Source of the DNA: Escherichia coli
GTDB taxonomy: Bacteria; Pseudomonadota; Gammaproteobacteria; Enterobacterales; Enterobacteriaceae
Length of the DNA stretch: 64,000 nucleotides
NCBI RefSeq assembly: GCF_048403405.1
Contig: NZ_CP183131.1
Direction: 5' to 3' (one strand)
Under the pieces are notes generated by a model that was not told the DNA's origin, did no database searches, and worked only from the letters and a program-made list of their open reading frames with translations. Made by a program: the position numbers and the translations under genes. The number at the start of each line of letters is the position of its first letter. Positions within the stretch are counted from its first letter, which is position 1. Shown piece by piece: positions 1 through 64,000 of this stretch.

Positions 1-684
1 ACCTTTTTTCTTGGCGAGGATGAGCTTCCACTCATCATTGGAGAGTTTGTCTGCGGCCTTCCCGGTGTCCGCAATGCGCCTACGCACCGTTACCGGATCA
101 AGTCCATGTGCTCTGGCTATGCTGGCAACGCAGTTGAACTTCCGACCGTCAATCATGACAGTAGGCAAATCACCAGCGGCAGCCTCCTTGAATCGGAAAC
201 CTCTGTAACCTGGTTTGAAGATCCCAGGAGCAAGTTGCTCACGGAACTCGATTGCTTGTTCTGACCTGACAAACTTGCTGTCGATTTTGCCGAGCATGTA
301 CTTAGCCCGAGCGATTACCTGGTAAAGCGTCTTCTCCAGGAGCATGGCGTCAGCAGCTCGACTCGGAAGACCTATGTCGTCTTCTTGCTCGATACCCAAC
401 ATTTCTGCATGGCTGGAGCCTTCTGCATGTCGGAAACAGCCGTCGTACTCAAAAAGAAAGGAGGCCAAACCTCCTCTCAGCTTTGCTTTGAACCGGGTGT
501 TGGCCGCGTTCTCTGGCGCTGGTGCCAGCTCGGACACTTCAAGCCCTAAATTTGCGGCCAACTTCCGCAGGTCTTCCTCTCCAATTCGGCATCCAGGCTG
601 CATAACCTGCGCCAGAGCAGATTCATCAGCACATCCGCGTTCTTTCAGCTCAGCCAAGAGGTAGGGAACTCGTACTACCCCCAT
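1..684 (-). CDS. hypothetical protein, partial (3' end lies beyond nt 1)
   Basis: Not in the ORF track because no stop lies inside the window. Manual minus-strand translation from ATG at 684 (MGVVRVPYLLAELKERGCADES...) stays open for 228 codons to nt 1. It starts 4 nt after the stop of the upstream gene and has an HTH-like stretch ASIARAHGLDPVTVRRRIADTG. Confidence 0.5.
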   Translation of the reverse strand, partial: MGVVRVPYLLAELKERGCADESALAQVMQPGCRIGEEDLRKLAANLGLEVSELAPAPENAANTRFKAKLRGGLASFLFEYDGCFRHAEGSSHAEMLGIEQEDDIGLPSRAADAMLLEKTLYQVIARAKYMLGKIDSKFVRSEQAIEFREQLAPGIFKPGYRGFRFKEAAAGDLPTVMIDGRKFNCVASIARAHGLDPVTVRRRIADTGKAADKLSNDEWKLILAKKKG

Positions 685-688
685 AAGC

Positions 689-982
689 TCAAGCTCCCTG
701 AATCGCGTGGACCACCAGCTCACAGAGTTTCCCGTACACAGGAGCAAGGCAGAGTGAAGCCATCACCATGCCAAAGGCTTTCGATGGAGCCTCTTTGGCG
801 AACTTGGTCAACCACGGCATCATGCCGCACAGAGCAGCAACCATAGCGCCAGCCACCCCCAGGGAAGGGAATGCCATCACTTGGGCCAGAATGAAGAAAC
901 ACTGGGCGTATGCCGCATGGGTCATCGCCTTCTTATCTGCTGCCGTGAACTCCACGGCATCTACGCTTTTGACTTTTTCCAT
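689..982 (-). CDS. small integral membrane protein (about 97 aa)
   Basis: ORF 689..1072. Start moved to ATG 982 (MEKVKSVD...), which has GAGGAC upstream and avoids overlap with the stop of 993..1466. Hydrophobic segments CFFILAQVMAFPSLGVAGAMVAALCGMM and FGMVMASLCLAPV. Confidence 0.45.
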   Translation of the reverse strand: MEKVKSVDAVEFTAADKKAMTHAAYAQCFFILAQVMAFPSLGVAGAMVAALCGMMPWLTKFAKEAPSKAFGMVMASLCLAPVYGKLCELVVHAIQGA

Positions 983-992
983 CACATTGTCC

Positions 993-1466
993 TCATGCAA
1001 CATCAGGTTTTCCGAAAAATTTCTCATACACTTCGAGGTCGAAGGCCAGCATGGTCTTTGCCGCCTTTTCACTAAGCTGGTGGAGGCTAAGCATCTGAAC
1101 CTTGTCAGTGCCGGTCACTTGCAGATCCACCGCGAACCACGTCCCACCTTTGGTCACGGCCAGAACTTGCACCGCCCAGGGCTTATCCAGTCGTTCGGGC
1201 GGAGTGATCATGTTCGACACTTTGGCGACCGTCGCGGTTGAACCTACCCAGTGCTTGTCGAACGCAATGACGTTCAACGCTTCAAACGCATCCTTCGCAG
1301 CTTTAAACCGGCTCCGGACAGCATCTTGTTGCTTCCAAGCCATGAACTGGAGAAGGGTCATTCCACCAGCCATAAGGGTGAGAAAACTCAAGCCATTGGC
1401 GGCAGCTACGACCGTCGCTACCAAGGACCCCAACATGACGAAGCGGTTATGTTTAAGCTGGGCCAC
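993..1466 (-). CDS. hypothetical protein with N-terminal transmembrane anchor
   Basis: 157-aa ORF with N-terminal hydrophobic stretch (MLGSLVATVVAAANGLSFLTLMAGGMTLL), in an operon with its neighbours. A promoter-like GGGGTTGCATTTTT core lies upstream at about 1500-1530. Confidence 0.5.
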   Translation of the reverse strand: MAQLKHNRFVMLGSLVATVVAAANGLSFLTLMAGGMTLLQFMAWKQQDAVRSRFKAAKDAFEALNVIAFDKHWVGSTATVAKVSNMITPPERLDKPWAVQVLAVTKGGTWFAVDLQVTGTDKVQMLSLHQLSEKAAKTMLAFDLEVYEKFFGKPDVA

Positions 1467-1562
1467 TATTCACCTCCTATACCAACCAGCGTACAGGACT
1501 TTTCAAAAATGCAACCCCGCCTAGCTGCCCAATTCGGGCAACCCTGATTCAATCCAGAACTT

Positions 1563-2084
1563 TCACATGTGAAACTTTCCGCCACAGGAACAGGAGGTTT
1601 TTACCTGACCAGAACGGATGGATTGATAGCGGTGCCACAGCTTGACCACTTCTTTTTCGCTGAGAAGGTTTGTCTTGATGTAACGGACTCTATCCCCGTC
1701 CGCTGTCTCAACAACGGTTCGGACATAGCCGTACTTGGCAACGGGTGCCTTGTACTTGTGTGACAGAATTACCCGGTAAACCGAGAGCTGGATAATGTCC
1801 GACTCATAGATGTGGTTTACCTGGCGCAGCTTGGTGTCCAAGGGAATGAGAACCCCATTCTTGGTTTGGTACACCTGATCAACCCTGCCGTGCATGGGCA
1901 CCGGCTGTGTGGTTGATATGTCCTGTTCGGACAAAAACAGAGTGGCCGAGCGCAGCTCATAAGGCATGTTCTCTGATTTCCACCACGCCCAGGTGTCTCC
2001 AATGCCGCGTTTGCGCCATTGGTCCACTTTCGCAATGACGAAAGGGGCGATGATCAGGACGAATATCCAGAGAACTGGCTTCAT
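1563..2084 (-). CDS. membrane-anchored PD-(D/E)XK (RecB/Cas4-like) nuclease
   Basis: 173 aa. N-terminal TM helix (VLWIFVLIIAPFVIA). Motifs in order: GRVDQV, LIPLDTK (D-x-K) and QLSVY (QxxxY), plus a C-terminal Cys cluster CSCGG. This is the canonical RecB/Cas4 nuclease motif order. Confidence 0.55.
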   Translation of the reverse strand: MKPVLWIFVLIIAPFVIAKVDQWRKRGIGDTWAWWKSENMPYELRSATLFLSEQDISTTQPVPMHGRVDQVYQTKNGVLIPLDTKLRQVNHIYESDIIQLSVYRVILSHKYKAPVAKYGYVRTVVETADGDRVRYIKTNLLSEKEVVKLWHRYQSIRSGQVKTSCSCGGKFHM

Positions 2085-2086
2085 GA

Positions 2087-2608
2087 CTACCTCCGGCCCC
2101 TAAACCACTCTGGATGATTGGATACATCCATGCTCTTAACCTGTGATGAGAAGACCAGTAGCTCTTGGGTCGTCAGGACGGTCTCAGGAGCCCGAGCGAT
2201 GAAAGGTCTCAGCAATTCAGAACCCGCATAGATATTGATGACCATATGCAATCGCTCTGTTGCTCCAGAAACTCTCCGCCAGCTCCGGTAGGTTTCTGTT
2301 GATTTGGCATAGCCAACCAAGGCAGGAGCCAGCGTGTCGGACTCCTTCGTATTCAACTTCCCTTTTGCTGCCTTCGATACGAACTCAGCGATCACCGAAG
2401 CCAGCATGTCGGAGGTAAGGTGAAGCGGCAGCTTTATCGTGTCGAAGTCAGCCTGCTTGATGGTGAACAGGCGGATGTGATCGTTGCGGTAGTCACGCAC
2501 ATAGATGACATGACTCTCAAATGGGTTGGAGTGGTTAAAGGCATCCATACCCCAGCCTGCGGCCTCAAGATGTGCGTTTGATACTGACTTGTCGTAATCA
2601 AATTCCAC
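2087..2608 (-). CDS. hypothetical protein
   Basis: 173-aa ORF with a GTG start directly after the stop of 2613..3221 (tight operon packing). No motif recognised. Confidence 0.5.
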   Translation of the reverse strand: MEFDYDKSVSNAHLEAAGWGMDAFNHSNPFESHVIYVRDYRNDHIRLFTIKQADFDTIKLPLHLTSDMLASVIAEFVSKAAKGKLNTKESDTLAPALVGYAKSTETYRSWRRVSGATERLHMVINIYAGSELLRPFIARAPETVLTTQELLVFSSQVKSMDVSNHPEWFRGRR

Positions 2609-2612
2609 GCTA

Positions 2613-3221
2613 TTACTCTCCGTCTTGTCGTTCAGGAACTTTCACATGTGAAAGTTTTCCGTCGGTCATGATGTCCAGGACGGCTTTGCCCAGTCTCATC
2701 CCTTTATGGTTTTGAACCGGGTCTCCCTTGTAGAAAAGTCCTGGCTCGTTATCGGGATGGAATACCCCGTGAGGAATGTTGTCGTGATCGCCCAGCCACA
2801 TGCGTAGCCTCAGATCCACCAGCCACCCATCATCCAGGACAACCCAGAAATGCGGTGTCACGATGTCCTTGGTCTGTTCGTTTCGCACAAAGCCATACAT
2901 GCAGTCATGAGGTACACCCGCTTCATTGAGTAGGTGGCTTACTGCCCATGTCATACCGTCACATTCCATCTGGCAGTCATCCAAGGTCATAAGGACGGCT
3001 TCCAGTTCCCGGTGCCACTCCGTCATTTGCTTGGCCGCAGGTTTTACCACCAGCTCGTTTTTGTTTTCTGCCAAGATGATGTCTTCCTCGTCAATATTGC
3101 ATTCGTCTATCGCTTCCGAACGGATGGATACCGCTTCATCCCAGTCATCGCTCGATCCGAAAATGCTCCAACCCTCAAGACCGTAATTCACCCATACGAT
3201 GAACCGCTTTATCGTTTTCAT
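2613..3221 (-). CDS. hypothetical protein, possible Cys-His-Asp (transglutaminase/papain-like) fold
   Basis: 202 aa, first gene of the minus-strand operon. Candidate triad context CDGMTWAVSHLL ... PHFWVVLDDGWLVDL. Assignment is weak. The 3' end encodes the 20-bp palindrome at 2637-2656. Confidence 0.45.
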   Translation of the reverse strand: MKTIKRFIVWVNYGLEGWSIFGSSDDWDEAVSIRSEAIDECNIDEEDIILAENKNELVVKPAAKQMTEWHRELEAVLMTLDDCQMECDGMTWAVSHLLNEAGVPHDCMYGFVRNEQTKDIVTPHFWVVLDDGWLVDLRLRMWLGDHDNIPHGVFHPDNEPGLFYKGDPVQNHKGMRLGKAVLDIMTDGKLSHVKVPERQDGE

Positions 3222-3238
3222 GTGCGGCCCCCTTTAAC

Positions 3239-3258
3239 CGTGCAACGTTCCCACATAC
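3239..3258 (+). repeat. orphan oriV-type iteron
   Basis: CGTGCAACGTTCCCACATAC matches the iteron consensus of the 5204-5964 array in the same orientation. It sits in the divergent promoter region between 3221(-) and 3490(+). Confidence 0.7.
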
Positions 3259-3489
3259 TCACCCCTTCAAACCGTAACCCCACCAAAAAGCCACTTCTTG
3301 ATGATTTCCAATCAGCAGCGGCAGGTTGCCCCTGAACTAACCTCACCGAAAAACCACCTTTAGATTGCTTTCTGGTGCTTATCAAGTTCTCCTGAGTGAT
3401 TAGTCGTTCTGAAAACTTTACTTTTCACAGTATCATTTTATAATACTGTAAATCATAAAAACAACCCAGTAAAGAAAAAAGAGCGACTT

Positions 3490-4605
3490 ATGTTGAGACG
3501 AGAAAACCAAGGAGATTTGTTCGATGACCAGGTGGTGTTGCCATCACTGGAGTCGGTTCTTACCGGCATATCTTCCAGTCAGCGTTGTGACGATAGAACA
3601 ACGTACTTCTCCGCTCCGGATGTGGACCTGAGTTTGTACGATCACATCATTGTTTGCCTGTCTGGAGGCAAAGACTCGATTGCTGCGTACTTGCGGCTGG
3701 TGGACATGGGTGTTGATAAGTCAAAGGTGGAGTTCTGGCACCATGATGTTGATGGTCAGGAAGGCAGTTCGTTGATGGATTGGGCCTTCATGCGTGATTA
3801 CTGTCGTCAGCTCGGGGAAGAACTGGGTATCCCAATGTACTTCTCGTGGCTTGAGGGCGGCTTTGAGGGCAAAATGCTCAAAGACAATGCCTATAGCCAC
3901 CCCCATCGTGTAGAGACGCCTGAGGGGCTTCTGGTGCTGCCTAGAGACCATAAGCGCTCTAAGCCTGGTACGCGCCTTCGTTTCCCTCAGCAATCGCCAT
4001 CACTCCAAACAAGGTGGTGCTCATCAGCCTTGAAGATCGATGTTGGCCGCAGAGCTCTTAATAACCAGGAGCGCTTCAAGGGGAAGAAGATCCTTTTCAT
4101 CACTGGTGAGCGCCGGGAGGAAAGTGCAAACAGATCCAAGTACAACCAGCTTGAGGCTCATGCCTGTGACAGAAGATATGGGAAGACTGCACGGTTAGTT
4201 GATGCCTGGAGGCCCGTTCTTCATTGGACTGAGGAGGAGGTATGGGAAGTAATCGAGCGTCACCGCATCCTGGCCCCAGTCCCTTATCGCCTTGGCTGGA
4301 GCCGGTCGTCGTGTATGACCTGCATCTACAACTCACAGCGTATCTGGTCCACGATCCGTCACTACTGGCCTGAACGAGCTGGGAAAATTGCTCAGTATGA
4401 ACAAACCTTTGGTGTGACGGTATCAAGAAAAAAAATCGACGTAATAGATTTAGGTTCTGCTGTTGCGCCGATACAGATTAGTGATGTTGAGGCATTGGAG
4501 CAGGTATCCAGAGAAGATTACACGCTCCCGATTTTTGTGCCGGAGGGGCAGAAGTGGGTTCTCCCTGGTGGCGCATTTGGCCGAGAGGCCTGTGGTTCTG
4601 ATTGA
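3490..4605 (+). CDS. PP-loop ATP pyrophosphatase / PAPS-reductase-family protein
   Basis: 371 aa. PP-loop motif VCLSGGKDSIAA. Overall layout resembles phosphoadenosine-phosphosulfate reductase-like (IbrA/DndC-related) proteins. C-terminal CMTC. Confidence 0.7.
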   Translation: MLRRENQGDLFDDQVVLPSLESVLTGISSSQRCDDRTTYFSAPDVDLSLYDHIIVCLSGGKDSIAAYLRLVDMGVDKSKVEFWHHDVDGQEGSSLMDWAFMRDYCRQLGEELGIPMYFSWLEGGFEGKMLKDNAYSHPHRVETPEGLLVLPRDHKRSKPGTRLRFPQQSPSLQTRWCSSALKIDVGRRALNNQERFKGKKILFITGERREESANRSKYNQLEAHACDRRYGKTARLVDAWRPVLHWTEEEVWEVIERHRILAPVPYRLGWSRSSCMTCIYNSQRIWSTIRHYWPERAGKIAQYEQTFGVTVSRKKIDVIDLGSAVAPIQISDVEALEQVSREDYTLPIFVPEGQKWVLPGGAFGREACGSD

Positions 4606-4622
4606 TTTGTGCAGAGGTGGCA

Positions 4623-5057
4623 ATGTTGGATTTTGTTTTTTTGGTGTTTTTGGGGTTGGGCATATCTACGGTGCTGGTGCGTCGGTCTTCCCGTAAGGGG
4701 ATGGATCTTGAGCTGACATGGCTCCAGTCGTTGAAGGTCGTGCTGGTTCGTGGAGCTGTTGCATTGGGCCTGGGTTTTGGCATTGGCAGGCTTGTATTGA
4801 TGGGGATGCAGTATGGTTTCCTGAGTGAGTCTGTCCTGAGGGAACATGCACTTGTCTCCGTAGCGGTGGTTCTGATCTGTGGGCTTGGTTCGTTCGTTGC
4901 GTTTCAGTGGATCATCGGGAGGATCTCTGGAAGATCGATCAGCGTCGTTTCTGTGATCAAAGCTGTGATGTACGAGTCTGGTTACTTTGTGCTGTCGATG
5001 CTTATCTTGTTGGTGATACTCGTCCTGTTCGGCCTTGCATACGAGACTTTTTTCTAA
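4623..5057 (+). CDS. integral membrane protein (about 4 TM)
   Basis: ORF 4602..5057. ATG at 4623 is preceded by GAGGTGG. Four hydrophobic segments. Adjacent to and probably co-transcribed with the PP-loop gene. Confidence 0.5.
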   Translation: MLDFVFLVFLGLGISTVLVRRSSRKGMDLELTWLQSLKVVLVRGAVALGLGFGIGRLVLMGMQYGFLSESVLREHALVSVAVVLICGLGSFVAFQWIIGRISGRSISVVSVIKAVMYESGYFVLSMLILLVILVLFGLAYETFF

Positions 5058-5203
5058 AAAAACAGTGTTGATTATTTTTTGTTCAGTGATCAAAAGGATA
5101 AATATAAAGATCTTTAGATCTTTGTATAAAGGATTAAAAACGGTTAAAGACAGGTTAGGCGTTCTAAATCACCACTCAACACATTGATATTACTGGTGTT
5201 TTC

Positions 5204-5964
5204 ATATTTATTCCGTGCAACAAACCCATAGGTTGCCGTGCAGCGTTCCCATAGGTTGCCGTGCAACGTCCCCACATACCCTTGGATCTTATCCACTGTT
5301 ATCCACACGGAACCCCTCTTTTTTCCACAAAATCCTTACAAAACAGAGCTTTCGTGCAGCGTTCCCACATATCAGATCTGGTGTTCGTGCAGTATTCCCA
5401 CATGTCTAAGGTCATACGTGCAGTCGCCCCATATACAATTTTCTGAACGTGCAACGTACCCACATGTCAATTTTGGTCGTTTTTTGCACCGTGCAGCGTA
5501 CCCACATATGATCGTGCAGCGTTCCCATATACCAAAACCCCGTTTATGCACAGGAAATGTGGATAACTTTTGGCCTCTTTTTGTGTGCGCGTGATCACTT
5601 TATGGACTATTAGAGTCATTTTGACTGCTTTTTTAGGTTTGTCCTGATCTGTCAATCTTTGTTCTGCTTCGTCAATCGTGCAGAGTTCCCATATATCGAG
5701 AGGTTCAGGACCTGCTTTCGTGCAACGTACCCACATATCAAATCTCATAACGTGCAGGTCCCCCACATCCTCACCCTTTAACTATCAATACCTTACGGGA
5801 ACCACTCTACGGGAACCACTGGAGCAGCATGGCACTTATCCTTCGTCGTGGCTTACGCTTGCACGATACTGAGACTCAGCTTGCGACTACCGTGCAGCGA
5901 TCCCATATATAGAGCCCCAGCCCACGCTGCATCTGGGGTCACGTTCGCTCTATCCGTGCAGCTC
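5204..5964 (+). repeat. oriV iteron array (14 direct repeats, IncA/C type)
   Basis: CGTGCA(A/G)NNNNCCCA(C/T)AT-type about 19-bp repeats, all in the same orientation. They start at 5204, 5227, 5250, 5343, 5376, 5407, 5438, 5480, 5503, 5667, 5709, 5741, 5881 and 5945. The array lies downstream of repA, as described for RA1/IncA/C replicons. An AT-rich, GATC-rich stretch at 5090-5200 adjoins it. Confidence 0.85.
5279..5297 (+). promoter_or_regulatory. tandem DnaA boxes in oriV
   Basis: TTATCCACT (5279-5287) and perfect TTATCCACA (5289-5297). A third perfect box lies on the opposite strand at 5548-5556 (TGTGGATAA). Confidence 0.7.
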
Positions 5965-6033
5965 CCCCATATGCGGAGGCATTCCGTTTCCGGTCCTGCC
6001 TGGTGGGCGTACCTTGTGCGCTTTCTTCTGGCA

Positions 6034-6056
6034 TAAAAAAAGGCGCTGACGCGCCT
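6034..6056 (-). terminator. rho-independent terminator after repA
   Basis: Minus strand: AGGCGC-GTCA-GCGCCT hairpin followed by TTTTTTTAT, about 40 nt after the repA stop. Confidence 0.7.
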
Positions 6057-6093
6057 ATCTTTCTTTTCCCTGGGGGGTGGGAGATTCTGGTGG

Positions 6094-7194
6094 CTATCTC
6101 CCCTTACGTTGGGGTTCATCAATGATGTCGTGGTCGATCATGCCGTGCTTGATGGCCCGTAGCTCTGTCTGCTGCTTACGCTTGTTGGACGCCATCACCT
6201 GCTTCACGAAGTTCTCATGAGGCCTTATGACGTACCGCACGTCGATGACTCTGCGGCCATCCTTGATCTGGTTCGCGTCGTAGTCGCTTATGACCTCTTG
6301 TTTGATGAGGGCCTCCAGAGCGAGCTTCATGGCTCTGACGTTCTCCGGCATCCGTGGGCTCAATTCACGAGGGCTCTGGGTCAGGAAGCTGATAAGCGAT
6401 GGCGTGTACGGCGAATCTGGTGATGCTTGAGTCCAGTAGTGGCTCATTCGCTTGTAGATGTACCGTGCAAGAGGGGAGCGGATTTGCATTCCGATTTTGT
6501 AGTTGTACTGACGAAACGACAGATTCATGATCGATTCGTTTACCAGCGGGTTGAACTGCACATAGCACCTGGCGTTCCCGCCTTTCTTGCGAAACTCACC
6601 TCTGGTGGTCAGTCCCACCATCGGGAAGAAGCTGGAGCTGATGAAGGCTTCACCGTCATCACTGATACATTCGAGTGTTGCGCCACGACAAACCTGGATT
6701 GCTTCCTTGATTTCGTTCAGGTTGTACCCGTGACCCATCTTCGAGAGCTCTTTCTGGAGTTCGTACAGAGTGAACATGACTCCAGCCTTGCCCTCGATGA
6801 TATGGCCTTTCCCGTTCACTGCGAGCTTGCGTAGAGCATCCTCAAGGATTTCCTCTCGCTGTCCCGCGTAGATCAGCACGGTTCTTCCGTCATCCTTCTC
6901 GATGATGGCTGGCTTCACCTTCACCGTGAAATGCTGGCCTCTGATGGTGCATTGTCGTGTCACTACAGCGTTGGATAAATCTTCATGCTCACGCTTTTGG
7001 TCCCAAATGTACTTCGGCAGCGCATCGTAGATCTCGATGGTGTTGGAGTAGTCGTCTTTCTTGGCCGGAGATTCAATGATCTCAAACAGGCTCATTTGCG
7101 GTGAGTCTTTGATTACGTCGAGTTTCTCCAGGTCTTTGTCTTTGGTTCTCTTGCTCATGATTGTTCCGTCGATACTTTCTAGCTGGTGGTCCAT
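6094..7194 (-). CDS. repA: replication initiator RepA (IncA/C family)
   Basis: 366-aa ORF (alternative start MSKRTKDKDLEKLDVIK at 7158). The sequence is recognised as IncA/C RepA. It is followed by its own iteron array and DnaA boxes. Confidence 0.9.
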   Translation of the reverse strand: MDHQLESIDGTIMSKRTKDKDLEKLDVIKDSPQMSLFEIIESPAKKDDYSNTIEIYDALPKYIWDQKREHEDLSNAVVTRQCTIRGQHFTVKVKPAIIEKDDGRTVLIYAGQREEILEDALRKLAVNGKGHIIEGKAGVMFTLYELQKELSKMGHGYNLNEIKEAIQVCRGATLECISDDGEAFISSSFFPMVGLTTRGEFRKKGGNARCYVQFNPLVNESIMNLSFRQYNYKIGMQIRSPLARYIYKRMSHYWTQASPDSPYTPSLISFLTQSPRELSPRMPENVRAMKLALEALIKQEVISDYDANQIKDGRRVIDVRYVIRPHENFVKQVMASNKRKQQTELRAIKHGMIDHDIIDEPQRKGR

Positions 7195-7466
7195 GCCGCC
7201 AGCATTGTCAATGCTCCCGCTGCTACCGTCGCTGAAAACACTAGCTGGTAGATGCGACGCTTAGCCCCCGCAGTGCCGCTCATAAAACGCAGGGCTGCCG
7301 CTTCATATCGGAAATGAGCGAACTCACCCCGAAGGGTGCTATCTGTCCCCTGTGGCGATTGTGGGCGCTTTGACAGGGCAGGGCGAGGATGGCTGGCGAC
7401 TTTCTTGATCATCGCTTCACATTTCCCCAGTTTCGCCAATTCAGTGGCCGCTACAGATGCTGTCAT
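7179..7466 (-). CDS. small hypothetical protein (C-terminal TM)
   Basis: 95-aa ORF packed between the 188-aa gene (stop 7471) and repA (16-nt overlap). C-terminal hydrophobic tail IYQLVFSATVAAGALTMLAAW. No homology recognised. Confidence 0.35.
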   Translation of the reverse strand: MTASVAATELAKLGKCEAMIKKVASHPRPALSKRPQSPQGTDSTLRGEFAHFRYEAAALRFMSGTAGAKRRIYQLVFSATVAAGALTMLAAWTTS

Positions 7467-7470
7467 GTTG

Positions 7471-8037
7471 TCACACCTCGTCGCTATGTGTCTTGTTTAG
7501 CTGGCGCTCGTACTCGTTTAGCGCCCGGCGAATTTTTGCTAAGGCAGTGGCGCGTTGTCTTAACACGGCATACCTGGTTTCAACTTGCTGGATCAACTCT
7601 TGTGCCCAGACAGGCTCTTTCTTGAAGTGCGACATGCTGTAGGCATGACCGCGACCCTTCTTGATATGTGTCGATAGAACCCTTTTCTTTTGTCCGGGAA
7701 CTTGTTCGACAAATCTGTTGCGATACCACTCTGCAACGAGTGATACGCCTAGAATGCGAACCCGTGTACCGACACGCCCTTGTTCGTCCTCTGACGCTTC
7801 TTCACGCGCTGATTTGTGCGCGTTCCAGTACATGTCCGCTTCCTGCTGCGCCTCGACAGCAAGAACCGCTAAGGCGTGATCCAGTTTGCTCCGTACCTCT
7901 GCAACAAACTCTCGTCCCTCTGCCTCTAGCAGATCCTCTGTTATCTCGGATCGTTCTTCTTCGAGCTTCGGATCTAGCAGATCTAGCCATCGCTCTGTTG
8001 GTAGACTCACCTCAATACCCTCCCAATTCCTATCCAA
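7471..8037 (-). CDS. hypothetical protein; position fits the oriT-adjacent transfer factor MobI of IncA/C plasmids
   Basis: 188 aa, charged and helical. It is transcribed away from the AT-rich repeat region 8024-8249 and toward repA. The MobI assignment rests only on remembered synteny (oriT immediately upstream of mobI). Confidence 0.45.
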   Translation of the reverse strand: MDRNWEGIEVSLPTERWLDLLDPKLEEERSEITEDLLEAEGREFVAEVRSKLDHALAVLAVEAQQEADMYWNAHKSAREEASEDEQGRVGTRVRILGVSLVAEWYRNRFVEQVPGQKKRVLSTHIKKGRGHAYSMSHFKKEPVWAQELIQQVETRYAVLRQRATALAKIRRALNEYERQLNKTHSDEV

Positions 8038-8249
8038 TTCCTATCCACATAACTATCTATCTGGAATTTAAAGCTGATTATTCCAATACTGGAATCTAGT
8101 TCTGTCACTAGGCTAACCCATCTTTGGAATTTGTCAAATTTCCCTCTATCTATCTGGAATCTTGATGCTCTTATTCTTTCACAGCCTCTTTACATATGAA
8201 TCTATATTTAAAGATTCCAGATATATTGGATATGGCATCAAAGATTCCA
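8024..8249. repeat. AT-rich direct/inverted repeat cluster (candidate oriT / divergent promoters)
   Basis: CCAATTCCTAT x2 (8024-8045). CTATCTATCTGGAAT x2 (8053-8067, 8146-8160). Inverted repeat ATTCCA-ATAC-TGGAAT (8079-8094). AAAGATTCCA x2 (8210-8219, 8240-8249). Confidence 0.5.
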
Positions 8250-8332
8250 AATGCCTCTTTACCACCGTCTCTCGATGCTGGAGGGCAAGCGGTTCTCGAT
8301 GCGAGGGTAAGGTCTGTTTATCTGAGCCTATC

Positions 8333-8351
8333 CGTGCAGCGTTCCCATAGG
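8333..8351 (+). repeat. orphan oriV-type iteron
   Basis: CGTGCAGCGTTCCCATAGG is identical to the iteron at 5227. It lies about 160 bp upstream of stbA. Confidence 0.7.
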
Positions 8352-8508
8352 TTCCCTTACTCAACGATCAAAAAGCCACCGAAAAGCAACCTATATGCCC
8401 CTTTTGGGCAATTACACAGGCCATCTGTCCCCGCTTTTAGCCTTATTCTCTATCCAACACGCGGCAAGCAATCGAAAAGCAATCTAAAAGCAATCTTTGG
8501 AGGATTTC

Positions 8509-9492
8509 ATGAGTCAATTTGTTCTGGGTTTGGATATTGGTTACTCCAACCTGAAAATGGCAATGGGGTATAAAGGTGAGGAAGCTCGCACAGTCGTCAT
8601 GCCGGTGGGGGCAGGTCCATTGGAACTGATGCCACAACAGTTAACTGGCGGTGCAGGGACCTGCATTCAGGTTGTGATTGATGGAGAGAAATGGGTTGCA
8701 GGCGTCGAGCCTGACCGATTGCAAGGATGGGAGCGTGAGCTTCACGGCGACTATCCTTCGACCAATCCATACAAGGCTCTTTTCTACGCTGCACTCCTGA
8801 TGTCCGAGCAGAAGGAGATCGATGTGCTGGTGACTGGCCTGCCTGTTAGTCAGTACATGGACGTAGAGCGCAGAGAGGCGTTGAAATCTCGGCTTGAGGG
8901 TGAACACCAGATCACGCCAAAACGATCGGTAGCGGTTAAGTCTGTCGTGGTTGTACCTCAACCTGCCGGTGCTTACATGGATGTTGTAAGTTCAACCAAA
9001 GATGAAGACCTCCTGGAGATTATCCAGGGAGGAAAAACCGTTGTAATTGACCCTGGGTTCTTTTCTGTAGACTGGGTAGCTCTTGAAGAGGGAGAGGTCC
9101 GCTATCACTCATCTGGCACCAGCCTCAAGGCGATGTCGGTGTTGCTACAGGAAACGGACCGGCTAATTCAGGAAGACCACGGCGGTGCCCCTGGCATCGA
9201 AAAGATCGAGAAAGCTATTCGTGCCGGTAAGGCCGAAATCTTCCTCTACGGTGAAAAGGTATCGATCAAAGACTACTTCAAGAAAGCCTCAACCAAAGTC
9301 GCTCAAAACGCCTTGATCCCTATGCGGAAGTCAATGCGTGAGGACGGGATGGATGCTGACGTAGTTCTGCTGGCTGGCGGCGGTGCCGAGGCTTACCAAG
9401 ATGCGGCCAAGGAGCTTTTCCCTAAGAGCAGGATCGTACTGCCCAACGAATCCGTGGCATCCAATGCCAGGGGCTTCTGGTTCTGCGGCTGA
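8509..9492 (+). CDS. stbA: actin-like plasmid segregation ATPase (ParM/StbA family)
   Basis: ATG 8509 is preceded by GGAGGA. N-terminal phosphate-1 motif LGLDIGYSNLK; size and layout are typical of ParM/StbA. Tandem 11-bp repeats AAAAGCAATCT (8475-8496) abut the SD. Confidence 0.8.
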   Translation: MSQFVLGLDIGYSNLKMAMGYKGEEARTVVMPVGAGPLELMPQQLTGGAGTCIQVVIDGEKWVAGVEPDRLQGWERELHGDYPSTNPYKALFYAALLMSEQKEIDVLVTGLPVSQYMDVERREALKSRLEGEHQITPKRSVAVKSVVVVPQPAGAYMDVVSSTKDEDLLEIIQGGKTVVIDPGFFSVDWVALEEGEVRYHSSGTSLKAMSVLLQETDRLIQEDHGGAPGIEKIEKAIRAGKAEIFLYGEKVSIKDYFKKASTKVAQNALIPMRKSMREDGMDADVVLLAGGGAEAYQDAAKELFPKSRIVLPNESVASNARGFWFCG

Positions 9493-9508
9493 TAGATAGG
9501 AGGTCGTT

Positions 9509-9802
9509 GTGGCTGGTAGCAAATGGGATGGAAAAATATCTAATCTGAACATATCGGAGCAAGCCTTTCCGGAGCTCTATCGTGAACTGTCCCAGATGCA
9601 GCATAAGGCGCGTAGTGATCGGCTCCGCGCCCTTGCTCTATTGGGTCTTTATTCTCTTCGATTTTCTGGCAACATTGGGTCTTTTGAGCAACAGAGTTCA
9701 GAGAGTCAACCTGCACAGCATCAAAATTCGCCAGTGCAGACTGACGCAAAACTGAACTCTCAACGTGATTCACTTAAAGGAAAACTGATGGGCTCCGTAT
9801 GA
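9509..9802 (+). CDS. putative centromere-binding adaptor (ParR/StbB-like)
   Basis: 97-aa ORF (GTG start after GGAGG) immediately downstream of the ParM-like gene. The assignment rests on position and size; no motif is certain. Confidence 0.45.
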   Translation: MAGSKWDGKISNLNISEQAFPELYRELSQMQHKARSDRLRALALLGLYSLRFSGNIGSFEQQSSESQPAQHQNSPVQTDAKLNSQRDSLKGKLMGSV

Positions 9803-9803
9803 C

Positions 9804-10223
9804 ATGAAAGACCACGAGGAGTTCTCTACGCTATCAGCGGCTGAACGTAGAGAGTTAATAATCGCAGAGTTAAAGCGTAAAAGCCGCATTCGCACCCTGT
9901 TGCGAGGACTCCCGTTAGATGAAGTTCGGGAGATCATTGACAGAATGAAGGGCGTTCTCAATGAACTGGAGGAAGAGTACAAAAAGCGAGAAGAAGAAGA
10001 AAAAGAAAAGCGAGCTCAGGCTGAGCGAATAATGAGCGACATGGAATCCTGCGGTGTGGACATCGGCTTGCTCAACGAAATGTTCACGAGCAGATCAGAA
10101 CCTGATAATGCTAAATATTCAAAAGACGGAGTTTCGTGGAGTGGGCAAGGACGTCGCCCGGATGCTTTCAAGGGGTTGGGAGCTGTCGAGCTGGAGCGCT
10201 ACCGTATCCCACAGAAGAAGTAA
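9804..10223 (+). CDS. acr2: H-NS-like DNA-binding protein
   Basis: 139 aa. Coiled-coil N-terminus and a C-terminal H-NS signature SWSGQGRRPDAF (W-x-GQGR-x-P). Its position next to acaC matches the IncC repressor Acr2. Confidence 0.7.
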   Translation: MKDHEEFSTLSAAERRELIIAELKRKSRIRTLLRGLPLDEVREIIDRMKGVLNELEEEYKKREEEEKEKRAQAERIMSDMESCGVDIGLLNEMFTSRSEPDNAKYSKDGVSWSGQGRRPDAFKGLGAVELERYRIPQKK

Positions 10224-10227
10224 AAAA

Positions 10228-10255
10228 ATGAGCGCCGCAAAGTTTGGGCGCTCAT
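10228..10255. terminator. bidirectional rho-independent terminator
   Basis: ATGAGCGCC...GGCGCTCAT 9-bp stem flanked by an A7 run and CTTCTTC, between convergent acr2(+) and acaC(-). Confidence 0.65.
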
Positions 10256-10282
10256 CTTCTGGTCCGAAATGTCATAGTCTAC

Positions 10283-10834
10283 TCAAGCACACTCTTTCTC
10301 CCCACCACCATGCCTTCCTTGTTCTTTGCAGAACGGACATTCAACGCAGGTTCTTTGATTAACAGAGGTGAAGTACGTACACTTGCAGTTGTCGCACACC
10401 TCCAGCATTGCGTCCCCACTTCTCAGCTCCGAAGCAAGACACCAGGCATCAGTAATATCAAACGGAGCCCACCGAGCACCTTTCATTCCGGGCACTTCTT
10501 TGCGGATTGCGTGATACATTCTAAATGCCTTGTTCAAGGCTTTGATGTTCACAGACCGCAACACGGCTTCTCCACCAATGTTGAAGTAGAGCTGCATTAG
10601 AAGAGAGGCCTGTATCTTGGATGTGTGACTATGAATCAGTGTCGCACCACCCCGGAAAGTTCTGGATTTTCGTTCCAGAGTATATCCGTCCCTCTCCAGA
10701 TCCTGGTAAAGCCGTCTGACCTGTTTGTAGGTCAGACCAGTCTCGATCATGATGATTTTTGTGATGTACCCAGCAAGGGCCATGTGTCGAGCTGTAACCC
10801 AGCGACCCAATGTACCAGAGTTGCCAATGTTCAT
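10283..10834 (-). CDS. acaC: FlhC-like subunit of master transfer activator AcaCD
   Basis: FlhC-like architecture with a C-terminal zinc knuckle CDNCKCTYF...CVECPFC. The ATG at 10834 overlaps the acaD stop (ATGA coupling). Confidence 0.75.
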   Translation of the reverse strand: MNIGNSGTLGRWVTARHMALAGYITKIIMIETGLTYKQVRRLYQDLERDGYTLERKSRTFRGGATLIHSHTSKIQASLLMQLYFNIGGEAVLRSVNIKALNKAFRMYHAIRKEVPGMKGARWAPFDITDAWCLASELRSGDAMLEVCDNCKCTYFTSVNQRTCVECPFCKEQGRHGGGEKECA

Positions 10835-11439
10835 CTCCACCTCCCACGTCCCTGTAGAGACTGTTGCAGTTTTTTCAATACCGGGTGTGTTAACTCTTCC
10901 CGGCTGTCATCGAGAATTTCTTCAATGATGCTCGGAGCAAAACGAAGCGTAAAATGCGTAACCGTTGTTCCAGACATGTGGCGCAACTGGCTGTCTGTTG
11001 CCTTAGCCACCAGCTCCGCAAGCTCTCTCGAAACCCCGAAAACTTCCTTTGCCATCTCCGGGTCTCTCGATGCGACGCGGTTAAATAGCAACCAGTAGGC
11101 AGCATCAAATTCATCAACACTATGGTTGATAAAAACTACAGGGTCGTAGTCGCCAGAGAGTCGCGTGATGATGTTCTGCTCTGCTGTTTCGAGTTTGAAA
11201 GAGATCAACACGCCAGAGGCCAGAGCTTCCAATTGGGAAGGTGTTGCCAGTGACAGCTTTTGAACGGTGTCCATGCCCAAAGAAAATTGTGAGGCCGCAT
11301 CATCTGGACGTTCTTTTGCCAGAGTGGATAGCAGGTTCCACAATGTCAGATCGAACTCGTAGACGTTTCTATCAGCTTCTTCTTGATCGAGGTTGACGGC
11401 TCTTGCATCCCACGCACCAATAATATCCAGTTCCAACAT
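10831..11439 (-). CDS. acaD: FlhD-like subunit of master transfer activator AcaCD
   Basis: The track ORF 10831..11658 overlaps the SLT gene. The internal ATG at 11439 (MLELDIIGAWD) follows GAGGGGGG and lies 10 nt after the SLT stop. 202 aa, upstream partner of the FlhC-like gene. Confidence 0.65.
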   Translation of the reverse strand: MLELDIIGAWDARAVNLDQEEADRNVYEFDLTLWNLLSTLAKERPDDAASQFSLGMDTVQKLSLATPSQLEALASGVLISFKLETAEQNIITRLSGDYDPVVFINHSVDEFDAAYWLLFNRVASRDPEMAKEVFGVSRELAELVAKATDSQLRHMSGTTVTHFTLRFAPSIIEEILDDSREELTHPVLKKLQQSLQGRGRWR

Positions 11440-11449
11440 TCCGCCCCCC

Positions 11450-11983
11450 TCACAAATCACGAAGGTTGCGATAGATAGCCAAGACTCGGCTACCATAGTT
11501 TCTGGCTCGGATTTCGTCTTCCCAGGCGTGATAGCGGCCAACGCCAAGCTCCAAGTCATTTGGAGATGACTGAATGGCTTCTGATAGCACCTCTGCCCCA
11601 ACCATGACGTTGGTCTCTGGGTCGAGAAGATCTGCTGGAGAAGAAACTCTATGACCATTCCACCGGATGCTCACTTGCATAAACCCGACATCAATGGCAC
11701 GACCGTACTGCTGCTGAAACTCAGCGAGCTTAGCCTTTGCCTGATCTTCCGACTTAGCATAGAAAGGAAGCCCAGGAACGCGAAGCGTCCAAGGCCAAGG
11801 ACTTATAGAGCCATTACCTCTCCCTGATGCAGATTCGGCCAATGCGACCGAATACACTAGAAGAGGGTCGAGGTTATATGCTTTCGCTGCTTTGTCGAAG
11901 ATGGTTCCGCTCAGGTCAATAGCATTCGCTGTTGATGAAAGGAGAGCCGCAGACAGAACTAGCGCCTTGGCTTTGTTCTTCAT
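11450..11983 (-). CDS. lytic transglycosylase (SLT domain), secreted
   Basis: Signal peptide MKNKAKALVLSAALLSSTANA. Catalytic-Glu context SVALAESASG. 177 aa. Confidence 0.8.
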   Translation of the reverse strand: MKNKAKALVLSAALLSSTANAIDLSGTIFDKAAKAYNLDPLLVYSVALAESASGRGNGSISPWPWTLRVPGLPFYAKSEDQAKAKLAEFQQQYGRAIDVGFMQVSIRWNGHRVSSPADLLDPETNVMVGAEVLSEAIQSSPNDLELGVGRYHAWEDEIRARNYGSRVLAIYRNLRDL

Positions 11984-12255
11984 CAGCTTGCCTCCTTATG
12001 TCTGAGGGGTATTTCGTGTTCTTCGTCGTACCGCTCCGGCCAAATCTCAGACGGCTTCACACCCAAAGCTGTAGCTATCTCATGTTCCCAGCGTGGACTG
12101 GGCTTATAGAGTGCCGTAGACACCACCTGCCGAGATGTTTTGTGTTTTCTGCCCAATGCGGCCAGAGAAAGCCCCTGGATCTTGAGTTTGTACTTGATCC
12201 ACTCACGTTTCTTCTCTGGGTCGCTTGGGATGTCTATCAATTGGCATTTATCCAT
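11983..12255 (-). CDS. acr1: Ner-like HTH repressor
   Basis: 90 aa. Strong resemblance to Mu Ner/Nlp (GLSLAALGRKH...SEIWPERY). First gene of the acr1-slt-acaDC operon, as in IncC. Confidence 0.65.
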   Translation of the reverse strand: MDKCQLIDIPSDPEKKREWIKYKLKIQGLSLAALGRKHKTSRQVVSTALYKPSPRWEHEIATALGVKPSEIWPERYDEEHEIPLRHKEAS

Positions 12256-12824
12256 TGTTTGCCACCCTTTAAACTGCGTTGTTAGCCATACAAAAAGTGC
12301 GTTATTCGATGAACGCTTTTAGAGTTCTTCTATTGTCACAAACTGACACATTTTGCGCCTTTACAAGCCCAAATAATGATGCTGTCAACAATAAAAAACC
12401 TTTAAAAACATACACTTAACTTTGTACCGACGGAACAAAGTTACAATACTTTTAGTAATCAATGGGATACGGATATTTTTGCGATAGTAATGGAAAGTGC
12501 GCCAAAAGAATGGCGGAAATAGCGCACGGGGAGTGCGGTATTTTGTGATATTAAATAGCGTTTAGGTATAAGTGATTTTAGGGATACAGCGAGGGCTGAA
12601 ATTGCGAATACAGCAGGAGCTGAGGAGGGCAGGGAAGGCAAAGGCGCATCCCGACCACACAAGGATGATGGTGTTTACAGAAAGAGATATTTGAGAAAGA
12701 GAACTCTGCGGTGTTGCAGATGGGGACCAAAGCGTTAGCAATGGCCTATTCCATAGTGTATGCGATTTGTTTGACATGTTCAACTATGTAATGCTTTGTC
12801 AATAAACGCCTTGTTCCGTAAGGG

Positions 12825-12848
12825 CAAACTTTCACATGTGAAAGTTTG
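12825..12848. promoter_or_regulatory. 24-bp perfect palindrome (parS-like site)
   Basis: CAAACTTTCACATGTGAAAGTTTG, flanked by AGGGCAAA direct repeats. A half-site AAACTTTCACA lies at 12907-12917. See findings. Confidence 0.6.
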
Positions 12849-12970
12849 AGGGCAAATTCTAATCGAAGAAGTTGCCAATGGAATGGTTGTTTAGCAAAAA
12901 ATAGTCAAACTTTCACAGTTGCATTTTTTGATGCCGTGGTAAACTGGAGGTAAAGAGTAAGGGGGTTGAT

Positions 12971-13333
12971 ATGAAACATGTGGTCAATATTCTTCTGCTG
13001 GGAATGGTGCTTCTGGGAATAGCCATGATGGCTGACACACCTTGGGGACTTGGTGTGGCGCTGGCTCCCTTCGGCGTTTGGGGTGCTCGTTTCCTATTTC
13101 TGGTTCACAAAAGCCTTTGGGCTGCTGTTATCTTTTGGGGAGGGATCGCTTACTTCCAGTGGCAAGTTGCTTTGGTTGTCGGGGCTCTGTTTGGACTAAC
13201 GTGCTTTATCCGCGTTGCGCGGTCAGCATATAAAGAGGCACCACCTACCCGGCGCAGAAAAAAACAAACTGGTGGGTTTCAAGATTCCTATGATTTTGAC
13301 CAGCGCTTCCATATTGGAGCTGGAGACGAATAA
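12971..13333 (+). CDS. inner-membrane protein, candidate entry-exclusion factor (Eex-like)
   Basis: 120 aa, 3-4 TM segments and a charged C-terminal tail. Convergent with traG, where SXT/IncC-type elements encode Eex. The assignment is positional. Confidence 0.45.
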   Translation: MKHVVNILLLGMVLLGIAMMADTPWGLGVALAPFGVWGARFLFLVHKSLWAAVIFWGGIAYFQWQVALVVGALFGLTCFIRVARSAYKEAPPTRRRKKQTGGFQDSYDFDQRFHIGAGDE

Positions 13334-13353
13334 GGGGGCCTGCTGGCCCCCTT
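13332..13353. terminator. bidirectional rho-independent terminator
   Basis: AAGGGGGCC-TGCT-GGCCCCCTT followed by ATTATTT, between the convergent 12971-13333(+) gene and traG(-). Confidence 0.7.
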
Positions 13354-13370
13354 ATTATTTGGTTGGTCTT

Positions 13371-16300
13371 TTAGAACCTTTGATTTGCTATGTTGTACCC
13401 CCTGACGGCAGTCAAATAGCTACCTGAACGGTCTCCAGCTTCCGTCGAGTTCTGCAATACGTTTACCAGCTTGTCCGTAAACTCTTCGTTTTGCTGAGAA
13501 AGAACAGGCTGACCTCCTTGCATCATCGGTGAGCCATCCGGGTTACGTTCTGCATACTCCATTTTCAGATTCTGAACAGCCTGGTTCATGCGACCTTCGT
13601 TTGTGTCAAACGATTCGGCATAAACAGCGGCTTGGGATTCAGTCAGCCCATAACGGCTTTGAGCGATAGACTGCATCGTTTCTTTGAACTCATCACCGTA
13701 CTGGTTCATAAACTGCTGCGCGGCTCCACCACCAGCTTCTGCGGCAGAGGATAGCGCTGCTGCATAGAACGCGCCGCGTTCCTCAATGCTCATCCCTTTA
13801 GCGGCTTCCGATAGATCAGATTTACCAGTTAACCACTCCTTCGCTGCATCATAGCCGCTTGCAGCAGCTCCCATGACGTTGCGGCCAAGTTTAGCCATAC
13901 CGACCATCGCATCACCGGCCCAGCCAAACTCCTCTTGCACGGCCTGGTCGCCGCGTTGAGTGGCCGCGATGAATTGGTCGCGTTGTTCAGGTGTCATCGT
14001 TCTCATTTGATCCATCGCTCTTGAGAACGCATCAGCGCCAGCTTGACCACCAGCAATGAGAGCTCCACCTGCTTGTTCAGCTCTGCGGCCCATCCAATCA
14101 CTGGAGTTGTCCCACGCTCCCCACGCCGAAGCGCTCCAAGACATTTCCGGAAGCGAGTTCATAAGGTTATCTTGGGCTTTTTTCAGTTCAGGAGCAGATA
14201 CATTTCGCTCTGTTTGCTGTGCTTGGTTATGAAGAGCTGACGTACCGGCTGCATGTTCATTTTGAACAAGGGGGCTATTCGTTGGTAACTGCCCAGCTTC
14301 TGATGCCGGATTAGTTCCAGCCATCCCAGCCACATTCTCCCGGAATCCGGTTGGGATGTTAGGTCCACTGCCTACAGCCCCTTGAACCTGACCTGGTAGG
14401 CCTTGAACATTCGGGCCTTCAATGCCGTTATTTCCGTAAGCATCACCACTAAATGCTCCGTTGCGACCGGACGCGGTATTGATCGCCTGTAGTGCGGCTT
14501 GATACCCGCCAAGCTCCTTACCCTGTTCGTAATTTTTGGAGTTGGTCATTGCTGTCATTCGCGCTGCTGCCTGGGCCACTTGAGGAGACATTCCGTAGGC
14601 TTGGTATCTTTGCTGTAGTGAAGCCGCCTCGTCTTTAACCGATTGCGGCGCGGCATTTCGGAAATAGTCATTCAGTTGGTTCATGGCCGCAGGGGTTTGT
14701 GCTACTGCACCACCGAGAGTTTTAAAGTCGGTATTAGTCATGGAGCCCATTTGGTTTTGGAGCTGACTCATTGTTGTGAAGGTGTCCGATGCAGACACCA
14801 GTTCAGAAGCGGACTTGGATAGGTTCTGGGATAAGCTATCGCCCCAGGTTTGCTTGAATGACTCGCTTCCAGAACGGCTGAAACCCTGCGCTAATTGATT
14901 TGTCAACGCCTGGCTATCGGTTTGCGAATAGCTCACACCCTTCATGAACTGGGACACATCACTCGCTGACCAGCTTGAAGAGTCTTGAGTTGATGACTCT
15001 GTTGCTCCCTTCGCTTGCGCTTTGATGTCCAGGACATCACTGCCGCCGCCTGATTCGCCATTACCACCAGCAGGAACTAGGGCTGTACTGTTTGATTTCA
15101 CACCAGCAGCGGCCTTCATTGCTGCCCTGGCCTTGCCAACCATAGGCATAAGCATGGACGCAGCTTCGTCAACATCGAGTGTGCCCATAGCCTGCATGGC
15201 AAAAGCACCTTTGACAGCATCAGAGTGGCTATCATCCACCTGGAACTTATCCATGAAGTTCTTGGCTTGCTGGTTGATCAATTGGCTTTGAGCTGTGTTT
15301 TGCGACGAAACGTTGCGCCCGACATTGGAGAGTCTTGAATAGGCTTGATCCTGACTTACTCCATCAGAAAAACCTCGACCAAGAGTGCTTTGGAAAGCCT
15401 CCGATTTCTGACTTTGTAATGCCTGTGCGGAGCTCACGCCTGATGCCAAGGTGGAGCCAAGCGAGAAGGTACTGATCATGCTTTCTGCGCCGTTTGCAAT
15501 CGCACCACTGAACTGGTTGTGATTGTACGCTGGCTGACTTTGCATAACCGGACCTTGCTTGAGTAGATCTGGCGTTTGCATCTTTTCGTCAACGTGGTCA
15601 GAACCACTTATTCTCGATGCCAAGCTGGTGAAGGCGTAGGTGCTACCTGTGACGATAAACAGGGAAATCACCGGAGTGGCCGCAGCCAACATGCCGCCGG
15701 TTGCAATCCAGTGTTGCAGAACATCTCCAGTTGAGGAAAGAGCGTACATGGAGTTGAGACCACCAGCACTGAGGCTAGACATCTCATTTGACGCGGCGGT
15801 ATGAACAAACAGGTTTATAATTGAGAGGACTGGCATCCATAGCTGAATCCAGAGGATGGTTTGTACATATTTCCCGGCTAACTGGAGGCCGAAGCTGCCC
15901 ATCACGATAATAAAAGCAATGATCGGGGTTATAGCATAAATAAAGCCTTCAAAGAACGTCAGCATTGGTCGGACGACGGTCATGAACATCGACTGCTCTG
16001 CGGCCCACTGTGTGTTCCGTTGCTGAATAGCCTGGTTGACCATCAATGCAGAGCCATAATCCTGGAGGTCCTGATAACGTCCTGCTGCGGCTTCATAATA
16101 GAGGGGCTCCAGAACGGCGGCTTTCAGATAGTCGATTGATGACGTAGTTGTGGCACCCATCGCTTGAAGCGAATCGGTCAGCTTCGTTAGAGCGTTGTCT
16201 CCAGTTGACGTGTCAATACCCAGTAGGCTGTTAAGAGCATCAACAACAACCGGGCTGCTTAGGTTGGCGGTTGCAGTGCTAATAGCCACCCATCCGTCAG

Positions 16301-16985
16301 TACATGTGTAGTCAGCGCCGTCAGGGTTTGCTGTAGACAAATACAACCTAGTTCCGTAGAGCTGTGAGTTGAATCGCAAAGCTGAGTCAGTTGAACGGTT
16401 CATCAACTCATCAAGGGACATTAGGTTGAGATCGACTTTGGTTAACGTGCATTCCCGAATGTAATTGTTCCAGGAACGCCTCACGTCAACATAGCCGCCT
16501 CCATTTGCTGAGTTAAGCGCAGTAAAAACTCCTGTGTCATAGGCTCGCCGTCTGACGTCATTCAACAGTTTCAGTGTTTCGGAAAAGTGGCTTTCCGTGA
16601 CATTGGGTACGATTACCCCATATCCAGTTTCAAACAAATTGGTGATGGTGTATCCCACGTTGGATATGACACCTCCAGCAAAGCCTACCCCAATAGGGAC
16701 ATTGGCGACGACTCGAACCTGCCCTGTATAAGCGTCCTCGATAGTCACAGTTGTGGTTGGGCCGAAGAAACAGGCATATAGAATCCAACCTACCAGCACT
16801 TGCTGGAGGTTGATTTGCTTTGCGCCCTGAAAGACGGACTGAATACAGATCATCAAGACCCCAAGAAGCAGGCCAATACTGACCATCTTCTCGAAATCCC
16901 CGGTGCCGGTGATCATTGATACTGCAATCAGGATTTGCTCCAGAAAAGCAGAGTCACCGATAGAGTGGATTGAAAAAGATCCCAT
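13371..16985 (-). CDS. traG: F-type/MPF-F mating-pair stabilisation and pilus assembly protein TraG
   Basis: 1204 aa. Polytopic N-terminal half (TraG_N-like), then a long low-complexity Q/A/S-rich periplasmic C-terminal half. traF-traH-traG order as in IncC and SXT/R391. Confidence 0.9.
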   Translation of the reverse strand: MGSFSIHSIGDSAFLEQILIAVSMITGTGDFEKMVSIGLLLGVLMICIQSVFQGAKQINLQQVLVGWILYACFFGPTTTVTIEDAYTGQVRVVANVPIGVGFAGGVISNVGYTITNLFETGYGVIVPNVTESHFSETLKLLNDVRRRAYDTGVFTALNSANGGGYVDVRRSWNNYIRECTLTKVDLNLMSLDELMNRSTDSALRFNSQLYGTRLYLSTANPDGADYTCTDGWVAISTATANLSSPVVVDALNSLLGIDTSTGDNALTKLTDSLQAMGATTTSSIDYLKAAVLEPLYYEAAAGRYQDLQDYGSALMVNQAIQQRNTQWAAEQSMFMTVVRPMLTFFEGFIYAITPIIAFIIVMGSFGLQLAGKYVQTILWIQLWMPVLSIINLFVHTAASNEMSSLSAGGLNSMYALSSTGDVLQHWIATGGMLAAATPVISLFIVTGSTYAFTSLASRISGSDHVDEKMQTPDLLKQGPVMQSQPAYNHNQFSGAIANGAESMISTFSLGSTLASGVSSAQALQSQKSEAFQSTLGRGFSDGVSQDQAYSRLSNVGRNVSSQNTAQSQLINQQAKNFMDKFQVDDSHSDAVKGAFAMQAMGTLDVDEAASMLMPMVGKARAAMKAAAGVKSNSTALVPAGGNGESGGGSDVLDIKAQAKGATESSTQDSSSWSASDVSQFMKGVSYSQTDSQALTNQLAQGFSRSGSESFKQTWGDSLSQNLSKSASELVSASDTFTTMSQLQNQMGSMTNTDFKTLGGAVAQTPAAMNQLNDYFRNAAPQSVKDEAASLQQRYQAYGMSPQVAQAAARMTAMTNSKNYEQGKELGGYQAALQAINTASGRNGAFSGDAYGNNGIEGPNVQGLPGQVQGAVGSGPNIPTGFRENVAGMAGTNPASEAGQLPTNSPLVQNEHAAGTSALHNQAQQTERNVSAPELKKAQDNLMNSLPEMSWSASAWGAWDNSSDWMGRRAEQAGGALIAGGQAGADAFSRAMDQMRTMTPEQRDQFIAATQRGDQAVQEEFGWAGDAMVGMAKLGRNVMGAAASGYDAAKEWLTGKSDLSEAAKGMSIEERGAFYAAALSSAAEAGGGAAQQFMNQYGDEFKETMQSIAQSRYGLTESQAAVYAESFDTNEGRMNQAVQNLKMEYAERNPDGSPMMQGGQPVLSQQNEEFTDKLVNVLQNSTEAGDRSGSYLTAVRGYNIANQRF

Positions 16986-16997
16986 TCCAATAGCTCC

Positions 16998-18431
16998 TTA
17001 GTTCGTGCTAGGAGGATTGGACAAAGTTGCCAGCATGTATTTTTGCTTGCGGATGTTGTCCAGTAGGTTGTTGTATTTCTCAATTTGGCTTGCCAGATCG
17101 CCGTATTGAGAGGACAGGATTGTGTATTCAGCACGGATTTGCTGTTGCGATTGCGCGAGAAGCTCTAGTGCCTCTTTCTTGTAGGGTGATTTGCTGTTAG
17201 CCATCGCAATGCGAGCTGCGCGGAAGAACTCTTCCGAGAAGCTATACATCATGGTCAGGGCTATCGCTCCTGATGACTCTGTTGCGAACAGGTTAGCGCC
17301 GTCCTGTGAAAGGACAGACAAGTTACGAACAATGGTGCCAATCCCTCCGGGGAGGTTAGAAACAAAGGCCTTTTCTGGGTCGGTTAAGGTTCCAGAGTTC
17401 GTTGCGTATTTGTAGATCACACCAGGTGTAGAGCTTGTTCCTAACAGCATATCGGTGATCTGGTTCTTGATACCTTTGAGCACGACAGTTTTATTGCTGG
17501 AGCCAGCACTCAGGCAGTTGGTCGTATCAGAATCACAGGAATAGATCTCAACAGAACCGCCTGAAATCAGGTCTGACAAGGTGATCTTGTTACCTGGTAG
17601 GGTCGTCAGAGGGGTTGTTTTCGCACCAGTGCCGGTTGAGTTCGGGTCGTTTACCAGATCACCAATGATGACTGTGCCGGTTAAAGACATGATCGCTTCA
17701 AGAAGGGTGTTATCCCCGTACTGGAACCAGGTGTTGGCGTTGTTGCTCTTGAGTTGCTTCCAGACGATGTTGCCAATCATCTTGTTGTATTCGTCAGGTT
17801 TGTTGGCTTTCAGTTCTTCCAGAGGACTCTTGCCGCTGGTTTCCTGCTTGGACCCGAAGAAGTCTTCATACAGGCCGGAAGTTGTCGCGGTTATAGAAGC
17901 ATCAGTTTTGTGTTTAAGGTCCATGCCGCTGGTTAGGTCGTTCACGAAACCTTGAGCGAGCTGGCAGGAGTTGCCCAGATGTTGGTTGAGCGCTTGCACT
18001 TTCTTCTGGAAGTTCTCTATCCACTTCGCTCCGTCCGGGAAAACGTTATCGAGCGCAAGCTGGAAGGCATAGCCCTTGGCGTTGGCTGCTACAGCCCGAA
18101 GGAGTTGGACAATTTGATCCGCGTTAATGAAGGAAAGCGAACCGCCGAACAGATCTACACCACCGCAACCAGCTTTCCATGATGGAGGGGCAAAGCTCAC
18201 CAGGTTCTCGTCGAAGATTCGTGTCTTTGCAGTGAACCGGCCACCAGCTAAAACGCCACGTCGTTGGCTTTCATAAACCCCAGGTGGTGTTGTGTTGCTC
18301 ATTTCATTGAAGAGTTTGTCCATCTGTGATTGGAGGCCGTTAGCGGCTATCGCCCCTGTCGGTGCCATGACGAGACTGGCCGCCACACTCAGGGCAAGCA
18401 GGCTCCTTTTTAATGTCTTGTGCGTGACCAT
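16998..18431 (-). CDS. traH: conjugative pilus assembly protein TraH
   Basis: 477 aa. Signal peptide (LLALSVAASLVMAPTGAIA). TraH-family sequence and synteny. Confidence 0.9.
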   Translation of the reverse strand: MVTHKTLKRSLLALSVAASLVMAPTGAIAANGLQSQMDKLFNEMSNTTPPGVYESQRRGVLAGGRFTAKTRIFDENLVSFAPPSWKAGCGGVDLFGGSLSFINADQIVQLLRAVAANAKGYAFQLALDNVFPDGAKWIENFQKKVQALNQHLGNSCQLAQGFVNDLTSGMDLKHKTDASITATTSGLYEDFFGSKQETSGKSPLEELKANKPDEYNKMIGNIVWKQLKSNNANTWFQYGDNTLLEAIMSLTGTVIIGDLVNDPNSTGTGAKTTPLTTLPGNKITLSDLISGGSVEIYSCDSDTTNCLSAGSSNKTVVLKGIKNQITDMLLGTSSTPGVIYKYATNSGTLTDPEKAFVSNLPGGIGTIVRNLSVLSQDGANLFATESSGAIALTMMYSFSEEFFRAARIAMANSKSPYKKEALELLAQSQQQIRAEYTILSSQYGDLASQIEKYNNLLDNIRKQKYMLATLSNPPSTN

Positions 18432-18432
18432 C

Positions 18433-19449
18433 TTAGTTCTCCTGTAATTTGTCCCGGATGTACTTCATGAGTTGTTCCGGTGGCACAAAGTTGTCTTTAT
18501 CACCGCTCGCTTGAGATAGCTGTTTGAGGTCAGAGCCCAGCTCTGGTGAGGCCAAGCGTTCGGCTATGTTGTTTTCCAGGTTGAGTACCGGACGTGTACG
18601 GTTAAACTCTTCGTCTGTGACCCAACCATTGCGTTTTGCTGCGACCAAAATCCTGTGATTCAGCTCAGGAAGAGACATTGGCCCTTGTCCTATAGGAGCG
18701 AACTGACCGTCTGGAGATGCGAGGTAAACAGCAGGGAAAGTTACGATACCAAGTTGTTTGGCATGGCCTTCATCGGTTTTGTAATGGGGGAAAAGCCCAC
18801 TGGGGAGTGGTTTGCCGTCCATAGATACAGGAATGATCGAGAATCCTTCTCCTTGTTCCAACATCTTGATGAGCGGTGCTTGCAAGTCACTGTAGTCATC
18901 GTCGGACTTGTAGAAGAAGAATATCCCTACGCGTTCGGCTACGCTTTTGAGTAGCATGTTTTTGGCGTTACCAGCGTCACGATCAACTTGTTGTGAGGCA
19001 AACGTGGCAGCAGGACGTCGAGTAATTTCATCCAAGAAAGGATCACCTACGACCGCCAGCTCTGTAGCATCGGAAAATTGTTCAGAGCGATCTATCGCAA
19101 ATCGTTGCAAGTAGAGAAACGTCCTGACGTTTTCAACGGTAGGATTGTTCCAAGCAAGGTCTTTGTACTTGGGTAAGTTTTCCCGGAACCATTCCGCTGA
19201 GAACATTTCTGGGCCGCTCGGAAGCGGAGCAGCAGGCTTAGGCTGTGTAGGCTTCGCTTCTGCCACAGGCTTTGGTTTGGGCTTTTCGGGTTTTTTCTCT
19301 GGTTCTTTGGGCTCTTCCTTGTACCAGAACCAACCCTCTTCCTTTCGCTCATAAAAACCAGGTCTTGTGCCATCTTGAGCCCAAGCCTGGTGTGATGCCC
19401 CCAGCGTGAGCGCTGCAAGGAGCAGTAAATTCAAAGGTGATTTTTTCAT
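18433..19449 (-). CDS. traF: conjugative pilus assembly protein TraF (thioredoxin-fold)
   Basis: Start taken at MKKSPLNLLLLAALTLGASHQAWA (signal peptide). PEKKPEKPKPKP linker. TraF family and synteny. Confidence 0.85.
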   Translation of the reverse strand: MKKSPLNLLLLAALTLGASHQAWAQDGTRPGFYERKEEGWFWYKEEPKEPEKKPEKPKPKPVAEAKPTQPKPAAPLPSGPEMFSAEWFRENLPKYKDLAWNNPTVENVRTFLYLQRFAIDRSEQFSDATELAVVGDPFLDEITRRPAATFASQQVDRDAGNAKNMLLKSVAERVGIFFFYKSDDDYSDLQAPLIKMLEQGEGFSIIPVSMDGKPLPSGLFPHYKTDEGHAKQLGIVTFPAVYLASPDGQFAPIGQGPMSLPELNHRILVAAKRNGWVTDEEFNRTRPVLNLENNIAERLASPELGSDLKQLSQASGDKDNFVPPEQLMKYIRDKLQEN

Positions 19450-19516
19450 AGTCTCACGCACGTATTTTCCCATGCTCGATATGGTAGAGGTGGGAGGCGT
19501 GAAATTAGGCAGGTGT

Positions 19517-19537
19517 AAGCGCCCATTTAGGGCGCTT
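19517..19537 (-). terminator. hairpin between helicase operon and traF (weak terminator)
   Basis: AAGCGCCC-ATTTA-GGGCGCTT 8-bp stem. There is no clear U-tract on the minus strand, so function is uncertain. Confidence 0.35.
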
Positions 19538-19556
19538 AGAGCGTTTTATTTGTCAA

Positions 19557-19572
19557 CTTTCACATGTGAAAG
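19557..19572. promoter_or_regulatory. 16-bp perfect palindrome (parS-like site)
   Basis: CTTTCACATGTGAAAG with outer GTCAA...TTGAC, in the gap between the helicase stop (19584) and the traF start. Confidence 0.6.
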
Positions 19573-19583
19573 AATTGACCAAA

Positions 19584-21095
19584 CTATTTGGTCGTGTCCT
19601 CTTCAACTTCTGTCGCTTCTGCGGCCATCTTCATCTGCTTCTCGACCATGCGTTTTTGGGTGATGTAGCGGATAACCATCTCGACAGCGCTGTTCAACGC
19701 AAGGATTCGCATCGCTCTGGTGGATGCAACGTAGAGCAGGTTTATTTCATCGTCACGGGCCATTGGGTCGAGCTCTGGGTCCAGGACATCCGGAAAGTCG
19801 TCATAGAGCTGAACAAAGTCCCACTCCAACCCTTTGCACCGATGAGCTGTTGAGACCGTAATGTCAGCCCCAAACTCTTCTTTGACTGTATTGCGTCGTA
19901 GAGTGGTGAGTCGTTCAGGGATTTCATCGTAGCTGTTGATGATCTTGACAGCCCTCATCATCTCAGGGTCTTTGGTCGCCTTCGCTACTTCTTGATACTC
20001 GAAGTAGTCTTCATACTCATCAAGCAGTTTCTTATTCTTTACCCGGTCTGGCTCTGCCATCGAAAACCAGTACAAATCCTGGAGCTCATTGATCTGGTAA
20101 GCGTCGATTCCACCGACCCAGAATACCTGCGCTCCGGATTCGGTCGCAGAGAGCGCCGTCTCTATAACCCCCATGACGGTTCGGTGAAGTATTGCGCGGT
20201 GGCCCACGTCACCTGGTAAAAACATGAGTACCTGATCTGCTGGTCCCCGGCCAACAACAGGTCGTGTTTCACCTTTGAGTTCAAGAAGGGCGTTTGCCAC
20301 CAGCGAAACGTTGGGGCCAAAGCGGAAGCTATGAGTGAGATAGAGTTGGTCGGCGTTCATGAGCTCTTTGCTATCAAGGGCGTTGTTTGCGCCTCTGAAC
20401 CTATAGATCTGCTGGTGGCGATCTCCAACCAGGATTACCTTGCAGTTCTGCTGTAGGACGATGCTACTTGTTACGGGGTTAGCGTCTTGTGCTTCATCAA
20501 AAAGAATGGTGGTGTACCGGCGAGACAGATTCGGCATCCCGAGCTGATACTGTTTGAGGTAGCAATCGTGTACGGTCGGGAACGGATCTTGAACGTTTGT
20601 CATCCGTTTCCATATGAGCTCAGCACCTTCGACCACCTGGATTTGGTATCTCTCCTGTTTGGACGTAAGCACTTTACCCGTATCGGCGCGAGCAAAATGC
20701 GTATAAAGAATCCGCATGTCTGCACTACACATAAAGGCGTTGAGCGTATCGAGAATATCTTTGGCAAACGTCCAGTTCTTGGTATTCACCGCTTGGGCAA
20801 TATCGGTGAGCCTTAGGTTGCCGGAGAGTTTGTGCTGGTAGCCCCTTCCTATAGTGGCGTAGGCAAGCTGGTGGGACGTTTTGCAGTCTACGTTTGCAGG
20901 AAACTTTTCTCTTGCCTCGTCGCGGATAGCCCTGTTGTATGCCAAGTAGAGGATACGTGAATCGAGGTTGTTGTGGGCGTACTTCACCAGTGTCGTGGTT
21001 TTACCCGTTCCAGCGTAGGCCTTAACGACAAGGCGAGGCCCTTTGTACTGAGTGATCAGTGATTGTTCTGGTGTGTCAGGAGGAAGTTGTTTCAT
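19584..21095 (-). CDS. UvrD/REP-type superfamily-1 DNA helicase
   Basis: Walker A AYAGTGKTTTL and Walker B ILFDEAQD. C-terminal TAHRCKGLEWD and LLYVASTRA motifs. Start MKQLPP at 21095 lies after GGGGGCC and after the upstream stop. Confidence 0.8.
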   Translation of the reverse strand: MKQLPPDTPEQSLITQYKGPRLVVKAYAGTGKTTTLVKYAHNNLDSRILYLAYNRAIRDEAREKFPANVDCKTSHQLAYATIGRGYQHKLSGNLRLTDIAQAVNTKNWTFAKDILDTLNAFMCSADMRILYTHFARADTGKVLTSKQERYQIQVVEGAELIWKRMTNVQDPFPTVHDCYLKQYQLGMPNLSRRYTTILFDEAQDANPVTSSIVLQQNCKVILVGDRHQQIYRFRGANNALDSKELMNADQLYLTHSFRFGPNVSLVANALLELKGETRPVVGRGPADQVLMFLPGDVGHRAILHRTVMGVIETALSATESGAQVFWVGGIDAYQINELQDLYWFSMAEPDRVKNKKLLDEYEDYFEYQEVAKATKDPEMMRAVKIINSYDEIPERLTTLRRNTVKEEFGADITVSTAHRCKGLEWDFVQLYDDFPDVLDPELDPMARDDEINLLYVASTRAMRILALNSAVEMVIRYITQKRMVEKQMKMAAEATEVEEDTTK

Positions 21096-21103
21096 GAGGC
21101 CCC

Positions 21104-21382
21104 CTACGACAAACACATCTGGAGAGTGATGCGCTTCTTTTGTGTCGAGAGGAACGTACTGATCCGCTTTTCTTCTCGGGGGAGGGATACTTCACAATCC
21201 AGATCTGTCCACCAGTCTGGGGCTTTACCTTGAGCCACCTCCGTAACCCAACTATGGAGACGGTGTAACCAGCGATAGTCGCCAATAGATGAGGTGGCTA
21301 GTGTCATAGCCTCCTCAATCTTGGTTTGAAGAGCCGCAGCTCTGTGTCGCCACTCTTCTGAATATTTAGCCTTTCGCGCCAT
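21104..21382 (-). CDS. hypothetical protein
   Basis: 92-aa ORF, overlapping the kfrA-like stop by 1 nt. No motif recognised. Confidence 0.5.
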   Translation of the reverse strand: MARKAKYSEEWRHRAAALQTKIEEAMTLATSSIGDYRWLHRLHSWVTEVAQGKAPDWWTDLDCEVSLPREEKRISTFLSTQKKRITLQMCLS

Positions 21383-22422
21383 CAGTTTTCCTCTTTCTTT
21401 TTCCCTCCCTTACCAGCTTTAGCGAGCTCTTGCTCCAACCCAGAAATTTTGGTCAGTGCATCATTGAGTCTTTGTTCGAGGCTCTTGGCCTGCTGGTCTT
21501 TTTCCTGCAACTGACCAGCCATCATGCCTTTGTCTTGAACAAGAGCGCGAGCTTCTGCTTCGGCGCTGGATAATTTGGCGTCCAGCTTTTCTACCTCTCC
21601 AGATAGGCGCTGGCACTCTCGTTCAGCGGATTCGCCATGAGCTTTGGCTGTGGCAAGGGAGTCCTGTGATTGGGCCAGTTTGGCCTGTACATTTTCGAGC
21701 TGCTCTTTCAACGATGTTTTTTGTTCCTGAGCGGCCCGGAGCTTTTCTGTCTGCTCTATACTCTTGCCTTTTTGCTCCTCCAACTCACCCTCTGTAGTTG
21801 CCAATTTTTGGCTCAAAGAGCGATTTTCGCTTTTAGCTTGCTCCAGGTGATCCTGTGCTCGGGTCAGATCTGCGGCTTTCGCCTCCAGCTTGCCCTCCAA
21901 CTCAACGATCCGCTTTTCCAGCTTATCAATGTCAGCCAGTGAGCGTTCTAGCTCCGCAGACTTGAGGGATAGCGAGTTTTCTGCCTTACCAAGGGCCGCA
22001 TCGAGCTCTGATTTTTTGTTGGTGAGAGCTTCAAGTTGTTCCTCCAGTAGCTCAGCCCGTTCGGTGGCATCATTTGCCATGTCCACGGCTTGCTGCATAT
22101 CTTCCTGGTACTCAATTTCTTTCTGTCGTAGCAGTTCACGCTCGCGCTCAAGCTGTTCATCGGCGCTTGCTTTGGCTACCGTATAGATCTTCTGTAGGAA
22201 GAGCTCAGCATCGCTCATAACCGATTCTGGAAGGACTACCTCTACCAGCTCTTCATCGAGGGAGTGTTCCTCTGACCACTGTTTGAGATACGTTGAAATG
22301 GTGGTAAAGCTCCCCTTGCCAATGATGTCTCTGATAGCGATGACCGTTGGGCGTTTACCGGCGTCCTTGAGCTTTTGGGCCGCAGCCGCTACATCGTCAA
22401 ACTCAACCAATTTTCTTGCCAT
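21382..22422 (-). CDS. kfrA: KfrA-like DNA-binding coiled-coil protein
   Basis: N-terminus FDDVAAAAQKLKDAGKRPTVIAIRDIIGKGSFTTISTYLKQW resembles the KfrA_N HTH. The remaining about 280 aa are E/K/L/A-rich coiled coil. Confidence 0.7.
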   Translation of the reverse strand: MARKLVEFDDVAAAAQKLKDAGKRPTVIAIRDIIGKGSFTTISTYLKQWSEEHSLDEELVEVVLPESVMSDAELFLQKIYTVAKASADEQLERERELLRQKEIEYQEDMQQAVDMANDATERAELLEEQLEALTNKKSELDAALGKAENSLSLKSAELERSLADIDKLEKRIVELEGKLEAKAADLTRAQDHLEQAKSENRSLSQKLATTEGELEEQKGKSIEQTEKLRAAQEQKTSLKEQLENVQAKLAQSQDSLATAKAHGESAERECQRLSGEVEKLDAKLSSAEAEARALVQDKGMMAGQLQEKDQQAKSLEQRLNDALTKISGLEQELAKAGKGGKKKEEN

Positions 22423-22451
22423 GAGAACGTTCCTTTTAATTTGTAATGTTT

Positions 22452-22513
22452 ACGATAATTACGATAATTACGATAATTACGATAATTACGATAATACGGT
22501 AATTATCATAATT
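22452..22513 (+). repeat. tandem 9-bp repeats upstream of kfrA (candidate operator/centromere-like array)
   Basis: ACGATAATT x4, then ACGATAAT, ACGGTAATT, ATCATAATT. Contains the palindrome TAATTATCATAATTA. Starts 30 bp upstream of the kfrA start. Confidence 0.8.
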
Positions 22514-22642
22514 ATATATCATGCTGCTGTCGATTGGAATTGTTTGTGTGGGACAAAGCCCTTCCGGCTGCGGAAAAGCCTTGTTACGCGGTCACGCTGA
22601 TTCATCCAGGGGGAGCCCGCAGAATTCGGAAAAAATCGTACG

Positions 22643-24159
22643 CTAAGGTTTTCCGGGCATCCGTAAGGGCCGAAACTTCCCGTCTTCCAGTCTGCGGCTC
22701 TGCCGCCAGACGTAATCGCCGGTTAGGTTGATGTGCTCCCAGCCCAGCGGCGACAGGAATTGCAGCAGCTCGCCGTCCACCGGCTTGCCGGCCTCGACCA
22801 ACCCCTGGGTGGCGCGTTCCAGGTACACCGTGTTCCACAGCACGATAGCCGCCGTCACCAGGTTGAGGCCGCTGGCCCGGTAGCGCTGCTGCTCGAAGCT
22901 CCGATCCCTGATTTCCCCAAGGCGGTTGAAGAACACCGCCCTGGCCAGCGAGTTGCGCGCCTCACCTTTGTTCAGGCCGGCATGCACGCGGCGGCGCAGT
23001 TCAACACTTTGCAGCCAGTCCAGGATGAACAGCGTGCGCTCGATCCGGCCCAGCTCGCGCAGGGCCACGGCCAGTCCGTTCTGGCGCGGGTAGCTGCCGA
23101 GCTTGCGCAGCATCAGCGAGGCGGTGACGGTGCCCTGCTTGATCGAGCTGGCCAGGCGCAGGATGTCGTCCCAGTGGGCACGCACGTGCTTGATGTTCAG
23201 GGTGCCGCCGATCAGCGGGCGCAACGTCGGGTAGGCTTGCACGCCCTGCGGCACGTACAGCTTGGTTTCGCCGAGGTCGCGGATGCGCGGCGCGAAGCGG
23301 AAGCCTAGCAGGTGCATCAGGGCAAAGACGTGATCGGTGAAGCCGGCCGTGTCGGTGTAGTGCTCCTCGATCCGCAGGTCGGACTCGTGGTACAGCAGGC
23401 CGTCGAGCACATAGGTGGAATCGCGGACGCCGACATTCACCACGCGGGTGCTGAACGGCGCGTACTGGTCGGAGATATGGGTATAGAACAGCCGTCCCGG
23501 CTCGCTACCGTACTTCGGGTTGACGTGCCCGGTGCTCTCGCCCCGGCCACCCGCGCGGAAGCGCTGGCCATCGGAGGATGAGGTCGTGCCGTCGCCCCAG
23601 TGGGCGGCAAAGGCGTGGCGATACTGGTGGTTGACCAGCTCGGCCAAGGCCGCCGAATAGGTTTCGTCGCGGATGTGCCAGGCTTGCAGCCAGGACAGCT
23701 TGGCGTAGGTCAGGCCGGGGCTCGACTCGGCCATCTTGGTCAGCCCGAGGTTGATCGCATCACCGAGGATTGCGGACAGCAGCAACGTCCTGTCTTTGGC
23801 CTCGGCCCCGTCCTTCAAGTGGGTGAAGTGGCGGCTGAAGCCCGTCCAGTCGTCCACGTCCATCAGCAGTTCGGTGATCTTGATGCGCGGCAGTAACTGG
23901 CTGGTTTGGTCGATCAGCGCCTGCGCCCGATCCGGCACCGCCGCATCCAGCGGGGTGATTTTCAGCCCTGACTCGGTGAGGATGGCATCGGGCAGCTCGT
24001 TGTCCTTGGCCAGGCGGGTGACGGTGGCCAACTGCTCGTCCAGCAGCTGCAAACGCTCTTCCAGGTACTGGTCGCTGTTCGGGTTGATCGCCAGGGGCAG
24101 GGCCTGCTCGCGCTTGAGTGCGGCGAACTTCTCGGCCGGCAGCAGGTAGTCGTCGAAGT
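22643..24159 (-). pseudogene. tnpA: Tn3-family transposase tnpA, 5'-truncated by IS26
   Basis: About 505 C-terminal codons of a Tn21/Tn1721-subgroup TnpA, ending inside the IR as is typical. The N-terminal half is replaced by IS26 at 24160. Confidence 0.85.
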
Positions 24160-24979
24160 GGCACTGTTGCAAATAGTCGGTGGTGATAAACTTATCATCC
24201 CCTTTTGCTGATGGAGCTGCACATGAACCCATTCAAAGGCCGGCATTTTCAGCGTGACATCATTCTGTGGGCCGTACGCTGGTACTGCAAATACGGCATC
24301 AGTTACCGTGAGCTGCAGGAGATGCTTGCTGAACGCGGAGTGAATGTCGATCACTCCACGATTTACCGCTGGGTTCAGCGTTATGCGCCTGAAATGGAAA
24401 AACGGCTGCGCTGGTACTGGCGTAACCCTTCCGATCTTTGCCCGTGGCACATGGATGAAACCTACGTGAAGGTCAATGGCCGCTGGGCGTATCTGTACCG
24501 GGCCGTCGACAGCCGGGGCCGCACTGTCGATTTTTATCTCTCCTCCCGTCGTAACAGCAAAGCTGCATACCGGTTTCTGGGTAAAATCCTCAACAACGTG
24601 AAGAAGTGGCAGATCCCGCGATTCATCAACACGGATAAAGCGCCCGCCTATGGTCGCGCGCTTGCTCTGCTCAAACGCGAAGGCCGGTGCCCGTCTGACG
24701 TTGAACACCGACAGATTAAGTACCGGAACAACGTGATTGAATGCGATCATAGCAAACTGAAACGGATAATCGGCGCCACGCTGGGATTTAAATCCATGAA
24801 GACGGCTTACGCCACCATCAAAGGTATTGAGGTGATGCGTGCACTACGCAAAGGCCAGGCCTCAGCATTTTATTATGGTGATCCCCTGGGCGAAATGCGC
24901 CTGGTAAGCAGAGTTTTTGAAATGTAAGGCCTTTGAATAAGACAAAAGGCTGCCTCATCGCTAACTTTGCAACAGTGCC
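24160..24979 (+). mobile_element. IS26 (copy 1)
   Basis: 820 bp with 14-bp IRs GGCACTGTTGCAAA / TTTGCAACAGTGCC. tnp26 at 24223..24927 (234 aa). One nt differs from copies 2 and 3 (AGC vs GGC, giving ...CDHSKLK vs CDHGKLK). Confidence 0.95.
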
Positions 24980-25025
24980 TTTAAGCGTGCATAATAAGCC
25001 CTACACAAATTGGGAGTTAGACATC

Positions 25026-25625
25026 ATGAGCAACGCAAAAACAAAGTTAGGCATCACAAAGTACAGCATCGTGACCAACAGCAACGATTCCGTCACACTG
25101 CGCCTCATGACTGAGCATGACCTTGCGATGCTCTATGAGTGGCTAAATCGATCTCATATCGTCGAGTGGTGGGGCGGAGAAGAAGCACGCCCGACACTTG
25201 CTGACGTACAGGAACAGTACTTGCCAAGCGTTTTAGCGCAAGAGTCCGTCACTCCATACATTGCAATGCTGAATGGAGAGCCGATTGGGTATGCCCAGTC
25301 GTACGTTGCTCTTGGAAGCGGGGACGGACGGTGGGAAGAAGAAACCGATCCAGGAGTACGCGGAATAGACCAGTTACTGGCGAATGCATCACAACTGGGC
25401 AAAGGCTTGGGAACCAAGCTGGTTCGAGCTCTGGTTGAGTTGCTGTTCAATGATCCCGAGGTCACCAAGATCCAAACGGACCCGTCGCCGAGCAACTTGC
25501 GAGCGATCCGATGCTACGAGAAAGCGGGGTTTGAGAGGCAAGGTACCGTAACCACCCCATATGGTCCAGCCGTGTACATGGTTCAAACACGCCAGGCATT
25601 CGAGCGAACACGCAGTGATGCCTAA
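25026..25625 (+). CDS. aac(6')-Ib-cr: aminoglycoside/fluoroquinolone acetyltransferase AAC(6')-Ib-cr
   Basis: 199 aa, recognised sequence. Carries both cr substitutions: GDGRWEEE (Trp102Arg) and TTPYGPAV (Asp179Tyr). Confidence 0.9.
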
Positions 25626-25691
25626 CCCTTCCATCGAGGGGGACGTCCAAGGGCTGGCGCCCTTGGCCGCCCCTCATGTCAAACGTTGGGC
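25620..25691 (+). other. attC (59-be) of the aacA4 cassette
   Basis: GCCTAAC ... GTTGGGC inverse core/core sites with internal symmetry, 72 bp. Similar attC elements follow blaOXA-1 (about 26608-26695) and catB3 (about 27350-27415). Confidence 0.7.
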
Positions 25692-25755
25692 GAACCCGGA
25701 GCCTCATTAATTGTTAGCCGTTAAAATTAAGCCCTTTACCAAACCAATACTTATT

Positions 25756-26586
25756 ATGAAAAACACAATACATATCAACTTCGCTATTTTTTTAATAATT
25801 GCAAATATTATCTACAGCAGCGCCAGTGCATCAACAGATATCTCTACTGTTGCATCTCCATTATTTGAAGGAACTGAAGGTTGTTTTTTACTTTACGATG
25901 CATCCACAAACGCTGAAATTGCTCAATTCAATAAAGCAAAGTGTGCAACGCAAATGGCACCAGATTCAACTTTCAAGATCGCATTATCACTTATGGCATT
26001 TGATGCGGAAATAATAGATCAGAAAACCATATTCAAATGGGATAAAACCCCCAAAGGAATGGAGATCTGGAACAGCAATCATACACCAAAGACGTGGATG
26101 CAATTTTCTGTTGTTTGGGTTTCGCAAGAAATAACCCAAAAAATTGGATTAAATAAAATCAAGAATTATCTCAAAGATTTTGATTATGGAAATCAAGACT
26201 TCTCTGGAGATAAAGAAAGAAACAACGGATTAACAGAAGCATGGCTCGAAAGTAGCTTAAAAATTTCACCAGAAGAACAAATTCAATTCCTGCGTAAAAT
26301 TATTAATCACAATCTCCCAGTTAAAAACTCAGCCATAGAAAACACCATAGAGAACATGTATCTACAAGATCTGGATAATAGTACAAAACTGTATGGGAAA
26401 ACTGGTGCAGGATTCACAGCAAATAGAACCTTACAAAACGGATGGTTTGAAGGGTTTATTATAAGCAAATCAGGACATAAATATGTTTTTGTGTCCGCAC
26501 TTACAGGAAACTTGGGGTCGAATTTAACATCAAGCATAAAAGCCAAGAAAAATGCGATCACCATTCTAAACACACTAAATTTATAA
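25756..26586 (+). CDS. blaOXA-1: class D beta-lactamase OXA-1
   Basis: 276 aa starting MKNTIHINFAIFLIIANIIYSSASA. STFK and KTG motifs. Sequence recognised as OXA-1. Confidence 0.9.
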   Translation: MKNTIHINFAIFLIIANIIYSSASASTDISTVASPLFEGTEGCFLLYDASTNAEIAQFNKAKCATQMAPDSTFKIALSLMAFDAEIIDQKTIFKWDKTPKGMEIWNSNHTPKTWMQFSVVWVSQEITQKIGLNKIKNYLKDFDYGNQDFSGDKERNNGLTEAWLESSLKISPEEQIQFLRKIINHNLPVKNSAIENTIENMYLQDLDNSTKLYGKTGAGFTANRTLQNGWFEGFIISKSGHKYVFVSALTGNLGSNLTSSIKAKKNAITILNTLNL

Positions 26587-26723
26587 AAAATCTAATGGCA
26601 AAATCGCCCAACCCTTCAATCAAGTCGGGACGGCCAAAAGCAAGCTTTTGGCTCCCCTCGCTGGCGCTCGGCGCCCCTTATTTCAAACGTTAGACGGCAA
26701 AGTCACAGACCGCGGGATCTCTT

Positions 26724-27356
26724 ATGACCAACTACTTTGATAGCCCCTTCAAAGGCAAGCTGCTTTCTGAGCAAGTGAAGAACCCCAATATCAAAGTTGG
26801 GCGGTACAGCTATTACTCTGGCTACTATCATGGGCACTCATTCGATGACTGCGCACGGTATCTGTTTCCGGACCGTGATGACGTTGATAAGTTGATCATC
26901 GGTAGTTTCTGCTCTATCGGGAGTGGGGCTTCCTTTATCATGGCTGGCAATCAGGGGCATCGGTACGACTGGGCATCATCTTTCCCGTTCTTTTATATGC
27001 AGGAAGAACCTGCATTCTCAAGCGCACTCGATGCCTTCCAAAAAGCAGGTAATACTGTCATTGGCAATGACGTTTGGATCGGCTCTGAGGCAATGGTCAT
27101 GCCCGGAATCAAGATCGGGCACGGTGCGGTGATAGGCAGCCGCTCGTTGGTGACAAAAGATGTGGAGCCTTACGCTATCGTTGGCGGCAATCCCGCTAAG
27201 AAGATTAAGAAACGCTTCACCGATGAGGAAATTTCATTGCTTCTGGAGATGGAGTGGTGGAATTGGTCACTGGAGAAGATCAAAGCGGCAATGCCCATGC
27301 TGTGCTCGTCTAATATTGTTGGCCTGCACAAGTATTGGCTCGAGTTTGCCGTCTAA
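26724..27356 (+). CDS. catB3: xenobiotic (chloramphenicol) acetyltransferase CatB3, full length
   Basis: 210 aa, hexapeptide-repeat acetyltransferase, recognised as CatB3. It is not IS26-truncated here. Confidence 0.9.
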
Positions 27357-27440
27357 CAATTCAATCAAGCCGATGCCGCTTCGCGGCACGGCTTATTTCA
27401 GGCGTTATGCAGCCAAATCCCAACAATTAAGGGTCTTAAA

Positions 27441-27587
27441 ATGGTAAAAGATTGGATTCCCATCTCTCATGATAATTACAAGCAGGTGCAAGGACCGTTC
27501 TATCATGGAACCAAAGCCAATTTGGCGATTGGTGACTTGCTAACCACAGGGTTCATCTCTCATTTCGAGGACGGTCGTATTCTTAAG
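27441..27587 (+). pseudogene. arr-3: rifampicin ADP-ribosyltransferase arr-3, 3'-truncated by IS26
   Basis: First 49 codons (MVKDWIPISHDNYKQVQGPFYHGTKANL...) run directly into the IS26 IR at 27588. Confidence 0.8.
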
Positions 27588-28407
27588 GGCACTGTTGCAA
27601 AGTTAGCGATGAGGCAGCCTTTTGTCTTATTCAAAGGCCTTACATTTCAAAAACTCTGCTTACCAGGCGCATTTCGCCCAGGGGATCACCATAATAAAAT
27701 GCTGAGGCCTGGCCTTTGCGTAGTGCACGCATCACCTCAATACCTTTGATGGTGGCGTAAGCCGTCTTCATGGATTTAAATCCCAGCGTGGCGCCGATTA
27801 TCCGTTTCAGTTTGCCATGATCGCATTCAATCACGTTGTTCCGGTACTTAATCTGTCGGTGTTCAACGTCAGACGGGCACCGGCCTTCGCGTTTGAGCAG
27901 AGCAAGCGCGCGACCATAGGCGGGCGCTTTATCCGTGTTGATGAATCGCGGGATCTGCCACTTCTTCACGTTGTTGAGGATTTTACCCAGAAACCGGTAT
28001 GCAGCTTTGCTGTTACGACGGGAGGAGAGATAAAAATCGACAGTGCGGCCCCGGCTGTCGACGGCCCGGTACAGATACGCCCAGCGGCCATTGACCTTCA
28101 CGTAGGTTTCATCCATGTGCCACGGGCAAAGATCGGAAGGGTTACGCCAGTACCAGCGCAGCCGTTTTTCCATTTCAGGCGCATAACGCTGAACCCAGCG
28201 GTAAATCGTGGAGTGATCGACATTCACTCCGCGTTCAGCAAGCATCTCCTGCAGCTCACGGTAACTGATGCCGTATTTGCAGTACCAGCGTACGGCCCAC
28301 AGAATGATGTCACGCTGAAAATGCCGGCCTTTGAATGGGTTCATGTGCAGCTCCATCAGCAAAAGGGGATGATAAGTTTATCACCACCGACTATTTGCAA
28401 CAGTGCC
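27588..28407 (-). mobile_element. IS26 (copy 2)
   Basis: 820 bp, perfect 14-bp IRs. tnp26 at 27640..28344 on the minus strand. Inverted relative to copy 1, direct relative to copy 3. Confidence 0.95.
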
Positions 28408-28729
28408 GTAATTATTTAGGATATAGCTCTGTGATTTAGTCTTTTTAGGGCGTTTATTTATGTCTTTATGCTGTAATGTCGGTGCTGATTTGGTCTTCAA
28501 TAAGGCGATTTTTAGCCCGCTTTTTCCGGGGGGATGAAATGTTATTGGATTGCTAAATGATTTCAAAAAAGGGGTAACATAGAGCGGGGATTAGTGTGGC
28601 GAGGCGCAGGTTTCCGATGGCAGGCTAAACGCAAAAAATGCGCTTTTTAGCCGGTGATGAGGTGAGGCCGGGAGGGGATGCGTCGCCGATCACAGTTTAC
28701 AACAGGGTTTGATAACGGGAGGAAAAGTC

Positions 28730-29146
28730 ATGCTGCAGGGATTGAATCATCTGACGCTGGCGGTCAGCGATCTGGCGTCAAGCCTGGCATTTTATCAGCA
28801 GTTACCTGGAATGCGCCTGCACGCCAGCTGGGATAGCGGAGCCTATCTCTCCTGTGGGGCGCTGTGGCTGTGCTTGTCGCTGGATGAGCAGCGGCGTAAA
28901 ACGCCCCCTCAGGAAAGCGACTATACCCACTACGCCTTCAGCGTGGCGGAAGAAGAGTTTGCCGGGGTGGTGGCTCTGCTGGCGCAGGCGGGGGCTGAGG
29001 TATGGAAAGATAACCGCAGTGAAGGGGCGTCTTACTATTTTCTCGACCCTGACGGCCATAAGCTGGAGCTGCATGTGGGGAATCTGGCGCAGCGGCTGGC
29101 CGCCTGTCGCGAACGCCCCTACAAGGGGATGGTCTTTTTTGATTGA
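28730..29146 (+). CDS. fosA3: fosfomycin glutathione S-transferase FosA3
   Basis: 138 aa ([34 protein letters not shown]...). Recognised as FosA3, in the usual IS26-bounded context with Kluyvera-derived orf1, orf2 and truncated orf3. Confidence 0.9.
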
Positions 29147-29150
29147 CGGG

Positions 29151-29669
29151 TTAGTTCAGCTTACTGCCGGATTTCAACGTGCAGATCCACAGCGGTGAAT
29201 TGATAGAGCTGAGCAAGATAGCCTTTTCGTTGAGCTTCTGAGCGTTGAGAAACAGCCCGTCGTGGCTGTCGGACATCTCGCGCATAAAGTAGTCGAAAAT
29301 CACGTTCGGCGATTCATCAATCGAGGAGGCGCTCGATTCCCACTGATTGATGCGGTAATGACGCTCGGTGGCCGAGATGCGTTTGCTGCTGTAGGTAAAC
29401 TTCACGTAGCGTTGCAGGTAGAGCCAGCCGGCGGCGGAGTCGGTGTAACCTTCGACCACCATCGAGCCCTTACCCTGCGCGCCAAAATTGAAGTGAATAT
29501 TGCCGTTAACGTTCTCTTTGTCCATGTTCTCAAAGCGCATGATGCCCTTAGTGGAACAGCTCATGACACCCGCGTTGTCGGCAGGCAGCAGCCGCCAGGC
29601 GCTAAACGCGGCGGCGGCAATAAATACCAGAACGCAGAGGGCAAAGAACGGACGCGGCGCGAGTCTCAT
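29151..29669 (-). CDS. hypothetical secreted/membrane-anchored protein (fosA3-module orf1)
   Basis: 172 aa with an N-terminal hydrophobic signal/anchor (FFALCVLVFIAAAAF). Fixed partner of fosA3 modules. Confidence 0.6.
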   Translation of the reverse strand: MRLAPRPFFALCVLVFIAAAAFSAWRLLPADNAGVMSCSTKGIMRFENMDKENVNGNIHFNFGAQGKGSMVVEGYTDSAAGWLYLQRYVKFTYSSKRISATERHYRINQWESSASSIDESPNVIFDYFMREMSDSHDGLFLNAQKLNEKAILLSSINSPLWICTLKSGSKLN

Positions 29670-30457
29670 TACGGCTTCCAGGAGTAGTAAAAGTAGTTAT
29701 CGCAATAGCTGAACGGGTTATCTTCATGCATGGCGCAGTGGGCAAGGAACACGCGCCCCAGCCCGTTGGTTTCGAGCCGATCGCCGTAGAAGAAAAGAAA
29801 ACGTTCACCGGGTTTACAGGCAATATTCAGCCGCTGGCGTACCTCATCGAAGTTTTTGCCGTAGGACTCTTCACTGACCGAACGTCGCATTTCATCGCTG
29901 GCCAGCAGTTCGCACTGGCTATGGCTGAGGCGGGTCAGCGCGATAGGCTGGGATTCACTGATGCCGACCAGACTGAAGGCAACCAGAAGCAGGGCAATGG
30001 TGAGCAAGCAGGCTCCGGCCATGTACCAGCACATCCCGCGAGCATGTGCGGAGCGCGGTGCGTCTGGCGTTGTCGTAACGGGCGGCGGTTCGGCAGGCGT
30101 CTGTTGTGGTGAAACCGGCGGCGCGTCGTCCAGCGCTTCGATAATGACCTCGGGATTAAGCTGCAAATAGCCGCGCGAGACGGTGACGATGATGTTATCG
30201 ACGCCGTAATGGCGAAAGGTCTTCCGCAGCATGCTGAGATACTGATTCAGATTGCTGTTGGATGAGGTTAATCCATTGTCATCCCAGACTTTTTTCAGAA
30301 CATCTTCCCGGCTGACAATCTCGGTATGGCGCAGAAAATAGTTAAACAGGGCGCTGGCGGTGAGGGATAGCTGGCTGTCCGGTTCATCGCTTTGCGGCAG
30401 CGTCAGGGTTCCGTCGGTGGCGTCGTAGATAAAACGGGCATTGATGTTGTAGCGCAT
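29669..30457 (-). CDS. CadC/ToxR-like membrane-bound winged-helix regulator (fosA3-module orf2)
   Basis: 262 aa. N-terminal OmpR/PhoB-type winged helix (LTASALFNYFLRHTEIVSREDVLKKVWDD...VSRGYLQL), a central TM helix, and a periplasmic C-terminus. Confidence 0.65.
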   Translation of the reverse strand: MRYNINARFIYDATDGTLTLPQSDEPDSQLSLTASALFNYFLRHTEIVSREDVLKKVWDDNGLTSSNSNLNQYLSMLRKTFRHYGVDNIIVTVSRGYLQLNPEVIIEALDDAPPVSPQQTPAEPPPVTTTPDAPRSAHARGMCWYMAGACLLTIALLLVAFSLVGISESQPIALTRLSHSQCELLASDEMRRSVSEESYGKNFDEVRQRLNIACKPGERFLFFYGDRLETNGLGRVFLAHCAMHEDNPFSYCDNYFYYSWKP

Positions 30458-30476
30458 CGCGGCCTCAGTCTGTGCT

Positions 30477-30904
30477 TCACGCGGGAAGCGTCATTTTATT
30501 CAGGGAGTCAACCAGCGCGCGACGGTGGTCGGCGCTCATGGTGATCCCTTCCGTCAACTCCGAAAGCCAGATGCCGTCAGCGGCGTAGCGCACCAGCGTG
30601 CCGGTTGGGCTGTTATCCAGCTCATCGCCCTGCGCCAGTTTCTCCAGCATCCAGTCGCGCCAGCATTTGCGCAGCACCGGTTCATCGGGCATTGCCAGCG
30701 ACAAAACCATAAGCTGGCGGCTTTCATGGGTGTCCGTGAGATCCGCCAGATAGTTCAGATAGGCGCGGGTAAACCGGCCATAGCTCACGCCATCCTGTTG
30801 CATCAGCGCGGTAATCGCTTCTTCCATGATTGCCAGCAGACGCGCGAACAGGGCGAATATTAGCGCCTGCTTGTTCGGGAAATGGTGGATAAGGCCGCCT
30901 TTAC
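30477..30904 (-). pseudogene. TetR-family regulator, 5'-truncated by IS26 (fosA3-module orf3 remnant)
   Basis: Only the C-terminal ligand-binding part plus the tail of the HTH (HHFPNKQALIFALF) remains. The apparent N-terminus of the track ORF is IS26 IR sequence. Confidence 0.7.
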
Positions 30905-31724
30905 GGCACTGTTGCAAAGTTAGCGATGAGGCAGCCTTTTGTCTTATTCAAAGGCCTTACATTTCAAAAACTCTGCTTACCAGGCGCATTTCGCCCAGGG
31001 GATCACCATAATAAAATGCTGAGGCCTGGCCTTTGCGTAGTGCACGCATCACCTCAATACCTTTGATGGTGGCGTAAGCCGTCTTCATGGATTTAAATCC
31101 CAGCGTGGCGCCGATTATCCGTTTCAGTTTGCCATGATCGCATTCAATCACGTTGTTCCGGTACTTAATCTGTCGGTGTTCAACGTCAGACGGGCACCGG
31201 CCTTCGCGTTTGAGCAGAGCAAGCGCGCGACCATAGGCGGGCGCTTTATCCGTGTTGATGAATCGCGGGATCTGCCACTTCTTCACGTTGTTGAGGATTT
31301 TACCCAGAAACCGGTATGCAGCTTTGCTGTTACGACGGGAGGAGAGATAAAAATCGACAGTGCGGCCCCGGCTGTCGACGGCCCGGTACAGATACGCCCA
31401 GCGGCCATTGACCTTCACGTAGGTTTCATCCATGTGCCACGGGCAAAGATCGGAAGGGTTACGCCAGTACCAGCGCAGCCGTTTTTCCATTTCAGGCGCA
31501 TAACGCTGAACCCAGCGGTAAATCGTGGAGTGATCGACATTCACTCCGCGTTCAGCCAGCATCTCCTGCAGCTCACGGTAACTGATGCCGTATTTGCAGT
31601 ACCAGCGTACGGCCCACAGAATGATGTCACGCTGAAAATGCCGGCCTTTGAATGGGTTCATGTGCAGCTCCATCAGCAAAAGGGGATGATAAGTTTATCA
31701 CCACCGACTATTTGCAACAGTGCC
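30905..31724 (-). mobile_element. IS26 (copy 3)
   Basis: 820 bp, perfect IRs. tnp26 at 30957..31661. Flanks (GCCTTTAC / AAATGCTC) are not a target duplication. Confidence 0.95.
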
Positions 31725-32005
31725 AAATGCTCCTTAAGGAACTCGATGCGTACGCCGCGCTGGGTGAGGCCCTGCACCAGGCGGCGCAGGTCGTCGAGGT
31801 TGCGCGCCAGACGATCCATGCTGTGCACCACGACCGTGTCGCCTTCGCGCACGAAGGCGAGCAGCCGTTCCAGTTCGGGCCGCCGTGTGTCCTTGCCCGA
31901 CGCCTTGTCGGTGAACACTTTATCCACCTGGATCTGTTCGAGCTGCCGTTCTGGGTTCTGGTCGAAGCTGCTGACGCGGACGTAACCGATGCGCTGACCG
32001 TGCAA
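31725..32005 (-). pseudogene. tnpR: serine resolvase tnpR, 3'-truncated by IS26
   Basis: TTG start after AGGAGG. About 93 N-terminal codons with the catalytic GYVRVSSFDQ motif, cut by IS26. Confidence 0.8.
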
Positions 32006-32269
32006 GGTATCCTCCTGAGGGAAATGTGTCAGGAAGAAATCTATGACCCTTGACGGCGTATGTCAATCAATTCGGAAGGCAACTCTATTCTGACGATTTA
32101 GCGCCGGATGGTCTGACGCCAAGTTAGGGTATAGCCTAGATTGACATGCGCGATGCAACCCTTAACTTGCTTGCACCTATCGTTTCCATGCTAGCTTTAT
32201 CGTAACGCTCAAGAAATTGGGCTTAATGCCGAAAACAATAAAATAAAACAGCCAACCCTTGAGGTTCTT
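32006..32269. promoter_or_regulatory. res / divergent promoter region of the Tn1721-like element
   Basis: Intergenic region between divergent tnpR and mcp, where Tn21-subgroup res sites lie. Individual subsites were not resolved by eye. Confidence 0.5.
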
Positions 32270-32876
32270 ATGCGCCAGAATTTACCAGTGACGGGTCGAA
32301 ACTTAGAACTCCCAAAAGATGCCAATATTCTTTCGACTACCTCCCCTCAAAGCCATATCACGTACGTTAATCCTGACTTCATTAAAATCAGTGGTTTCAC
32401 TGAGGAAGAACTATTAGGCCAGCCTCACAACATCGTAAGACACCCAGATATGCCGCCTGCTGCATTTGAGCATATGTGGAGTACATTAAAATCTGGCCGC
32501 TCATGGATGGGGCTAGTAAAAAATCGCTGTAAAAATGGCGACCACTATTGGGTAAGTGCTTATGTAACGCCAATAGCTAAGAATGGTTCGATTGTTGAAT
32601 ACCAGTCTGTAAGGACCAAGCCTGAACCTGAGCAGGTTTTGGCTGCGGAAAAATTATATGCTCAATTGAGAAGCGGGAAGGCCGCGAGGCCGAAATTGGC
32701 TGCTAGCTTTTCCGTGAAAATACTCTTGCTCATATGGGGTAGTATTATATCAAGCGCAATGGCTGCCGGCATGCTTACTGATACATCAATAAGCAGCTTA
32801 TTGTTACCAGGAATCAACGCCTTTACCCGCTGCCGGAGCCTCACCTCAATAGCACTCTCCGGCAGCCGTATTGTTA
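32270..32876 (+). pseudogene. mcp: methyl-accepting chemotaxis protein (Tn1721 orfI-like), 5' part
   Basis: N-terminal PAS domain (FIKISGFTEEELLGQPHNIVRHPDMP...GDHYWVSAYVTPI) and first TM helix. Interrupted after 32876 by the ISEcp1 unit. Confidence 0.75.
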
Positions 32877-33971
32877 CAGCGAATCAAACTGATAGCTGAC
32901 CGATAGCCCAACGCCATAGTTACGGCCCGGCGCCGGTTCATAATAGCGTCCGTTGCTCTCGTTGACGATAACAGAGCCGACGTAGCGCTTATCAAACAGG
33001 TTATCAACGCGCGTATAGAGGTCGACGGTCCAGTTATCTAGCACATATTTATAGCCGGTATTCAGTGCCGTCACCGTATAGGCTGGAGCCTGCTCGCTAT
33101 TGGCATCGTTGACCTGAATATCGCTCATATAGCGGACTTCAGCGCCAGCGTACCATCCCTCTTCCGGCACCCAGCCAAAGGAGGCATAGGCGCTATTACG
33201 TGCAATCCCCGGGATCCGATTGCCGCTCTGAATAGCATCGCCGGCGTTTTCACGGTAGGTCGCATCCAGCAGCGTCCACGCCAGTTTGGCGCGCCAGGCG
33301 GGCGCAAATTGCTGATCCCATCCCAGTTCGACCCCGCGGCGGCGCGTCTTGCCCGCGTTCTGATAGGACGTACGGCCATTGTCGCTGGCGGCAACGACAA
33401 TTTCATTTTTCGTGTCCGTATTGAAGACGCTCAGGCTCGCCATCCCGGTGCCCACCTGCCATTTACTGCCTGCTTCAACGGTGGTGTTAGTGGCCGGTTG
33501 CAGAGCAAAGTTAAGCCCGGACTGACCATCGGGACGATAGGACAGCTCGTTAATGGTCGGCGTTTCAAATCCCCTCCCGGCAGAGAGGTAAACGTTCCAC
33601 TGCGGCGTCATGGCATACTTCAGCGCTGCCGCCGGAAGCCACTTGTGATAGCTCGCTTCGCCGCTATCATCACCATTTTTACCTACAACATAACGATCGT
33701 TGGAATCAAACCATACCGAGCTATAGCGCGCCCCGGCGTCCAGCCCCAGGGCTGAGGTGAGCTGCCAGTGCGTTTGAATGTAGGGATCGAGGTTCCACAT
33801 CAGGTTACGTTCGTTACGTCGCATATCACCTTTGGTGCCGAGATCGTAAACGCCGTTCTGATAAACAAAGTTCTCATAGCCTTTGCGCTGTTCGGTCATC
33901 GCCTCGTAATCAAGGCCGGTGGTGATGGCGTAAGGGATAAAACCGCTGTCATCGTGGTGTGTCCAGCGCGT
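32877..33971 (-). pseudogene. TonB-dependent outer-membrane siderophore receptor, C-terminal fragment (iroN-like)
   Basis: About 365 C-terminal codons of a beta-barrel receptor ending ...GVGLSVSYQF-DSL. The N-terminal part is removed by IS903 at 33972. Passenger DNA of the ISEcp1 unit. Confidence 0.75.
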
Positions 33972-35028
33972 GGCTTTGTTGAATAAATCAGATTTCGGGT
34001 AAGTCTCCCCCGTAGCGGGTTGTGTTTTCAGGCAATACGCACGCTTTCAGGCATACCTGCTTTCGTCATTTTGTTCAGCGCTCGTACCAGGGCCATAGCC
34101 TCCGCAACCTGACCATCGTAGTCACGCAGCGTCAGTGAACCCCCGAACAGCTGTTTTACCCGGTACATCGCCGTTTCCGCTATCGAGCGACGGTTGTAAT
34201 CTGTTGTCCATTTCCACCGCGCATTACTCCCGGTCATTCGCTGATTAGCCACTGCACGGTTACGGTCTGCATATTCACCGGGCCAGTAACCCGCACCTTT
34301 TCGGGGCGGGATAAGCGCGCTGATTTTCTTACGCCGCAGTTCATCGTGACAGAGCCGGGTATCGTAAGCTCCATCGGCGGCGGCTGACCTGATTTTCCGG
34401 TGGGTTTGCCGGATTAACCCGGGGAAGGCCTCTGAGTCCGTAACGTTGTTCAGCGACAGGTCAGCGCAGATGATTTCATGTGTTTTACTGTCAACTGCCA
34501 GATGCAGCTTACGCCATATACGACGGCGTTCCTGGCCATGCTTTTTGACTTTCCACTCGCCTTCACCGAAGACCTTCAGCCCGGTGGAATCAATTACCAG
34601 GTGTGCGATTTCACCCCGGGTGGGCGTTTTGAAACTGATATTAACCGACTTTGCCCGCCTGCTGACACAGCTGTAATCCGGGCAGCGTAGCGGAACGTTC
34701 ATCAGAGAAAAAATGGAATCAATAAAGCCCTGCGCAGCGCGCAGGGTCAGCCTGAATACGCGTTTAATGACCAGCACAGTCGTGATGGCAAGGTCAGAAT
34801 AGCGCTGAGGTCTGCCTCGTGAAGAAGGTGTTGCTGACTCATACCAGGCCTGAATAGCTTCATCATCCAGCCAGAAAGTTATGGAGCCACGGTTGATGAG
34901 GGCTTTATTGTAGGTGGGCCAGTTGGTGATTTTGAACTTTTGCTTTGCCACGGAACGGTCTGCGTTGTCGGGAAGATACGTGATCTGATCCTTCAACTCA
35001 GCAAAAGTTCGATTTATTCAACAAAACC
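33972..35028 (-). mobile_element. IS903-group element (IS5 family), 1057 bp
   Basis: Terminal IRs GGCTTTGTTGAATAAATCAG (33972-) and the reverse complement of GGTTTTGTTGAATAAATCGA (-35028). Transposase ORF 34028..34996 recognised as IS903/IS102-like. Confidence 0.9.
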
Positions 35029-36072
35029 TTTTTCTGGTTTCAGTACGCGAGATACGACAAATCTTCTGTCTTTTTCCCATTTAACTAATTTTGTATACAG
35101 TTCTGTAGTTTCTCTACCTTCTTCTCCTTTAACGAATACAATTGATGAATTCGTTGCTTGTGAGGTGAGTGTAGAATAACTTTTGGCTTTAATTAAATAT
35201 TTGCATCCAAGAGATTCTATCGTTTCGATAATTTTTTCATCAAAGTAGCCACTATCCATTCGAAATAAAATTTCTAAATCGTCTGATTTGATGTTAGCAA
35301 CAATTTCTTTGATCATTTCCGCAGCACCGTTTGCAGTGTAAGTATTGCCACTTCTTACAAATCCGGTAACATATGCTTTTAATTCGTCGCAAAATGCAAA
35401 TTGGATATTGTAGCATCGGTTTCCCAGTTTCTTAGGATTATATCCTTTTGACGCACCTTCTTGATGACCTTCTACGTTAATTACACTACTATCAATATCA
35501 ATCGTAATGGATGTCAATTTACTTTTAGTGAGCAGTTTTTTAAAGACTTTAAAATTAATGTCTCTAAACATTTGGGTTGTCTTGAAGTTGAAGTTTCCTA
35601 GAAACCGTGACACTGTTTCAGGTTCTTTTACGGAAATATCAAACTCGTTGACGAGGGGATCATTTTGAAGTAGCTTTAGACGTTCTAACTTATCAATGCC
35701 AATGAAGTGACCGCAGAGCATGGTCTTTATATGATTCATCTTGATTTTATTTGTTGAGTCATTATCAAATACGAGGTCATTTTCAATAAAATCAAAAATC
35801 CCATTGCTTTTTGCATTCTCAAGGAGCAGAAAAAGACCTGCATTTGATGTTAGATTCTTAGCTTTGAAATCAATTTTATTAATCATAATTAGAACCCCTT
35901 TTTACTACTTTTCTTACTATTATTTTACCATATATCGAGTCATAAAAGCTGATAATTTAACATATTTTTGAGCACTTTTCTTTCACCCAATGGGTGAAAG
36001 CTGAATTTCGAAGGAATGCATATTTATCAAGGCTTTGATTATGCTTTTTGAAGTACTGACGTAGAATCTAGG
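35029..36072 (-). mobile_element. ISEcp1 (IS1380 family), 3'-truncated by IS903
   Basis: IRL CCTAGATTCTACGTCAGTACTTCAAAAAGC ends at 36072. The transposase ORF (35014..35886, start at 35886) matches ISEcp1 Tnp (MINKIDFKAKNLTSNAGLFLLLENAK...) for about 286 of 420 codons, to the IS903 end at 35028/35029. Confidence 0.9.
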
Positions 36073-37118
36073 TGTTAGCCACTTTAATGTCAGGAAGCTT
36101 AAGCTCTGTTAGTGTTTTGGCTATTCTCTCTCCTCTTGGAAGACTGGTTGAAAGAGCCAGGAATATTTCCAATAACCCATTAAGTCAATCCCTCTACACT
36201 GGGCGCACCGATGAGTTTGGCCAAATAGAGTTTGCTTTACGAATGATGCAAGCTGAAACAGGCGCCATAGTAGGTCGCATAGGTGATGCATCAAATCGGC
36301 TTAGCGAACACACCCGAGGCCTACTAAAGGATATTGAGTCAAGCAATGTACTTACAGTTGAGCAGCAGGCAGAGACAGATCAAATAGCAACGGCAGTAAA
36401 CCAAATGGTGGCAAGCATTCAAGAGGTTGCGAGCAATGCACAGCATGCTGCAGATGCGGCCGGAAGAGCAGACACTGAGACGGCATCTGGCCAGCGTCTG
36501 GTAGCCCACACAAGCCAGTCAATCACTGCCCTTGAAGGTGAAATTAGGCAAGCCACTCAGGTTATTCATGAGCTTGAAGGTCAAAGTAACGAGATATCAA
36601 AAGTTCTTGACGTTATACGAGGGATCGCCGAGCAAACGAATTTGTTGGCACTCAACGCAGCAATTGAGGCCGCGCGTGCTGGTGAGCAGGGGCGTGGTTT
36701 TGCTGTTGTCGCCGATGAGGTTCGCAGTCTTGCTGCTCGCACACAGCAATCGACAACGGATATTCAAAGCATGATCAGCGCTCTACAAGAGCGAGCGCAA
36801 TCCGCTGTTACAGTCATGGAGCAAAGTAGTCGGCAAGCGCACACGAGTGTAGCTCACGCAGAGGAAGCAGCTACAGCTCTTGATGGAATTGGCCAACGCG
36901 TTAACGAAATTACCGACATGAACGCGCAAATAGCGACTGCGGTCGAGCAGCAGGGAGCAGTAAGTGAAGACATAAACCGCAGTATTATCAATATACGCGA
37001 TGCTGCTGATACCAATGTACAGACCGGGCAGAATAATTTGCAAAGTGCGAAATCTGTCGCTCAGTTAACTAGCGCTCTGAGCGAACTGGCAAAACAGTTT
37101 TGGGAAAAACGAGGATAA
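36073..37118 (+). pseudogene. mcp: methyl-accepting chemotaxis protein, 3' part
   Basis: TM2/HAMP and the highly conserved MCP signalling domain ([37 protein letters not shown]). The apparent GTG start of the track ORF is created by the ISEcp1 junction. Confidence 0.8.
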
Positions 37119-37265
37119 CGCTTTTCAGTATCTCGACAGGGATAACTTACTTTACCATCGGTTATCCCTTTTAGCCGCACAAATTTTAGCCATGGCTTTT
37201 CAGGAAGTCAGGGCTATCAGAATGGCCTTAGAAAGCCTAGTCAAAGAGCTGTCACGAGAACACCG

Positions 37266-38180
37266 TTAGCTTAGCGTACGATTTTTTCCGAATTCTGCGG
37301 TTCCCCCTCCAGGGAAGGATTCGATAGTGACTCCACCGAAGGTGCCAAGGATTTCCGATGCCGCTTTATCAGATCGAGTTTTGCGTTGTTCTGAGGCGTC
37401 AAAGTTACGAAGCAATTTGAGCTGAACATCCTTATCCTGGAGCACGATCAGGGGCATTGGCGCGGTAACGGTTTTGAGTACCCCTGCGGCCATGACGTTT
37501 GCCACCGGTTGAACCTTTACTTCCCTTCGCTCCCGGAGATAAGGCTCCGGGGTGCTGGCGATCTTCTGGATAAGCTGCTCCAGGGGAAGTTGATAGTCTG
37601 GCCCAGATCGCTCCAGCTCCTCTCTGATGCGTTGCAAAAGCTCCTCTTTTACGGGCTTCTTCAAGGAGTCCTTCCGTTGCCAGGTGAAGCGGATAGAGTC
37701 GATGTCGCCATTGGTATAGCACCGAATTTGTCTGTAAAGGTGGAGAGTCATGACACCAGGGCAGTCCGCTCGAAGTGCTTCAAACCTCTCTTGCCTGGTG
37801 GGGTACGTCGAGATAATGAACTCCTCGATACCAGCTTTGGCCGCGTTGATGCGTTCAACCGTCGCCGCAATTTCGTCAGCTACACCAATCCTGGAAGGGG
37901 AGAACCAGAGTACCCCCACGGTGCGCCTGGCAGACTTCTGCGAATAGTCTGGGTTGATGTGAAGATCTCTGTAGCTGTGCGCTGCCAGCTCAAGAGCTTC
38001 GCGCCCAGTTTGTTCAGTTACGACAATCTTGTTGACGGGCTCGTTCTCCATTCCTTTTCCGGTAGGAGGGATGGCCGCAACTTTTGCGTACCGTGGCGGT
38101 AGTCGTTTGATAAGAGAGGACAGGTTCGTTAAGTCGCGGCACATGGCCGAGAATTGTTCTGATATGAAGTTTTTAGCCAT
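37266..38180 (-). CDS. Tus-family replication terminus-binding protein, C-terminus altered by transposon insertion
   Basis: Blocks align to E. coli Tus: RRTVGVLWF vs VRLPGVLCY, CPGVMTLHLYRQ vs LPGLITLNAYRT, VKVQPVANV vs VKVQPIARV, APMPLIVL vs CPTPLIAL. The last 13 codons (GGTAEFGKNRTLS) are read from the Tn IR. Confidence 0.75.
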   Translation of the reverse strand: MAKNFISEQFSAMCRDLTNLSSLIKRLPPRYAKVAAIPPTGKGMENEPVNKIVVTEQTGREALELAAHSYRDLHINPDYSQKSARRTVGVLWFSPSRIGVADEIAATVERINAAKAGIEEFIISTYPTRQERFEALRADCPGVMTLHLYRQIRCYTNGDIDSIRFTWQRKDSLKKPVKEELLQRIREELERSGPDYQLPLEQLIQKIASTPEPYLRERREVKVQPVANVMAAGVLKTVTAPMPLIVLQDKDVQLKLLRNFDASEQRKTRSDKAASEILGTFGGVTIESFPGGGTAEFGKNRTLS

Positions 38181-38237
38181 GCTGCCGCCTATGTGTGGGT
38201 TTGTTCTAACAGTTCATTGGTTACATAGTAGACAGAT

Positions 38238-38459
38238 TTAGACCATCATGCAACGAGGGGGAGGGGCAAGAATACGCCTCCGCTTCGCGTCGGCGGGTGC
38301 CCTGTTTGACCTTCGTGTGTGAGATTAGATTGAGAAAGAGAGAGAAAGAGAGAAAAAGAGAGAAAGAAGAAAAGCGCGGGGCAAGCCAGAAATGTGGCTG
38401 AGGGGGACTGCTGGGGTGGGGCTGGCACCCTCTATACCCCACTTTGCATGATGGTCTAA
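38238..38459. repeat. 16-bp perfect inverted repeats enclosing G-rich and polypurine tracts
   Basis: TTAGACCATCATGCAA (38238-38253) and TTGCATGATGGTCTAA (38444-38459). Interior has GAGGGGGAGGGG, a polypurine run of about 55 nt (38321-38375, GAGAAAGAGAGAGAAAGAGAGAAAAAGAGAGAAAGAAGAAAAG) and GGGGTGGGGCTGG. Confidence 0.8.
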
Positions 38460-38504
38460 CTTTGTGGTTATAGGACGACTTTTAGAGTGCCTAGATTTGC
38501 TCGA

Positions 38505-38996
38505 TTAGGACAAATTTCGGTCCATCCACGCTGATTGGCGTAGCAGCGCGATGGCATCAGAAGGGGTAACTTTCCATGCGTTGGAAAGCTGGCGAACTGC
38601 GAAGACTGCGAGCTCCATTCGGTCGTCATCATTGATGAAATTCTGGAGCTGGTTTCCTCGCTCACTAAGGATGATCGCAACACCGGCCTTGCCGTTGTTG
38701 TAAACCGCAAAGCTCTTATTCTTCGCGTCGCCGTGATAGGAACCCTCAGCCTTGCTACGCAAACCAAAGAGAACGCTGCAAAACGCCGTCAGTTCGCCGC
38801 GAGTGAGCTGCACCGTGATCTTGCTTTTCCAGTCTGGGCTGGACCCCGATGCCCTGATCGGCGCAATCTCGATGCTGACCGTAGGATATTCACCTCTGGT
38901 TAGCGTGTGTTGCACATTCAGGCCGGTGCGTTTCGCGGGGTCCTTCTGCCAGTCTGAGAAAAATTTGAGACTTTCGCCGTAGGATTGTTCTGTCAT
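38505..38996 (-). CDS. hypothetical protein
   Basis: 163-aa ORF overlapping the exonuclease stop by 4 nt. No motif recognised. Confidence 0.5.
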   Translation of the reverse strand: MTEQSYGESLKFFSDWQKDPAKRTGLNVQHTLTRGEYPTVSIEIAPIRASGSSPDWKSKITVQLTRGELTAFCSVLFGLRSKAEGSYHGDAKNKSFAVYNNGKAGVAIILSERGNQLQNFINDDDRMELAVFAVRQLSNAWKVTPSDAIALLRQSAWMDRNLS

Positions 38997-39862
38997 TCCA
39001 AATTACCTTTGCTTTGAAGCTCCTGGAGCTGGACCACGAGGTCACGTTGGACTTTGGCTATCTCTGTCACCAAGTCGGCGGTGGCAATAGCGTCGGTCGC
39101 TGCTGAATGGGCTCGACCTTTCCAGCTCACACCTGCCTCGCAGGTGGCATCCGCAAGTGAGATTGTGCCGTGCCGGTTGGTTGAGCCAAAGGCATCAGCC
39201 GCCAGCTTCATCGCGCACAGACAGTTCTGCTCTTGCCACCAAGAGAGTTGGTCTCCAAATGCACTGGCTGTTTGCCTCAACATCCTACTGTCGAAACTGG
39301 AGTTAAATATCACCAGATGACGGCCCGACAAAAGCCGGGCGAGAGCTGGCGCAACTTGAGTCCACGTAGGCTCATTCGACAGCTCAGTCTCGGTGATGCC
39401 ATGAACACCCATTGCCTGAGGGTCTATTTCCACGGTTGGCCGTAATCTGGTGCAGAGGAGAACCGCGCCTCTGATGTCAGTAACAGCCAGCTCGATCACC
39501 TGGTCTCTTTCACCAAGTCCGGTCGTCTCGGTATCGAGAACCAGAGGTTCCAGAGCGACCCACCTTTGTGCCATGACAGAGGCCTTTGCCAGGTTGCTAC
39601 GCATTCTTGCCTTGACCGAAAGGATGGATTGCGCCCTTATTTGCTTTTGTGATGCCGGTGAACAACCCCTTCTCCGCATTGGTTGGCAATCTGCTATCCG
39701 GTACACTCCAAATTGGCCACCATACCCGTTTTTGTAGAACGAAACTGGCTCTACTCCTGGCTTAGGCTTCATCCGAAATTCGTCCCTGAGCCGTCCTTTT
39801 GAAAAGCACCTATCGGCTTTCATGGCTTCGGCTCTGGCAAGTTCGAGTTCTTCATCATTCAT
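38993..39862 (-). CDS. DEDDh 3'-5' exonuclease (DnaQ/epsilon-like) with N-terminal extension
   Basis: ExoI LVLDTETTGL, ExoII-like FNSSFDSRML and ExoIII HSAATDAIATADL motifs. 289 aa. Confidence 0.75.
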   Translation of the reverse strand: MNDEELELARAEAMKADRCFSKGRLRDEFRMKPKPGVEPVSFYKNGYGGQFGVYRIADCQPMRRRGCSPASQKQIRAQSILSVKARMRSNLAKASVMAQRWVALEPLVLDTETTGLGERDQVIELAVTDIRGAVLLCTRLRPTVEIDPQAMGVHGITETELSNEPTWTQVAPALARLLSGRHLVIFNSSFDSRMLRQTASAFGDQLSWWQEQNCLCAMKLAADAFGSTNRHGTISLADATCEAGVSWKGRAHSAATDAIATADLVTEIAKVQRDLVVQLQELQSKGNLE

Positions 39863-39866
39863 GCTG

Positions 39867-40877
39867 TTAATCCGCTATATCGAGGCGTTGGCTCGCTCTC
39901 TTCAAACGCTCATCGCCGCGTCTGTCATATTTCTGGGTAGTTGCAATGCTTGAGTGGCCCATTGCGTCCTTCACGGTCACAATATCCTCACCGTTATCCA
40001 GCATCGAGGAGGCAAAGGTGCGTCGCAGGTCATGGGGCGCAAACATCTCCAGACCGGCTTCAACTCTTCTGGTCTCCAAGATGTGGTAGATGGCCTGATC
40101 CGACATCCGCTCTCCAGTCACATCATCAAACCGCCTGATCCTCGGGAATAAAGGCCCTTCATGCGTTCCTCGAACCTCTTCAACCCACTTATCCAGTCTT
40201 TTCCATGCGCCACCAGGCACATACGCCATTCTCTCTTTGTTGCCCTTGCCAAGAACCTTGAGAGCGCGGTCCTTGTAGATCATGCTTCCCATGTCCAGCG
40301 CAACGATTTCCGAGCGGCGCAAGCCACACCCGAGGAGCACCCCGAGAATGGCCGCATCCCGAAGCCCTTTGGCGCTTGAATCACTTTCACATGTGAAAAA
40401 GAGGCTGCGAATCTCATGGCGTTCAAGTGCCCGCCCTTTAGGAAGTCGAGATCCACGTACTGAACGGACTTGCTTAATGTGCTGGAAGCTATCCGTATCA
40501 ATTTGCTTCATCGTCCAGGCTTCAAGAGCCACCCCTTTGAGCGCTGACAGGTAGGTGTTGATCGTTGCCGGAGCCTTCCCTGCATCCCCCAGCATTTCCA
40601 GCACCGCCAATATGTGGTGCCGCCTCATTGAGCTCCATGCACAGTCACGAAGGTTCTGAAACCCGATCATCTTGGCGACAATGTTGAGGAATGAGCTCAT
40701 GGTCTGCCTGCTTCGCTTTGACCCGAGGCTCACCAGATAGGCGACGGCGGGGTTGTCCTGGATGTTCCGGAGCGAGCTCGATGACGGCAACAGTTCACCG
40801 CGAATGCTTTGTTCTGCCGGAACATTTACTTTCGCATGTGAAACTAGCTCTTCCTTGTCATTGTTTGTGTCGTGCAA
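39867..40877 (-). CDS. int: tyrosine site-specific recombinase (XerC/D-like integrase)
   Basis: 336 aa. Catalytic region GLRRSE..., HDLRRTFAS and GHSSIATTQKYDRR (R-H-R-Y). Contains two copies of the parS-like palindrome in its coding sequence (40385-40398, 40840-40853). Confidence 0.8.
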   Translation of the reverse strand: MHDTNNDKEELVSHAKVNVPAEQSIRGELLPSSSSLRNIQDNPAVAYLVSLGSKRSRQTMSSFLNIVAKMIGFQNLRDCAWSSMRRHHILAVLEMLGDAGKAPATINTYLSALKGVALEAWTMKQIDTDSFQHIKQVRSVRGSRLPKGRALERHEIRSLFFTCESDSSAKGLRDAAILGVLLGCGLRRSEIVALDMGSMIYKDRALKVLGKGNKERMAYVPGGAWKRLDKWVEEVRGTHEGPLFPRIRRFDDVTGERMSDQAIYHILETRRVEAGLEMFAPHDLRRTFASSMLDNGEDIVTVKDAMGHSSIATTQKYDRRGDERLKRASQRLDIAD

Positions 40878-40879
40878 AG

Positions 40880-41416
40880 TTACCTCCTAAGCCCGACCGC
40901 AACGAGAAGAAAATCCCATATTTTGAGGTGAAGAGGTAGTTCCTCCTCCATATGTTGCGTTTCGTAGCTTTGCATCAGTGGTTCAAACTTGGTTGGATTG
41001 CACAGCAATTCGTAAACTGTTCGGTTGGGCTTGGTGATCGGCTTATTCGGAGTGAATCCATGTTTGTTCTGGAGGTACAGCGCTACCGCGCCACTTCTGG
41101 ATTCTCCGTAATAGCAATGAACGAAGATCTGATCGATACCGCTACCAACCAATCCATCCAGGAAGGTGGACAGCTTTTCAGCCTGGGATGAGTCAATGTA
41201 AGAGGCGTAATTCATCCGGAACGCTGCCTTCATCGTGTGGATGGTGTTCTCAGAATAGCCGCCGTCATAGAAGCTATCGCGGTACAACTGCCCCCACTGT
41301 CCGAGAGCGGCAGGGGACTTGTCTGGGTCAGTTATGGAGATCATGGCCGCACCGGGAACCGGCTCCAGTCTTTCGGCCTCCGCTTGACTAATGAAAAAGA
41401 CTTTTTTGCTAAGCAT
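40880..41416 (-). CDS. predicted CX5R phosphatase (tyrosine/dual-specificity phosphatase-like)
   Basis: 178 aa. Active-site-like VHCYYGESRSGAVAL (H-C-x5-R-S). Confidence 0.55.
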   Translation of the reverse strand: MLSKKVFFISQAEAERLEPVPGAAMISITDPDKSPAALGQWGQLYRDSFYDGGYSENTIHTMKAAFRMNYASYIDSSQAEKLSTFLDGLVGSGIDQIFVHCYYGESRSGAVALYLQNKHGFTPNKPITKPNRTVYELLCNPTKFEPLMQSYETQHMEEELPLHLKIWDFLLVAVGLRR

Positions 41417-41696
41417 GTCCCATCATCCCCTTACAAGGATGTGTTGCGAGTAGCTCACGCGCCTGACTTTGCCCCTCTTGAGTATCTACAGGAGCGGTCG
41501 TATACACACCTCCATGCCGCAAGTCCACAATACTGGTCCGACAGCAAGAACCTACGTTCTGAACTTTATTGTCCGAATCCAAACCAGCAAAAGTATGGCA
41601 CGGTCCAGGGAATGGTTTCCTGCAAATAGAGCAGCGCTCAAAGTTCTTATCGAGGATTCTCTTTAAAACTTTCTCAAATTTGTTTTTGTTTAACAT
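41409..41696 (-). CDS. small Cys-rich (zinc-finger-like) protein
   Basis: ATG 41696 follows GGAGAA. CSICRKPFPGPCH ... GSCCRTS cysteine pairs. 8-nt overlap with the downstream gene. Confidence 0.45.
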   Translation of the reverse strand: MLNKNKFEKVLKRILDKNFERCSICRKPFPGPCHTFAGLDSDNKVQNVGSCCRTSIVDLRHGGVYTTAPVDTQEGQSQARELLATHPCKGMMGHA

Positions 41697-41714
41697 CGAG
41701 TTCTCCACACAAAG

Positions 41715-42035
41715 TTACTGGCCGAGCATCCCAGCCAAGGTGGTCTGCTGGCCTTCGCTACAAGGTGCAAATCCGGCAAAAGCACCGGCATTAACCTTGA
41801 GCTCATCAAAGCGTCCATCGGTGTCCCGGTAGTACACCTTACGTTTTCCAATTCCACCTTCGAGGTTTGCGGCCAACCAGGCGATCACTGCATCAGCATC
41901 GTTCGTAACTGATGCTCCCTGATCCAGATCGATAAGTACCAGGTGGGTGTCCGTCTGGAGTGCCACTTCAAAGGTCGCTCTTACATCAAAAATCACTGGT
42001 CGCGCTCCTTGTAAAAAGTGGGCATTCAGCACCAC
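41715..42035 (-). CDS. hypothetical protein
   Basis: 106-aa ORF (GTG start in the track; true start uncertain). First gene after the divergent promoter region 42036-42257. Confidence 0.4.
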   Translation of the reverse strand: MVLNAHFLQGARPVIFDVRATFEVALQTDTHLVLIDLDQGASVTNDADAVIAWLAANLEGGIGKRKVYYRDTDGRFDELKVNAGAFAGFAPCSEGQQTTLAGMLGQ

Positions 42036-42116
42036 CTATCCTATTCCAAAAACTCTACTTTTTCAAAGATACATTTTAATAAGTAGAACAACAGCAAGAG
42101 GAACTCAAATTTATTT

Positions 42117-42151
42117 ACCGTAATTATCATAATTACGGTAATACGGTAATT
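42117..42151 (+). repeat. 9-bp repeat cluster related to the kfrA-upstream array
   Basis: ACCGTAATT ATCATAATT ACGGTAAT ACGGTAATT. Includes the 21-bp perfect palindrome CCGTAATTATCATAATTACGG (42118-42138). Lies in the divergent promoter region. Confidence 0.75.
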
Positions 42152-42257
42152 TTACAGATTTGGATGGAATGGTATAAGATGTCTCGCTGGAACATACTTG
42201 CTGAAAAAACGCTTAACAACGATAGTGAAAACATCATGTACAGGTGCGAGAGATAAT

Positions 42258-42860
42258 ATGTATAAGAGCCTTGAAGATCTGATGGCGGGTATTTACGAGA
42301 TGGCAGCGCCAGATGGCATCATCTGTAACGAGGTTTCCAAATTCCTTGCGGCCAACCAGGTCAAGCCGGAAGACATAAGCTCTGGGATCTGGTTTTTCCT
42401 GTGGCTGAAATCAGCTCCCAAGGATGCGAAGCCAATCCAAAAAGAAATCCCCGGATTTGGAGTTGTTCTCAACATGCCGACTTATGGCGGAACGCTCAAC
42501 GAAGCAATCACAGGGTTGATCGAGAACGAGTGCCGTCAAATAGAGCTCGCTGAGGGACATCCGAGCCTTGAGGCTTGGGTTGAATCAGTATTAGCCGGTC
42601 GAGATGACGGAGAGGAAAATGAAGCTGCGGCCAATATCGTGGATCTGCTTAATGGGTGTCACGACCTACTGGATACAGCAATAATCAATTACCTTTTTAA
42701 GGTGGGAAAAATCAACGAGCAAGAGATTTTGTCGCTCATCTATTATGGAGAGCTATGTGACCACTCTCTTGTCGGTACGCCTTTTTCAACGTTACATATC
42801 CCGAGTGAAAATAACGTCCACGAACGTAACATCATCCCCATTAAAAAAGGAGCCAGTTAG
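42258..42860 (+). CDS. hypothetical acidic protein
   Basis: Start taken at MYKSLEDLMAG (42258) after GAGAG. 200 aa. No motif recognised. Confidence 0.5.
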   Translation: MYKSLEDLMAGIYEMAAPDGIICNEVSKFLAANQVKPEDISSGIWFFLWLKSAPKDAKPIQKEIPGFGVVLNMPTYGGTLNEAITGLIENECRQIELAEGHPSLEAWVESVLAGRDDGEENEAAANIVDLLNGCHDLLDTAIINYLFKVGKINEQEILSLIYYGELCDHSLVGTPFSTLHIPSENNVHERNIIPIKKGAS

Positions 42861-42871
42861 GCTCCTTTTTG
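42843..42871. terminator. bidirectional rho-independent terminator
   Basis: AAAAAAGGAGCC-AGTTA-GGCTCCTTTTTG between convergent genes 42258-42860(+) and 42876-43328(-). Confidence 0.7.
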
Positions 42872-42875
42872 TTAC

Positions 42876-43328
42876 TCAGGGTTTGCTTTGAGAAACAACT
42901 TCATTCCAAGTATGCAGCACCTTCGATAGGTGCTGATGCTTTCTGGTGAAGTCCTTATCATCCAAGAGTGCTTTAAATGGCGCGTTCAGGTCACTGCATG
43001 TGACGTTCTTGCCGATCACAGACAGGGTATCCTGGAGTGATCCACCAGCAGCATCAAGCCCCATTCTATCGACGGTCTCACTACTCACCATTGCCTGGAC
43101 AACATTGGTGAATGCCTTTGAGTTGAGCTGCTCAACGCTCAGGGCTGTATTGCATTTCTGCTCAACCGCTTGCTTGTACTGGATGGTGTACTTTGCAGTG
43201 ATAGGTGACATGGTGTTCATCGCAAGTATGTATGCGTCTACCTCACTGGTCGGTAATGTCGCGGCATAGACTGACGAGCATGATGCGGCTGCGGCCATTA
43301 TCAAAGTTATTACCTTCTTATTCTTCAT
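42876..43328 (-). CDS. secreted protein / possible lipoprotein
   Basis: 150 aa. Signal sequence MKNKKVITLIMAAAASCSSVYA with a lipobox-like AASC. Confidence 0.55.
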   Translation of the reverse strand: MKNKKVITLIMAAAASCSSVYAATLPTSEVDAYILAMNTMSPITAKYTIQYKQAVEQKCNTALSVEQLNSKAFTNVVQAMVSSETVDRMGLDAAGGSLQDTLSVIGKNVTCSDLNAPFKALLDDKDFTRKHQHLSKVLHTWNEVVSQSKP

Positions 43329-43494
43329 TTCTCTGAAATCCCCCTTTAAAATATGGAGCTACAACTCATTTGTACCAATCATAATACTATTGATTTCCAA
43401 AAGTATCTCTCTCTACTGACTCTATGATGGCTCGCCTTCCAAACACTTGGCCGCTGGCGGCGGCTGGGCCAACGCCAGAGCCTGATCCACACTA

Positions 43495-43794
43495 TCATCC
43501 GCCTGAAAAAAATCTCATTACCTCTGACGGATAAAGAAACAGATTTCCCCCTTTGGCAAAAAACAGATACCAAACAGAAAAAGCCACAGAAAAAACACCT
43601 GCAACACACACTTCAAATCTATTTCTTGCAGAGAAATACTTGTAGTGCTTTTTTTCGTATCTCGGGGCTCTCATTTTGACTAGATTTTTCAATGTCAACC
43701 AAAGAAAGATAACCCCAGTAGGAAGGATAACTATCACAACCCCAAAGAAATAAATTGTGTATATAATAAAATCAAACCAGTTATTGATTTCCAT
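43495..43794 (-). CDS. small membrane protein (possible orphan immunity protein)
   Basis: Start taken at MEINNWFDF (43794). 3 hydrophobic segments. Visibly AT-rich DNA downstream of the Rhs immunity region. Confidence 0.4.
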   Translation of the reverse strand: MEINNWFDFIIYTIYFFGVVIVILPTGVIFLWLTLKNLVKMRAPRYEKKHYKYFSARNRFEVCVAGVFSVAFSVWYLFFAKGGNLFLYPSEVMRFFSGG

Positions 43795-43841
43795 AAGCCG
43801 TCCCCAATGCTGCGCCAATAGCAGAACCATGTGAGCCGTAT

Positions 43842-45283
<1,442 letters not shown>

Positions 45284-45287
45284 CTTA

Positions 45288-45560
45288 TTATTTATCTATA
45301 TGTTTTGAAATCTTATCTACAATGGATGTAGTATCCATATTCATTATCCTCCCTGCTTTTTCAATCAGAAACTCAGCTTCATTTGTTATGTTCTTTGACT
45401 CTTCATTAATAATGTCAATGATAGTTTCTAGTGCGATTCCATACTCACCCACATCAATAAATTCTTGCACTTCTATACTTTCAGATTCAGAAAACGAATC
45501 AGACAGCACCATAAGCAAAAGATCTAGCGTGGATTCAATTTCTCTATATTCATTTTTCAT
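45288..45560 (-). CDS. putative Rhs immunity protein
   Basis: 90-aa acidic protein whose ATG overlaps the rhs stop (ATGA). AT-rich like the rhs toxin tip. Assignment is positional. Confidence 0.6.
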   Translation of the reverse strand: MKNEYREIESTLDLLLMVLSDSFSESESIEVQEFIDVGEYGIALETIIDIINEESKNITNEAEFLIEKAGRIMNMDTTSIVDKISKHIDK

Positions 45561-48500
45561 TTTGGATTCCTTGGTACGTTTGTTGGAAAACCTGAAACAA
45601 TATCACCATTAGATTCTTGTATTACACGAACATTAATACCTTCTTTAACTGCCTCTGCAATAGTCCTACCACCGCGCCCAGCCTTTCGAGAAACATTTGG
45701 ATCGGTAGCTATATCGGAAATGACGTGCATAATTTTTTCATCAGACCAACTTTGAGGAAACTCACTTTTTCCAGGCTTGCCTGTTCCTGCTCGATGCCCT
45801 CCACCAGTGGCGTCACCATCAAGAATATGCTTACGTCTCTGGGAACTGGCTAGGTCTACAAAATCATCAGCCGTATTTTTAAAAGCGCGTTCCGCAACAT
45901 TCCCTAGCGCCTTATAGTTGCCAGGCAGGATAATCCCAGCAGCAAAAAGCCCCCCGGAAATCCACTTTTCTCTTGAGGTCGCACAATCACTGGTGATGGT
46001 CTTGAAGGTGTCATAGGCGTCCCAAGCGCTCAAGGCAAAGTCTATGGCAACATAAGCCCCCAGAAGAAGCGGCACAAACTCCCCTGTTGGATCTGCATTG
46101 CCTATCGGGTTGCTCAGCGCATAGGCATAGGTGTTAATCCCACCAGCCAGCCCAATCGGGTCACTGGTGATGTAACGCCCGGTATTCGGGTCGTAGTAAC
46201 GCCGCCAGTTGTAGTGGAGCCCGGTCTCCGCGTCGTAATACTGTCCTGGGAACCGCAAATTGAAGGTCGGCCCCTGAGTGGTGATGCTGGCCTTACCGAA
46301 CGGGCTGTAGCTCGCCTTCCAAACCACTTGGCCGCTGGCGTCGGTTAGCGCCTTCGGGGTGCCCAGATGATCGACGTGGACTTGATAGGTCTGTCCTGAC
46401 TGAGCAAAGCTCAAGGGGGTGCCATCGAGCCAGATATACTCCGCCAGCACGTCTCCAGTGGCTGCGTCCAGCTCCTCGATGAGGTTTCCTGCCAAGCCGT
46501 AAATCAGTAGGCGGGTCTGGCCGTTTAGGGTCTTAGTTACACGCTGATCCAGATGGTTGTAGGTGTAAGCTGCTGTCACTCCAGCGACCGTTGCGGCCAC
46601 CAGCCGGTTCTGGCTGTCATAGGTGAAGGTATCCGCCCCCTGCTTCGTCAGGTTGCCATTGGCGTCATAGCTTCTGGAGGTTTGCCCAGTCTTCACCAGC
46701 CAGTTGTTCATGTAGTTGATGGTGTAGCTTTGGCTCAGGCCATCGGTCGTGATCGAGGTCCTGTTGCCGGTGGCGTCATAGCCATAGCCCAAAACGCCAT
46801 AGAGCCCCTCAGCAGAGGTGATGCGGCCAACCGCGTCATAACCGAGTGACTGATTGACTGATGAGCTGAGATTGTCGTCTATGGCTGAAATCAACGAGTC
46901 TGGCGTGTACCGATAGACCAGCGAATGCACTCTAGTAGCGTCGATGCCGGTGACTCGGTAATTGAGATCCAAAGAGCGACTTTCTGAAATGCCGTTCCAT
47001 CTGACCATACTGGTGACGGGGCCAAAGGGCGCTCGCTCGATCTGGCTTGCCAGGCTTGTTGTGGTGCCTGCTTGTGTCGTTGCCACCTCGATGACGTCAC
47101 CGGCTAAATCACGGGTGTAGGAAACCTCACGACCACTGGGATACGTGATCTTCGTGATGAGGCCTGCACCATCGTATTGGTACTGGGTAGTAAGGCTCTG
47201 CCCGTGGGTTTCCCAGGTCTCGTAAGCCAACCATCCTTCGGGTGTATAGCCATATCTCCGGACACCGTTGCCATCATCGACTGAGGTCAAGCGGCCCATG
47301 CCGTATGGTGAGGTTGCTTCGTCGTACCCGTACAGAATTGGCGATTCGCCAGCGACACCGCTGGATGCCTCGATGATCCGGTTCAGCGCGTCGTAGCTGT
47401 AGCTTGTGGTTTGTCCCTTGGCCGTCTTGCGCGTTGCCACGTTACCGGCTTCGTCATAGGTAATGTCGGTGGTGCCGGTGTCCGGGCTCCGGACCTGAGT
47501 CACTTCGCCAAAGCCGTTGTAGCTGTAGTAGGTCAGGCGCGAACGAGGGTCGGAGACACGGTAAACATCGCCGGTATCCTTGTAGAGCACCTGCGTGACC
47601 TTCCCGAGTGGATCGGTCGTTTGTGTCCGGTGATGGAAGCCGTCGTACTTGTAGGAGTGTGTGTTACCAGAGGGACTGGTCTCCTGTATCAGGTTTGCCA
47701 CCACATCGTAGGAAAACGATGACTGATTGCTATAGGCGTCGGAGACACTGGAGAGCCAGCCGATTTCGTTGAAGATCCGGCGCTCTATCCAACGGGTCTG
47801 GCCCAGCGCATCGAGCAGTCGCTCTTCTACTGGGTTCCCGAGGTCATTGAGCTCAAGCTCGCGCCGGTTGCCCTGTGCATCTGTTTCCGCCACCAGCCGA
47901 TGTGCAGCGTCGTACTCATAGCTGACGGTTGCACCATTTGGCTTAGTCAGCGAGCTCAGGAGGCCCACAGCATCATAGTTGTAGGCCGTGGTTCCTTCTG
48001 GTCCAGTGGAGCTGACAAGTCTTCCTCTGGCGTCATAGGTGAGGGTTTGGGTTACACCGTTGACGCCCTGAATGGTCCCGGCGCGACCGTTCGCGTCGTA
48101 GTCACCAAACTGCATCACCTGCCCCAGCGCGTTTGTTGTCCGGATCAGGTTGCCCTGGTCATCGTAGTCAAATGTCGTAACATCGCTGACGTCGGTGCGC
48201 GGACCATCAACCGAGGCCAACAGGCTCGGCTTTCCTGTACCAACAGGGGCATAGGTGTAGGTCCATGTCCGGGAAGCGCCCGAGCTGCGATCTGTGACCT
48301 TGCGGCTTATCACCCGGAGATGAGTGTCGTAGGTAAGCTCAGTGATCCTGGTTGGTTCCGTGATTTTTGCAGGGAGCGACTTGGAAGGAAGCCAGTCGGT
48401 CGTAACCTTGCCCCCATCCTGGTCTATCTGGGTGGTTTCCAATCCCCGGTCGTTATGGGTGAACGTGCGCTTCTGTCCAGCACGATCTGTAATGCTGGAG

Positions 48501-49819
48501 ACGAGGCCTTTGCTGTCGTAGACGTAGGTTTCCTTGCCTCCCACAAAGCCGGTACACGGCGCACCCTCAACAACATCAGGCTTGAGCATCCCGTTGTGAC
48601 GGCTGTAGGTATATCGCTGAACGTGGCCGAGGGCGTTGGTGACAGAGACGCTTCCGTCAGCGTTGTAGCTTACCTGAGTCTTCTCTGCGCCCCCGGCGTG
48701 TTCACTTAGAACTGCCATCCCCTGAGCATCATATCCCCATGTGGCGAAACGGTTGCCGTTCTCGTCCACCAGCCCAGAGAGCAAACCCGGTGCATTCGGG
48801 TCATCGTAGAGATAGCTGCGGCTCGTATTGTCCTGGTAGATCACTTCCGCCAGCTTGCCAGCGCTGTTGTACTGGTACTGAATACTGCCACCAGCAGGAT
48901 CGGTGACACTGACCATGCGGCCATCTTGATGCTGGAACTGGATGTTGCGGCCAAAGCCGTCAGTGATCGAGGATAGCTCTCCGTTCAGATAGCTCAGGGT
49001 GATGTGATTGCCGTTGGGCTTCTCGATGCCGGTCAGTCGTCCGGTTTCATCATAGGCCTCGACTACCCCGTCAGATTGAGTGTAACGCCAGCCGGTAGCA
49101 TCCTTCGTCAAGGTATCATCGGTTTTCCATGTTGGCACCCAGACAGAGGACGAGTTGTAGAACGCGAGTTGTTGCCCTTCTGGCCGGTGCAGGACAACCA
49201 TGTTCTCACCGTACTTCGAGGCGTTGACCTCGACGCTCCGCGAGTAGGTATGCCGCCAGCCGCCGAGCTCTTCATCAGGAAGGTGGCTATTGTAGTATCT
49301 GGTGAATGTGAAAGGGTCGGAGCCTCCGCTTTGATAATCCAGTTCAGCCTGGAACTTGTTGCCGGTGCCAAGATGGATAGGGTTCCCTACACACATGGTC
49401 GTTGTTGGTAAGCCGAGATCCCTGTCCAGGAACGGTGTTTTATCCATCTCACCCGGCAGAACATAGGTTGAGCGCCAGTAGACCGTAGCTGGGTCGCCAG
49501 TGCAGGTAGTGGGGTCATAATCGCCAGTAGCACCTAGATACTTAAAACAGATCCTGGAGACATAACGGCCATCACCATAACTGGCAACCGGATAAAGCGC
49601 ATCCCCAACTGGCGTTCCCTTCCCTTGCTCCTCACCAGAGCGATAATTCTTCATGAAGGAATGCGCGTCTATGATGGTGTTGAAGCGCATTTTGTCTACT
49701 TCGGTGCTCACGGCTACAACCCGCCATTGTGCAAAAGCAACGCATGGCAAAGTTGCGAGCACCACAACGGCCAATGACCGCAGGTTTCGCATCAGTAAAA
49801 GGGAAGGTCTCGATCTCAT
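45557..49819 (-). CDS. rhs: Rhs/YD-repeat polymorphic toxin with EndoU-like C-terminal domain
   Basis: 1420 aa. Signal peptide, dozens of YD repeats, and the core-ending motif [28 protein letters not shown]. The variable tip has [13 protein letters not shown]...[14 protein letters not shown], reminiscent of bacterial EndoU nucleases. Confidence 0.85.
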   Translation of the reverse strand: [1420 protein letters not shown]

Positions 49820-49951
49820 TTACAGCTCCAGTTTTTATGCTGGAGCTATTTTCAGGTGGGAGAGTCGTTATCAACGACTGCGTTTTTGCCCTTTTAGGGT
49901 ATGAATACGTGATTTGGAGAGGTTGTGTATTCAGAACAAATGAGAAGCAGG

Positions 49952-50677
49952 TTACTCATTTCGCTCAAACACTGTGACAAGAACACGTTTTTGGTTGTCG
50001 TCGTTGATCACCATCAGGTACTTGAACTTGGAATCTCTATGGCCCCAGACTTCCACGTTATCTACGCGGCCATACTTTCTGGCTTTATGGCGAGCCACTT
50101 TCTCGTCAAAGGGTTGAACCTGTAACTCTGGATGCTGGAGGCGACCAACGAGTGAGGCCCACGGTTTTTTAGGGTCTCCAGAGGTTATCCGGGCCTGATA
50201 CTGATCGATGGCATGTTGAGTAACAAGGACGGGACCAATGGCCGGTGTAGAGATTTCGTCATGGGTTTGAGTATAGGCTTGCTTGTCCACATCGAGGAGC
50301 TCAACGTTGCCCTCACCCGGCTCATCCATAAACTCCATGCTCTGCGAAACTTCAATAGTAGCGCCCTTTAAACGTCCAGTGAGGCAAGCCGCAAACTTGA
50401 ATGCAAACTCCTTGGTGGATTTGCCCAGCGCCAGCTTTTTAATCGCACCTTTGGATACCACCAGCTTGTAACCAGCACCAGCACCTGGCTCTCTGCAAAA
50501 AACCTGTTTGTCCAGCGCCAGATAGCGAATGGCTACGAGCTCAGCCAAAAGATCTGCCTCCTCGTTGTCAAAATCAATACGAACATCAAGGATGCCTTTC
50601 CGTTTTGTACCAACGCGCCAGAATACAAGGGCTGAATTATTAGAAGTTTTCTTCGAGACAGTAGTCAGTGTCATCAT
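49952..50677 (-). CDS. hypothetical protein
   Basis: 241-aa ORF with GGAGAAATAGACC before the ATG. Promoter-like GGGGTTGCATTTTTAAAA core upstream (50763-50780). Confidence 0.5.
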   Translation of the reverse strand: MMTLTTVSKKTSNNSALVFWRVGTKRKGILDVRIDFDNEEADLLAELVAIRYLALDKQVFCREPGAGAGYKLVVSKGAIKKLALGKSTKEFAFKFAACLTGRLKGATIEVSQSMEFMDEPGEGNVELLDVDKQAYTQTHDEISTPAIGPVLVTQHAIDQYQARITSGDPKKPWASLVGRLQHPELQVQPFDEKVARHKARKYGRVDNVEVWGHRDSKFKYLMVINDDNQKRVLVTVFERNE

Positions 50678-50790
50678 GGTCTATTTCTCCATTATCGGGA
50701 TAATGGTCGGCATCGCCGCCAGCACCCCTATTCGTTAGGGTTCATTTAGATGCTACCACGGGTTTTAAAAATGCAACCCCTAGTGCCACT

Positions 50791-51192
50791 CTATTTGTGG
50801 TCCCAAGTATTTTTATAAGCTCGGGCTAGGCGTTTCTCTATCACTTCTGACAAATTGCAACCATCGACTTCTGCCAACCGCTTCAAAATCCTGTGGGCTT
50901 TATCGCTTATAGTTATGCTTTTACCAACACCATATCCCCTTCTGCGACGTTGCCTAATTGATGTCCCGAGTTTATTGATTTGCTCTGCTGTCAGATATTT
51001 ATTAATCCATTCAGTGAGTTCTGATGGTGATCGCCCCATGCTGTTCAGGCTGTCCACGGCTTCAAGTTTCTTATCGAATGGGACGTCACGCCAGAAAGCT
51101 GGGCGCGAAGCAGCTCTGAGGAGATAGATCGCCGTAGCCTGAGCATCTTCATTGGATACTTTCAAAAAAACACCTTTACCGTTACATGTCAC
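50791..51192 (-). CDS. putative ribbon-helix-helix/CopG-like DNA-binding protein
   Basis: 133 aa (GTG start, uncertain). C-terminal ITISDKAHRILKRLAEVDGCNLSEVIEKRLARAY resembles an RHH module. The start is embedded in a 12-bp perfect inverted repeat. Confidence 0.45.
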   Translation of the reverse strand: MTCNGKGVFLKVSNEDAQATAIYLLRAASRPAFWRDVPFDKKLEAVDSLNSMGRSPSELTEWINKYLTAEQINKLGTSIRQRRRRGYGVGKSITISDKAHRILKRLAEVDGCNLSEVIEKRLARAYKNTWDHK

Positions 51193-51216
51193 ACCAACTT
51201 CATCGTGACATGTAAC
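51181..51216. promoter_or_regulatory. 12-bp perfect inverted repeat over the start of the RHH-like gene
   Basis: GTTACATGTCAC (51181-51192), 12-nt spacer, GTGACATGTAAC (51205-51216). Candidate auto-operator. Confidence 0.5.
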
Positions 51217-51411
51217 ACTTCAAACTGCAAGTATAAAAAAAGGCCAGCTATTGCTGGCCTTTACGTTCATTATCGCAGTTACTCTTTAGGCGTTGTGATG
51301 CTTTTTTTCCTTCTGTTTCTCATGGTAGAGATACAGACTGCCGCCAGTGACGACAGTGAAAAAAATGAGCAACCCCAACATGCCTAATGTGAAAGCGTCC
51401 ATTTGACCCCC

Positions 51412-51651
51412 TTAGGAATTGCTGACCTTGGTTAAGATTATACCATAGATCCACAGGATAACCCCAATGACCAACACCAAACCGGCTTCTTTGACGGTTA
51501 TAGTGTCCCCAGATACAGCCAATCCTACAATACCGACACCGATGGCTGTTACGGCGACCTTACGCAGGTCTTCACCGATAGCTCCCAGAGTCTTCTTGTC
51601 AGGAGAGAAAAGACGCACAAACCACGTCTTAATACGCAAAAACTTTTTCAT
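51412..51651 (-). CDS. small membrane protein
   Basis: Start MKKFLRIKTW at 51651 after GGAGGTAATC. Two TM segments. Last gene of the long minus-strand block. Confidence 0.5.
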   Translation of the reverse strand: MKKFLRIKTWFVRLFSPDKKTLGAIGEDLRKVAVTAIGVGIVGLAVSGDTITVKEAGLVLVIGVILWIYGIILTKVSNS

Positions 51652-51723
51652 GATTACCTCCATAGTTGAAGAGGAGGCGAATCATGCCCGAGAGGGCATG
51701 AACACCCCCTCAGGGTTAAAGTT
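51652..51723 (-). promoter_or_regulatory. structured leader, instance 1 (TAACCC box + SD-sequestering stem)
   Basis: Minus strand: TAA-AACTT-TAACCCTGAGGGGG, CATGCCC-TCTC-GGGCATG hairpin, then CCTCC...GGAGG pairing the SD. Confidence 0.5.
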
Positions 51724-52002
51724 TTAGGCAGACAAAGCTGTTGGCTTCGCCTTGTTCATCTTCATTGAGTTAATGATCTTCGTCGCTTCATCAGCAAACG
51801 GGCCAGTAACTTGGATAGGCTCCCTTCTTGCGAAGGAGGCTGTCACCATCATTCTCTGGCCGTGCATCAGATGACGATACCGAGACCGCATAAGCTCAAC
51901 GTAGGCCGCAGAGTCCCCCTCCCACCCCTCAGGGGGAGAAAAGGGGCACACCGCGTCGTTACCAGGCGTTGTATCAACCTTCGAGACATCAATGACGGCC
52001 AT
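51724..52002 (-). CDS. hypothetical protein
   Basis: Start taken at MAVIDVSKVDT (52002), 14-nt overlap with the primase stop. 92 aa. Confidence 0.45.
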   Translation of the reverse strand: MAVIDVSKVDTTPGNDAVCPFSPPEGWEGDSAAYVELMRSRYRHLMHGQRMMVTASFARREPIQVTGPFADEATKIINSMKMNKAKPTALSA

Positions 52003-53716
52003 ACTCAGCTCTCCTTCTCGCAATGAAATCGCGCAGGTAGCGAGCATTCGGGAAACCGAGGCTTCCCTGACTCATCAGGACATCGTTCCAGTCAATCCCT
52101 TTCGCTCTGGGCGGGATCGGGAGTTTAGGCAGCAGGACGTACACACGAATGCCGCGCTTCTCCAGCTTGGCTTTCAGCACGTTCGCTGACTTCTCACCAG
52201 TCACAGACTTATCTTTGTCAGCCCAGATCAGTACGGTGTGAACACCTTCTGGAACCTCGAAGGACTCCATCAGGGTCGCATTGACCGTTGACCAAACCGG
52301 GATTTGAGTGACTCGATAAGCTGACAGGGCTGTTTCCAGCCCTTCTGCAACACCCAGGATACCCTCAGTCGGTTCACCGAGGCGGATGGCCGCGCCATTG
52401 ACATCCAAACCGTCAGGAATGGGCATCATCTTCTTGGCGTTGCCGACCTTGGCTTTTTTACCGTTTTGGGTGAGATAGGTGCGGTGGAGCGTTACCAGGT
52501 TGCCTTCCACATCTCGGATAGCGCAGACGATAGCCGGGAATTTCCCAACTTCATTGCCATCTTCGTCGTAGTAGGCCATAGCCGGATTGAACCGCAGACA
52601 GTCTGTTTTTTCTACTTCATCAACCTTGAACAGAAGCTCGCGGTTTTTGAAGTACAGACGCATTGGCTCAGTCACATGACTGGAGAACGGCAAACACTCG
52701 TTCCATACCTTCTCGATTTTCTCACGGAGACGAGCACTGTAAGCGCGTTCGCGCTCCATTCTCTTCTCCATTTCTTCTTGGAGCTCAAGCAGCCAAGGCT
52801 TAGGTTGTTCACGAAACATCGGAACAACTTTCGGCTTGTTTTCGCTGCTTTGCTCTTCCGGTTGTGTGGCCGCATGTTGTACTTGCGGTGCCGGAGCTTC
52901 TACCGTGCGGTTGACCACAGGGGCCGACTCAACATGGTGACTCACCGGCTCAACACCACCGTTCGAGCGAGCGCGGAACTGCGTTACCGTAGCGCCGCGA
53001 CGTTCCACCAGCCAGGTGTTGCGATGCGTTTGCATAGGTTGTTCTCTCACAACATTCCCCTGCTCGTCCTTAACTTCAACGACGACAGTTACAGGCTCGC
53101 GCCCGAGGTTTGTCATGACGATCTCATCCCCATACTTGGCTTCACTTTCACCAATGGCTCTTTCAAGATCCACGCCCCAGATGGTGCGTTCCAAACCGCT
53201 CTTGTCACGGATGAAGGCAAAGTAGCTGAGCTCGTTGTCTTCGTTATGCTCATAAGGAGCTTTACCGTGGGCAATCAGAGTACCGGCAATGGATTTTTTA
53301 CGATTCTTGGAATCGAGAACCTTGTTATTCACCTTCATAGGCTCTTGCTGAACAGGCGCTTTGGCCTGGACAGGAGCTCGTGTCGGTGCAGCGGCTTGTT
53401 GATACTGGGGTTGCTCTTTCTCAACGCCCAGATAATCACCAACCTCGCTCAGGCACTGTTTAAAGTCCCAGTTATTGAGCCACATCAGCAGCTCAAAACC
53501 ATCATGATTGGCACCGCATGTATTGCATACGCCGCCACCAGTCAGGTGGGCATCCTTGAACAGTCGGAAGCCATCTTTCCCGCCGTGGATAGGACAAGAA
53601 ACATGACGACCAGGTTTACGGAGAGCTGGTTCAAGATGGGGCGCTAGGGCCGCCAGGATGAATAGCCAGTTTCCGTTTGCAGCTTCACGAACGGTGTCAG
53701 CTTTGTAGTAAGACAT
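51989..53716 (-). CDS. pri: DNA primase (zinc-ribbon + Toprim)
   Basis: Start MSYYKAD at 53716 after AAGGAGAAAACCT. P4-type primase zinc ribbon HVSCPIHGGKDGFRLF...GGVCNTCG. C-terminal Toprim GVAEGLETALS...LIWADKDKS. Confidence 0.75.
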   Translation of the reverse strand: MSYYKADTVREAANGNWLFILAALAPHLEPALRKPGRHVSCPIHGGKDGFRLFKDAHLTGGGVCNTCGANHDGFELLMWLNNWDFKQCLSEVGDYLGVEKEQPQYQQAAAPTRAPVQAKAPVQQEPMKVNNKVLDSKNRKKSIAGTLIAHGKAPYEHNEDNELSYFAFIRDKSGLERTIWGVDLERAIGESEAKYGDEIVMTNLGREPVTVVVEVKDEQGNVVREQPMQTHRNTWLVERRGATVTQFRARSNGGVEPVSHHVESAPVVNRTVEAPAPQVQHAATQPEEQSSENKPKVVPMFREQPKPWLLELQEEMEKRMERERAYSARLREKIEKVWNECLPFSSHVTEPMRLYFKNRELLFKVDEVEKTDCLRFNPAMAYYDEDGNEVGKFPAIVCAIRDVEGNLVTLHRTYLTQNGKKAKVGNAKKMMPIPDGLDVNGAAIRLGEPTEGILGVAEGLETALSAYRVTQIPVWSTVNATLMESFEVPEGVHTVLIWADKDKSVTGEKSANVLKAKLEKRGIRVYVLLPKLPIPPRAKGIDWNDVLMSQGSLGFPNARYLRDFIARRRAEYGRH

Positions 53717-53893
53717 AGGTTTTCTCCTTAGCGTGAACCCCAGCATCGAGGCTTCCTTAAACCCCCGTCGCCAGGGTTTTAAGGAAACCCCGACACCGGG
53801 AGAATGTGCCAAGGAGGCTCCCCAGCCGGGGAGAACTCCCCGGCGAGGGGTTTAAAAAGGTCGCCCCCGAAACGGAGGCGAATTTTGTGAATA
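53717..53893 (-). promoter_or_regulatory. structured leader, instance 2 (double box, preceded by terminator-like hairpin)
   Basis: Minus strand: CGCCTCCG-TTT-CGGGGGCG + CCTTTTTAAA, then TTTAAACCCCTCGCCGGGG and TTAAAACCCTGGCGACGGGGG boxes. Confidence 0.45.
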
Positions 53894-54280
53894 TCACAAG
53901 CACAAATGAGTGCCATCTTCCGAGGCCATCATGATTGTGACATCTGCGGTTACAGGATCTGACTTAATCACAACCTCAGTGGGTTTGAAAAAGCCATCTA
54001 CAGTGGGCATGGGGTAATAAAGACGAATCTTTCCCCAATTCTTGTTGTCGGTAAAAGCGACCTTTGTTTGAGCAACACAAAGCTGCAAAAACATGAAAAG
54101 GAAGTCTTCTACCGAGTGCTTACCATCTGCACCAAATACTCCATCGACAATTGCCGGGGTCACTGCCACATTGGTCAGGAAACCAGCTTGTTTACCGATG
54201 GAAGATTGGTCCACCAGCAGACCATCATTGATGGCTTGTTGACGGATTTGGGCGAGGTCCAATTTAGCTACTTGGTTCAT
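53894..54280 (-). CDS. hypothetical protein
   Basis: 128-aa ORF preceded by structured leader instance 3. No motif recognised. Confidence 0.5.
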   Translation of the reverse strand: MNQVAKLDLAQIRQQAINDGLLVDQSSIGKQAGFLTNVAVTPAIVDGVFGADGKHSVEDFLFMFLQLCVAQTKVAFTDNKNWGKIRLYYPMPTVDGFFKPTEVVIKSDPVTADVTIMMASEDGTHLCL

Positions 54281-54386
54281 AAGGTGTACTCCAAAGTTAA
54301 TGGGTACACCTACCCCGTGCGGGGAAGTGTACCCGCATGGGTTATTGAAAGGTCACGGCCAAAGCCGAGCTTTAAGGTTCCGAGTT
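54281..54386 (-). promoter_or_regulatory. structured leader, instance 3
   Basis: ATAACCCATGCGGG. Alternative stems TGCGGG/CCCGCA, GGGTACAC/GTGTACCC, and GGTGTAC.../...GTACACC (covers the SD GGAG). Confidence 0.5.
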
Positions 54387-54533
54387 TTACGCTGGCTGAA
54401 TGCGCCAAAGAACGGTCGGAGGAAACGAGTCAGCGACACGCTTCACATTCGCGTAAAGAGTGTCCTTAAAGACACGCTCTAAGCGACGACCACCTTGACG
54501 ATAAACCAACTTAAAGTCTTGGAATTTGTTCAT
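54387..54533 (-). CDS. small basic hypothetical protein (48 aa, below ORF-track cutoff)
   Basis: Manual translation MNKFQDFKLVYRQGGRRLERVFKDTLYANVKRVADSFPPTVLWRIQPA*. The ATG is preceded by GGAGGTATCC and a full structured leader. Confidence 0.4.
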   Translation of the reverse strand: MNKFQDFKLVYRQGGRRLERVFKDTLYANVKRVADSFPPTVLWRIQPA

Positions 54534-54737
54534 GGATACCTCCAGAAATAACGGGAGGTATCTCCAGCAGGAGATAGACTCCCGCAGGGATTAATAAATT
54601 AACGTTAATTTGCTGTTTGTTTTTGGCGACCAGCTATCGCACGCTTTCGCCCTCAGGGAGGACAAAATCTGCTTACTGATGGCTTAACCATGAGTAAGAA
54701 GACTTGGGAAGTAAAGCAGGGGTTTCCCCCTGCCTTG
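54534..54737 (-). promoter_or_regulatory. structured leader, instance 4, plus promoter-like box and terminator-like hairpin
   Basis: Minus strand order: GCAGGGGGAAACCCCTGC-TTTACTT (54716-54733), GTGCGATAGCTGGTCGCCAAAAACAAACAGCAAATT (54607-54642), TTAATCCCTGCGGG, then GATACCTCC/GGAGGTATC SD stem. Confidence 0.5.
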
Positions 54738-55589
54738 TTATGCCGCTTTGAGGTGGCGAGAGAAAAAGTCCCTGGTTTGCTGGATAGCGCCCCGGAGAAG
54801 TTCTCGTCTGTAGCCAGCGTAGCTCTTGTCATCACTGGCAACGGTCAAGCCGTGCAGACTCTCTTCACCCAGGACAATCTCGTTTTCACGAGAGAGTACC
54901 TCAACACGTAGGCCAAGCACTCGCTCTTTCCCTTCCAGGATAGAACAAATTGTTTGGTCTCTTACTTCGTCATCCCAGTGGCCCATATCGAAATCCCGCT
55001 CAGGGAGTTCAGTAACACGCACCAGGTAGTTTTCAGTGGCCCGTTCCCAAACCACTTCATCTTCGCATGGAGAGGCCTCGATCAGCGAGTACCCGTCCGC
55101 TTCGAGCTTCTTGGAAAGACTTTTTACATCATCCGCCAGCTCCAGCACAAAGCGTTCCCAGAGGTCTTGCCAGCGCTCGACCATATCCTGGTTAATCCCT
55201 TCAATGCCGGTGCCAATCATGGAATCATCATCAGGGAAGATCCCTGTGAAGTCCACGTTGTCGTCGATGTTCATGCAGTTCCAATGGCTGTAGTGATGCC
55301 CGTGACTATTCCGAGTAATGGACAGGTCACAGGAACCATATTCGCGGAGGACAGAAAGCATATTCTCAATGTCTTTCTGTGCCATCAGGTTCTTCACGCG
55401 GCTGACAGCATCCACTTGGCCGGGCTCAGTGCTGAATAGGCGATTCATGAGAGCTTTGACGTCATCAACGCTCAAATCCCCGTAGAAGGCTACGCCATCC
55501 CCCTGGCAGTATCCGAGACTGTACTCAATCGTCAGATCATCCGGGTATCCACACTTAACCAGTTCGTTTTGAAAATGCTGTTTAATCAT
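54738..55589 (-). CDS. hypothetical acidic protein
   Basis: Start MIKQHFQNELVK at 55589 after AAGGAGATACCA. 283 aa. No motif recognised. Confidence 0.5.
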   Translation of the reverse strand: MIKQHFQNELVKCGYPDDLTIEYSLGYCQGDGVAFYGDLSVDDVKALMNRLFSTEPGQVDAVSRVKNLMAQKDIENMLSVLREYGSCDLSITRNSHGHHYSHWNCMNIDDNVDFTGIFPDDDSMIGTGIEGINQDMVERWQDLWERFVLELADDVKSLSKKLEADGYSLIEASPCEDEVVWERATENYLVRVTELPERDFDMGHWDDEVRDQTICSILEGKERVLGLRVEVLSRENEIVLGEESLHGLTVASDDKSYAGYRRELLRGAIQQTRDFFSRHLKAA

Positions 55590-55663
55590 TGGTATCTCCT
55601 TAATTTCAGAGGGAGACACCATCCCCTCAGGGACCGATGTCCCCCGTGGGGTTAATGTTTGGG
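55590..55663 (-). promoter_or_regulatory. structured leader, instance 5
   Basis: TTAACCCCACGGGGGACATCGGTCCCTGAGGGG hairpin. GGGGGACA/TGTCTCCC alternative. GGTGTCTCC/GGAGATACC SD stem. Confidence 0.5.
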
Positions 55664-56221
55664 TTAAGAAGCCTTGCGGTTTAATTCAGTATCAAATCGA
55701 GGACCTTTGAGAACCGCAGTTTTCATAACCTCGAAGTTTCTTGGGTAACGCAGCTTTGAAACTGCGCCAGCTCGGATGTCGGCAGCCTCACTTGGAGAGA
55801 CTAGCCTTAACCCTTCGCTGGTTTCAGCGTAGAACCAACCGGCATAACGCTCATAGGCATTCTGCTGGTACTGTTCAGTCGCCATATTCTTCCGGATCGC
55901 CTCTGTTAAGGCCTCAACAACACCGTCATCTTTCGTGATGATGTTGAAAACATGAGAGACGGTCAGGAAGTTCCCAAAGAAGCAGGCTGCCCCAAGCCAA
56001 GGCTGGAACATTTCGCCATTTCGCCCCGTCCTCACCATTGGTTCAAACGGGTATGGGCGATAACAGTGATACTGCTCAAACATCGGGTCAAGAACGTTGT
56101 CACCCAGGACATCCAGTAAAGTCTGAATGCTGTCCGGGTCTTGGCCTGCCCACTTACTCCCATTGCTGAGAATCAGTGTTTTACCGTCAGTACGCTCCAG
56201 AGCTTGTTCAAAGTTAGACAT
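55664..56221 (-). CDS. hypothetical protein
   Basis: Start MSNFEQALERTDGK at 56221 after AAGGAATGCACT. The longer track ORF reads through the leader. 185 aa. Confidence 0.5.
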   Translation of the reverse strand: MSNFEQALERTDGKTLILSNGSKWAGQDPDSIQTLLDVLGDNVLDPMFEQYHCYRPYPFEPMVRTGRNGEMFQPWLGAACFFGNFLTVSHVFNIITKDDGVVEALTEAIRKNMATEQYQQNAYERYAGWFYAETSEGLRLVSPSEAADIRAGAVSKLRYPRNFEVMKTAVLKGPRFDTELNRKAS

Positions 56222-56294
56222 AGTGCATTCCTTTTGGTTAGGACGCACCACACCCTCTCGGGATGATGCGCCCGAGTGGGTTAGTTGAGAAGGC
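56222..56294 (-). promoter_or_regulatory. structured leader, instance 6
   Basis: CTAACCCAC-TCGGG-CGCATCAT-CCCGA-GAGGG hairpin. GGGCGCA/TGCGTCC alternative. GTGCGTCCT/AGGAATGCAC SD stem. Confidence 0.5.
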
Positions 56295-56513
56295 TTAGCC
56301 GTCAAGTCCGTAAATTACGGCGGAGCCGGGCTCCATCTCGACAACTTGTGCGCTTCCTTCTTCTATCAGCTCCTGCATGTAACCAGACTCAGCATCCGGA
56401 TTACGTTCGCAGTGTTCGTCCCAGCGTTTCAAAAGCCCTTCTGTGGCTTGTCCGTGGGTCTCACCAAGGCCGATAAACTCATAGTGTCCTGTGTTTACGA
56501 TGATCACCACCAT
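56295..56513 (-). CDS. small hypothetical protein
   Basis: Start MVVIIVNTGHYEF at 56513 after AGGAGAGCACTAGCT, downstream of the stop at 56527. 72 aa. Confidence 0.45.
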   Translation of the reverse strand: MVVIIVNTGHYEFIGLGETHGQATEGLLKRWDEHCERNPDAESGYMQELIEEGSAQVVEMEPGSAVIYGLDG

Positions 56514-56526
56514 AGCTAGTGCTCTC

Positions 56527-56796
56527 CTACAGGTCACTTGGTACATACAGGTCATCTTTGATGGCAGAAAAATCGACAGGAGACTGGTCCCCATAGGTTC
56601 GATTCACGCCACCAGCATCATCGACACTGACAAAAACCGTGCGGAGTAAACCGCTGGGCTTTGCAGGGTAAACGATGCTGACATGCTGACCTTTGTACTG
56701 TTCTGACAAAGTGCTTTGAAGCTCATCAACCGAACGGAATTTCCGGTCGCGGCCAAAGTCCTTAATCTTGATGTCGCCAGGGATTGGATTAGTCAT
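56527..56796 (-). CDS. hypothetical protein
   Basis: 89-aa ORF overlapping the HD-domain gene stop by 8 nt. Confidence 0.5.
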   Translation of the reverse strand: MTNPIPGDIKIKDFGRDRKFRSVDELQSTLSEQYKGQHVSIVYPAKPSGLLRTVFVSVDDAGGVNRTYGDQSPVDFSAIKDDLYVPSDL

Positions 56797-57394
56797 CGTT
56801 ACCCCCTGCCAGCAGTTTATCTACTGAATGGCCGAGTCCGTTACCAAACCATTTGTCCAGAGCGTCGATTTCCGGGAAGTCCGATTTCACCTGAGCAACA
56901 ACACGTTCCATTTTGCTGAGAGCATCCTGGAACTCAAGGCCATTACCTGCGGCCACCTCAAGTTTGCACTTGATGTAAGCGGAGTAGGTATCACAGGCCT
57001 TAACCAGTGATTGTTCATAGCCACCGGGAGCGAAGGCTATGGCGACTGCATCCTGGAGTTCTTCGGGAAGAGTCTGGATGAGTTTGTCCTCTGCGGCCTT
57101 TTCCAGTCGTTCAAACTCACGCTGCAAAACAGCGTTTGCTTTCTTGACCGGTGTTACAACATCCGAACAGAGAACCTCGGCTGCATCATGCAACGAAGCA
57201 TGAGCAAGCATGACTGCCAGATCCACCGACTTCCCTTGCTGAATGGCAATATTGCCAGCCAGGTAGGAAAGCAGGGTAACAACAGCGCTGTGTTCCAACA
57301 CAGACTCCGGTTGAACAGAGTGCATCAGTGACCAGCGTTTGATCAGGCGTTGGCGCAAGGCCAGAGCTAGAAAGCCGAAATTTGAATTAGACAT
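56789..57394 (-). CDS. HD-domain phosphohydrolase (YfbR-like 5'-nucleotidase family)
   Basis: 201 aa. H...HD...E/D pattern: VLEHSAVVTLL, MLAHASLHDAAEVLCSDVVTPVKK. Confidence 0.7.
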   Translation of the reverse strand: MSNSNFGFLALALRQRLIKRWSLMHSVQPESVLEHSAVVTLLSYLAGNIAIQQGKSVDLAVMLAHASLHDAAEVLCSDVVTPVKKANAVLQREFERLEKAAEDKLIQTLPEELQDAVAIAFAPGGYEQSLVKACDTYSAYIKCKLEVAAGNGLEFQDALSKMERVVAQVKSDFPEIDALDKWFGNGLGHSVDKLLAGGNDD

Positions 57395-57465
57395 AGTGCC
57401 TCCAAAATTGGTTGGAGGTACACCAAAGCCGACCGGGCCTTGGTGTACCCGGTTGGGTTACTTAG
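57395..57465 (-). promoter_or_regulatory. structured leader, instance 7
   Basis: GTAACCCAACCGGG. ACCGGG/CCCGGT, GGTACACCAA/TTGGTGTACC and CCTCCAA/TTGGAGG (SD) stems. Confidence 0.5.
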
Positions 57466-57669
57466 TTATCTCGGGTCAAGCTGCTTAGCTATAGCGAGTA
57501 AAAACGGATGGAATGGATGATCTTGCGGGACACCCCCAACAAGCTCACGGGCTAAACCGACTGAGTTTGTAGCCAACACCTCTTTGACGGCCAGAATGAT
57601 TTCATTGTCGATTTCATCCTGGGTCTTTCGTTGTTGGTCCACCAGCCGACTTAACTTGTCTAGGCTCAT
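57466..57669 (-). CDS. small hypothetical protein
   Basis: 67-aa ORF preceded by a leader with the perfect 8-bp SD stem TTCTCTCC/GGAGAGAA. Confidence 0.5.
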   Translation of the reverse strand: MSLDKLSRLVDQQRKTQDEIDNEIILAVKEVLATNSVGLARELVGGVPQDHPFHPFLLAIAKQLDPR

Positions 57670-57840
57670 GCTTCTCTCCTTTGTTTGTGGGAGAGAACCC
57701 AGGAGGGGTTTCCTCCCGAGGGGTTAGGTTATTGCTGTTTTGGGCCAGCTACCGTTATAGCCAGCAAGCGCTGACAATGAACAAAGAGTATGACAGCCAC
57801 CTAAAAGGGTAAAACGCTGTAATTGCCCTTTTGGGGTGCA
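57670..57840 (-). promoter_or_regulatory. structured leader, instance 8, plus promoter-like box
   Basis: After the terminator at 57841-57870: CGGTAGCTGGCCCAAAACAGCAAT (57731-57754), CTAACCCCTCGGGAGGAAACCCCTCC, then the SD stem. Confidence 0.5.
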
Positions 57841-57870
57841 AAAGAAAAAGCCCTCCCGAAGGAGGGCTTT
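57841..57870 (-). terminator. rho-independent terminator after the DndC-like gene
   Basis: Minus strand: TAA-AAAAGCCCTCC-TTCG-GGAGGGCTTTTTCTTTT. Confidence 0.8.
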
Positions 57871-60324
57871 TTATGCGGCCAAGGACAAGCCTTGCTGTCC
57901 TCTTTGCAACTCTGTGTCGTCGCGGCGATGTAAGCGTTGAACCGCCTTGATCATCGTTCTGACATGTCGCTCCAAAGAGGCTGGATGGCGTTTTGACAGT
58001 AGGTTGATCCAGTCGAGATAGATAGCAAGCGCGGAACCTTCGGTTAGGGCTGCCTGTATCGCCTCATACTGCCCTACGGCACTCTGGACCACATCATTCA
58101 CCCACTGGGCGTCAGTATTGTCCAAGAGCTCGCAGAGGGCCGTATAAGCCTTCCTTCTGGTCGCGGCCATGTAACGACGAATGTTGGCGTTTCCGCTCCC
58201 CTCTCGCCCTTCCATGACGCTCATACAGAATGCGCTGGAGTAACAAAGCATCGCGTCAGTCACGTAGTTAAACCATCGCTCCTGATGCCGTTTCTGTTCT
58301 TCCATTGCTTCCTGGTCAAGTTGCTTCTCGATGAACAACCCCGTCGGAGTACGGTGGTGCAGATGGTACTTGAACGTTAAGTGCAAGTTGACCCACCAGC
58401 GTACCGTTGCCAGTCTTCCCTTGATTTTTCGCTTCACCAGATCTTTGTACTTAGCATCGCTAAGCACTTTGACATCCTTGCGCTGTTGGATTCCTTCCAT
58501 CGTCTGTAGCCCTGTAAGGCCCATCTGGTGGTAGGTTTGACCTCTTTGCATCATACGGTGATACAAAGCGCCTTTTCCTTTCGCAAGCTGGATTGCTCCG
58601 AACCGAAGGTAGAACTGCGCTGCACTACCGGGCGTATAATGTCCCTTTAGTACAGACTCCCTTAGTCGCGGGTATTCGTTCCAGATGATGAACGCAGCGG
58701 AGTCGGGATCGACTTTCACTTCATCATCTTCTGCGAAGCAAACCACCCTTCTCTTTCCGTCTGCGGTATTGATCACTTGCGCTGCCAACGGGTCATCCCC
58801 GCCGTCAAAGTAAGCCATTTCCGCTAACGGATCGGCCAAGCCATCAGAAAGCGAACCATCGCCCCAGCGACCAACCTTCAACCACAATGGCTTCGGAATT
58901 GGTGACTGAGGAACGGTTTCACACTGCGGCTCGTCTTCCAGCAAGTCCAGATCACCCATCGACCAAACCCTGTGGTAAATCTCCAGGGCATGGAAAGGCT
59001 TATCATTGAAATGATGGAAGGCCCACATGAAGTCGATATGGACTAAAGCCTCTTCCGATATGATCCGGAATTGTGGCTCTGCCATTCGACGGTTCCAGTC
59101 GTTATCCTCTGCTTGACCAGTAGCCAGCTTGTATGCCAGCTCATCAGCTCTCTTTTGCTCCATGTAGTCCATGCTGCAACAGACATGAAGCAATCGTTCT
59201 AGGAAAACAGGACTGTAAACGTCCGGCTGTATTTTGATGTATCCGCCCTCGTAAATCGTTCGACCTACGGGATGGCGGTCTTCCCATGCGTACCGGCGTT
59301 TTGCCAAGTAGCGCTGGATGCGGTTCAGCCCCGACATATAGCCATGCCTTTCAGGGTCCGTGGCAAGCAACGTCTCCATTGACTTATCCAACCCAACAGC
59401 CTGGCAAGCCCAGCAACCGAAGCGAGCGCCACAGGCGTCACTGGCCTTCTTCTCTGTTGCCGACCACACGCACTCCCCTGTTGCCGCCTTGTAAAGCTCT
59501 GCCGTAGTGACATTGCTCTCCAAGTAACTTGGCAGAGGATATGCTGAGCCCATGCCAGCGGATAGTAAGAACTCCCAGACATCACTCGCCAACCAGTTTT
59601 TCACCACATACAGCTCACCCCCATCTTTCGTCTTAATGACGCGATCTGAGCTTCCTCGCTGTTTTGCAATGTTGGCCGCACGAATAGTGCTTTCAGCATC
59701 ACGACTGCCCAGCAAAAGGCAGACTTTCTGTCGAACCTCTTTGGGAAGCTCTCGCATATAAGCTGCCTTCGCTCTTTTGGCAGAGGTGATTTTTAAATCC
59801 TGGCTACACTGGCGGGCCGTGGAGTTGGAAAACGTAGGCAACCCCCTCCCAGTAAGGATTCGGCCCGTCCAACTCTGCGAGATCCCAGGCTTTGCTAGAA
59901 CGATGGTCAGAGGAAGGTTTTCCTTCGCAATGAAACGCTCCAGCTCGGCCAGTTTCTGATCCGCCAGCCACCTTACCTCTGGGCTTTCGATCAGTGTGTC
60001 AGTGTGCAAGATGAAGTGGTGCTGGCTGATGGTCGCCCCACTCCTTACAGCCCGGATCAGGGCCATCAGGAACAGGTGCAAGACCGTTTCAGAATCTTTA
60101 CCACTGGAATAGCCGATCATCATGGTCCACCCATCAATTAAGGCCGTGTGAATGGACTCAACCGATGACGTGATCAACGATGACAGACTGGTTCCTCTAC
60201 TGGCATCAACGAAGTTCAAATCCTCGTTATCAGTCAGTTCTGACCAAACAGAATCCCACTTATCCCCACGCAAAAGCACTGGGATGGGTTGTTCTGATAG
60301 ATCAAAGTTTAATGTTTGTTGCAT
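57871..60324 (-). CDS. large DndC-like PP-loop/PAPS-reductase-family protein
   Basis: 817 aa. PP-loop GYSSGKDSE near residue 70. Cys motif CGARFGCWACQAVGLDKSMETLL as remembered for DndC-type sulfurtransferases. The about 450-aa C-terminal extension has no recognised domain. Confidence 0.65.
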   Translation of the reverse strand: MQQTLNFDLSEQPIPVLLRGDKWDSVWSELTDNEDLNFVDASRGTSLSSLITSSVESIHTALIDGWTMMIGYSSGKDSETVLHLFLMALIRAVRSGATISQHHFILHTDTLIESPEVRWLADQKLAELERFIAKENLPLTIVLAKPGISQSWTGRILTGRGLPTFSNSTARQCSQDLKITSAKRAKAAYMRELPKEVRQKVCLLLGSRDAESTIRAANIAKQRGSSDRVIKTKDGGELYVVKNWLASDVWEFLLSAGMGSAYPLPSYLESNVTTAELYKAATGECVWSATEKKASDACGARFGCWACQAVGLDKSMETLLATDPERHGYMSGLNRIQRYLAKRRYAWEDRHPVGRTIYEGGYIKIQPDVYSPVFLERLLHVCCSMDYMEQKRADELAYKLATGQAEDNDWNRRMAEPQFRIISEEALVHIDFMWAFHHFNDKPFHALEIYHRVWSMGDLDLLEDEPQCETVPQSPIPKPLWLKVGRWGDGSLSDGLADPLAEMAYFDGGDDPLAAQVINTADGKRRVVCFAEDDEVKVDPDSAAFIIWNEYPRLRESVLKGHYTPGSAAQFYLRFGAIQLAKGKGALYHRMMQRGQTYHQMGLTGLQTMEGIQQRKDVKVLSDAKYKDLVKRKIKGRLATVRWWVNLHLTFKYHLHHRTPTGLFIEKQLDQEAMEEQKRHQERWFNYVTDAMLCYSSAFCMSVMEGREGSGNANIRRYMAATRRKAYTALCELLDNTDAQWVNDVVQSAVGQYEAIQAALTEGSALAIYLDWINLLSKRHPASLERHVRTMIKAVQRLHRRDDTELQRGQQGLSLAA

Positions 60325-60411
60325 AGGGCCTCCTGGATTAGCAGGGTGCCCATCCCTTCCGGGAAAGCACCCCGGTAGGGTTAAAATTGAATCCTGGCTA
60401 TCAGACCTGAA
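60325..60411 (-). promoter_or_regulatory. structured leader, instance 9 (cut from its upstream gene by the IS3-family element)
   Basis: TTAACCCTACCGGGGTGCTTTCCCGGAAGGG hairpin. GGGTGC/GCACCC alternative. GGGCACCCTG/CAGGAGGCCC SD stem. Confidence 0.5.
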
Positions 60412-61640
60412 TGAATCGCCACGGGTTTAACAGACACCTCAGAGTCATTTAAGATGGCTTAAAGAGAGGTGCCCATGAGCGGTAAGCGTTATCCCGAAGA
60501 GTTTAAAATTGAAGCAGTCAAACAGGTTGTTGATCGCGGTTATTCTGTTGCCAGCGTTGCAACACGTCTCGATATCACCACCCACAGCCTTTACGCCTGG
60601 ATAAAGAAGTACGGTCCGGATTCTTCCACTAATAAAGAACAGTCAGATGCTCAGGCCGAGATCCGCCGTCTCCAGAAAGAGCTGAAGCGGGTTACCGACG
60701 AACGGGACATATTAAAAAAAGCCGCGGCGTACTTCGCAAAGCTGTCCGACTGAGGTACGCCTTTATCCGTGACAACACCTGTTGCTGGCCTGTTCGCCTG
60801 CTCTGTCGGGTGCTGGATGTTCATCCCAGTGGTTTTTACGCCTGGCTTCAGCAGCCGCATTCACAACGCCATCAGGCAGACCTAAGACTGACAGGACAGA
60901 TTAAACAGTTCTGGCTGGAATCGGGATGCATCTATGGTTATCGCAAAATCCATCTGGATCTGCGGGACAGCGGGCAACAGTGCGGAGTGAACAGAGTCTG
61001 GCGACTGATGAAACGTGTCGGGATAAAGGCTCAGGTTGGATACCGGAGCCCGCGAGCACGTAAAGGCGAAGCCAGTATCGTGTCGCCCAACAGGCTCCAG
61101 CGACAGTTCAATCCGGATGCTCCGGATGAGCGTTGGGTAACGGACATAACCTACATCAGGACCCACGAAGGCTGGCTGTATCTTGCCGTGGTTGTTGATC
61201 TGTTCTCACGCAAAATTATCGGCTGGTCCATGCAATCCCGGATGACAAAGGACATTGTCCTGAACGCACTGCTGATGGCTGTATGGCGGCGTAATCCCCA
61301 AAAACAGGTGCTGGTTCATTCGGATCAGGGCAGTCAATACACAAGCCATGAGTGGCAGTCGTTCCTGAAATCACACGGCCTGGAGGGCAGCATGAGCCGT
61401 CGCGGTAACTGCCATGATAATGCGGTTGCAGAAAGCTTTTTCCAGTTGTTGAAACGCGAACGGATAAAGAAAAAGCTCTACGGAACGCGGGAAGAAGCCC
61501 GCAGCGATATTTTTGATTACATCGAAATGTTTTATAACAGTAAGCGTCGGCATGGTTCTAGCGATCAGATGTCACCGACAGAATATGAAAACCAGTATTA
61601 TCAACGGCTCGGAAGTGTCTAGATTATCCGTGGCGATTCA
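60412..61640 (+). mobile_element. IS3-family insertion sequence, 1229 bp
   Basis: IRs TGAATCGCCACGG... at both ends. orfA 60475..60753 (HTH). A7G slippery site at 60714-60721. orfB in the -1 frame to 61622 (DDE: WVTDITY, HSDQGSQY). 3-bp target duplication GAA (60409-60411, 61641-61643). Confidence 0.85.
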
Positions 61641-61643
61641 GAA

Positions 61644-62030
61644 CTAGCTGCTACTCGACATCTGGTTGTCTTCGTATTGCTGCTTGGCCTGTTTCACCAG
61701 ATCAATGTCACCGTCTTGCAGCTTTTGAATATCAAGCTGTAGACGAGCCTTGTGTTTCAACAGTTCAGCGACCGCATTATCAATGTGATCAATGAGCGAT
61801 TGGTTTTTTTGGATGGTGTAACTGTTGAGTTCATCGAGCAGGGGCCATGCAACACTCGAATGAGTGTTGAGCAATGGGTACTCTGCTTCGATCTCACAAA
61901 CCACACCGTTTGCTCCTTCTCTGTAATGAGGGAACCCGACACGCAGACCGATACGACGATCCAGCGCTGCATTTACAGTACATTCCAAAGAAGTTCGGTT
62001 TGAAAAAACATCGTTGACGTTTTTAGACAT
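61644..62030 (-). CDS. hypothetical protein
   Basis: 128-aa ORF with a C-terminal coiled-coil-like segment. Preceded by leader instance 10. Confidence 0.5.
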   Translation of the reverse strand: MSKNVNDVFSNRTSLECTVNAALDRRIGLRVGFPHYREGANGVVCEIEAEYPLLNTHSSVAWPLLDELNSYTIQKNQSLIDHIDNAVAELLKHKARLQLDIQKLQDGDIDLVKQAKQQYEDNQMSSSS

Positions 62031-62262
62031 GCTATATCTCCGTTCAGTTTATGACGGAGCCCCCCTAACAGGAGGTGCTCCCGTCAGGGTTGATAATTTG
62101 CTGTTTGTTTTTGGCAGCCAGCTACCGCACTTGAGCGCCTAAGGCACTTTCCGAAGCACCCTGGGAAACCGAGATGCTTGGGAAAGCGCGGGGTTTCCCC
62201 CTGCGCTGATTACCCTTTTTAAGGGGCCGGTACGCCGATTTCTCGGCGCACTCAGGTTGAAG
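62031..62262 (-). promoter_or_regulatory. structured leader, instance 10, plus promoter-like box and terminator-like hairpins
   Basis: GCGCAGGGGGAAACCCCGCGC-TTTCCC (62186-62206), GTGCGGTAGCTGGCTGCCAAAAACAAACAGCAAATT (62095-62130), TCAACCCTGACGGG, then CTCCGT/ACGGAG SD stem. Confidence 0.5.
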
Positions 62263-62817
62263 CTACACAGTCAAGAACCAACGTTTCATAGGGACGGTGA
62301 TGTCTATCATCCCGTTTCCACATGGATTCTGGCCCCAGAATCTGTAGGTCGTCTCATAGAAGTCAAACTCAGACAAGGACTGAATCTGCGCTTCTGAGAT
62401 CGGCTCAAATGGTCCACCGCAACCGATGTGCATATTGAGCCCATAATCTCGAAGCTCTAGCTCTCCGAGATTTAGCGTCTTCCCGCCCACACAAGCAACC
62501 AAGTTCTGGTTTCTGACGTCGCCTTCTTTGAACAGCAAAGCTGACTCATCGTAGCTCCCATATTGGTTGGTAAACTTCACAATATGCCCGTGCTTAGGTG
62601 AGGTTTGTTCCGACAACTCTTTCAGTAATCGCTTTACGCTTTGAAATCTCGCGTACAGAGCTGGCGTAAACTGCCCAGAGTAGTTCAAGTTTGGGCAGAT
62701 CATTTCAAGCATCTCATCAGGTACAGATTCAAGCCCCATTTGCGCGGCCAATGGCTTCGCCTTTTTCAGACCTTCCTCAAGCACTCTCTGATTTACAAGT
62801 TGTTCTAATGTGTTCAT
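62263..62817 (-). CDS. hypothetical protein
   Basis: Start MNTLEQLVNQ at 62817 after GGAGAGTCAA. 184 aa. Confidence 0.5.
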   Translation of the reverse strand: MNTLEQLVNQRVLEEGLKKAKPLAAQMGLESVPDEMLEMICPNLNYSGQFTPALYARFQSVKRLLKELSEQTSPKHGHIVKFTNQYGSYDESALLFKEGDVRNQNLVACVGGKTLNLGELELRDYGLNMHIGCGGPFEPISEAQIQSLSEFDFYETTYRFWGQNPCGNGMIDITVPMKRWFLTV

Positions 62818-62890
62818 TTGACTCTCCACTTTCGAGAGAGCAATGCAAGCCGTCTCCGGACTTACATTGCCCGTTAACGGCTTTATTGGT
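62818..62890 (-). promoter_or_regulatory. structured leader, degenerate instance 11
   Basis: GTTAACGGGCAATGTAAGTCCGGAGACGGCTTGCATTGC hairpins. CTCTC/GAGAG pairing over the SD. The box is degenerate. Confidence 0.35.
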
Positions 62891-63322
62891 TTATCCCAAG
62901 AGGTACGGAGCTACGCCAGTCAGGAAGCCCATGACTCCCAACACAGCGCCAACCACGCCCAATTTGATTGACAGTTGGACACTTTGATCCGGATGGTTCC
63001 AGAACCACTGCCAGACTTCCCAGCGCCTGGCTCTGCGAACCTCAAGATTTACAGTGTCTTTAAAACGAACACCCAGAGCATCTACCGCATCGTAATCCAG
63101 CGCGACCGCCAGCTTTGTGATGGATAAATTCCCAGGGTTGCCCATCGCATACCGGAGAACCTTTGCTTTGGTCTCTGGGTTTACGATCATAACCGGCTCC
63201 CTCCTGAAAAAACGGGTCTTGTCTTTTCGCTTGGAATCCATGTTGCGGTTATGGAACCTGGCAATGCAGTGTTGAAGGCCTGAATCCTCGGGAGGTAAAG
63301 GCACAACAGTTTCGATTTTCAT
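62891..63322 (-). CDS. hypothetical protein with C-terminal TM helix
   Basis: Start MKIETVVPLPPED at 63322 after AAGGAGAGTAATC. C-terminal LGVVGAVLGVMGFLTGVAPYLL. Confidence 0.5.
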   Translation of the reverse strand: MKIETVVPLPPEDSGLQHCIARFHNRNMDSKRKDKTRFFRREPVMIVNPETKAKVLRYAMGNPGNLSITKLAVALDYDAVDALGVRFKDTVNLEVRRARRWEVWQWFWNHPDQSVQLSIKLGVVGAVLGVMGFLTGVAPYLLG

Positions 63323-63382
63323 GATTACTCTCCTTTCGGATAGGCCGGAGCAAAGGCCTTTCGGCATTGCCCCGGTGAGTTA
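63323..63382 (-). promoter_or_regulatory. structured leader, degenerate instance 12
   Basis: GTAACTCACCGGGGCAATGCCGAAAGGCCTTTGCTCCGG. CTCC...GGAG pairing over the SD. Confidence 0.35.
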
Positions 63383-64000
63383 CTAATGAACCAAAGATGA
63401 AGTGACCATGATTGCGTCTCCGGACATCATTACCGGGAGATATTCGCAAGGCTCATGGCCGCAGCTCTTTTTAGTTCCGTTAGGTGAATAGACAGCCAAT
63501 TGACCATCCATAATGTTGAAGGGCATCCCCTGTTTTTTCGCTGCCGGTGACAGCTTGAGAGTGCCCTTTGCGTCAACCAATGCCGTTGCCCAATGGAAGT
63601 CTTCACCACCGATCACCGGCTGTGATTCATCCACGACTTCGACCATGATTGGCATCATTCCAACCCAGCTCCACAGGCTGTTCCCTAATGCGAGGGCTAA
63701 AGCCTCGAACGCGGGAAAGACTACCGATTGCCCGAGAATCTGGTGGGCAATAGTGTCCGACAGACCTTGGATGAGTTCCTCTGGTATCCCTTTCACTCGA
63801 CAATGTTCTGTCGGTGTAAAGATGCGAGACAACTCCGGCTGTTCTGGATGAACAATGAAAGGTTCGGTACTTCTGCATTTTGCATAGTCCTTACCTATGG
63901 TGCCGCAAAACTCATCGTCGCCAGTCAGAAGCTGGCGAGAGAACCCCTTGCCAGCAGCTTTGTCTCTCAACTCCTTCTCAGCCAGATAGTCAAATGACTT
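63383..64000 (-). CDS. DNA (cytosine-5)-methyltransferase-like protein, partial (5' end beyond window)
   Basis: Reading frame open to the window edge. C-terminal MTase-like motifs RIFTPTEHCRVKGIPEELI (motif IX-like) and HQILGQSVVFPAFEAL (motif X-like, GQSV instead of GNAV), followed by an extra domain of about 100 aa. Confidence 0.5.
   Translation of the reverse strand, partial: KSFDYLAEKELRDKAAGKGFSRQLLTGDDEFCGTIGKDYAKCRSTEPFIVHPEQPELSRIFTPTEHCRVKGIPEELIQGLSDTIAHQILGQSVVFPAFEALALALGNSLWSWVGMMPIMVEVVDESQPVIGGEDFHWATALVDAKGTLKLSPAAKKQGMPFNIMDGQLAVYSPNGTKKSCGHEPCEYLPVMMSGDAIMVTSSLVH

What the first reader, a model, noticed from the sequence alone, without database searches (positions are those of the whole stretch)
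1..5057. repA-proximal divergent module: membrane-anchored PD-(D/E)XK nuclease operon facing a PP-loop enzyme plus 4-TM protein
The minus-strand operon (3221 down to nt 1 and beyond) encodes six tightly packed proteins:
- a possible Cys-His-Asp hydrolase
- an orphan protein
- a RecB/Cas4-like nuclease with an N-terminal TM helix (GRVDQV, LIPLDTK, QLSVY, C-terminal CSCGG)
- a TM-anchored protein
- a small polytopic membrane protein
- an HTH-containing protein

It diverges from a second PAPS-reductase-family PP-loop protein (VCLSGGKDSIAA) coupled to a 4-TM protein. A membrane-tethered nuclease with membrane partners next to a nucleotide-activating enzyme resembles defence, exclusion or abortive-infection cassettes more than housekeeping plasmid functions.

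The shared 270-bp control region carries an orphan iteron (3239), a 7-bp-arm inverted repeat ACAGTAT-N9-ATACTGT (3427-3449), a half parS-like site and an AAAGCAATCT motif also found at stbA. Two full parS-like palindromes sit at the 3' ends of two genes in the operon.
Basis: inference. Interest (0 to 1): 0.55.

Follow-up and report, generated by a model that had tools for sequence, protein, structure and literature searches.

The report
IncC plasmid backbone genes near repA
This stretch is a universally conserved but functionally uncharacterised part of the IncC/IncA multidrug-resistance plasmid backbone: a nearly silent three-gene unit (cysteine-peptidase-like protein, orphan protein, membrane-anchored Cas4/RecB-like nuclease), a separate conjugation-activated operon and an exchangeable PAPS-reductase gene, and not a recognisable defence cassette.

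Summary
The window is the IncC (IncA/C2) plasmid backbone; the finding covers pVCR94 genes vcrx006-vcrx014. The 173-aa protein is a Cas4/RecB-type PD-(D/E)XK nuclease with an N-terminal membrane helix. The 202-aa protein has an invariant Cys-His-Asp triad of transglutaminase-like type. The 371-aa protein is a PP-loop PAPS-reductase-family enzyme followed by a 4-TM protein. The "parS-like palindromes" are the published, ParB-binding IncC parS sites.

The "six-gene operon" is not one unit. A published AcaCD box and transcription start lie between the nuclease gene and vcrx012. vcrx009-011 and vcrx007 are almost silent in published RNA-seq, whereas vcrx012 onward is AcaCD-dependent and continues about 13 genes beyond the window.

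The genes are as universal as repA in about 1050 plasmids and are under purifying selection. The peptidase-like/nuclease pair is syntenic in diverged A/C-like backbones; the PAPS reductase is not. No defence-system model matches, and a published exclusion screen did not pick up these genes.

My best reading is a leading-end, normally repressed DNA-processing module of MOBH conjugative plasmids; its function is untested. Defence or exclusion remains possible but unsupported.

The parts
1..684 (-). vcrx014 (284 aa; its first 56 codons lie beyond the window start). Soluble protein with two weak HTH-like segments; part of the AcaCD-activated operon.
   Evidence: Annotation. TIGR04111 9.3e-5 and phrog_925 1.1e-4 at residues ~235-264, both sub-threshold. 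Expression 286/0/912 in WT / delta-acaCD / complemented.
689..982 (-). vcrx013, a 97-aa protein with 2-3 hydrophobic segments.
   Evidence: Expression 58/0/301.
993..1466 (-). vcrx012, a 157-aa protein with one N-terminal TM-like segment; first gene of the AcaCD-dependent unit.
   Evidence: Carraro 2014 Table S3 names vcrx012 as the gene downstream of the AcaCD site.
1480..1545 (-). AcaCD-dependent promoter: AcaCD box at 1517-1545 (core TTGCCCGAATTGGGCA) and 5'-RACE TSS at 1480-1482.
   Evidence: ChIP-exo and 5'-RACE coordinates 6466-6494 and 6529-6531 in pVCR94, mapped as window = 8011 - coordinate. Sequence read. The GCCC-N6-GGGC box is conserved in L003, L016 and pVPH1.
1557..1578 (.). IncC parS site (core TTTCACATGTGAAA) overlapping the stop codon of the nuclease gene, about 12 bp upstream of the AcaCD box.
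   Evidence: Sites of this family bind ParB in EMSA (three representative sites tested), and this copy is listed inside R55_08 / next to vcrx012 in PMC10954446. Conserved in IncA, L003 and L016.
1563..2084 (-). vcrx011, a 173-aa membrane-anchored Cas4/RecB-type PD-(D/E)XK nuclease (TM residues ~3-21; E53, D69, D83-x-K85, Q99xxxY103). No Cas4 4-Cys cluster; it ends in CxCGGxFH.
2087..2608 (-). vcrx010, a 173-aa orphan protein present only in some related backbones.
2613..3221 (-). vcrx009, a 202-aa transglutaminase-like Cys-His-Asp protein (C87, H124, D136) with a lineage-specific ~65-aa N-terminal extension.
   Evidence: Adjacent to the nuclease gene in about 15 dereplicated lineages.
2636..2657 (.). 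IncC parS site (perfect 20-bp palindrome AACTTTCACATGTGAAAGTT) inside the 3' end of vcrx009.
   Evidence: Listed inside R55_6 in PMC10954446.
3239..3256 (+). Orphan RepA iteron copy (CGTGCAACGTTCCCACAT), 18 nt upstream of the vcrx009 start codon.
   Evidence: 0 mismatches to the degenerate consensus. Invariant in IncA and Photorhabdus relatives while flanking bases vary.
3417..3449 (+). Sigma-70-like promoter of vcrx007 (TTTACT-16-TATAAT, 3417-3444), overlapped by the near-palindrome ACAGTATCAT-TTT-ATAATACTGT (3427-3449).
   Evidence: The -35 and -10 boxes are invariant in relatives; the left palindrome arm is not.
3490..4605 (+). vcrx007, a 371-aa PP-loop PAPS-reductase-family protein (SGGKDS at residues 58-63; CxxC at 274-277) of the phage/plasmid family phrog_424.
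   Evidence: PF01507 3.2e-8, above gathering. phrog_424 5.1e-34. Partial BrxP/SspD/DndC similarity only. Phage homologues.
4623..5057 (+). vcrx006, a 144-aa protein with four hydrophobic segments. Conserved in many A/C-like backbones even where vcrx007 is absent.

Best explanation
The region is core backbone of IncC/IncA conjugative plasmids and consists of three independent units.

(1) vcrx009-010-011 is tightly packed (2-4 nt gaps). It encodes a transglutaminase-like Cys-His-Asp enzyme, an orphan protein and a small Cas4/RecB-type nuclease held at the inner membrane by an N-terminal helix. The positive-inside rule predicts that the catalytic domain faces the cytoplasm.

(2) vcrx012 onward is a separate, AcaCD-activated conjugation-regulon operon that runs far beyond the window.

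(3) vcrx007 (PAPS-reductase-family PP-loop enzyme) and vcrx006 (4-TM protein) are divergently transcribed from their own strong promoter. vcrx007 sits in an exchangeable cargo slot.

Shown: domain identities, the transcription split, near-silence of units 1 and 3 in established plasmids, universality, purifying selection, and synteny of the peptidase-like/nuclease pair next to mobI/oriT in diverged MOBH plasmids.

Inferred: the region lies about 3-8 kb into the leading end of the transferred DNA. Unit 1 is kept off in established cells, plausibly by RepA at the iteron beside its ribosome-binding site and by ParB at the two embedded parS sites. It acts transiently at the membrane on DNA ends or single-stranded DNA during conjugative entry or establishment. 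It does not act as a constitutive defence system. The enzymatic substrate and the phenotype are unknown.
For: - Identity with the IncC backbone: 1065 records, 762 at >=99%; mapping to vcrx006-014.
- Split operon: AcaCD ChIP-exo site and TSS between vcrx011 and vcrx012. Rockhopper expression (WT / delta-acaCD / complemented): vcrx009 8/0/0, vcrx010 7/0/0, vcrx011 0/0/1, vcrx007 4/0/0, against vcrx013 58/0/301, vcrx014 286/0/912 and DsbA 64/0/1262.
- The AcaCD box is conserved at the same position in backbones with only 51-62% protein identity, and parS is conserved there in IncA, L003 and L016. A 76%-identity lineage keeps 4TM-PAPS-TG-010-nuclease but lacks the vcrx012 array within the available downstream sequence.
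- Nuclease: invariant motifs; Cas4 profile hits; AF2 pLDDT 80 with Foldseek top hits MGME1, AdnAB nuclease domains, Cas4, ACE1 and Exo5. The family has 769 representative clusters, and 110 of the top 144 have an N-terminal hydrophobic helix.
- Peptidase-like protein: invariant C/H/D, PF01841 in 7 of 25 members.
- Synteny: the TG-like gene is directly upstream of the nuclease gene in about 15 lineages, including a Comamonas plasmid. It lies next to stbA-oriT-mobI(-repA) and upstream of S49 peptidase and DsbA. Remote TM-less homologues lie next to the MOBH relaxase and coupling protein.
- Core status: 1044 (unit 1) and 1023 (unit 3) records against 1048 for repA at >=80% coverage; dN/dS 0.047-0.22 against 0.038 for repA.
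- Leading-end position: IncC-driven transfer from the homologous oriT of MGIVchHai6 'progresses downstream of mobI' (PMC7449626).
- Control elements: invariant iteron 18 nt from the vcrx009 ATG, ParB-binding parS sites in vcrx009 and vcrx011, and no consensus sigma-70 promoter facing vcrx009.
Against: - No experiment assigns any function to vcrx006-011. The 2015 review lists these operons as 'unknown', and I found no later assignment in the library.
- Transfer polarity has been shown for a mobilised island with a related oriT, not for the plasmid itself.
- vcrx009-026 are in the sense orientation relative to the inferred T-strand, so they cannot be transcribed before complementary-strand synthesis.
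- Repression by RepA or ParB is inferred from position only. Silence in E. coli RNA-seq could equally reflect H-NS-type silencing or a missing inducer.
- The pVCR94 TnSeq for entry into V. cholerae reported only the hde locus (vcrx089-093) as differentially required between Cas+ and delta-cas recipients. The per-gene table was not available to me.
- Nuclease activity, membrane topology and any interaction with the peptidase-like protein are predictions.
Confidence: 0.5

Rival explanations
1. One reading: the membrane-tethered nuclease with its partners is a defence, exclusion or abortive-infection device. It would degrade incoming phage or competitor-plasmid DNA at the membrane, possibly together with the PAPS-reductase enzyme.
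For: - A catalytically intact Cas4/RecB-type nuclease with a membrane anchor is well placed to meet DNA entering the cell.
- It is paired with a peptidase-like enzyme that could, for example, remove a covalently bound relaxase.
- Tight repression is common for toxic effectors.
- The PAPS-reductase domain resembles BrxP/DndC/SspD modules of defence systems.
- Phage defence and exclusion of unrelated plasmids have never been tested.
Against: - No PADLOC system-level match; vcrx009, 010, 012, 013, 014 and 006 hit nothing.
- The genes are core and syntenic in the backbone rather than patchy, and show purifying rather than diversifying selection.
- None of the homologue contexts examined looks like a defence island; they are conjugation/partition regions or plain metabolic neighbourhoods.
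- The PAPS reductase is not co-conserved with the nuclease.
- The TraDIS exclusion screen found sfx sufficient for all exclusion remaining after eexC, and vcrx006-014 were not candidates.
- The genes are almost unexpressed in plasmid-bearing cells, which is hard to reconcile with constitutive protection.
Confidence: 0.2
2. vcrx007 (with or without vcrx006) is an early-expressed anti-defence or DNA/nucleotide-modifying cargo gene of the leading region, functionally separate from the nuclease unit.
For: - It is the only unit in the first ~8 kb whose template strand is the inferred T-strand. This is the orientation reported for leading-region anti-defence genes (PMC11541004).
- It has a strong sigma-70 promoter overlapped by a 23-bp near-palindrome in operator position, yet expression is near zero in established plasmids (4/0/0).
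- It belongs to the phage 'moron/host takeover' family phrog_424 (5.1e-34), with homologues in Pseudoalteromonas phage KB12-38 (41%), phage 186 and P2-like phages.
- Its slot is variable in related backbones and holds a second, unrelated PAPS-reductase family in L003 and L016.
Against: - No convincing Frpo-like ssDNA promoter: z -1.5 to -2.5, with the -35 and -10 in different helices.
- No Dnd/Ssp partner genes; scores are far below the DndC, CysH and BrxP full-length models.
- dN/dS is 0.047, as low as repA, with no arms-race signal.
- Within IncA/IncC it is core, not variable.
- The published TnSeq for entry into a restricting, CRISPR-positive V. cholerae highlighted only the hde locus.
- T-strand polarity is inferred by homology.
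Confidence: 0.25
3. The peptidase-like/nuclease pair is a donor-side or general housekeeping accessory of the conjugation or partition machinery (for example processing of plasmid DNA at the membrane-bound T4SS or partition complex), with no role in recipients.
For: - Constant position beside oriT/mobI or the MOBH relaxase, and upstream of the S49 peptidase-DsbA array that belongs to the AcaCD regulon.
- parS sites are embedded in the unit.
Against: - The unit is not induced by AcaCD, unlike the transfer genes.
- It was not reported as required for transfer or maintenance in the pVCR94 TnSeq text.
- The unit separates from the vcrx012 array in one lineage.
Confidence: 0.15

Closest known systems
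Cas4 / RecB-family PD-(D/E)XK nucleases (Cas4, AddB/AdnAB nuclease domains, MGME1, Exo5)
   Same: Same motif set (E, D, D/E-x-K, QxxxY) and the same fold by Foldseek (probability ~1.0, E 8e-4 to 4e-3). Cas4 profiles are the best sequence hits.
   Different: Only 173 aa, with an N-terminal membrane helix. It lacks the four-Cys Fe-S cluster of Cas4 and ends in CxCGGxFH. It has no CRISPR or helicase partner, scores far below the Cas4 equivalog cut-off (20 against 65 bits), and is encoded in MOBH conjugative backbones.
Transglutaminase-like cysteine peptidases (Pfam PF01841 superfamily)
   Same: Invariant Cys-His-Asp with the H-x-W...G-W-x-x-D pattern; 7 of 25 family members hit PF01841 or PF13471.
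   Different: The window protein itself gets no Pfam hit at E<=1, and the family profile finds no solved structure by sequence. It has an extra ~65-aa N-terminal domain in IncA/IncC. The substrate is unknown.
Phage and plasmid PAPS-reductase-family proteins (phrog_424; DndC/SspD/BrxP PP-loop domain)
   Same: PF01507 domain above threshold, an SGGKDS PP-loop and a CxxC motif; strong match to phrog_424.
   Different: No DndA/D/E or Ssp partners. Similarity to DndC, BrxP and SspD covers only ~90-140 residues, far below equivalog cut-offs (36.8 against 290 bits for DndC). It is not CysH (19 against 165 bits).
Leading-region establishment/anti-defence islands of conjugative plasmids (Samuel et al. 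2024, PMC11541004)
   Same: Position within a few kb of oriT on the side inferred to enter first; genes silent in established plasmids; a variable cargo slot.
   Different: No known anti-defence gene, SSB, methyltransferase or Frpo promoter in this stretch. Most genes are in the sense orientation relative to the inferred T-strand. The known IncC anti-defence locus hde (vcrx089-093) lies elsewhere.
IncC exclusion factors EexC and Sfx
   Same: Membrane-associated plasmid proteins that could act on incoming conjugative DNA.
   Different: Unrelated in sequence. EexC plus Sfx account for the whole measured exclusion phenotype, and vcrx006-014 were not TraDIS candidates.

Membership tests
Cas4/RecB-type PD-(D/E)XK nuclease superfamily | Catalytic motifs: acidic motif I, D of motif II, (D/E)xK of motif III, QhxxY | tested here: met
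   E53, D69 (HGRVDQ), D/E83-T-K85 and Q99-L-S-V-Y103 are invariant or nearly invariant in 19 sequences down to 37% identity.
Cas4/RecB-type PD-(D/E)XK nuclease superfamily | Restriction-endonuclease-like alpha/beta fold similar to solved members | tested here: met
   AF2 mean pLDDT 80 with the core >85. Foldseek PDB top hits are MGME1, AdnA/AdnB, Cas4, ACE1, SSO0001 and Exo5 at probability 0.99-1.0, though E-values are only 8e-4 to 4e-3 and TM-scores ~0.35-0.47.
Cas4 proper (CRISPR-associated, TIGR00372 / PF01930) | Four-cysteine Fe-S cluster, score above the curated cut-off, CRISPR-cas neighbourhood | tested here: not met
   Only a C-terminal CxC; TIGR00372 scores 20.1 bits against a cut-off of 65; no Pfam Cas4 or PDDEXK_1 hit for the window protein at E<=1; no cas genes nearby.
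Membrane-anchored protein (signal-anchor) | N-terminal hydrophobic helix of ~19 residues; topology | tested here: inconclusive
   A Kyte-Doolittle 19-aa window scores 2.11 at residues 3-21; AF2 predicts a helix at 3-25; 110 of 144 family representatives have such a segment. The cytoplasmic orientation follows only from the K/R-rich flank after the helix. A cleavable signal peptide (VIA|K) is not excluded.
Transglutaminase-like cysteine peptidase superfamily (PF01841) | Cys-His-Asp triad in conserved order and a profile match | tested here: inconclusive
   The triad is invariant in 25 sequences. PF01841 matches 7 of 25 members (best 8.7e-5) but not the window protein. No structure was predicted for it.
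PAPS reductase / PP-loop ATP pyrophosphatase family (PF01507) | Pfam gathering score reached; SGGxDS PP-loop | tested here: met
   34.2 bits against a cut-off of 22.5; SGGKDS at residues 58-63; phrog_424 5.1e-34.
DndC / SspD / BrxP (phosphorothioation or BREX type 4 enzymes) | Full-length match above the curated cut-off, and the partner genes (DndA/D/E, SspA-C, BREX genes) | tested here: not met
   TIGR03183 scores 36.8 bits against 290.4. The PADLOC BrxP, SspD and DndC hits cover only residues ~169-300. No partner genes are present in the neighbourhood.
Known anti-phage defence systems (PADLOC-DB v2) | Several components of one system matching adjacent genes | tested here: not met
   Only single-domain similarities for two of eight proteins; the other six have none.
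Single polycistronic operon (as claimed) | No internal promoter; uniform expression | tested here: not met
   A published AcaCD site and TSS lie in the 96-nt gap after the nuclease gene, and expression differs by one to two orders of magnitude across it. The box is conserved in distant relatives. Rockhopper nevertheless merged vcrx008-026 into one predicted operon.
IncC parS (ParB-binding centromere-like sites) | 14-bp core TTTCACATGTGAAA with AAAC/GTTT-type flanks; ParB binding | tested here: met
   Exact cores with GAAC...GTTT and GAAC...CTTT flanks at 2636-2657 and 1557-1578. ParB binding was shown by EMSA for representative sites, and these positions are listed in PMC10954446. Binding to these two copies was not tested individually.
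Leading-region anti-defence island | Located in the first-entering DNA; T-strand is the template; ssDNA (Frpo) promoter; known anti-defence genes | tested here: inconclusive
   Leading position is inferred from MGIVchHai6 polarity. Template orientation holds only for vcrx007-006. No convincing Frpo fold. No known anti-defence family was hit.
Conjugative exclusion system of IncC | Loss of the gene in the recipient increases entry of IncC plasmids | not testable with these tools
   Published TraDIS: the candidates were vcrx018/019, 062, 085 (sfx), 107/108, 111, 137 and acr2, and sfx was necessary and sufficient. This is indirect negative evidence only, because the unit is barely expressed.

The most novel reading that the evidence does not exclude
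The transglutaminase-like Cys peptidase and the membrane-tethered Cas4-like nuclease form a two-enzyme device of MOBH conjugative elements that works on relaxase-capped transferred single-stranded DNA at the inner membrane. The peptidase would remove or trim the covalently bound relaxase, and the nuclease would process the freed 5' end. This could serve to complete establishment of the element's own DNA, or to destroy T-strands of competing elements (a DNA-level 'conjugation immunity' distinct from entry and surface exclusion). The device would be switched off by RepA and ParB once the plasmid is established.
Probability: 0.12. Interest if true: 0.75.

Novelty: new variant of a known kind. Interest (0 to 1): 0.38.

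Why it matters
IncC/IncA plasmids are among the main carriers of carbapenemase and multidrug resistance, and much of their conserved backbone still has no assigned function. This analysis gives testable identities to three such genes that are retained as faithfully as repA. It shows that the nuclease belongs to a sizeable family (about 770 representative clusters), most members of which carry an N-terminal membrane helix, and that the homologues whose context could be examined sit mostly in MOBH conjugative elements beside oriT, mobI or the relaxase. It also places the genes at the probable leading end of the plasmid.

If the pair acts on incoming DNA, for establishment or against competitors, it would be a new step in conjugation biology and a possible target for limiting plasmid spread. 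If the genes have no detectable phenotype, the finding is ordinary backbone annotation. The regulatory features (parS, the AcaCD promoter) are already published.

Tried and rejected
- **One operon.** Rejected on published ChIP-exo, 5'-RACE and RNA-seq data and on conservation of the internal AcaCD box.
- **Nuclease-PAPS reductase functional pair.** Rejected. vcrx007 is detectable only in lineages with >=76% nuclease identity. Other backbones carry an unrelated PAPS-reductase family (BLASTP E 0.13), an RNase T-like exonuclease, a Rep3 gene or nothing in that slot.
- **LexA box at 3427-3449.** Rejected from reading the sequence: the half-sites are in the wrong order (ACAG...CTGT rather than CTGT...ACAG).
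- **Frpo-type ssDNA promoter upstream of vcrx007.** Folding gives z -1.5 to -2.5 on either strand, and the -35 and -10 fall in different helices. Not convincing.
- **Shared regulatory module between the control region and the stbA upstream region.** Only the iteron and a short CCACC(A/G)AAAAGC block align, and AAAGCAATCT is not conserved in relatives. Dropped.
- **Identity of the PDB hit 'PptA'** (21fy_C, E 0.013). Three literature searches found nothing relevant.
- **TnSeq per-gene data** of Roy et al. 2020: the supplement is not held. Hancock et al. 2017 TraDIS (recalled from memory) was not found in the library. Hochhut 2000 is not held.
- **My own recollection that SXT mobilises DNA 5' of prfC** (which would make mobI enter last) was contradicted by PMC7449626, which states 3' of prfC and shows transfer proceeding downstream of mobI.
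- **Sequence-profile searches of the nuclease and peptidase-like families against PDB** found nothing significant.

Full report
**What the window is.** A 7.3-kb query covering the finding and repA matches 1065 plasmid records, 762 of them at >=99% identity, typed IncC with a MOBH relaxase and MPF_F. RepA (6094-7194, minus strand) and its iterons (about 5214-5972) lie just to the right of the finding. Using the gene table of pVCR94 (Carraro et al. 2014, PMC4207636, Dataset S1 and Table S3), window coordinate = 8011 minus pVCR94 coordinate. The finding therefore equals:

| pVCR94 gene | Window coordinates | Product |
|---|---|---|
| vcrx006 | 4623-5057, + | 4-TM protein |
| vcrx007 | 3490-4605, + | PAPS-reductase family |
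| vcrx009 | 2613-3221, - | 202 aa, transglutaminase-like |
| vcrx010 | 2087-2608, - | 173 aa, orphan |
| vcrx011 | 1563-2084, - | 173 aa, nuclease |
| vcrx012 | 993-1466, - | 157 aa, one TM |
| vcrx013 | 689-982, - | 97 aa, 2-3 TM |
| vcrx014 | <1-684, - | 284 aa, weak HTH |

. The same-strand array continues beyond window position 1 through an S49 peptidase, a DsbA-family protein, several small proteins, a thermonuclease and HU.

**Checking the observation: proteins.**

- All gene calls and quoted peptide motifs are present.
- The 173-aa vcrx011 protein gives sub-threshold but consistent Cas4 hits (PADLOC Cas4d 9.4e-7, Cas4b 1.2e-6; TIGR00372 4.4e-4).
  - Several distant homologues carry a precomputed PF12705 PD-(D/E)XK domain.
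  - In an alignment of 19 family members down to 37% identity, E53, H65-G-R-V-D69-Q, (D/E)83-T-K85 and D96-I-I-Q-L-S-V-Y103 are invariant or nearly so. This is the full RecB/Cas4 motif set.
  - An AlphaFold2 model (mean pLDDT 80, core blocks 86-95) has as best PDB neighbours MGME1, the AdnA/AdnB nuclease domains, Cas4, the Argonaute-associated Cas4-family protein ACE1, SSO0001 and Exo5. Probabilities are 0.99-1.0, although E-values are modest (8e-4 to 4e-3).
  - It lacks the Cas4 four-Cys cluster. The IncC-like branch ends in CxCGGxFH, while remote branches end in CxxCx5-6C.
  - Hydropathy and the model both give an N-terminal helix at residues 3-25. The K/R-rich flank after it (KVDQWRKRG) predicts a cytoplasmic catalytic domain. 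That is an inference from the positive-inside rule, and a cleavable signal peptide is not excluded.
- vcrx009 has invariant C87, H124 and D136 within an H-x-W...G-W-x-x-D pattern. Seven of 25 family members hit PF01841 Transglut_core (best 8.7e-5), although the window protein itself does not.
- vcrx007 passes the Pfam PAPS_reduct threshold, has an SGGKDS PP-loop and matches phage family phrog_424 at 5.1e-34.
- vcrx010 matches nothing by sequence or by fold.
- The HTH in vcrx014 rests on two sub-threshold hits.

**Checking the observation: DNA features.**

- The iteron copy at 3239-3256 is a perfect match to the degenerate iteron consensus. The window holds 15 matches against 0.22 expected, including further outliers at 4176-4193 (inverted, inside vcrx007) and 8333-8350. 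It lies 18 nt upstream of the vcrx009 start codon and is invariant in IncA and a Photorhabdus relative while nearby bases vary.
- The inverted repeat at 3427-3449 is exact and extends to a 23-bp near-palindrome, ACAGTATCAT-TTT-ATAATACTGT. It overlaps the spacer and -10 of the only good sigma-70 promoter in the intergenic region (TTTACT-16-TATAAT, 3417-3444), which points at vcrx007.
  - Such a repeat is not statistically unusual (12 of 100 shuffles at up to 2 mismatches), and its left arm has one uncompensated change in each relative. So an operator role is plausible but weakly supported.
- No consensus promoter faces vcrx009.
- The two "parS-like palindromes" (1557-1578 and 2636-2657) carry the core TTTCACATGTGAAA, with 5 exact copies in the window against 0.37 expected. 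These are the IncC parS sites described in PMC10954446. That paper showed ParB binding by EMSA for representative sites, lists copies inside R55_6 and R55_08, and points out the copy just upstream of the AcaCD box of vcrx012.
- The AAAGCAATCT motif is real (3362-3371, and twice before stbA) but is not conserved in relatives. The half-parS is a chance-level 7-mer.

**The "operon" is at least two units.** Carraro et al. mapped an AcaCD ChIP-exo site at pVCR94 6466-6494 (window 1517-1545) and a 5'-RACE start at 6529-6531 (window 1480-1482). Both lie in the 96-nt gap between the nuclease gene and vcrx012. Their RNA-seq 'Expression' values are:

| Gene | WT | delta-acaCD | complemented |
|---|---|---|---|
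| vcrx007 | 4 | 0 | 0 |
| vcrx009 | 8 | 0 | 0 |
| vcrx010 | 7 | 0 | 0 |
| vcrx011 | 0 | 0 | 1 |
| vcrx012 | 129 | 33 | 132 |
| vcrx013 | 58 | 0 | 301 |
| vcrx014 | 286 | 0 | 912 |
| S49 peptidase | 7 | 0 | 270 |
| DsbA | 64 | 0 | 1262 |
| thermonuclease | 322 | 1 | 2999 |

- The palindromic AcaCD box (GCCC-N6-GGGC) is conserved at the same position in backbones whose proteins are only 51-62% identical, and the parS core is conserved there in IncA, L003 and L016.
- In a lineage with 76% nuclease identity, the block 4TM-PAPS-TG-010-nuclease is present but the vcrx012 array is absent from the available downstream sequence.
- Within the upstream unit the genes are separated by 2-4 nt. In relatives lacking vcrx010, the peptidase-like and nuclease ORFs overlap.

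**Conservation and neighbourhoods.**

- Among PLSDB plasmids, repA, vcrx009-011 and vcrx007-006 are found at >=80% coverage in 1048, 1044 and 1023 records.
- dN/dS between IncC and IncA copies is 0.047 (vcrx009), 0.080 (vcrx010), 0.172 (vcrx011), 0.047 (vcrx007) and 0.174 (vcrx006), against 0.038 for repA. These are real, constrained core genes.
- Across 60 loci fetched from plasmids, genomes and metagenomes, profile searches show the following:
  - The transglutaminase-like gene lies directly upstream of the nuclease gene in about 15 dereplicated lineages (35-54% identity), including a Comamonas plasmid.
  - It usually lies downstream of stbA-oriT-mobI(-repA) and upstream of vcrx012/013, S49 peptidase and DsbA.
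  - The 4-TM gene is often kept on the opposite strand.
  - vcrx010 is sporadic.
- The vcrx007-type PAPS reductase accompanies the nuclease only at >=76% nuclease identity. In its place, other backbones carry an unrelated PAPS-reductase-family gene (BLASTP E 0.13; with an RNase T-like exonuclease in L016), a Rep3 initiator, unknown genes or nothing.
- Remote, mostly TM-less nuclease homologues lie beside the MOBH relaxase TraI_2 and coupling protein, ParB, topoisomerase III and HU in ICE-like elements, or alone among metabolic genes in Sporomusa. None lies in a defence-island-like context.
- The nuclease family has 769 representative clusters at E<=1e-3, all small single-domain proteins. Of the best 144, 110 have an N-terminal hydrophobic helix.

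**Position relative to transfer.** oriT lies immediately upstream of mobI (PMC3915882, PMC5587640). For MGIVchHai6, an island mobilised by the IncC relaxosome whose oriT core is 84% identical to that of pVCR94 and also lies upstream of a mobI gene, marker-transfer experiments showed that transfer 'progresses downstream of mobI' (PMC7449626).

By homology, which is an inference for the plasmid itself, DNA enters in the order mobI, repA, oriV, vcrx006/007, vcrx009-011, vcrx012 and so on. That puts the finding 3-8 kb into the leading end. The T-strand would then be the window's minus strand. It would be the sense strand for vcrx009-026 but the template strand for vcrx007-006, the orientation reported for leading-region anti-defence genes (PMC11541004). 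I found no convincing Frpo-like ssDNA promoter.

**Functional evidence in the literature.**

- The 2015 review lists these operons as unknown.
- A TnSeq of pVCR94 transfer into V. cholerae found only vcrx089-093 (hde) differentially required between Cas+ and delta-cas recipients (PMC7498323). The per-gene table was not available.
- A TraDIS screen for exclusion found sfx 'necessary and sufficient' for the exclusion remaining after eexC, and none of vcrx006-014 was among the candidates (PMC11493245).
- No paper in the library assigns a function to these genes.

**Interpretation.** The best-supported description is three units of core IncA/IncC backbone:

1. A silent peptidase-like / orphan / membrane-anchored nuclease unit.
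2. The start of a long AcaCD-activated operon.
3. A divergent unit of PAPS reductase plus 4-TM protein, in which the PAPS reductase sits in an exchangeable slot.

I commit, at about 0.5, to the view that the peptidase-like/nuclease pair is a normally repressed, membrane-located DNA-processing function tied to conjugative entry or establishment of MOBH plasmids. Its repression would plausibly come from RepA at the adjacent iteron and ParB at the embedded parS sites. These last steps are inferred from position only.

The rivals, each with a stated refuting experiment, are:

- A defence or exclusion role: about 0.2. It is disfavoured by core status, context, the lack of a system-level match, the negative exclusion screen and the near-absence of expression, but it has never been tested against phages or unrelated plasmids.
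- A separate anti-defence or modification role for vcrx007: about 0.25.
- A donor-side housekeeping role: about 0.15.

**Novelty.** The ORFs, parS sites and AcaCD promoter are already in the literature, so the regulatory part is known. What appears new is:

- The identification of the conserved transglutaminase-like / membrane-anchored Cas4-like nuclease pair.
- The size and typical membrane anchor of that nuclease family.
- Its association with oriT-proximal regions of MOBH elements.
- The cargo-slot behaviour of the PAPS reductase.
- The probable leading-end position of the region.

This is a new variant of a known kind of enzyme in a clinically important plasmid. The function is still unknown, so interest is moderate.

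Noticed in passing
window 4176-4193 (minus strand) and 8333-8350 (plus strand): Two further iteron-like copies lie outside oriV. One is inverted and sits inside the vcrx007 coding sequence (2 mismatches). The other lies between the mobI/oriT region and stbA (1 mismatch). Together with the copy at 3239 they flank the replication origin on both sides, which might serve RepA handcuffing or gene control.
   Followed up: partly
window 8465-8496, with an AcaCD-like box at about 8396-8412: Three tandem 11-bp repeats, (C/A)AAGCAATC(G/T)A, lie directly before the stbA ribosome-binding site and downstream of a GCCC-N6-GGGC AcaCD-type box. They are a candidate operator or centromere for the ParM-like StbA/vcrx151 system.
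   Followed up: partly
L003:1311-2321, L016:6264-8296, L017:6314-7711, L012:8138-9433: The slot between the 4-TM gene and the transglutaminase-like gene is a cargo hotspot in A/C-like backbones. It holds a second PAPS-reductase family unrelated by BLAST to vcrx007 (with an RNase T-like exonuclease in L016), a Rep3 initiator, or unknown genes.
   Followed up: partly
window 3490-4605 (residues 262-315 of vcrx007): The only PDB sequence hit is a 270-aa chain named 'PptA' (21fy_C, E 0.013), aligned over the CxxC region. I could not find what PptA is.
   Followed up: partly
window 12830-12843, 19558-19571, 40385-40398, 40830-40843: Four more parS cores occur elsewhere in the window (three exact, one with one mismatch), in line with the 12-14 copies per IncC plasmid reported in PMC10954446.
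   Followed up: no
L039-L042 (metagenome contigs, 76% nuclease identity): This lineage keeps 4TM-PAPS reductase-TG-010-nuclease, but the vcrx012-S49-DsbA array is absent from the available downstream sequence of L039 and L040. The two units therefore separate in evolution.
   Followed up: partly
window 1511-1528 (minus strand): A weak terminator-like hairpin plus T-run overlaps the AcaCD box between the nuclease gene and vcrx012 (1 site found against 0.2 expected). It could end the upstream unit, but the stem is poor (6 pairs, 3 of them G-C).
   Followed up: no
window 7179-7466 (minus strand): A 95-aa ORF (vcrx002) overlaps the 5' end of repA by 16 nt and lies between mobI and repA. It is annotated in RefSeq records and shows AcaCD-related differential expression in Carraro's Dataset S1.
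   Followed up: no

Follow-up and report, generated by a model that had tools for sequence, protein, structure and literature searches.

Copies of a palindrome in an IncC backbone

The window, that is, the whole 64-kb stretch of DNA that was analysed, is IncC plasmid backbone and is 100% identical to many plasmids. It carries a RepB-family repA gene (6094-7194, minus strand), a PAPS-reductase-family gene (3490-4605), an acr1-type HTH gene (11983-12255, minus strand), a UvrD-helicase gene followed by traF, a transposon and resistance region, and a tyrosine recombinase gene (int; 39867-40877, minus strand). A motif scan for the 14-bp palindrome TTTCACATGTGAAA recovered all five exact copies that a preliminary description of this DNA had reported, at the same coordinates (Table 1). 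Its extended symmetry (20 bp at 2637-2656 and 24 bp at 12825-12848), its two half-sites (AAACTTTCACA at 12907-12917 and CTTTTCACA at 3421-3429) and the gene contexts that it gave for the copies, as judged from ORF positions, were likewise confirmed. It had also announced a copy with one mismatch at 40840-40853; a single such copy does exist, but its true place is 40830-40843.

Table 1. Palindrome copies, half-site and activator boxes in the window (positions of the window; copies are named in the text by the first base of the core)
Feature	Position	Core	Strand	Remarks
parS site, GAAC-core-CTTT	1557-1578	1561-1574		exact core; overlaps stop codon of ORF 1563-2084(-)
parS site, GAAC-core-GTTT	2636-2657	2640-2653		exact core; 3' end of ORF 2613-3221(-)
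consensus parS, AAACTTTCACATGTGAAAGTTT	12826-12847	12830-12843		exact core; identical to published EMSA probe
isolated half-site, AAACTTTCACA	12907-12917		+	54 bp ahead of start of ORF 12971
parS site, CAAC-core-GAAT	19554-19575	19558-19571		exact core; gap between UvrD-helicase gene and traF
parS core in int, TCAC-core-AAGA	40381-40402	40385-40398		exact core; codons F-T-C-E
one-mismatch copy in int, TTTCGCATGTGAAA	40826-40847	40830-40843		N-terminal codons, S-H-A-K
AcaCD-like activator box beside site 1561	1517-1544		-	PWM 13.2 bits
AcaCD box of PtraF beside site 19558	19511-19538		-	PWM 20.9 bits

Beyond these six, the 64 kb held no match with up to two mismatches. Dinucleotide shuffles gave on average 0.37 such matches, and none of 100 shuffles reached six. 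No copy was found from 19572 to 40384, a stretch that includes the transposon and resistance region, in agreement with the earlier remark that the resistance island has none. Is the palindrome a repeat without function, recurring by chance or through coding constraint, or as a restriction-modification target or the remnant of a small mobile element? The copies in int do coincide in part with conserved codons. The shuffles, the invariance of the core among plasmids whose DNA is about 69% identical and the published ParB binding argue against this explanation, and we regard it as having practically no chance of being right. A mobile-element remnant or MITE was ruled out because the flanks of the copies are unrelated past 22 bp, and a restriction-modification target because 14-22 bp is far longer than such sites. 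A hairpin or terminator was also rejected, since the palindrome has no loop.

The first two copies lie toward the ends of genes. Site 1561 is also upstream of the operon that follows, ORF 993-1466(-); in plasmid R55 a parS copy is found in ORF R55_08, and parS adjoins the AcaCD box of R55_9/vcrx012 (PMC10954446). The core at 2640 is 25 nt ahead of the stop codon of its ORF. Site 12830 occupies the 715-bp gap 12256-12970 between the acr1-type gene and ORF 12971-13333 (plus strand), which is named eexC in PMC10954446; the 22-bp site is 575 bp upstream of the former and 128 bp upstream of the latter. A scan of this intergenic region with the sigma-70 consensus returned no promoter, so we make no claim that parS overlaps a promoter there. 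Site 19558 is in a 110-bp gap, 13 bp past the helicase stop codon and 85 bp upstream of the traF start.

Sites 40385 and 40830 are both inside int, and the corresponding gene of R55 (R55_130/xerC) carries a parS copy (PMC10954446). Their flanks match AAAC/GTTT poorly (2/8 and 3/8 positions), and their right halves are partly accounted for by conserved codons (T-C-E and S-H-V-K). For these two reasons they may bind ParB weakly or not at all. The IncA-type int keeps the core at 40385, a pESI-like int matches it at 13/14 positions, and an int of 61% identity no longer has it. At the position of the variant copy the IncA-type int has a perfect core (S-H-V-K), so the IncC variant amounts to one GTG to GCG change. 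Judging from this alignment, copy 40830 is a decayed form of the site that is perfect in the IncA-type int.

The 11-mer AAACTTTCACA at 12907 is statistically unusual, with 0.07 occurrences expected per window by chance. It is not kept in IncA, where GAACATTCACG stands instead; the IncA acr1/eexC region has a different extra half-site, 10 bp past its full site. Since IncA lacks it, we did not count the half-site as functional, and its function is doubtful.

Identity with the IncC centromere

Murányi, Szabó, Acsai and Kiss (Nucleic Acids Res 2024, PMC10954446) described the identical core as the parS of IncC plasmids, with 14 copies in R55 when only exact cores are counted. According to their study, the functional unit is a palindrome of about 22 bp, AAAC-TTTCACATGTGAAA-GTTT; ParB binding needs the flanks, and the 14-bp core alone is not bound. 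Purified ParB shifted the 22-bp 'R55_174' consensus probe in EMSA, and this probe is identical to 12826-12847 of the window, the only one of the window copies that is identical to a published EMSA probe. Binding was shown for three 22-bp sequences, namely the R55_174-type probe, the PparA site and the DR2 site of SGI1. Competition assays were also published, and a 4-bp insertion in the centre of parS abolished both binding and incompatibility (PMC10954446). ParA and ParB stabilised a parS-bearing replicon, and 053 was not required; stabilisation and centromere-type incompatibility were seen with SGI1-derived sites on a mini-replicon and with ParA and ParB supplied in trans (PMC10954446). A parS copy in the parA promoter autoregulates the parAB-053 operon through repression of PparA, and SGI1-type genomic islands copy parS and thereby hijack the partition system (PMC10954446).

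The parAB-053 operon is outside the window, about 45 kb away. Because the window does not contain ParAB, the link to the partition system rests on identity to complete plasmids. For the par analysis we used the complete plasmid NZ_LT985224.1, whose backbone is identical to the window. It has 14 exact cores and the variant copy; one core is 50 bp upstream of parA, and every site has AC to the left or GT to the right of the core. Its ParA is a Walker-type ATPase and its 053 is a winged-helix protein. Its ParB has a ParB_N domain of the CTPase type, an HTH_ParB domain and a KorB domain (PF08535, E = 1.7e-38); the best PDB match is KorB of RK2 (8qa8), and GERRWRA of ParB aligns with the CTP-binding motif of KorB.

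We consider, with a probability of about 0.9, that all six copies belong to the type I ParABS partition system of the IncC plasmid as its parS sites. The suggestion of a centromere bound by a ParB/KorB-like protein is thus borne out by published EMSA, incompatibility and stabilisation on the exact sequence (PMC10954446) and by the KorB domain of ParB. A ParB dimer recognises the palindrome of about 22 bp (PMC10954446), and ParB would load at about 14 dispersed sites. Since the GERRWRA motif is intact, ParB is probably a CTP-dependent clamp, as are KorB and chromosomal ParB. ParA would then move the partition complexes so that each daughter cell inherits a copy of the plasmid.

It might be argued that another plasmid protein is the principal binder and ParB a secondary one. 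Candidates are 053, the KfrA-like protein, Acr1 and Acr2: the wHTH protein 053 is required if the plasmid is to be stable (PMC10954446), a KfrA_N protein is encoded in the window (21382-22422), and an additional regulator of PparA was inferred in PMC10954446. Purified ParB alone, however, shifts the sites specifically, and the parS replicon is stabilised without 053 (PMC10954446), which makes this explanation improbable.

The palindrome is therefore an already published centromere of IncC and IncA plasmids and not a new discovery. The biology is important, and since the exact sequence is in the literature (PMC10954446), our analysis adds no new biology. IncC plasmids are important vehicles of carbapenemase and ESBL genes, and partition governs how stably these plasmids persist. 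The partition system is also the lever by which SGI1-type islands evict IncC plasmids. Knowledge of parS is useful for plasmid curing based on incompatibility and helps to explain how islands and plasmids come into conflict.

Transfer promoters and the recombinase gene

Two of the copies stand beside AcaCD boxes. Measured from centre to centre, site 1561 lies 34.5 bp upstream of the box at P012, and site 19558 lies 37.5 bp upstream of the PtraF box. PtraF depends on AcaCD (Carraro et al. 2014), and traF is among the AcaCD promoters with an adjacent parS (PMC10954446). The position weight matrix derives from only 8 island sites in the literature and is crude, and the P012 box scored only 13.2 bits with it. 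On NZ_LT985224.1, five of 15 sites are within 35-90 bp of AcaCD-like boxes. By our estimate this is a strong enrichment against the whole plasmid and a marginal one against intergenic DNA only; because of the latter, we do not take the proximity as established.

These positions bear on the idea that the sites serve mainly as operators in a global regulon of the KorB type, in which ParB silences or modulates P012, PtraF, acr1/eexC and parA, and partition is one role among others. ParB has a KorB domain and KorB as its best PDB match, its sites, roughly 14 in number and dispersed, are reminiscent of the 12 OB sites of RK2, and of the five sites near AcaCD-like boxes the two in the window have nearly identical spacing. 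PparA is repressed, and mutation of the DR1 parS of SGI1 led to a defect in replication control (PMC10954446). KorB itself is a CTP-dependent sliding clamp capable of long-range repression (PMC11790492). On the other hand, published promoter repression is limited to PparA (PMC10954446), three of the six window copies are within or at the end of coding sequences and not in promoters, and the adjacency to AcaCD boxes is barely above expectation, given that both motifs are intergenic. This reading extends the centromere explanation and does not exclude it. We hypothesise a regulon beyond PparA repression, and as the main role of the sites we hold it to be the less likely option, with roughly one chance in three. 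By analogy with KorB, the copies about 35 bp upstream of the AcaCD boxes of P012 and PtraF, and those at acr1/eexC, may let ParB modulate transfer genes.

As an alternative, the preliminary description had offered a core site for the adjacent tyrosine recombinase, read as 6-7-bp arms around CACATGTG; in that case the palindrome would serve cointegrate formation or resolution. Two copies are indeed inside int, and IncA/C plasmids encode a RecA-independent site-specific recombination activity (PMC5587640). Its mapped site is the recombination hot spot RecHS, which consists of 14-bp arms and a 6-bp spacer (Hegyi et al., Sci Rep 2017, PMC5587640) and differs in sequence, TCTACTTTTTCAAA-GATACA-TTTTAATAAGTAGA. 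Using the published architecture, in which a 13-bp perfect inverted repeat with a 1-bp gap (IR1) is 27 bp from IR2, we placed RecHS at 42054-42087, in a single copy beside IR1 at 42115-42141. The parS palindrome is 7+7 and lacks a spacer in which staggered cleavage could occur, recombination at fourteen scattered sites would break the plasmid up, and the motif is already explained by ParB binding. A role as recombinase core is thus not supported and seems very improbable. A 14-bp inverted-repeat hot spot mentioned in the same description is not this element but RecHS. The two are alike in that both are short inverted repeats near int in the IncA/C backbone described as '14-bp'; RecHS, however, has imperfect 14-bp arms and a 6-bp spacer, occurs once, and is a site of recombination and not of ParB.

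Conservation and relation to known systems

Orthologous positions carry an unaltered core in IncA, whose ParB is 91% identical, and in the Aeromonas plasmids pHX3 and pKAM339_1 (aligned ParB 69% identical, DNA about 69%), in which the flanks have changed. The same holds for more distant relatives. Site 2640 is 14/14 in IncA and both Aeromonas plasmids, where its place within the orthologous gene is also the same, and the core persists at the 3' end even in homologs that share only 45-54% of their amino acids. Site 12830 is kept in IncA despite divergence of the surrounding intergenic DNA, and the region of site 19558 is identical there. In Edwardsiella anguillarum the position of site 1561 holds a 48-bp tandem array with about nine cores. 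The positions flanking the core, C/G in IncA/C and A/T in the Aeromonas plasmids, may set ParB specificity.

In a genome scan the motif was widespread in marine gammaproteobacterial elements and islands. ParB was found in one 8-kb genome locus only, the loci being too short to hold it and hence uninformative as to its absence, and flank statistics from the scan were discarded because a query with AC/GT biases them. A group of Marinobacter and Halomonas islands combines a mobI-like gene with an AcaCD-like box and a single TTGAC-core-GTCAA site. This group may be one of several unrelated mobilizable island families that, besides SGI1, have copied parS in order to hijack it. A wider proposal, which we hold to be less likely than not, is that parS is more than a centromere: loading of a KorB-like CTP clamp would couple partition to AcaCD-driven transfer promoters, as the fixed spacing of about 35 bp at P012 and PtraF suggests, and the core would be a centromere code shared by a large, mostly marine MOBH plasmid family.

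The site can be compared with several known systems. The TTTCAC heptamer core of the IncC site is found again in P1 parS box A (ATTTCAC heptamers); P1 parS occupies one locus, where box A and box B motifs are combined around an IHF site, whereas the IncC sites are simple dispersed palindromes, and P1 ParB belongs to a different subfamily from IncC ParB. Chromosomal parS, bound by Spo0J/ParB (TGTTNCACGTGAAACA), has the same half-site TTTCAC/GTGAAA, and its protein has ParB_N, the HTH and the GERRxRA CTP-binding motif. As noted earlier, the IncC site differs in an extra central AT (CAC-AT-GTG), these two bases setting the half-sites 2 bp further apart; it also has C and not G ahead of TTTCAC. 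The 16-bp chromosomal sequence is absent from the window, where one match at three mismatches is at chance level.

The KorB-OB system of the IncP plasmids RK2/RP4 is similar in its ParB homolog with a KorB domain and conserved CTP motif, in a half-site starting with TTT, and in about a dozen dispersed palindromes, one of them in the promoter of the par operon itself. It differs in that OB is a 13-bp sequence, TTTAGCSGCTAAA, and IncC ParB shares only about 30% identity with KorB. OB is absent from the window; two matches at two mismatches are at chance level, both at non-backbone or unrelated positions. We know of no KorA or TrbA partner of IncC ParB that would lock the clamp. The description of the IncC/IncA parAB-053 system (PMC10954446) includes neither the variant at 40830 nor the half-site at 12907. 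In all else the comparison with that system is one of identity: the 14-bp core, the AAAC/GTTT flanks and the plasmid family are the same, the sites likewise fall within two ORFs close to repA, ahead of eexC, in the gap from the helicase gene to traF and within xerC/int, and nothing essential differs.

Palindrome copies and their gene context

A pattern search of the whole 64-kb window for the 14-bp palindrome TTTCACATGTGAAA gave six matches in total at up to two mismatches. In 100 dinucleotide-preserving shuffles the average was 0.37 matches, and not one had as many as six; the palindrome finding is real and statistically overwhelming. The preliminary description had all five exact copies at the right positions, but it put the variant copy 10 bases too high, at 40840-40853. 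The extended symmetry that it described (20 bp at 2637-2656 and 24 bp at 12825-12848) and its two half-sites are present, and its statement that no copy lies in the resistance island was borne out, in that 19572-40384, which covers the transposon and the resistance region, contains no copy with two or fewer mismatches.

Hundreds of IncC plasmids from Klebsiella, Proteus, Escherichia and Salmonella match the first 20 kb of the window at 100% identity, and the gene context was taken from the annotation of one of them, NZ_LT985224.1. The acr1-type HTH gene is the first gene of the acaDC operon, on the minus strand. In the 715-bp gap between this gene and ORF 12971-13333, a lone half-site plus flank, AAACTTTCACA, is located at 12907-12917, 54 bp ahead of the ORF; 0.07 such matches per window are expected by chance. 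The half-site is missing from this place in IncA, which has a different extra half-site 10 bp past the full parS. Adjoining the helicase gene, 21382-22422 (-) encodes a 346-aa protein whose KfrA_N DNA-binding domain is joined to a long coiled-coil tail.

Copies of the palindrome, AcaCD boxes and reference genes in the window (flank matches are matches to AAAC/GTTT, maximum 8)
Feature	Position	Context	Flank matches	Method
Exact core	start 1561	overlaps stop codon of hypothetical gene 1563-2084 (-)	6/8	pattern search
Exact core	start 2640	within final codons of hypothetical gene 2613-3221 (-)	7/8	pattern search
Exact core	start 12830	715-bp gap between acr1-type HTH gene and ORF 12971-13333, which is next to traG	8/8	pattern search
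Exact core	start 19558	between UvrD-helicase gene and traF	5/8	pattern search
Exact core	start 40385	within tyrosine recombinase gene (Phage_integrase domain)	2/8	pattern search
One-mismatch copy TTTCGCATGTGAAA	40830-40843	within the same recombinase gene	3/8	pattern search
AcaCD box	19511-19538	PtraF		matrix scan
AcaCD-like box	1517-1544	upstream of ORF 993-1466		matrix scan
repA, RepB-family	6094-7194 (-)
mobI	7471-8010 (-)

ParB binding and the recombinase alternative

The exact 14-mer has already been reported by Murányi, Szabó, Acsai and Kiss (Nucleic Acids Res 2024, PMC10954446), at locations that include the vicinity of eexC and the DNA helicase gene, ORFs R55_6/R55_08, xerC and the parA promoter, with 12-14 copies in IncC and 10-14 in IncA. 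ParB, the second gene product of parAB-053, was purified and specifically shifts three such sites. Among these three is the consensus site that precedes eexC; its sequence, AAACTTTCACATGTGAAAGTTT, is that of window 12826-12847. The 14-bp core by itself is not bound by ParB, a 4-bp insertion at the centre abolishes both binding and incompatibility, and a site-bearing mini-replicon is stabilised by ParA and ParB (PMC10954446). Two mimics of the site are present on the genomic island SGI1, which stabilises itself and expels the plasmid by means of them (PMC10954446). Since binding, stabilisation and incompatibility are all on record there, the main reading of the palindrome as a set of ParB/KorB-like binding sites is correct, yet already known.

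A core site for the tyrosine recombinase, in whose gene (int) two of the copies lie, had been offered as an alternative, and a recombination hot spot of IncA/C backbones had been named as perhaps the same element. This hot spot, RecHS of Hegyi et al. 2017 (PMC5587640), is, to judge from its published architecture, at 42054-42087, where 14-bp imperfect arms flank a 6-bp spacer (TCTACTTTTTCAAA-GATACA-TTTTAATAAGTAGA), between divergent ORFs 41715-42035 (-) and 42198-42860 (+) and about 1.2 kb from int. At a distance of 27 bp, at 42115-42141, is a 13-bp perfect repeat, TTACCGTAATTAT/ATAATTACGGTAA, which is dispensable (PMC5587640). RecHS differs in sequence from the palindrome. Because the hot spot is an element distinct from parS, the recombinase alternative is unsupported.

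The parA-parB-053 operon is located outside the window. In the complete NZ_LT985224.1, assembled from its record, there are 14 exact cores and the variant copy, and one core is 50 bp upstream of parA. This plasmid encodes ParA as a Walker-type ATPase, ParB with ParB_N, HTH_ParB and KorB domains, and protein 053 as a winged-helix protein. The closest solved structure to ParB is RK2 KorB (8qa8), GERRWRA of ParB aligns with the CTP-binding motif of KorB, and KorB is a CTP-dependent sliding clamp (PMC11790492), so it is reasonable to infer that IncC ParB would act by the same clamp mechanism.

Flanks and conservation of the sites

Every site of NZ_LT985224.1 has AC immediately left or GT immediately right of the core, in agreement with the published G in 16/16 and T in 15/16 (PMC10954446). 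Since the two copies embedded in int have the lowest flank matches, they are the least certain of the predicted binders in the window. An IncA plasmid, whose ParB is 91% identical, retains the traF site, the eexC site and both sites near repA. An IncA-type int homolog (L008) has perfect cores at both int positions, so the IncC copy 40830-40843 is a once perfect site in which one codon has gone from GTG to GCG (Val to Ala); this copy is not counted among the 14 exact copies of PMC10954446. A pESI-like int has 13/14 at both positions, and the site is lost from an int homolog with 61% identity. Because part of each int site falls on conserved codons, its survival owes something to coding constraint.

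The Aeromonas plasmids pHX3 (NZ_CP040718.1) and pKAM339_1 (NZ_AP024941.1) are about 69% identical in DNA and 69% in aligned ParB, and both have the exact core at the equivalent place in the ortholog of the 2613-3221 gene. Their flanking bases are mostly A/T (AAAAA-core-TTTT) whereas IncC has C/G, except at the parA-promoter site, which retains GTTTGGGG. Their ParB has several changes in the HTH helix, and flank and ParB specificity may co-vary between the IncC and Aeromonas plasmids.

AcaCD boxes, wider distribution and specificity

Boxes for AcaCD, the activator of transfer promoters, were sought with a crude matrix built from eight published sites. The centre-to-centre distance to the adjacent parS is 37.5 bp at PtraF and 34.5 bp at 1517-1544, and five of the 15 parS sites of the whole plasmid are within 90 bp of an AcaCD-like box. 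This adjacency is suggestive but no more than marginal if parS sites and boxes alike are confined to intergenic DNA; parS beside AcaCD boxes was noted before at vcrx012, vcrx036, vcrx068 and traF, and those authors themselves drew the analogy to KorB (PMC10954446). A KorB-like regulatory role for IncC parS is hypothetical. The crude eight-site matrix also gave AcaCD-like boxes at 8392-8419, 21790-21817, 49878-49905 and 57815-57842; the first is ahead of the ParM/StbA-family gene 8509-9492, and its promoter is P152 in Carraro et al. 2014.

Scanning genomes, one per species, for ACTTTCACATGTGAAAGT gave at least 120 stretches, compared with about 9 expected by chance. Among the matches listed, most were from Vibrio, Shewanella, Marinobacter, Idiomarina, Photorhabdus and relatives, and 68 of 120 had IncC backbone gene homologs. 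The 3'-end site of the 2613-3221 gene family is retained down to 45-54% protein identity. A contig of Edwardsiella anguillarum CCUG 64215 (NZ_VZOX01000017.1, L117:5064-5478) has 8.6 tandem copies of a 48-bp unit that contains CTTTCACATGTGAAAC; this array of about nine cores lies directly past a homolog of ORF 1563-2084 and is followed by an AcaCD-like box. Its place is equivalent to that of window site 1561, which is here expanded to a centromere-like array.

Eight loci of Marinobacter, Oceanobacter, Pistricoccus and Halomonas (L016, L017, L018, L035, L083, L123, L125 and L126) share a conserved module, in which a single palindrome TTGAC-TTTCACATGTGAAA-GTCAA precedes a distant mobI(A/C) homolog (27-31% identity) by about 620-670 bp. 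Except in L126, where the site is near the locus end, the loci also have an AcaCD-like box, about 190 bp from the site. These loci are probably mobilizable islands and look like further islands, besides SGI1, that mimic the plasmid parS.

A search of the 64-kb window found neither the IncP operator nor the chromosomal parS consensus. Because both are missing there, the IncC parS, in contrast to these two, represents a separate specificity of its own within the ParB/KorB family, as published.

Follow-up and report, generated by a model that had tools for sequence, protein, structure and literature searches.

Two clusters of short, AT-rich repeats stand out in the IncC plasmid backbone carried on a 64,000-nt stretch of Escherichia coli sequence (NZ_CP183131.1), which we refer to in its entirety as the window. 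One cluster (array A) lies directly upstream of a kfrA-like gene and the other (array B) lies in a second, divergent promoter region, which raises the question of what a shared repeat family does at two separate places in one plasmid. A first-pass annotation had offered three answers: KfrA operators, a centromere-like array or recombination targets. Our analysis favors the first, and we place the probability at roughly two in three that both arrays are KfrA binding sites, with array A serving as the operator through which kfrA is autorepressed and array B as a second site. The two halves of this reading differ in strength, as we strongly infer from sequence that array A is the KfrA operator, while the assignment of array B to KfrA is plausible.

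Anatomy of the two arrays

Array A (22452..22513, minus strand) is composed of seven units of 9 bp, one of which is shortened to 8 bp. On the window strand these read ACGATAATT (four times), ACGATAAT, ACGGTAATT and ATCATAATT, and in the orientation of kfrA they read AATTATGAT AATTACCGT ATTATCGT (AATTATCGT)x4. Array B (42115..42151) contains four units, ACCGTAATT ATCATAATT ACGGTAAT ACGGTAATT, at 42117-42151. Both arrays are thus located and composed as originally described, and the 21-bp palindrome reported for array B is indeed perfect, but it is longer than was recognized, having 13-bp arms about a single central base (TTACCGTAATTAT c ATAATTACGGTAA) and occupying 27 bp at 42115-42141. Tandem Repeats Finder returned a period of 9 for both arrays (A, 7.3 copies, score 102; B, 4.2 copies, score 39), and their G+C content is 23-27% against 51% for the window.

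The kinship of the arrays is evident at several levels. The degenerate unit AYSRTAATT matches the window 19 times where 2.6 matches are expected, and 16 of these fall inside the two arrays; none of 100 shuffled controls reached 19, the maximum being 7. A 15-mer, TAATTATCATAATTA, occurs exactly twice in the 64 kb, once per array and on the same strand, and a 23-bp block, AATTACCGTATTAYCGTAATTAT, is likewise common to both arrays on the same strand. The unit is better described as the palindromic hexamer TAATTA combined with a variable triplet, YSR. Neither the window nor a complete IncC plasmid of 103.6 kb contains clusters of AATTAYSRT other than arrays A and B, and whole-plasmid scans revealed no third array in IncC.

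The kfrA promoter and known KfrA systems

The gene beside array A (kfrA, 21382..22422, minus strand) encodes a 346-residue protein, and its provisional identification as KfrA-like is borne out by an N-terminal KfrA_N DNA-binding domain (PF11740, 8.8e-23), which is followed by a coiled-coil tail with family matches spanning residues 85-340. The predicted structure of the protein (pLDDT 60) is not reliable. Between array A and the kfrA start codon there are 30 bp, and the region at 22505..22539 (minus strand) holds two candidate promoters. The first, read from the sequence, pairs TTCCAA (22539-22534) with TATAAT (22516-22511) and the second pairs TCGACA (22533-22528) with TATGAT (22510-22505), in each case across a 17-nt spacer; the first pair is kept in IncA (TAGAAT) and in Photorhabdus (TATAAT). 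Because the predicted -10 box adjoins or falls inside the first repeat unit, the seven period-9 units would span roughly -10 to +50 of the promoter of a gene whose product has a KfrA_N domain and a coiled-coil tail.

The closest known parallel is OK, the KfrA operator of RA3, an IncU plasmid (Lewicka et al. 2021, PMC7783346), in which head-to-tail 9-nt repeats, some of them inverted, are placed among the -35 and -10 boxes, and where KfrA has the same KfrA_N head and coiled-coil tail. The 9-bp phasing, initially regarded as unusual, is typical of this family: in RA3, KfrA occupies five repeats of 9 nt around the kfrA promoter. The likeness extends to the number of units, about five, of which several adjacent ones are needed in RA3: at least two adjacent repeats are required, four give full repression (>200-fold), and plasmid stability requires KfrA binding to the repeats (PMC7783346). 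The systems differ in their units (RA3 TGTATTGTA versus AATTAYSRT around the palindromic TAATTA in IncA/IncC) and in the number of loci, which is one in RA3, where the motif occurs nowhere else, and two in IncA/IncC. Furthermore, the copy number of the IncA/IncC arrays is polymorphic in nature, and KfrA binding is demonstrated in RA3 and proposed for IncC; for IncC KfrA, the searchable literature yielded neither binding, footprinting or reporter assays nor a mapped start site.

The KfrA proteins of R751 and pPOP15.9 also bind iterated motifs (PMC7783346), and pPOP15.9 carries two paralogues with binding sites upstream of two of its genes (PMC4372654). More generally, each KfrA of R751, RK2 and Paenibacillus pPOP15.9 regulates its own expression by binding to repeats that precede its gene, though their motifs are unrelated to TAATTA, the RK2 site being a 24-nt imperfect palindrome that differs from the IncC arrays, and IncP kfrA is additionally controlled by KorA and KorB. 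TubR is a dimeric helix-turn-helix protein that is proposed to insert both recognition helices into one major groove and to coat an array of short direct repeats. By analogy, one 6-bp palindromic TAATTA per KfrA dimer would suit a TubR-like geometry, and the TubR-tubC complex of pBtoxis has been invoked as a structural model for KfrA (PMC7783346).

Array B and the RecHS region

Array B is flanked by divergent genes, as first annotated. To the left is the R55_128 homologue (41715..42035, minus strand, annotated start 41996; 93-106 aa), the first gene of a leftward operon, and to the right is the R55_196 homologue (42258..42860, plus strand; 200 aa), the sole rightward gene. Neither product has a family match, and no DNA-binding family match was obtained among the genes adjoining array B. 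At its right-hand end, array B meets with its last unit the predicted -35 box of a candidate promoter for the R55_196 homologue (42151..42178, plus strand), composed of TTTACA (42151-42156), a 16-nt spacer and TATAAG (42173-42178), with a TG at 42170-42171; its -10 region, TGGTATA, is kept in IncA. A candidate promoter for the operon running from R55_128 to the recombinase gene (42038..42066, minus strand) combines TTGAAA (42066-42061) with TAGGAT (42043-42038) across a 17-nt spacer.

By its published geometry, the 27-bp palindrome of array B is IR1 of the Mob 2/RecHS region (Hegyi et al. 2017, PMC5587640), to which it is identical in sequence. IR1 was described as a perfect inverted repeat of 13 bp whose arms are separated by a single base, located between R55_128 and R55_196, as is array B, and 27 bp from a 14-bp imperfect inverted repeat, IR2. 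In that account IR1 is a lone palindrome, dispensable for recombination and with no role assigned; it does not include the organization into 9-bp repeats, the additional units, their varying number or the kinship with the kfrA array. IR2, or RecHS (42054..42087, spacer 6), is the published site-specific recombination site and lies outside the repeat family; the leftward candidate -35 box, TTGAAA, falls inside its left arm. As published deletions found IR1 dispensable and IR2 required (PMC5587640), the suggestion that the arrays are recombination targets is not supported, the actual site being 27 bp away from array B. Array B was also considered as a recombination core and rejected, as its 1-bp center contrasts with a crossover spacer of 6-8 bp and it is IR2 that is required (PMC5587640). 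Deletion of the RecHS region or of R55_128 leaves conjugation unaffected (PMC5587640).

The position of array B, exactly 27 bp from the RecHS core and heading the operon that encodes an XerC/XerD-like tyrosine recombinase (R55_130, 39867..40877, minus strand; the candidate RecHS enzyme), could also mean that it is an accessory sequence of RecHS, where a bound protein biases the XerC-like recombinase toward multimer resolution over plasmid fusion and the likeness to array A is secondary. The assay in which IR1 was dispensable scored intermolecular cointegrate formation and not resolution selectivity (PMC5587640), and such a role is compatible with KfrA as the architectural protein. However, pAsa4b keeps the RecHS core beside a 75% identical recombinase with no array nearby, a minimal 56-bp RecHS without IR1 is fully active, and nothing ties array A to recombination, and we therefore regard an accessory role as the primary function of array B as unlikely.

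The reading of array B as a KfrA site draws on its units, which in both IncC and IncA fit AATTAYSRT, and on the 23-bp block and 15-mer held in common with array A. Array B is restricted to IncA/IncC, and pAsa4b, which has kfrA, RecHS and the recombinase, has one array only; R55_128 and orf99 are absent from this plasmid, which retains the kfrA array. With no counterpart outside IncA/IncC and none in pAsa4b, array B is connected to KfrA by sequence likeness only.

Distribution of the arrays and their proposed role

The association of the repeat family with kfrA extends well beyond IncC. Repeats of this family immediately precede kfrA in IncA, in P. khanii (KfrA 89% identical), in P. bodei (70%), in pAsa4b (52%, N-domain) and in L070, a distant tus-kfrA relative (~37%), and the flanking DNA is not conserved around these arrays; P. 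khanii and P. bodei represent two Photorhabdus elements. In the 182-kb pAsa4b the kfrA-side array is the sole cluster, and in a Shewanella profunda plasmid site A is occupied by units of the array B type. Across 50 kfrA-linked units the consensus is A (84%), ATTA, Y (100%), S (88%), R (92%) and T (92%), and the KfrA-like proteins conserve the stretch GS-x-[ST]-T-[IV]-x-x-[YF]-[LM] in their recognition region.

The reverse search began from the DNA pattern. A scan of metagenomes and viral contigs with ATTAYSRTAATTAYSRTAATTA gave 192 loci, most of which are probably chance matches in AT-rich DNA. Exactly seven encode a KfrA_N protein, all seven above the Pfam KfrA_N threshold (1e-17 to 1e-26), and in every case the array lies 13-90 bp upstream of the kfrA-like gene, with transcription of that gene directed away from the repeats. 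The hosts of these seven loci span 39-65% G+C. Array units and sigma-70 boxes alternate at these loci, as in one (L139) where TTGACA-16-TATGAT runs into AATTACGG in the same layout as in IncC. In a translated comparison of the loci with IncC and pAsa4b, six of the seven had no other similarity to these plasmids, and kfrA and the array are the only shared features that this comparison identified. Array and kfrA therefore co-occur in six IncA/C-like lineages and in 7/7 pattern-found KfrA loci (L070 belongs to both sets), and this two-way association, together with the position of array A and the RA3 precedent, argues for the operator assignment. The motif is not exclusive to KfrA, as identical-unit arrays are present in inovirus-like contigs (L060, L168, L187, L173, L195 and L212) that have no KfrA gene in the available stretch; in inovirus-like contigs a small HTH-like protein is encoded ~550 bp from the array. 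In two metagenomic contigs (L097 and L136) a parS core is found ~20 bp from a TAATTA array.

This distribution also bears on whether proteins other than KfrA are the main binders. Nucleation of H-NS, or of Acr2, a constitutive H-NS-like repressor encoded by IncC (PMC4207636), would silence the adjoining promoters, and several features speak for it: the arrays are low in G+C within a 51% backbone and rich in TpA steps, and ACGATAATT is one base deletion apart from the H-NS motif tCGATAAATT (Lang et al. 2007, PMC2094087), which is similarly AT-rich with CGATAA and a central TpA step. That motif, however, is 10 bp and not 9, is not known from tandem arrays with a fixed phase and has no link to a particular gene family. 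Exact 9-bp phasing is not a known need of H-NS sites, the array follows kfrA across hosts of 39 to 65% G+C, including elements with no IncC link, and the IncC backbone, with many other AT-rich intergenic regions in its >100 kb, has just two clusters, all of which makes H-NS or Acr2 improbable as the main binder. It is more doubtful still that the repeats are recognized by a different plasmid regulator, such as the R55_196 product or an unrecognized DNA-binding protein, with kfrA and the divergent promoters as its small regulon. R55_196 does lie next to array B, a homologue with 40% identity is present in pAsa4b, and the inovirus-like contigs pair the unit with an HTH-like protein. Against this, none of R55_196, R55_128, orf99, orf178 and orf163 matches a DNA-binding family, the R55_196 homologue located elsewhere in pAsa4b has no array beside it or in its own promoter (whole-plasmid scan), R55_128 has no pAsa4b homologue at all, and kfrA and the array are the only features identified as common to the seven pattern-found loci.

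Copy number, which the first-pass annotation had marked for comparison among relatives, does vary: in a sample of 60 records, three of which matched part of the region only, array A has 3-7 units and array B has 4-5. One 8-bp unit is present in every IncA/IncC and P. khanii array of at least four units, and the 8-bp unit ATTACCGT was duplicated independently at both sites. Polymorphism at both sites would be expected of functionless AT-rich microsatellites persisting by slippage, but we consider this very improbable: IncA retains the arrays at 86-90% identity although the intergenic DNA next to them has diverged, they persist upstream of kfrA down to 37-52% protein identity, unit positions 6-9 are constrained to YSRT, and no array of fewer than three units was present among the full-length matches read or measured.

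ParAB centromeres, or direct recombinase targets, are scarcely credible, for although the arrays lie in a maintenance region with ParB site cores nearby (19558 and 40385), the gel-shift-defined ParB sites of IncC are 22-bp inverted repeats with the core TTTCACATGTGAAA, unrelated to the repeat unit (PMC10954446), fragments with IR1 but without intact IR2 do not recombine (PMC5587640), and the 5-kb block between the arrays is retained in the plasmids examined. The IncC parS (Kiss lab 2024, PMC10954446) does share with the arrays short repeated sites on the same backbone and, as proposed for the arrays, protein binding and a role in maintenance, but it consists of 12-14 dispersed single copies for which ParB binding is demonstrated, so a centromere in the ParB sense is already accounted for by a different sequence. 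In the window its cores occur at 1561, 2640, 12830, 19558, 40385 and 40830 (one mismatch), and none lies inside array A or B. A KfrA anchoring role in segregation, by analogy with RA3, is possible. A scan of the window for the Tus-Ter site GNRNGTTGTAAYKA gave no match with one mismatch or fewer.

We infer KfrA binding, repression and any role of array B from this body of evidence, whereas the anatomy of the arrays, their conservation and their association with kfrA are observed directly. Several KfrA dimers would sit side by side on TAATTA hexamers at 9-bp spacing. In array A the hexamers start in or beside the predicted -10 box and would run ~50 bp into the transcribed leader, and we propose that KfrA in this position obstructs RNA polymerase and so silences its own gene. 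With KfrA bound, array A is probably also an attachment point for stable inheritance of the plasmid, as in RA3. Array B may have arisen in the IncA/IncC lineage as a second KfrA site and, being at the R55_196 -35 box and close to RecHS, may serve to repress or adjust transcription from the two divergent promoters, or to bring KfrA next to the site of resolution.

A more speculative extension, which we consider a long shot, is that the coiled-coil tails of KfrA bound at A and B link the two arrays, forming a ~5 kb loop that couples resolution, ParB partition and kfrA expression in one nucleoprotein body, with unit number setting stability. The spacing of about 5 kb originally estimated for the backbone without its island was confirmed as 4.9 kb in pSD_174, where the arrays bracket tus, the exonuclease and the tyrosine recombinase. 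Such a loop would hold these genes, the ParB site core within the recombinase gene (40385-40398) and RecHS, and in this window it would be enlarged to ~20 kb by the resistance island of 14.7 kb that separates the arrays. The arrays belong to a known kind of control element and not to a new kind, and replication slippage that adds or removes units, which number from three to seven in nature, would tune the strength of repression.

Array architecture and copy number

Re-reading the window confirmed both arrays of the first-pass annotation in position and sequence: array A, seven units at 22452-22513 on the promoter side of kfrA, and array B, four units at 42115-42151. Tandem Repeats Finder assigns a period of 9 to each, and the best description of the repeat is a palindromic TAATTA hexamer with the variable triplet YSR after it (AATTAYSRT or, in another register, AYSRTAATT). 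In the latter register the unit occurs 19 times in the window against 2.6 expected, with 16 of the 19 occurrences inside the two arrays, and the 15-mer TAATTATCATAATTA occurs twice in the 64 kb, once per array. A scan of the window and of a complete 103.6-kb IncC plasmid returned no cluster of the unit outside these two places.

About 1000 IncC/IncA plasmids match this region, with identities of 90-100%, the closest being the IncC plasmid pIncC-L121 from Klebsiella pneumoniae. The native backbone is represented by pSD_174, a plasmid without the resistance island, in which an R55_128 homologue, orf99, orf178, an XerC-like tyrosine recombinase, a 3'-5' exonuclease, orf163, tus, kfrA, orf92, a UvrD-like helicase, traF, traH and traG, in that order, all run leftward. 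Without the island the arrays lie 4.9 kb apart, in agreement with the earlier estimate of about 5 kb; the island shifts this separation to about 19.6 kb. The island itself (about 14.7 kb, 22613-37265) lies between tus and the kfrA promoter, starts with the Tn3-family terminal repeat GGGGAGCCCGCAGAATTCGG... and interrupts tus a few codons short of its end, thus altering the Tus C-terminus (304 aa vs 291 aa). It carries a truncated Tn3-family transposase gene, blaOXA-1, catB, IS5 and truncated IS1380 transposase genes, and fragments of two receptor genes, one a TonB receptor and the other a chemotaxis receptor. Two other tandem repeats are present in the window, the purine-rich GAGAAAAAGAGAGAAAGA (2.4 copies, 38332-38373, between tus and orf163) and the 23-bp CCGTGCAACGTACCCATAGGTTG (2.7 copies, 5213-5274).

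Both arrays vary in copy number, the property that the first-pass annotation proposed to check. An evenly spaced sample of 60 of the 942 records matching array A, with unit number inferred from the match span, gave a range of three to seven units: three units (146 bp) in 2 records, four (154 bp) in 31, five (163 bp) in 19, six (172 bp) in 3 and seven (181 bp) in 1, the remainder being one 155-bp span to which no unit number was given and three partial matches. Direct base-by-base reading, which covered just six alleles, confirmed that units are gained or lost whole and that the smallest allele has three hexamers. The seven-unit allele of the window is rare, with 15 records in the top identity band. 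For array B, where unit number was likewise taken from match spans in an evenly spaced sample, four-unit and five-unit forms are about equally common; the five-unit form has an additional 8-bp unit, and copy number varies independently of that of array A. One 8-bp unit is found in every IncA/IncC and Photorhabdus khanii array of four or more units and is missing from two three-unit IncC alleles.

Association of the array with kfrA

The repeats of array A start directly after the predicted kfrA promoters (TTCCAA-17-TATAAT overlapping TCGACA-17-TATGAT, in the direction of kfrA) and end about 30 nt before the kfrA start codon. From this placement the array is predicted to extend over the -10 box, the probable transcription start and the leader. 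Just downstream of tus and upstream of this promoter is a hairpin followed by TTTGT (22550-22600), which is absent from the output of the terminator scan; its stem varies compensatorily in the Shewanella and Photorhabdus relatives, and it is probably the tus terminator. This hairpin points to a separate promoter for kfrA, as in RA3.

In RA3, KfrA represses its own promoter more than 200-fold via five 9-nt repeats (TGTATTGTA), of which three overlap the -35 box and the other two lie in inverted orientation beyond the -10 box; a minimum of two adjacent repeats is needed and four give the full effect, while stable inheritance requires KfrA binding and KfrA contacts the ParB-like KorB (PMC7783346). 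Iterated motifs are also bound by KfrA of R751 and pPOP15.9, and the RK2 KfrA site is a 24-nt palindrome (PMC7783346). The 9-bp phasing, initially regarded as unusual, is therefore the norm in the KfrA family.

Starting from the array, a scan of metagenome and viral contigs with the pattern ATTAYSRTAATTAYSRTAATTA returned 192 loci. The majority are AT-rich (107 have a G+C content below 0.35) and probably chance matches, and the genes adjoining the remaining high-G+C matches are heterogeneous; AT-rich genomes swamp the scan as a whole, and evidence was drawn from the KfrA-linked subset only. A six-frame profile search placed a KfrA-like gene in exactly seven of the 192 loci, each with the array 13-90 bp upstream of the gene and the gene directed away from the array; every one of the encoded proteins scores above the Pfam KfrA_N threshold. 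These loci span 39-65% G+C and, with the exception of metagenomic contig L070, have no further similarity to IncC. Promoters are interleaved with the repeats, as in L139 (TTGACA-16-TATGAT, then AATTACGGTAATTATCATAATTA) and L142 (TTGACA, then ATTACCGTAATTACGAT, then TATCAT). The consensus of fifty kfrA-linked units is A-ATTA-Y-S-R-T, and these KfrA proteins have in common a putative recognition segment, GS-x-[ST]-T-[IV]-x-x-[YF]-[LM].

Starting from the gene, the same unit family is found upstream of kfrA in six lineages. IncA, whose KfrA is 93% identical to that of IncC in the N-terminal domain, has four units with different triplets; TATAAT is followed by five units in P. khanii (KfrA 89% identical to IncC) and by two or three in Photorhabdus bodei (70%); Shewanella profunda (98%) has an array with different unit types; the Aeromonas plasmid pAsa4b (52%) has six units; and L070 (about 37%) keeps the orf163-tus-kfrA synteny. 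The kfrA array of pAsa4b is the sole cluster of the unit in 182 kb. It includes a 33-bp palindrome (15540-15572 of locus L009; ATCATAATTACGGT tattt ACCGTAATTATGAT), whose 14-bp half-site is also that of array B in IncC, although the order of the arms is reversed. A KfrA-alignment scan of genome contigs gave three loci only, and a search for KfrA protein homologues mainly near-identical fragments; one lead (P0020/L022) was rejected as an error-rich IncC assembly.

This two-way association between gene and array is the main evidence that KfrA would be the protein that binds the arrays. The original proposal of KfrA operators thus stands for array A as an interpretation of promoter overlap and kfrA association, and for array B as a probable site by sequence likeness. 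For the KfrA head, a sequence search of the PDB gave no match and single-sequence AlphaFold a pLDDT of 60; a literature search with the repeat sequences themselves returned nothing relevant.

Array B beside the resolution site

The geometry of array B is exactly that described for the Mob 2 region in IncA/C plasmids, in which IR2, the RecHS recombination site (here 42054-42087), is followed by a 27-bp gap and then by IR1, a 13-bp perfect inverted repeat with a 1-bp spacer (here 42115-42141), between R55_128 and R55_196 (PMC5587640). Array B was equated with IR1 on this geometry (arms of 13 and 14, spacers of 1 and 6, the gap of 27 and the flanking gene numbers) rather than on coordinates; PMC10954446 numbers the recombinase R55_130, which is consistent with this. 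IR1 is dispensable for RecA-independent cointegrate formation and deletion of the region leaves conjugation unaffected (PMC5587640). These published deletions exclude the suggestion that the arrays are recombination targets. The repeat structure of IR1 and its kinship with the kfrA promoter are not mentioned in PMC5587640.

Arrays A and B are linked by their common unit consensus, by a 23-bp block in common on the same strand and by a Shewanella plasmid in which site A has array-B-type units. Array B is the published IR1, reinterpreted here as a probable second KfrA site next to the resolution site. In IncA the four units of array B are kept with changed triplets, and the palindrome arms have changed together (ACCG...CGGT to ACGG...CCGT) while the spacer DNA next to them has diverged. 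The RecHS core and a 75% identical recombinase are kept in pAsa4b and the array there is absent, making array B an addition of the IncA/IncC lineage. Unlike RA3, this lineage has two sites, one of them adjoining a multimer-resolution site.

Array B reaches the -35 box of the rightward promoter predicted here, which reads TTTACA-16-TATAAG and has an upstream TG; inspection of the sequence gave no convincing leftward promoter inside the array. A leftward promoter is instead predicted at 42038-42066, with its -35 box (TTGAAA) within the left arm of the RecHS core, so the bound recombinase could repress its own operon. The D protein of the F plasmid, acting at rfsF, provides a parallel. A different regulator may act at array B, where the neighbouring genes gave no family matches.

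Competing readings and implications

Nucleation of H-NS/Acr2 at the arrays is a real alternative to KfrA binding because the unit resembles tCGATAAATT, though it leaves the strict phasing and the tie to kfrA unexplained. The motif is also not exclusive to KfrA, since six inovirus-like contigs with secretin and Zot-like genes (L168 at 2992-3047, L060, L187, L173, L195 and L212) carry three to six perfect intergenic copies of ACGATAATT, which is the IncC unit, in numbers that vary among contigs, and a KfrA gene was not found in their available sequence. In these contigs the gene for an HTH-like protein of 135 aa is about 550 bp from the array.

The idea of a centromere-like array did not hold in the sense of a ParB site: the IncC parS core is a different sequence, TTTCACATGTGAAA (PMC10954446), which maps elsewhere in the window, at 1561, 2640, 12830, 19558, 40385 and 40830 (five exact, one with a single mismatch). 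Of these cores, two fall within the recombinase gene, in the interval separating the arrays, and one lies 2.9 kb left of array A. In each of two marine metagenomic contigs without other similarity to IncC, a TAATTA array of 9-bp period and an exact IncC-type ParB core are separated by about 20 bp (L097, about 9623-9700; L136, about 8440-8500), which hints at a recurring pairing of KfrA and ParB sites. L082 and L136 have in common a secreted-looking protein adjoining the array. Ter sites were rejected after a search of the window.

Our findings would make array A a new member of an established class, the iterated KfrA operators, its own unit being distinct and widespread. They delineate a recognizable, putative specificity class among KfrA proteins, marked by TAATTA hexamers every 9 bp and reaching well past IncA/C plasmids into high-G+C hosts, and this may aid annotation of kfrA promoters in other elements. 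Differences in copy number could be used for typing, and the array alleles may form a natural series relating repeat number to repression. IncC plasmids are major carriers of multidrug resistance whose maintenance functions are mapped in part. In this setting the results are useful for IncC biology rather than evidence of a new kind of system: the orphan palindrome IR1, published in 2017, gains an explanation as a putative KfrA site, and IncC KfrA gains a concrete and testable candidate operator.
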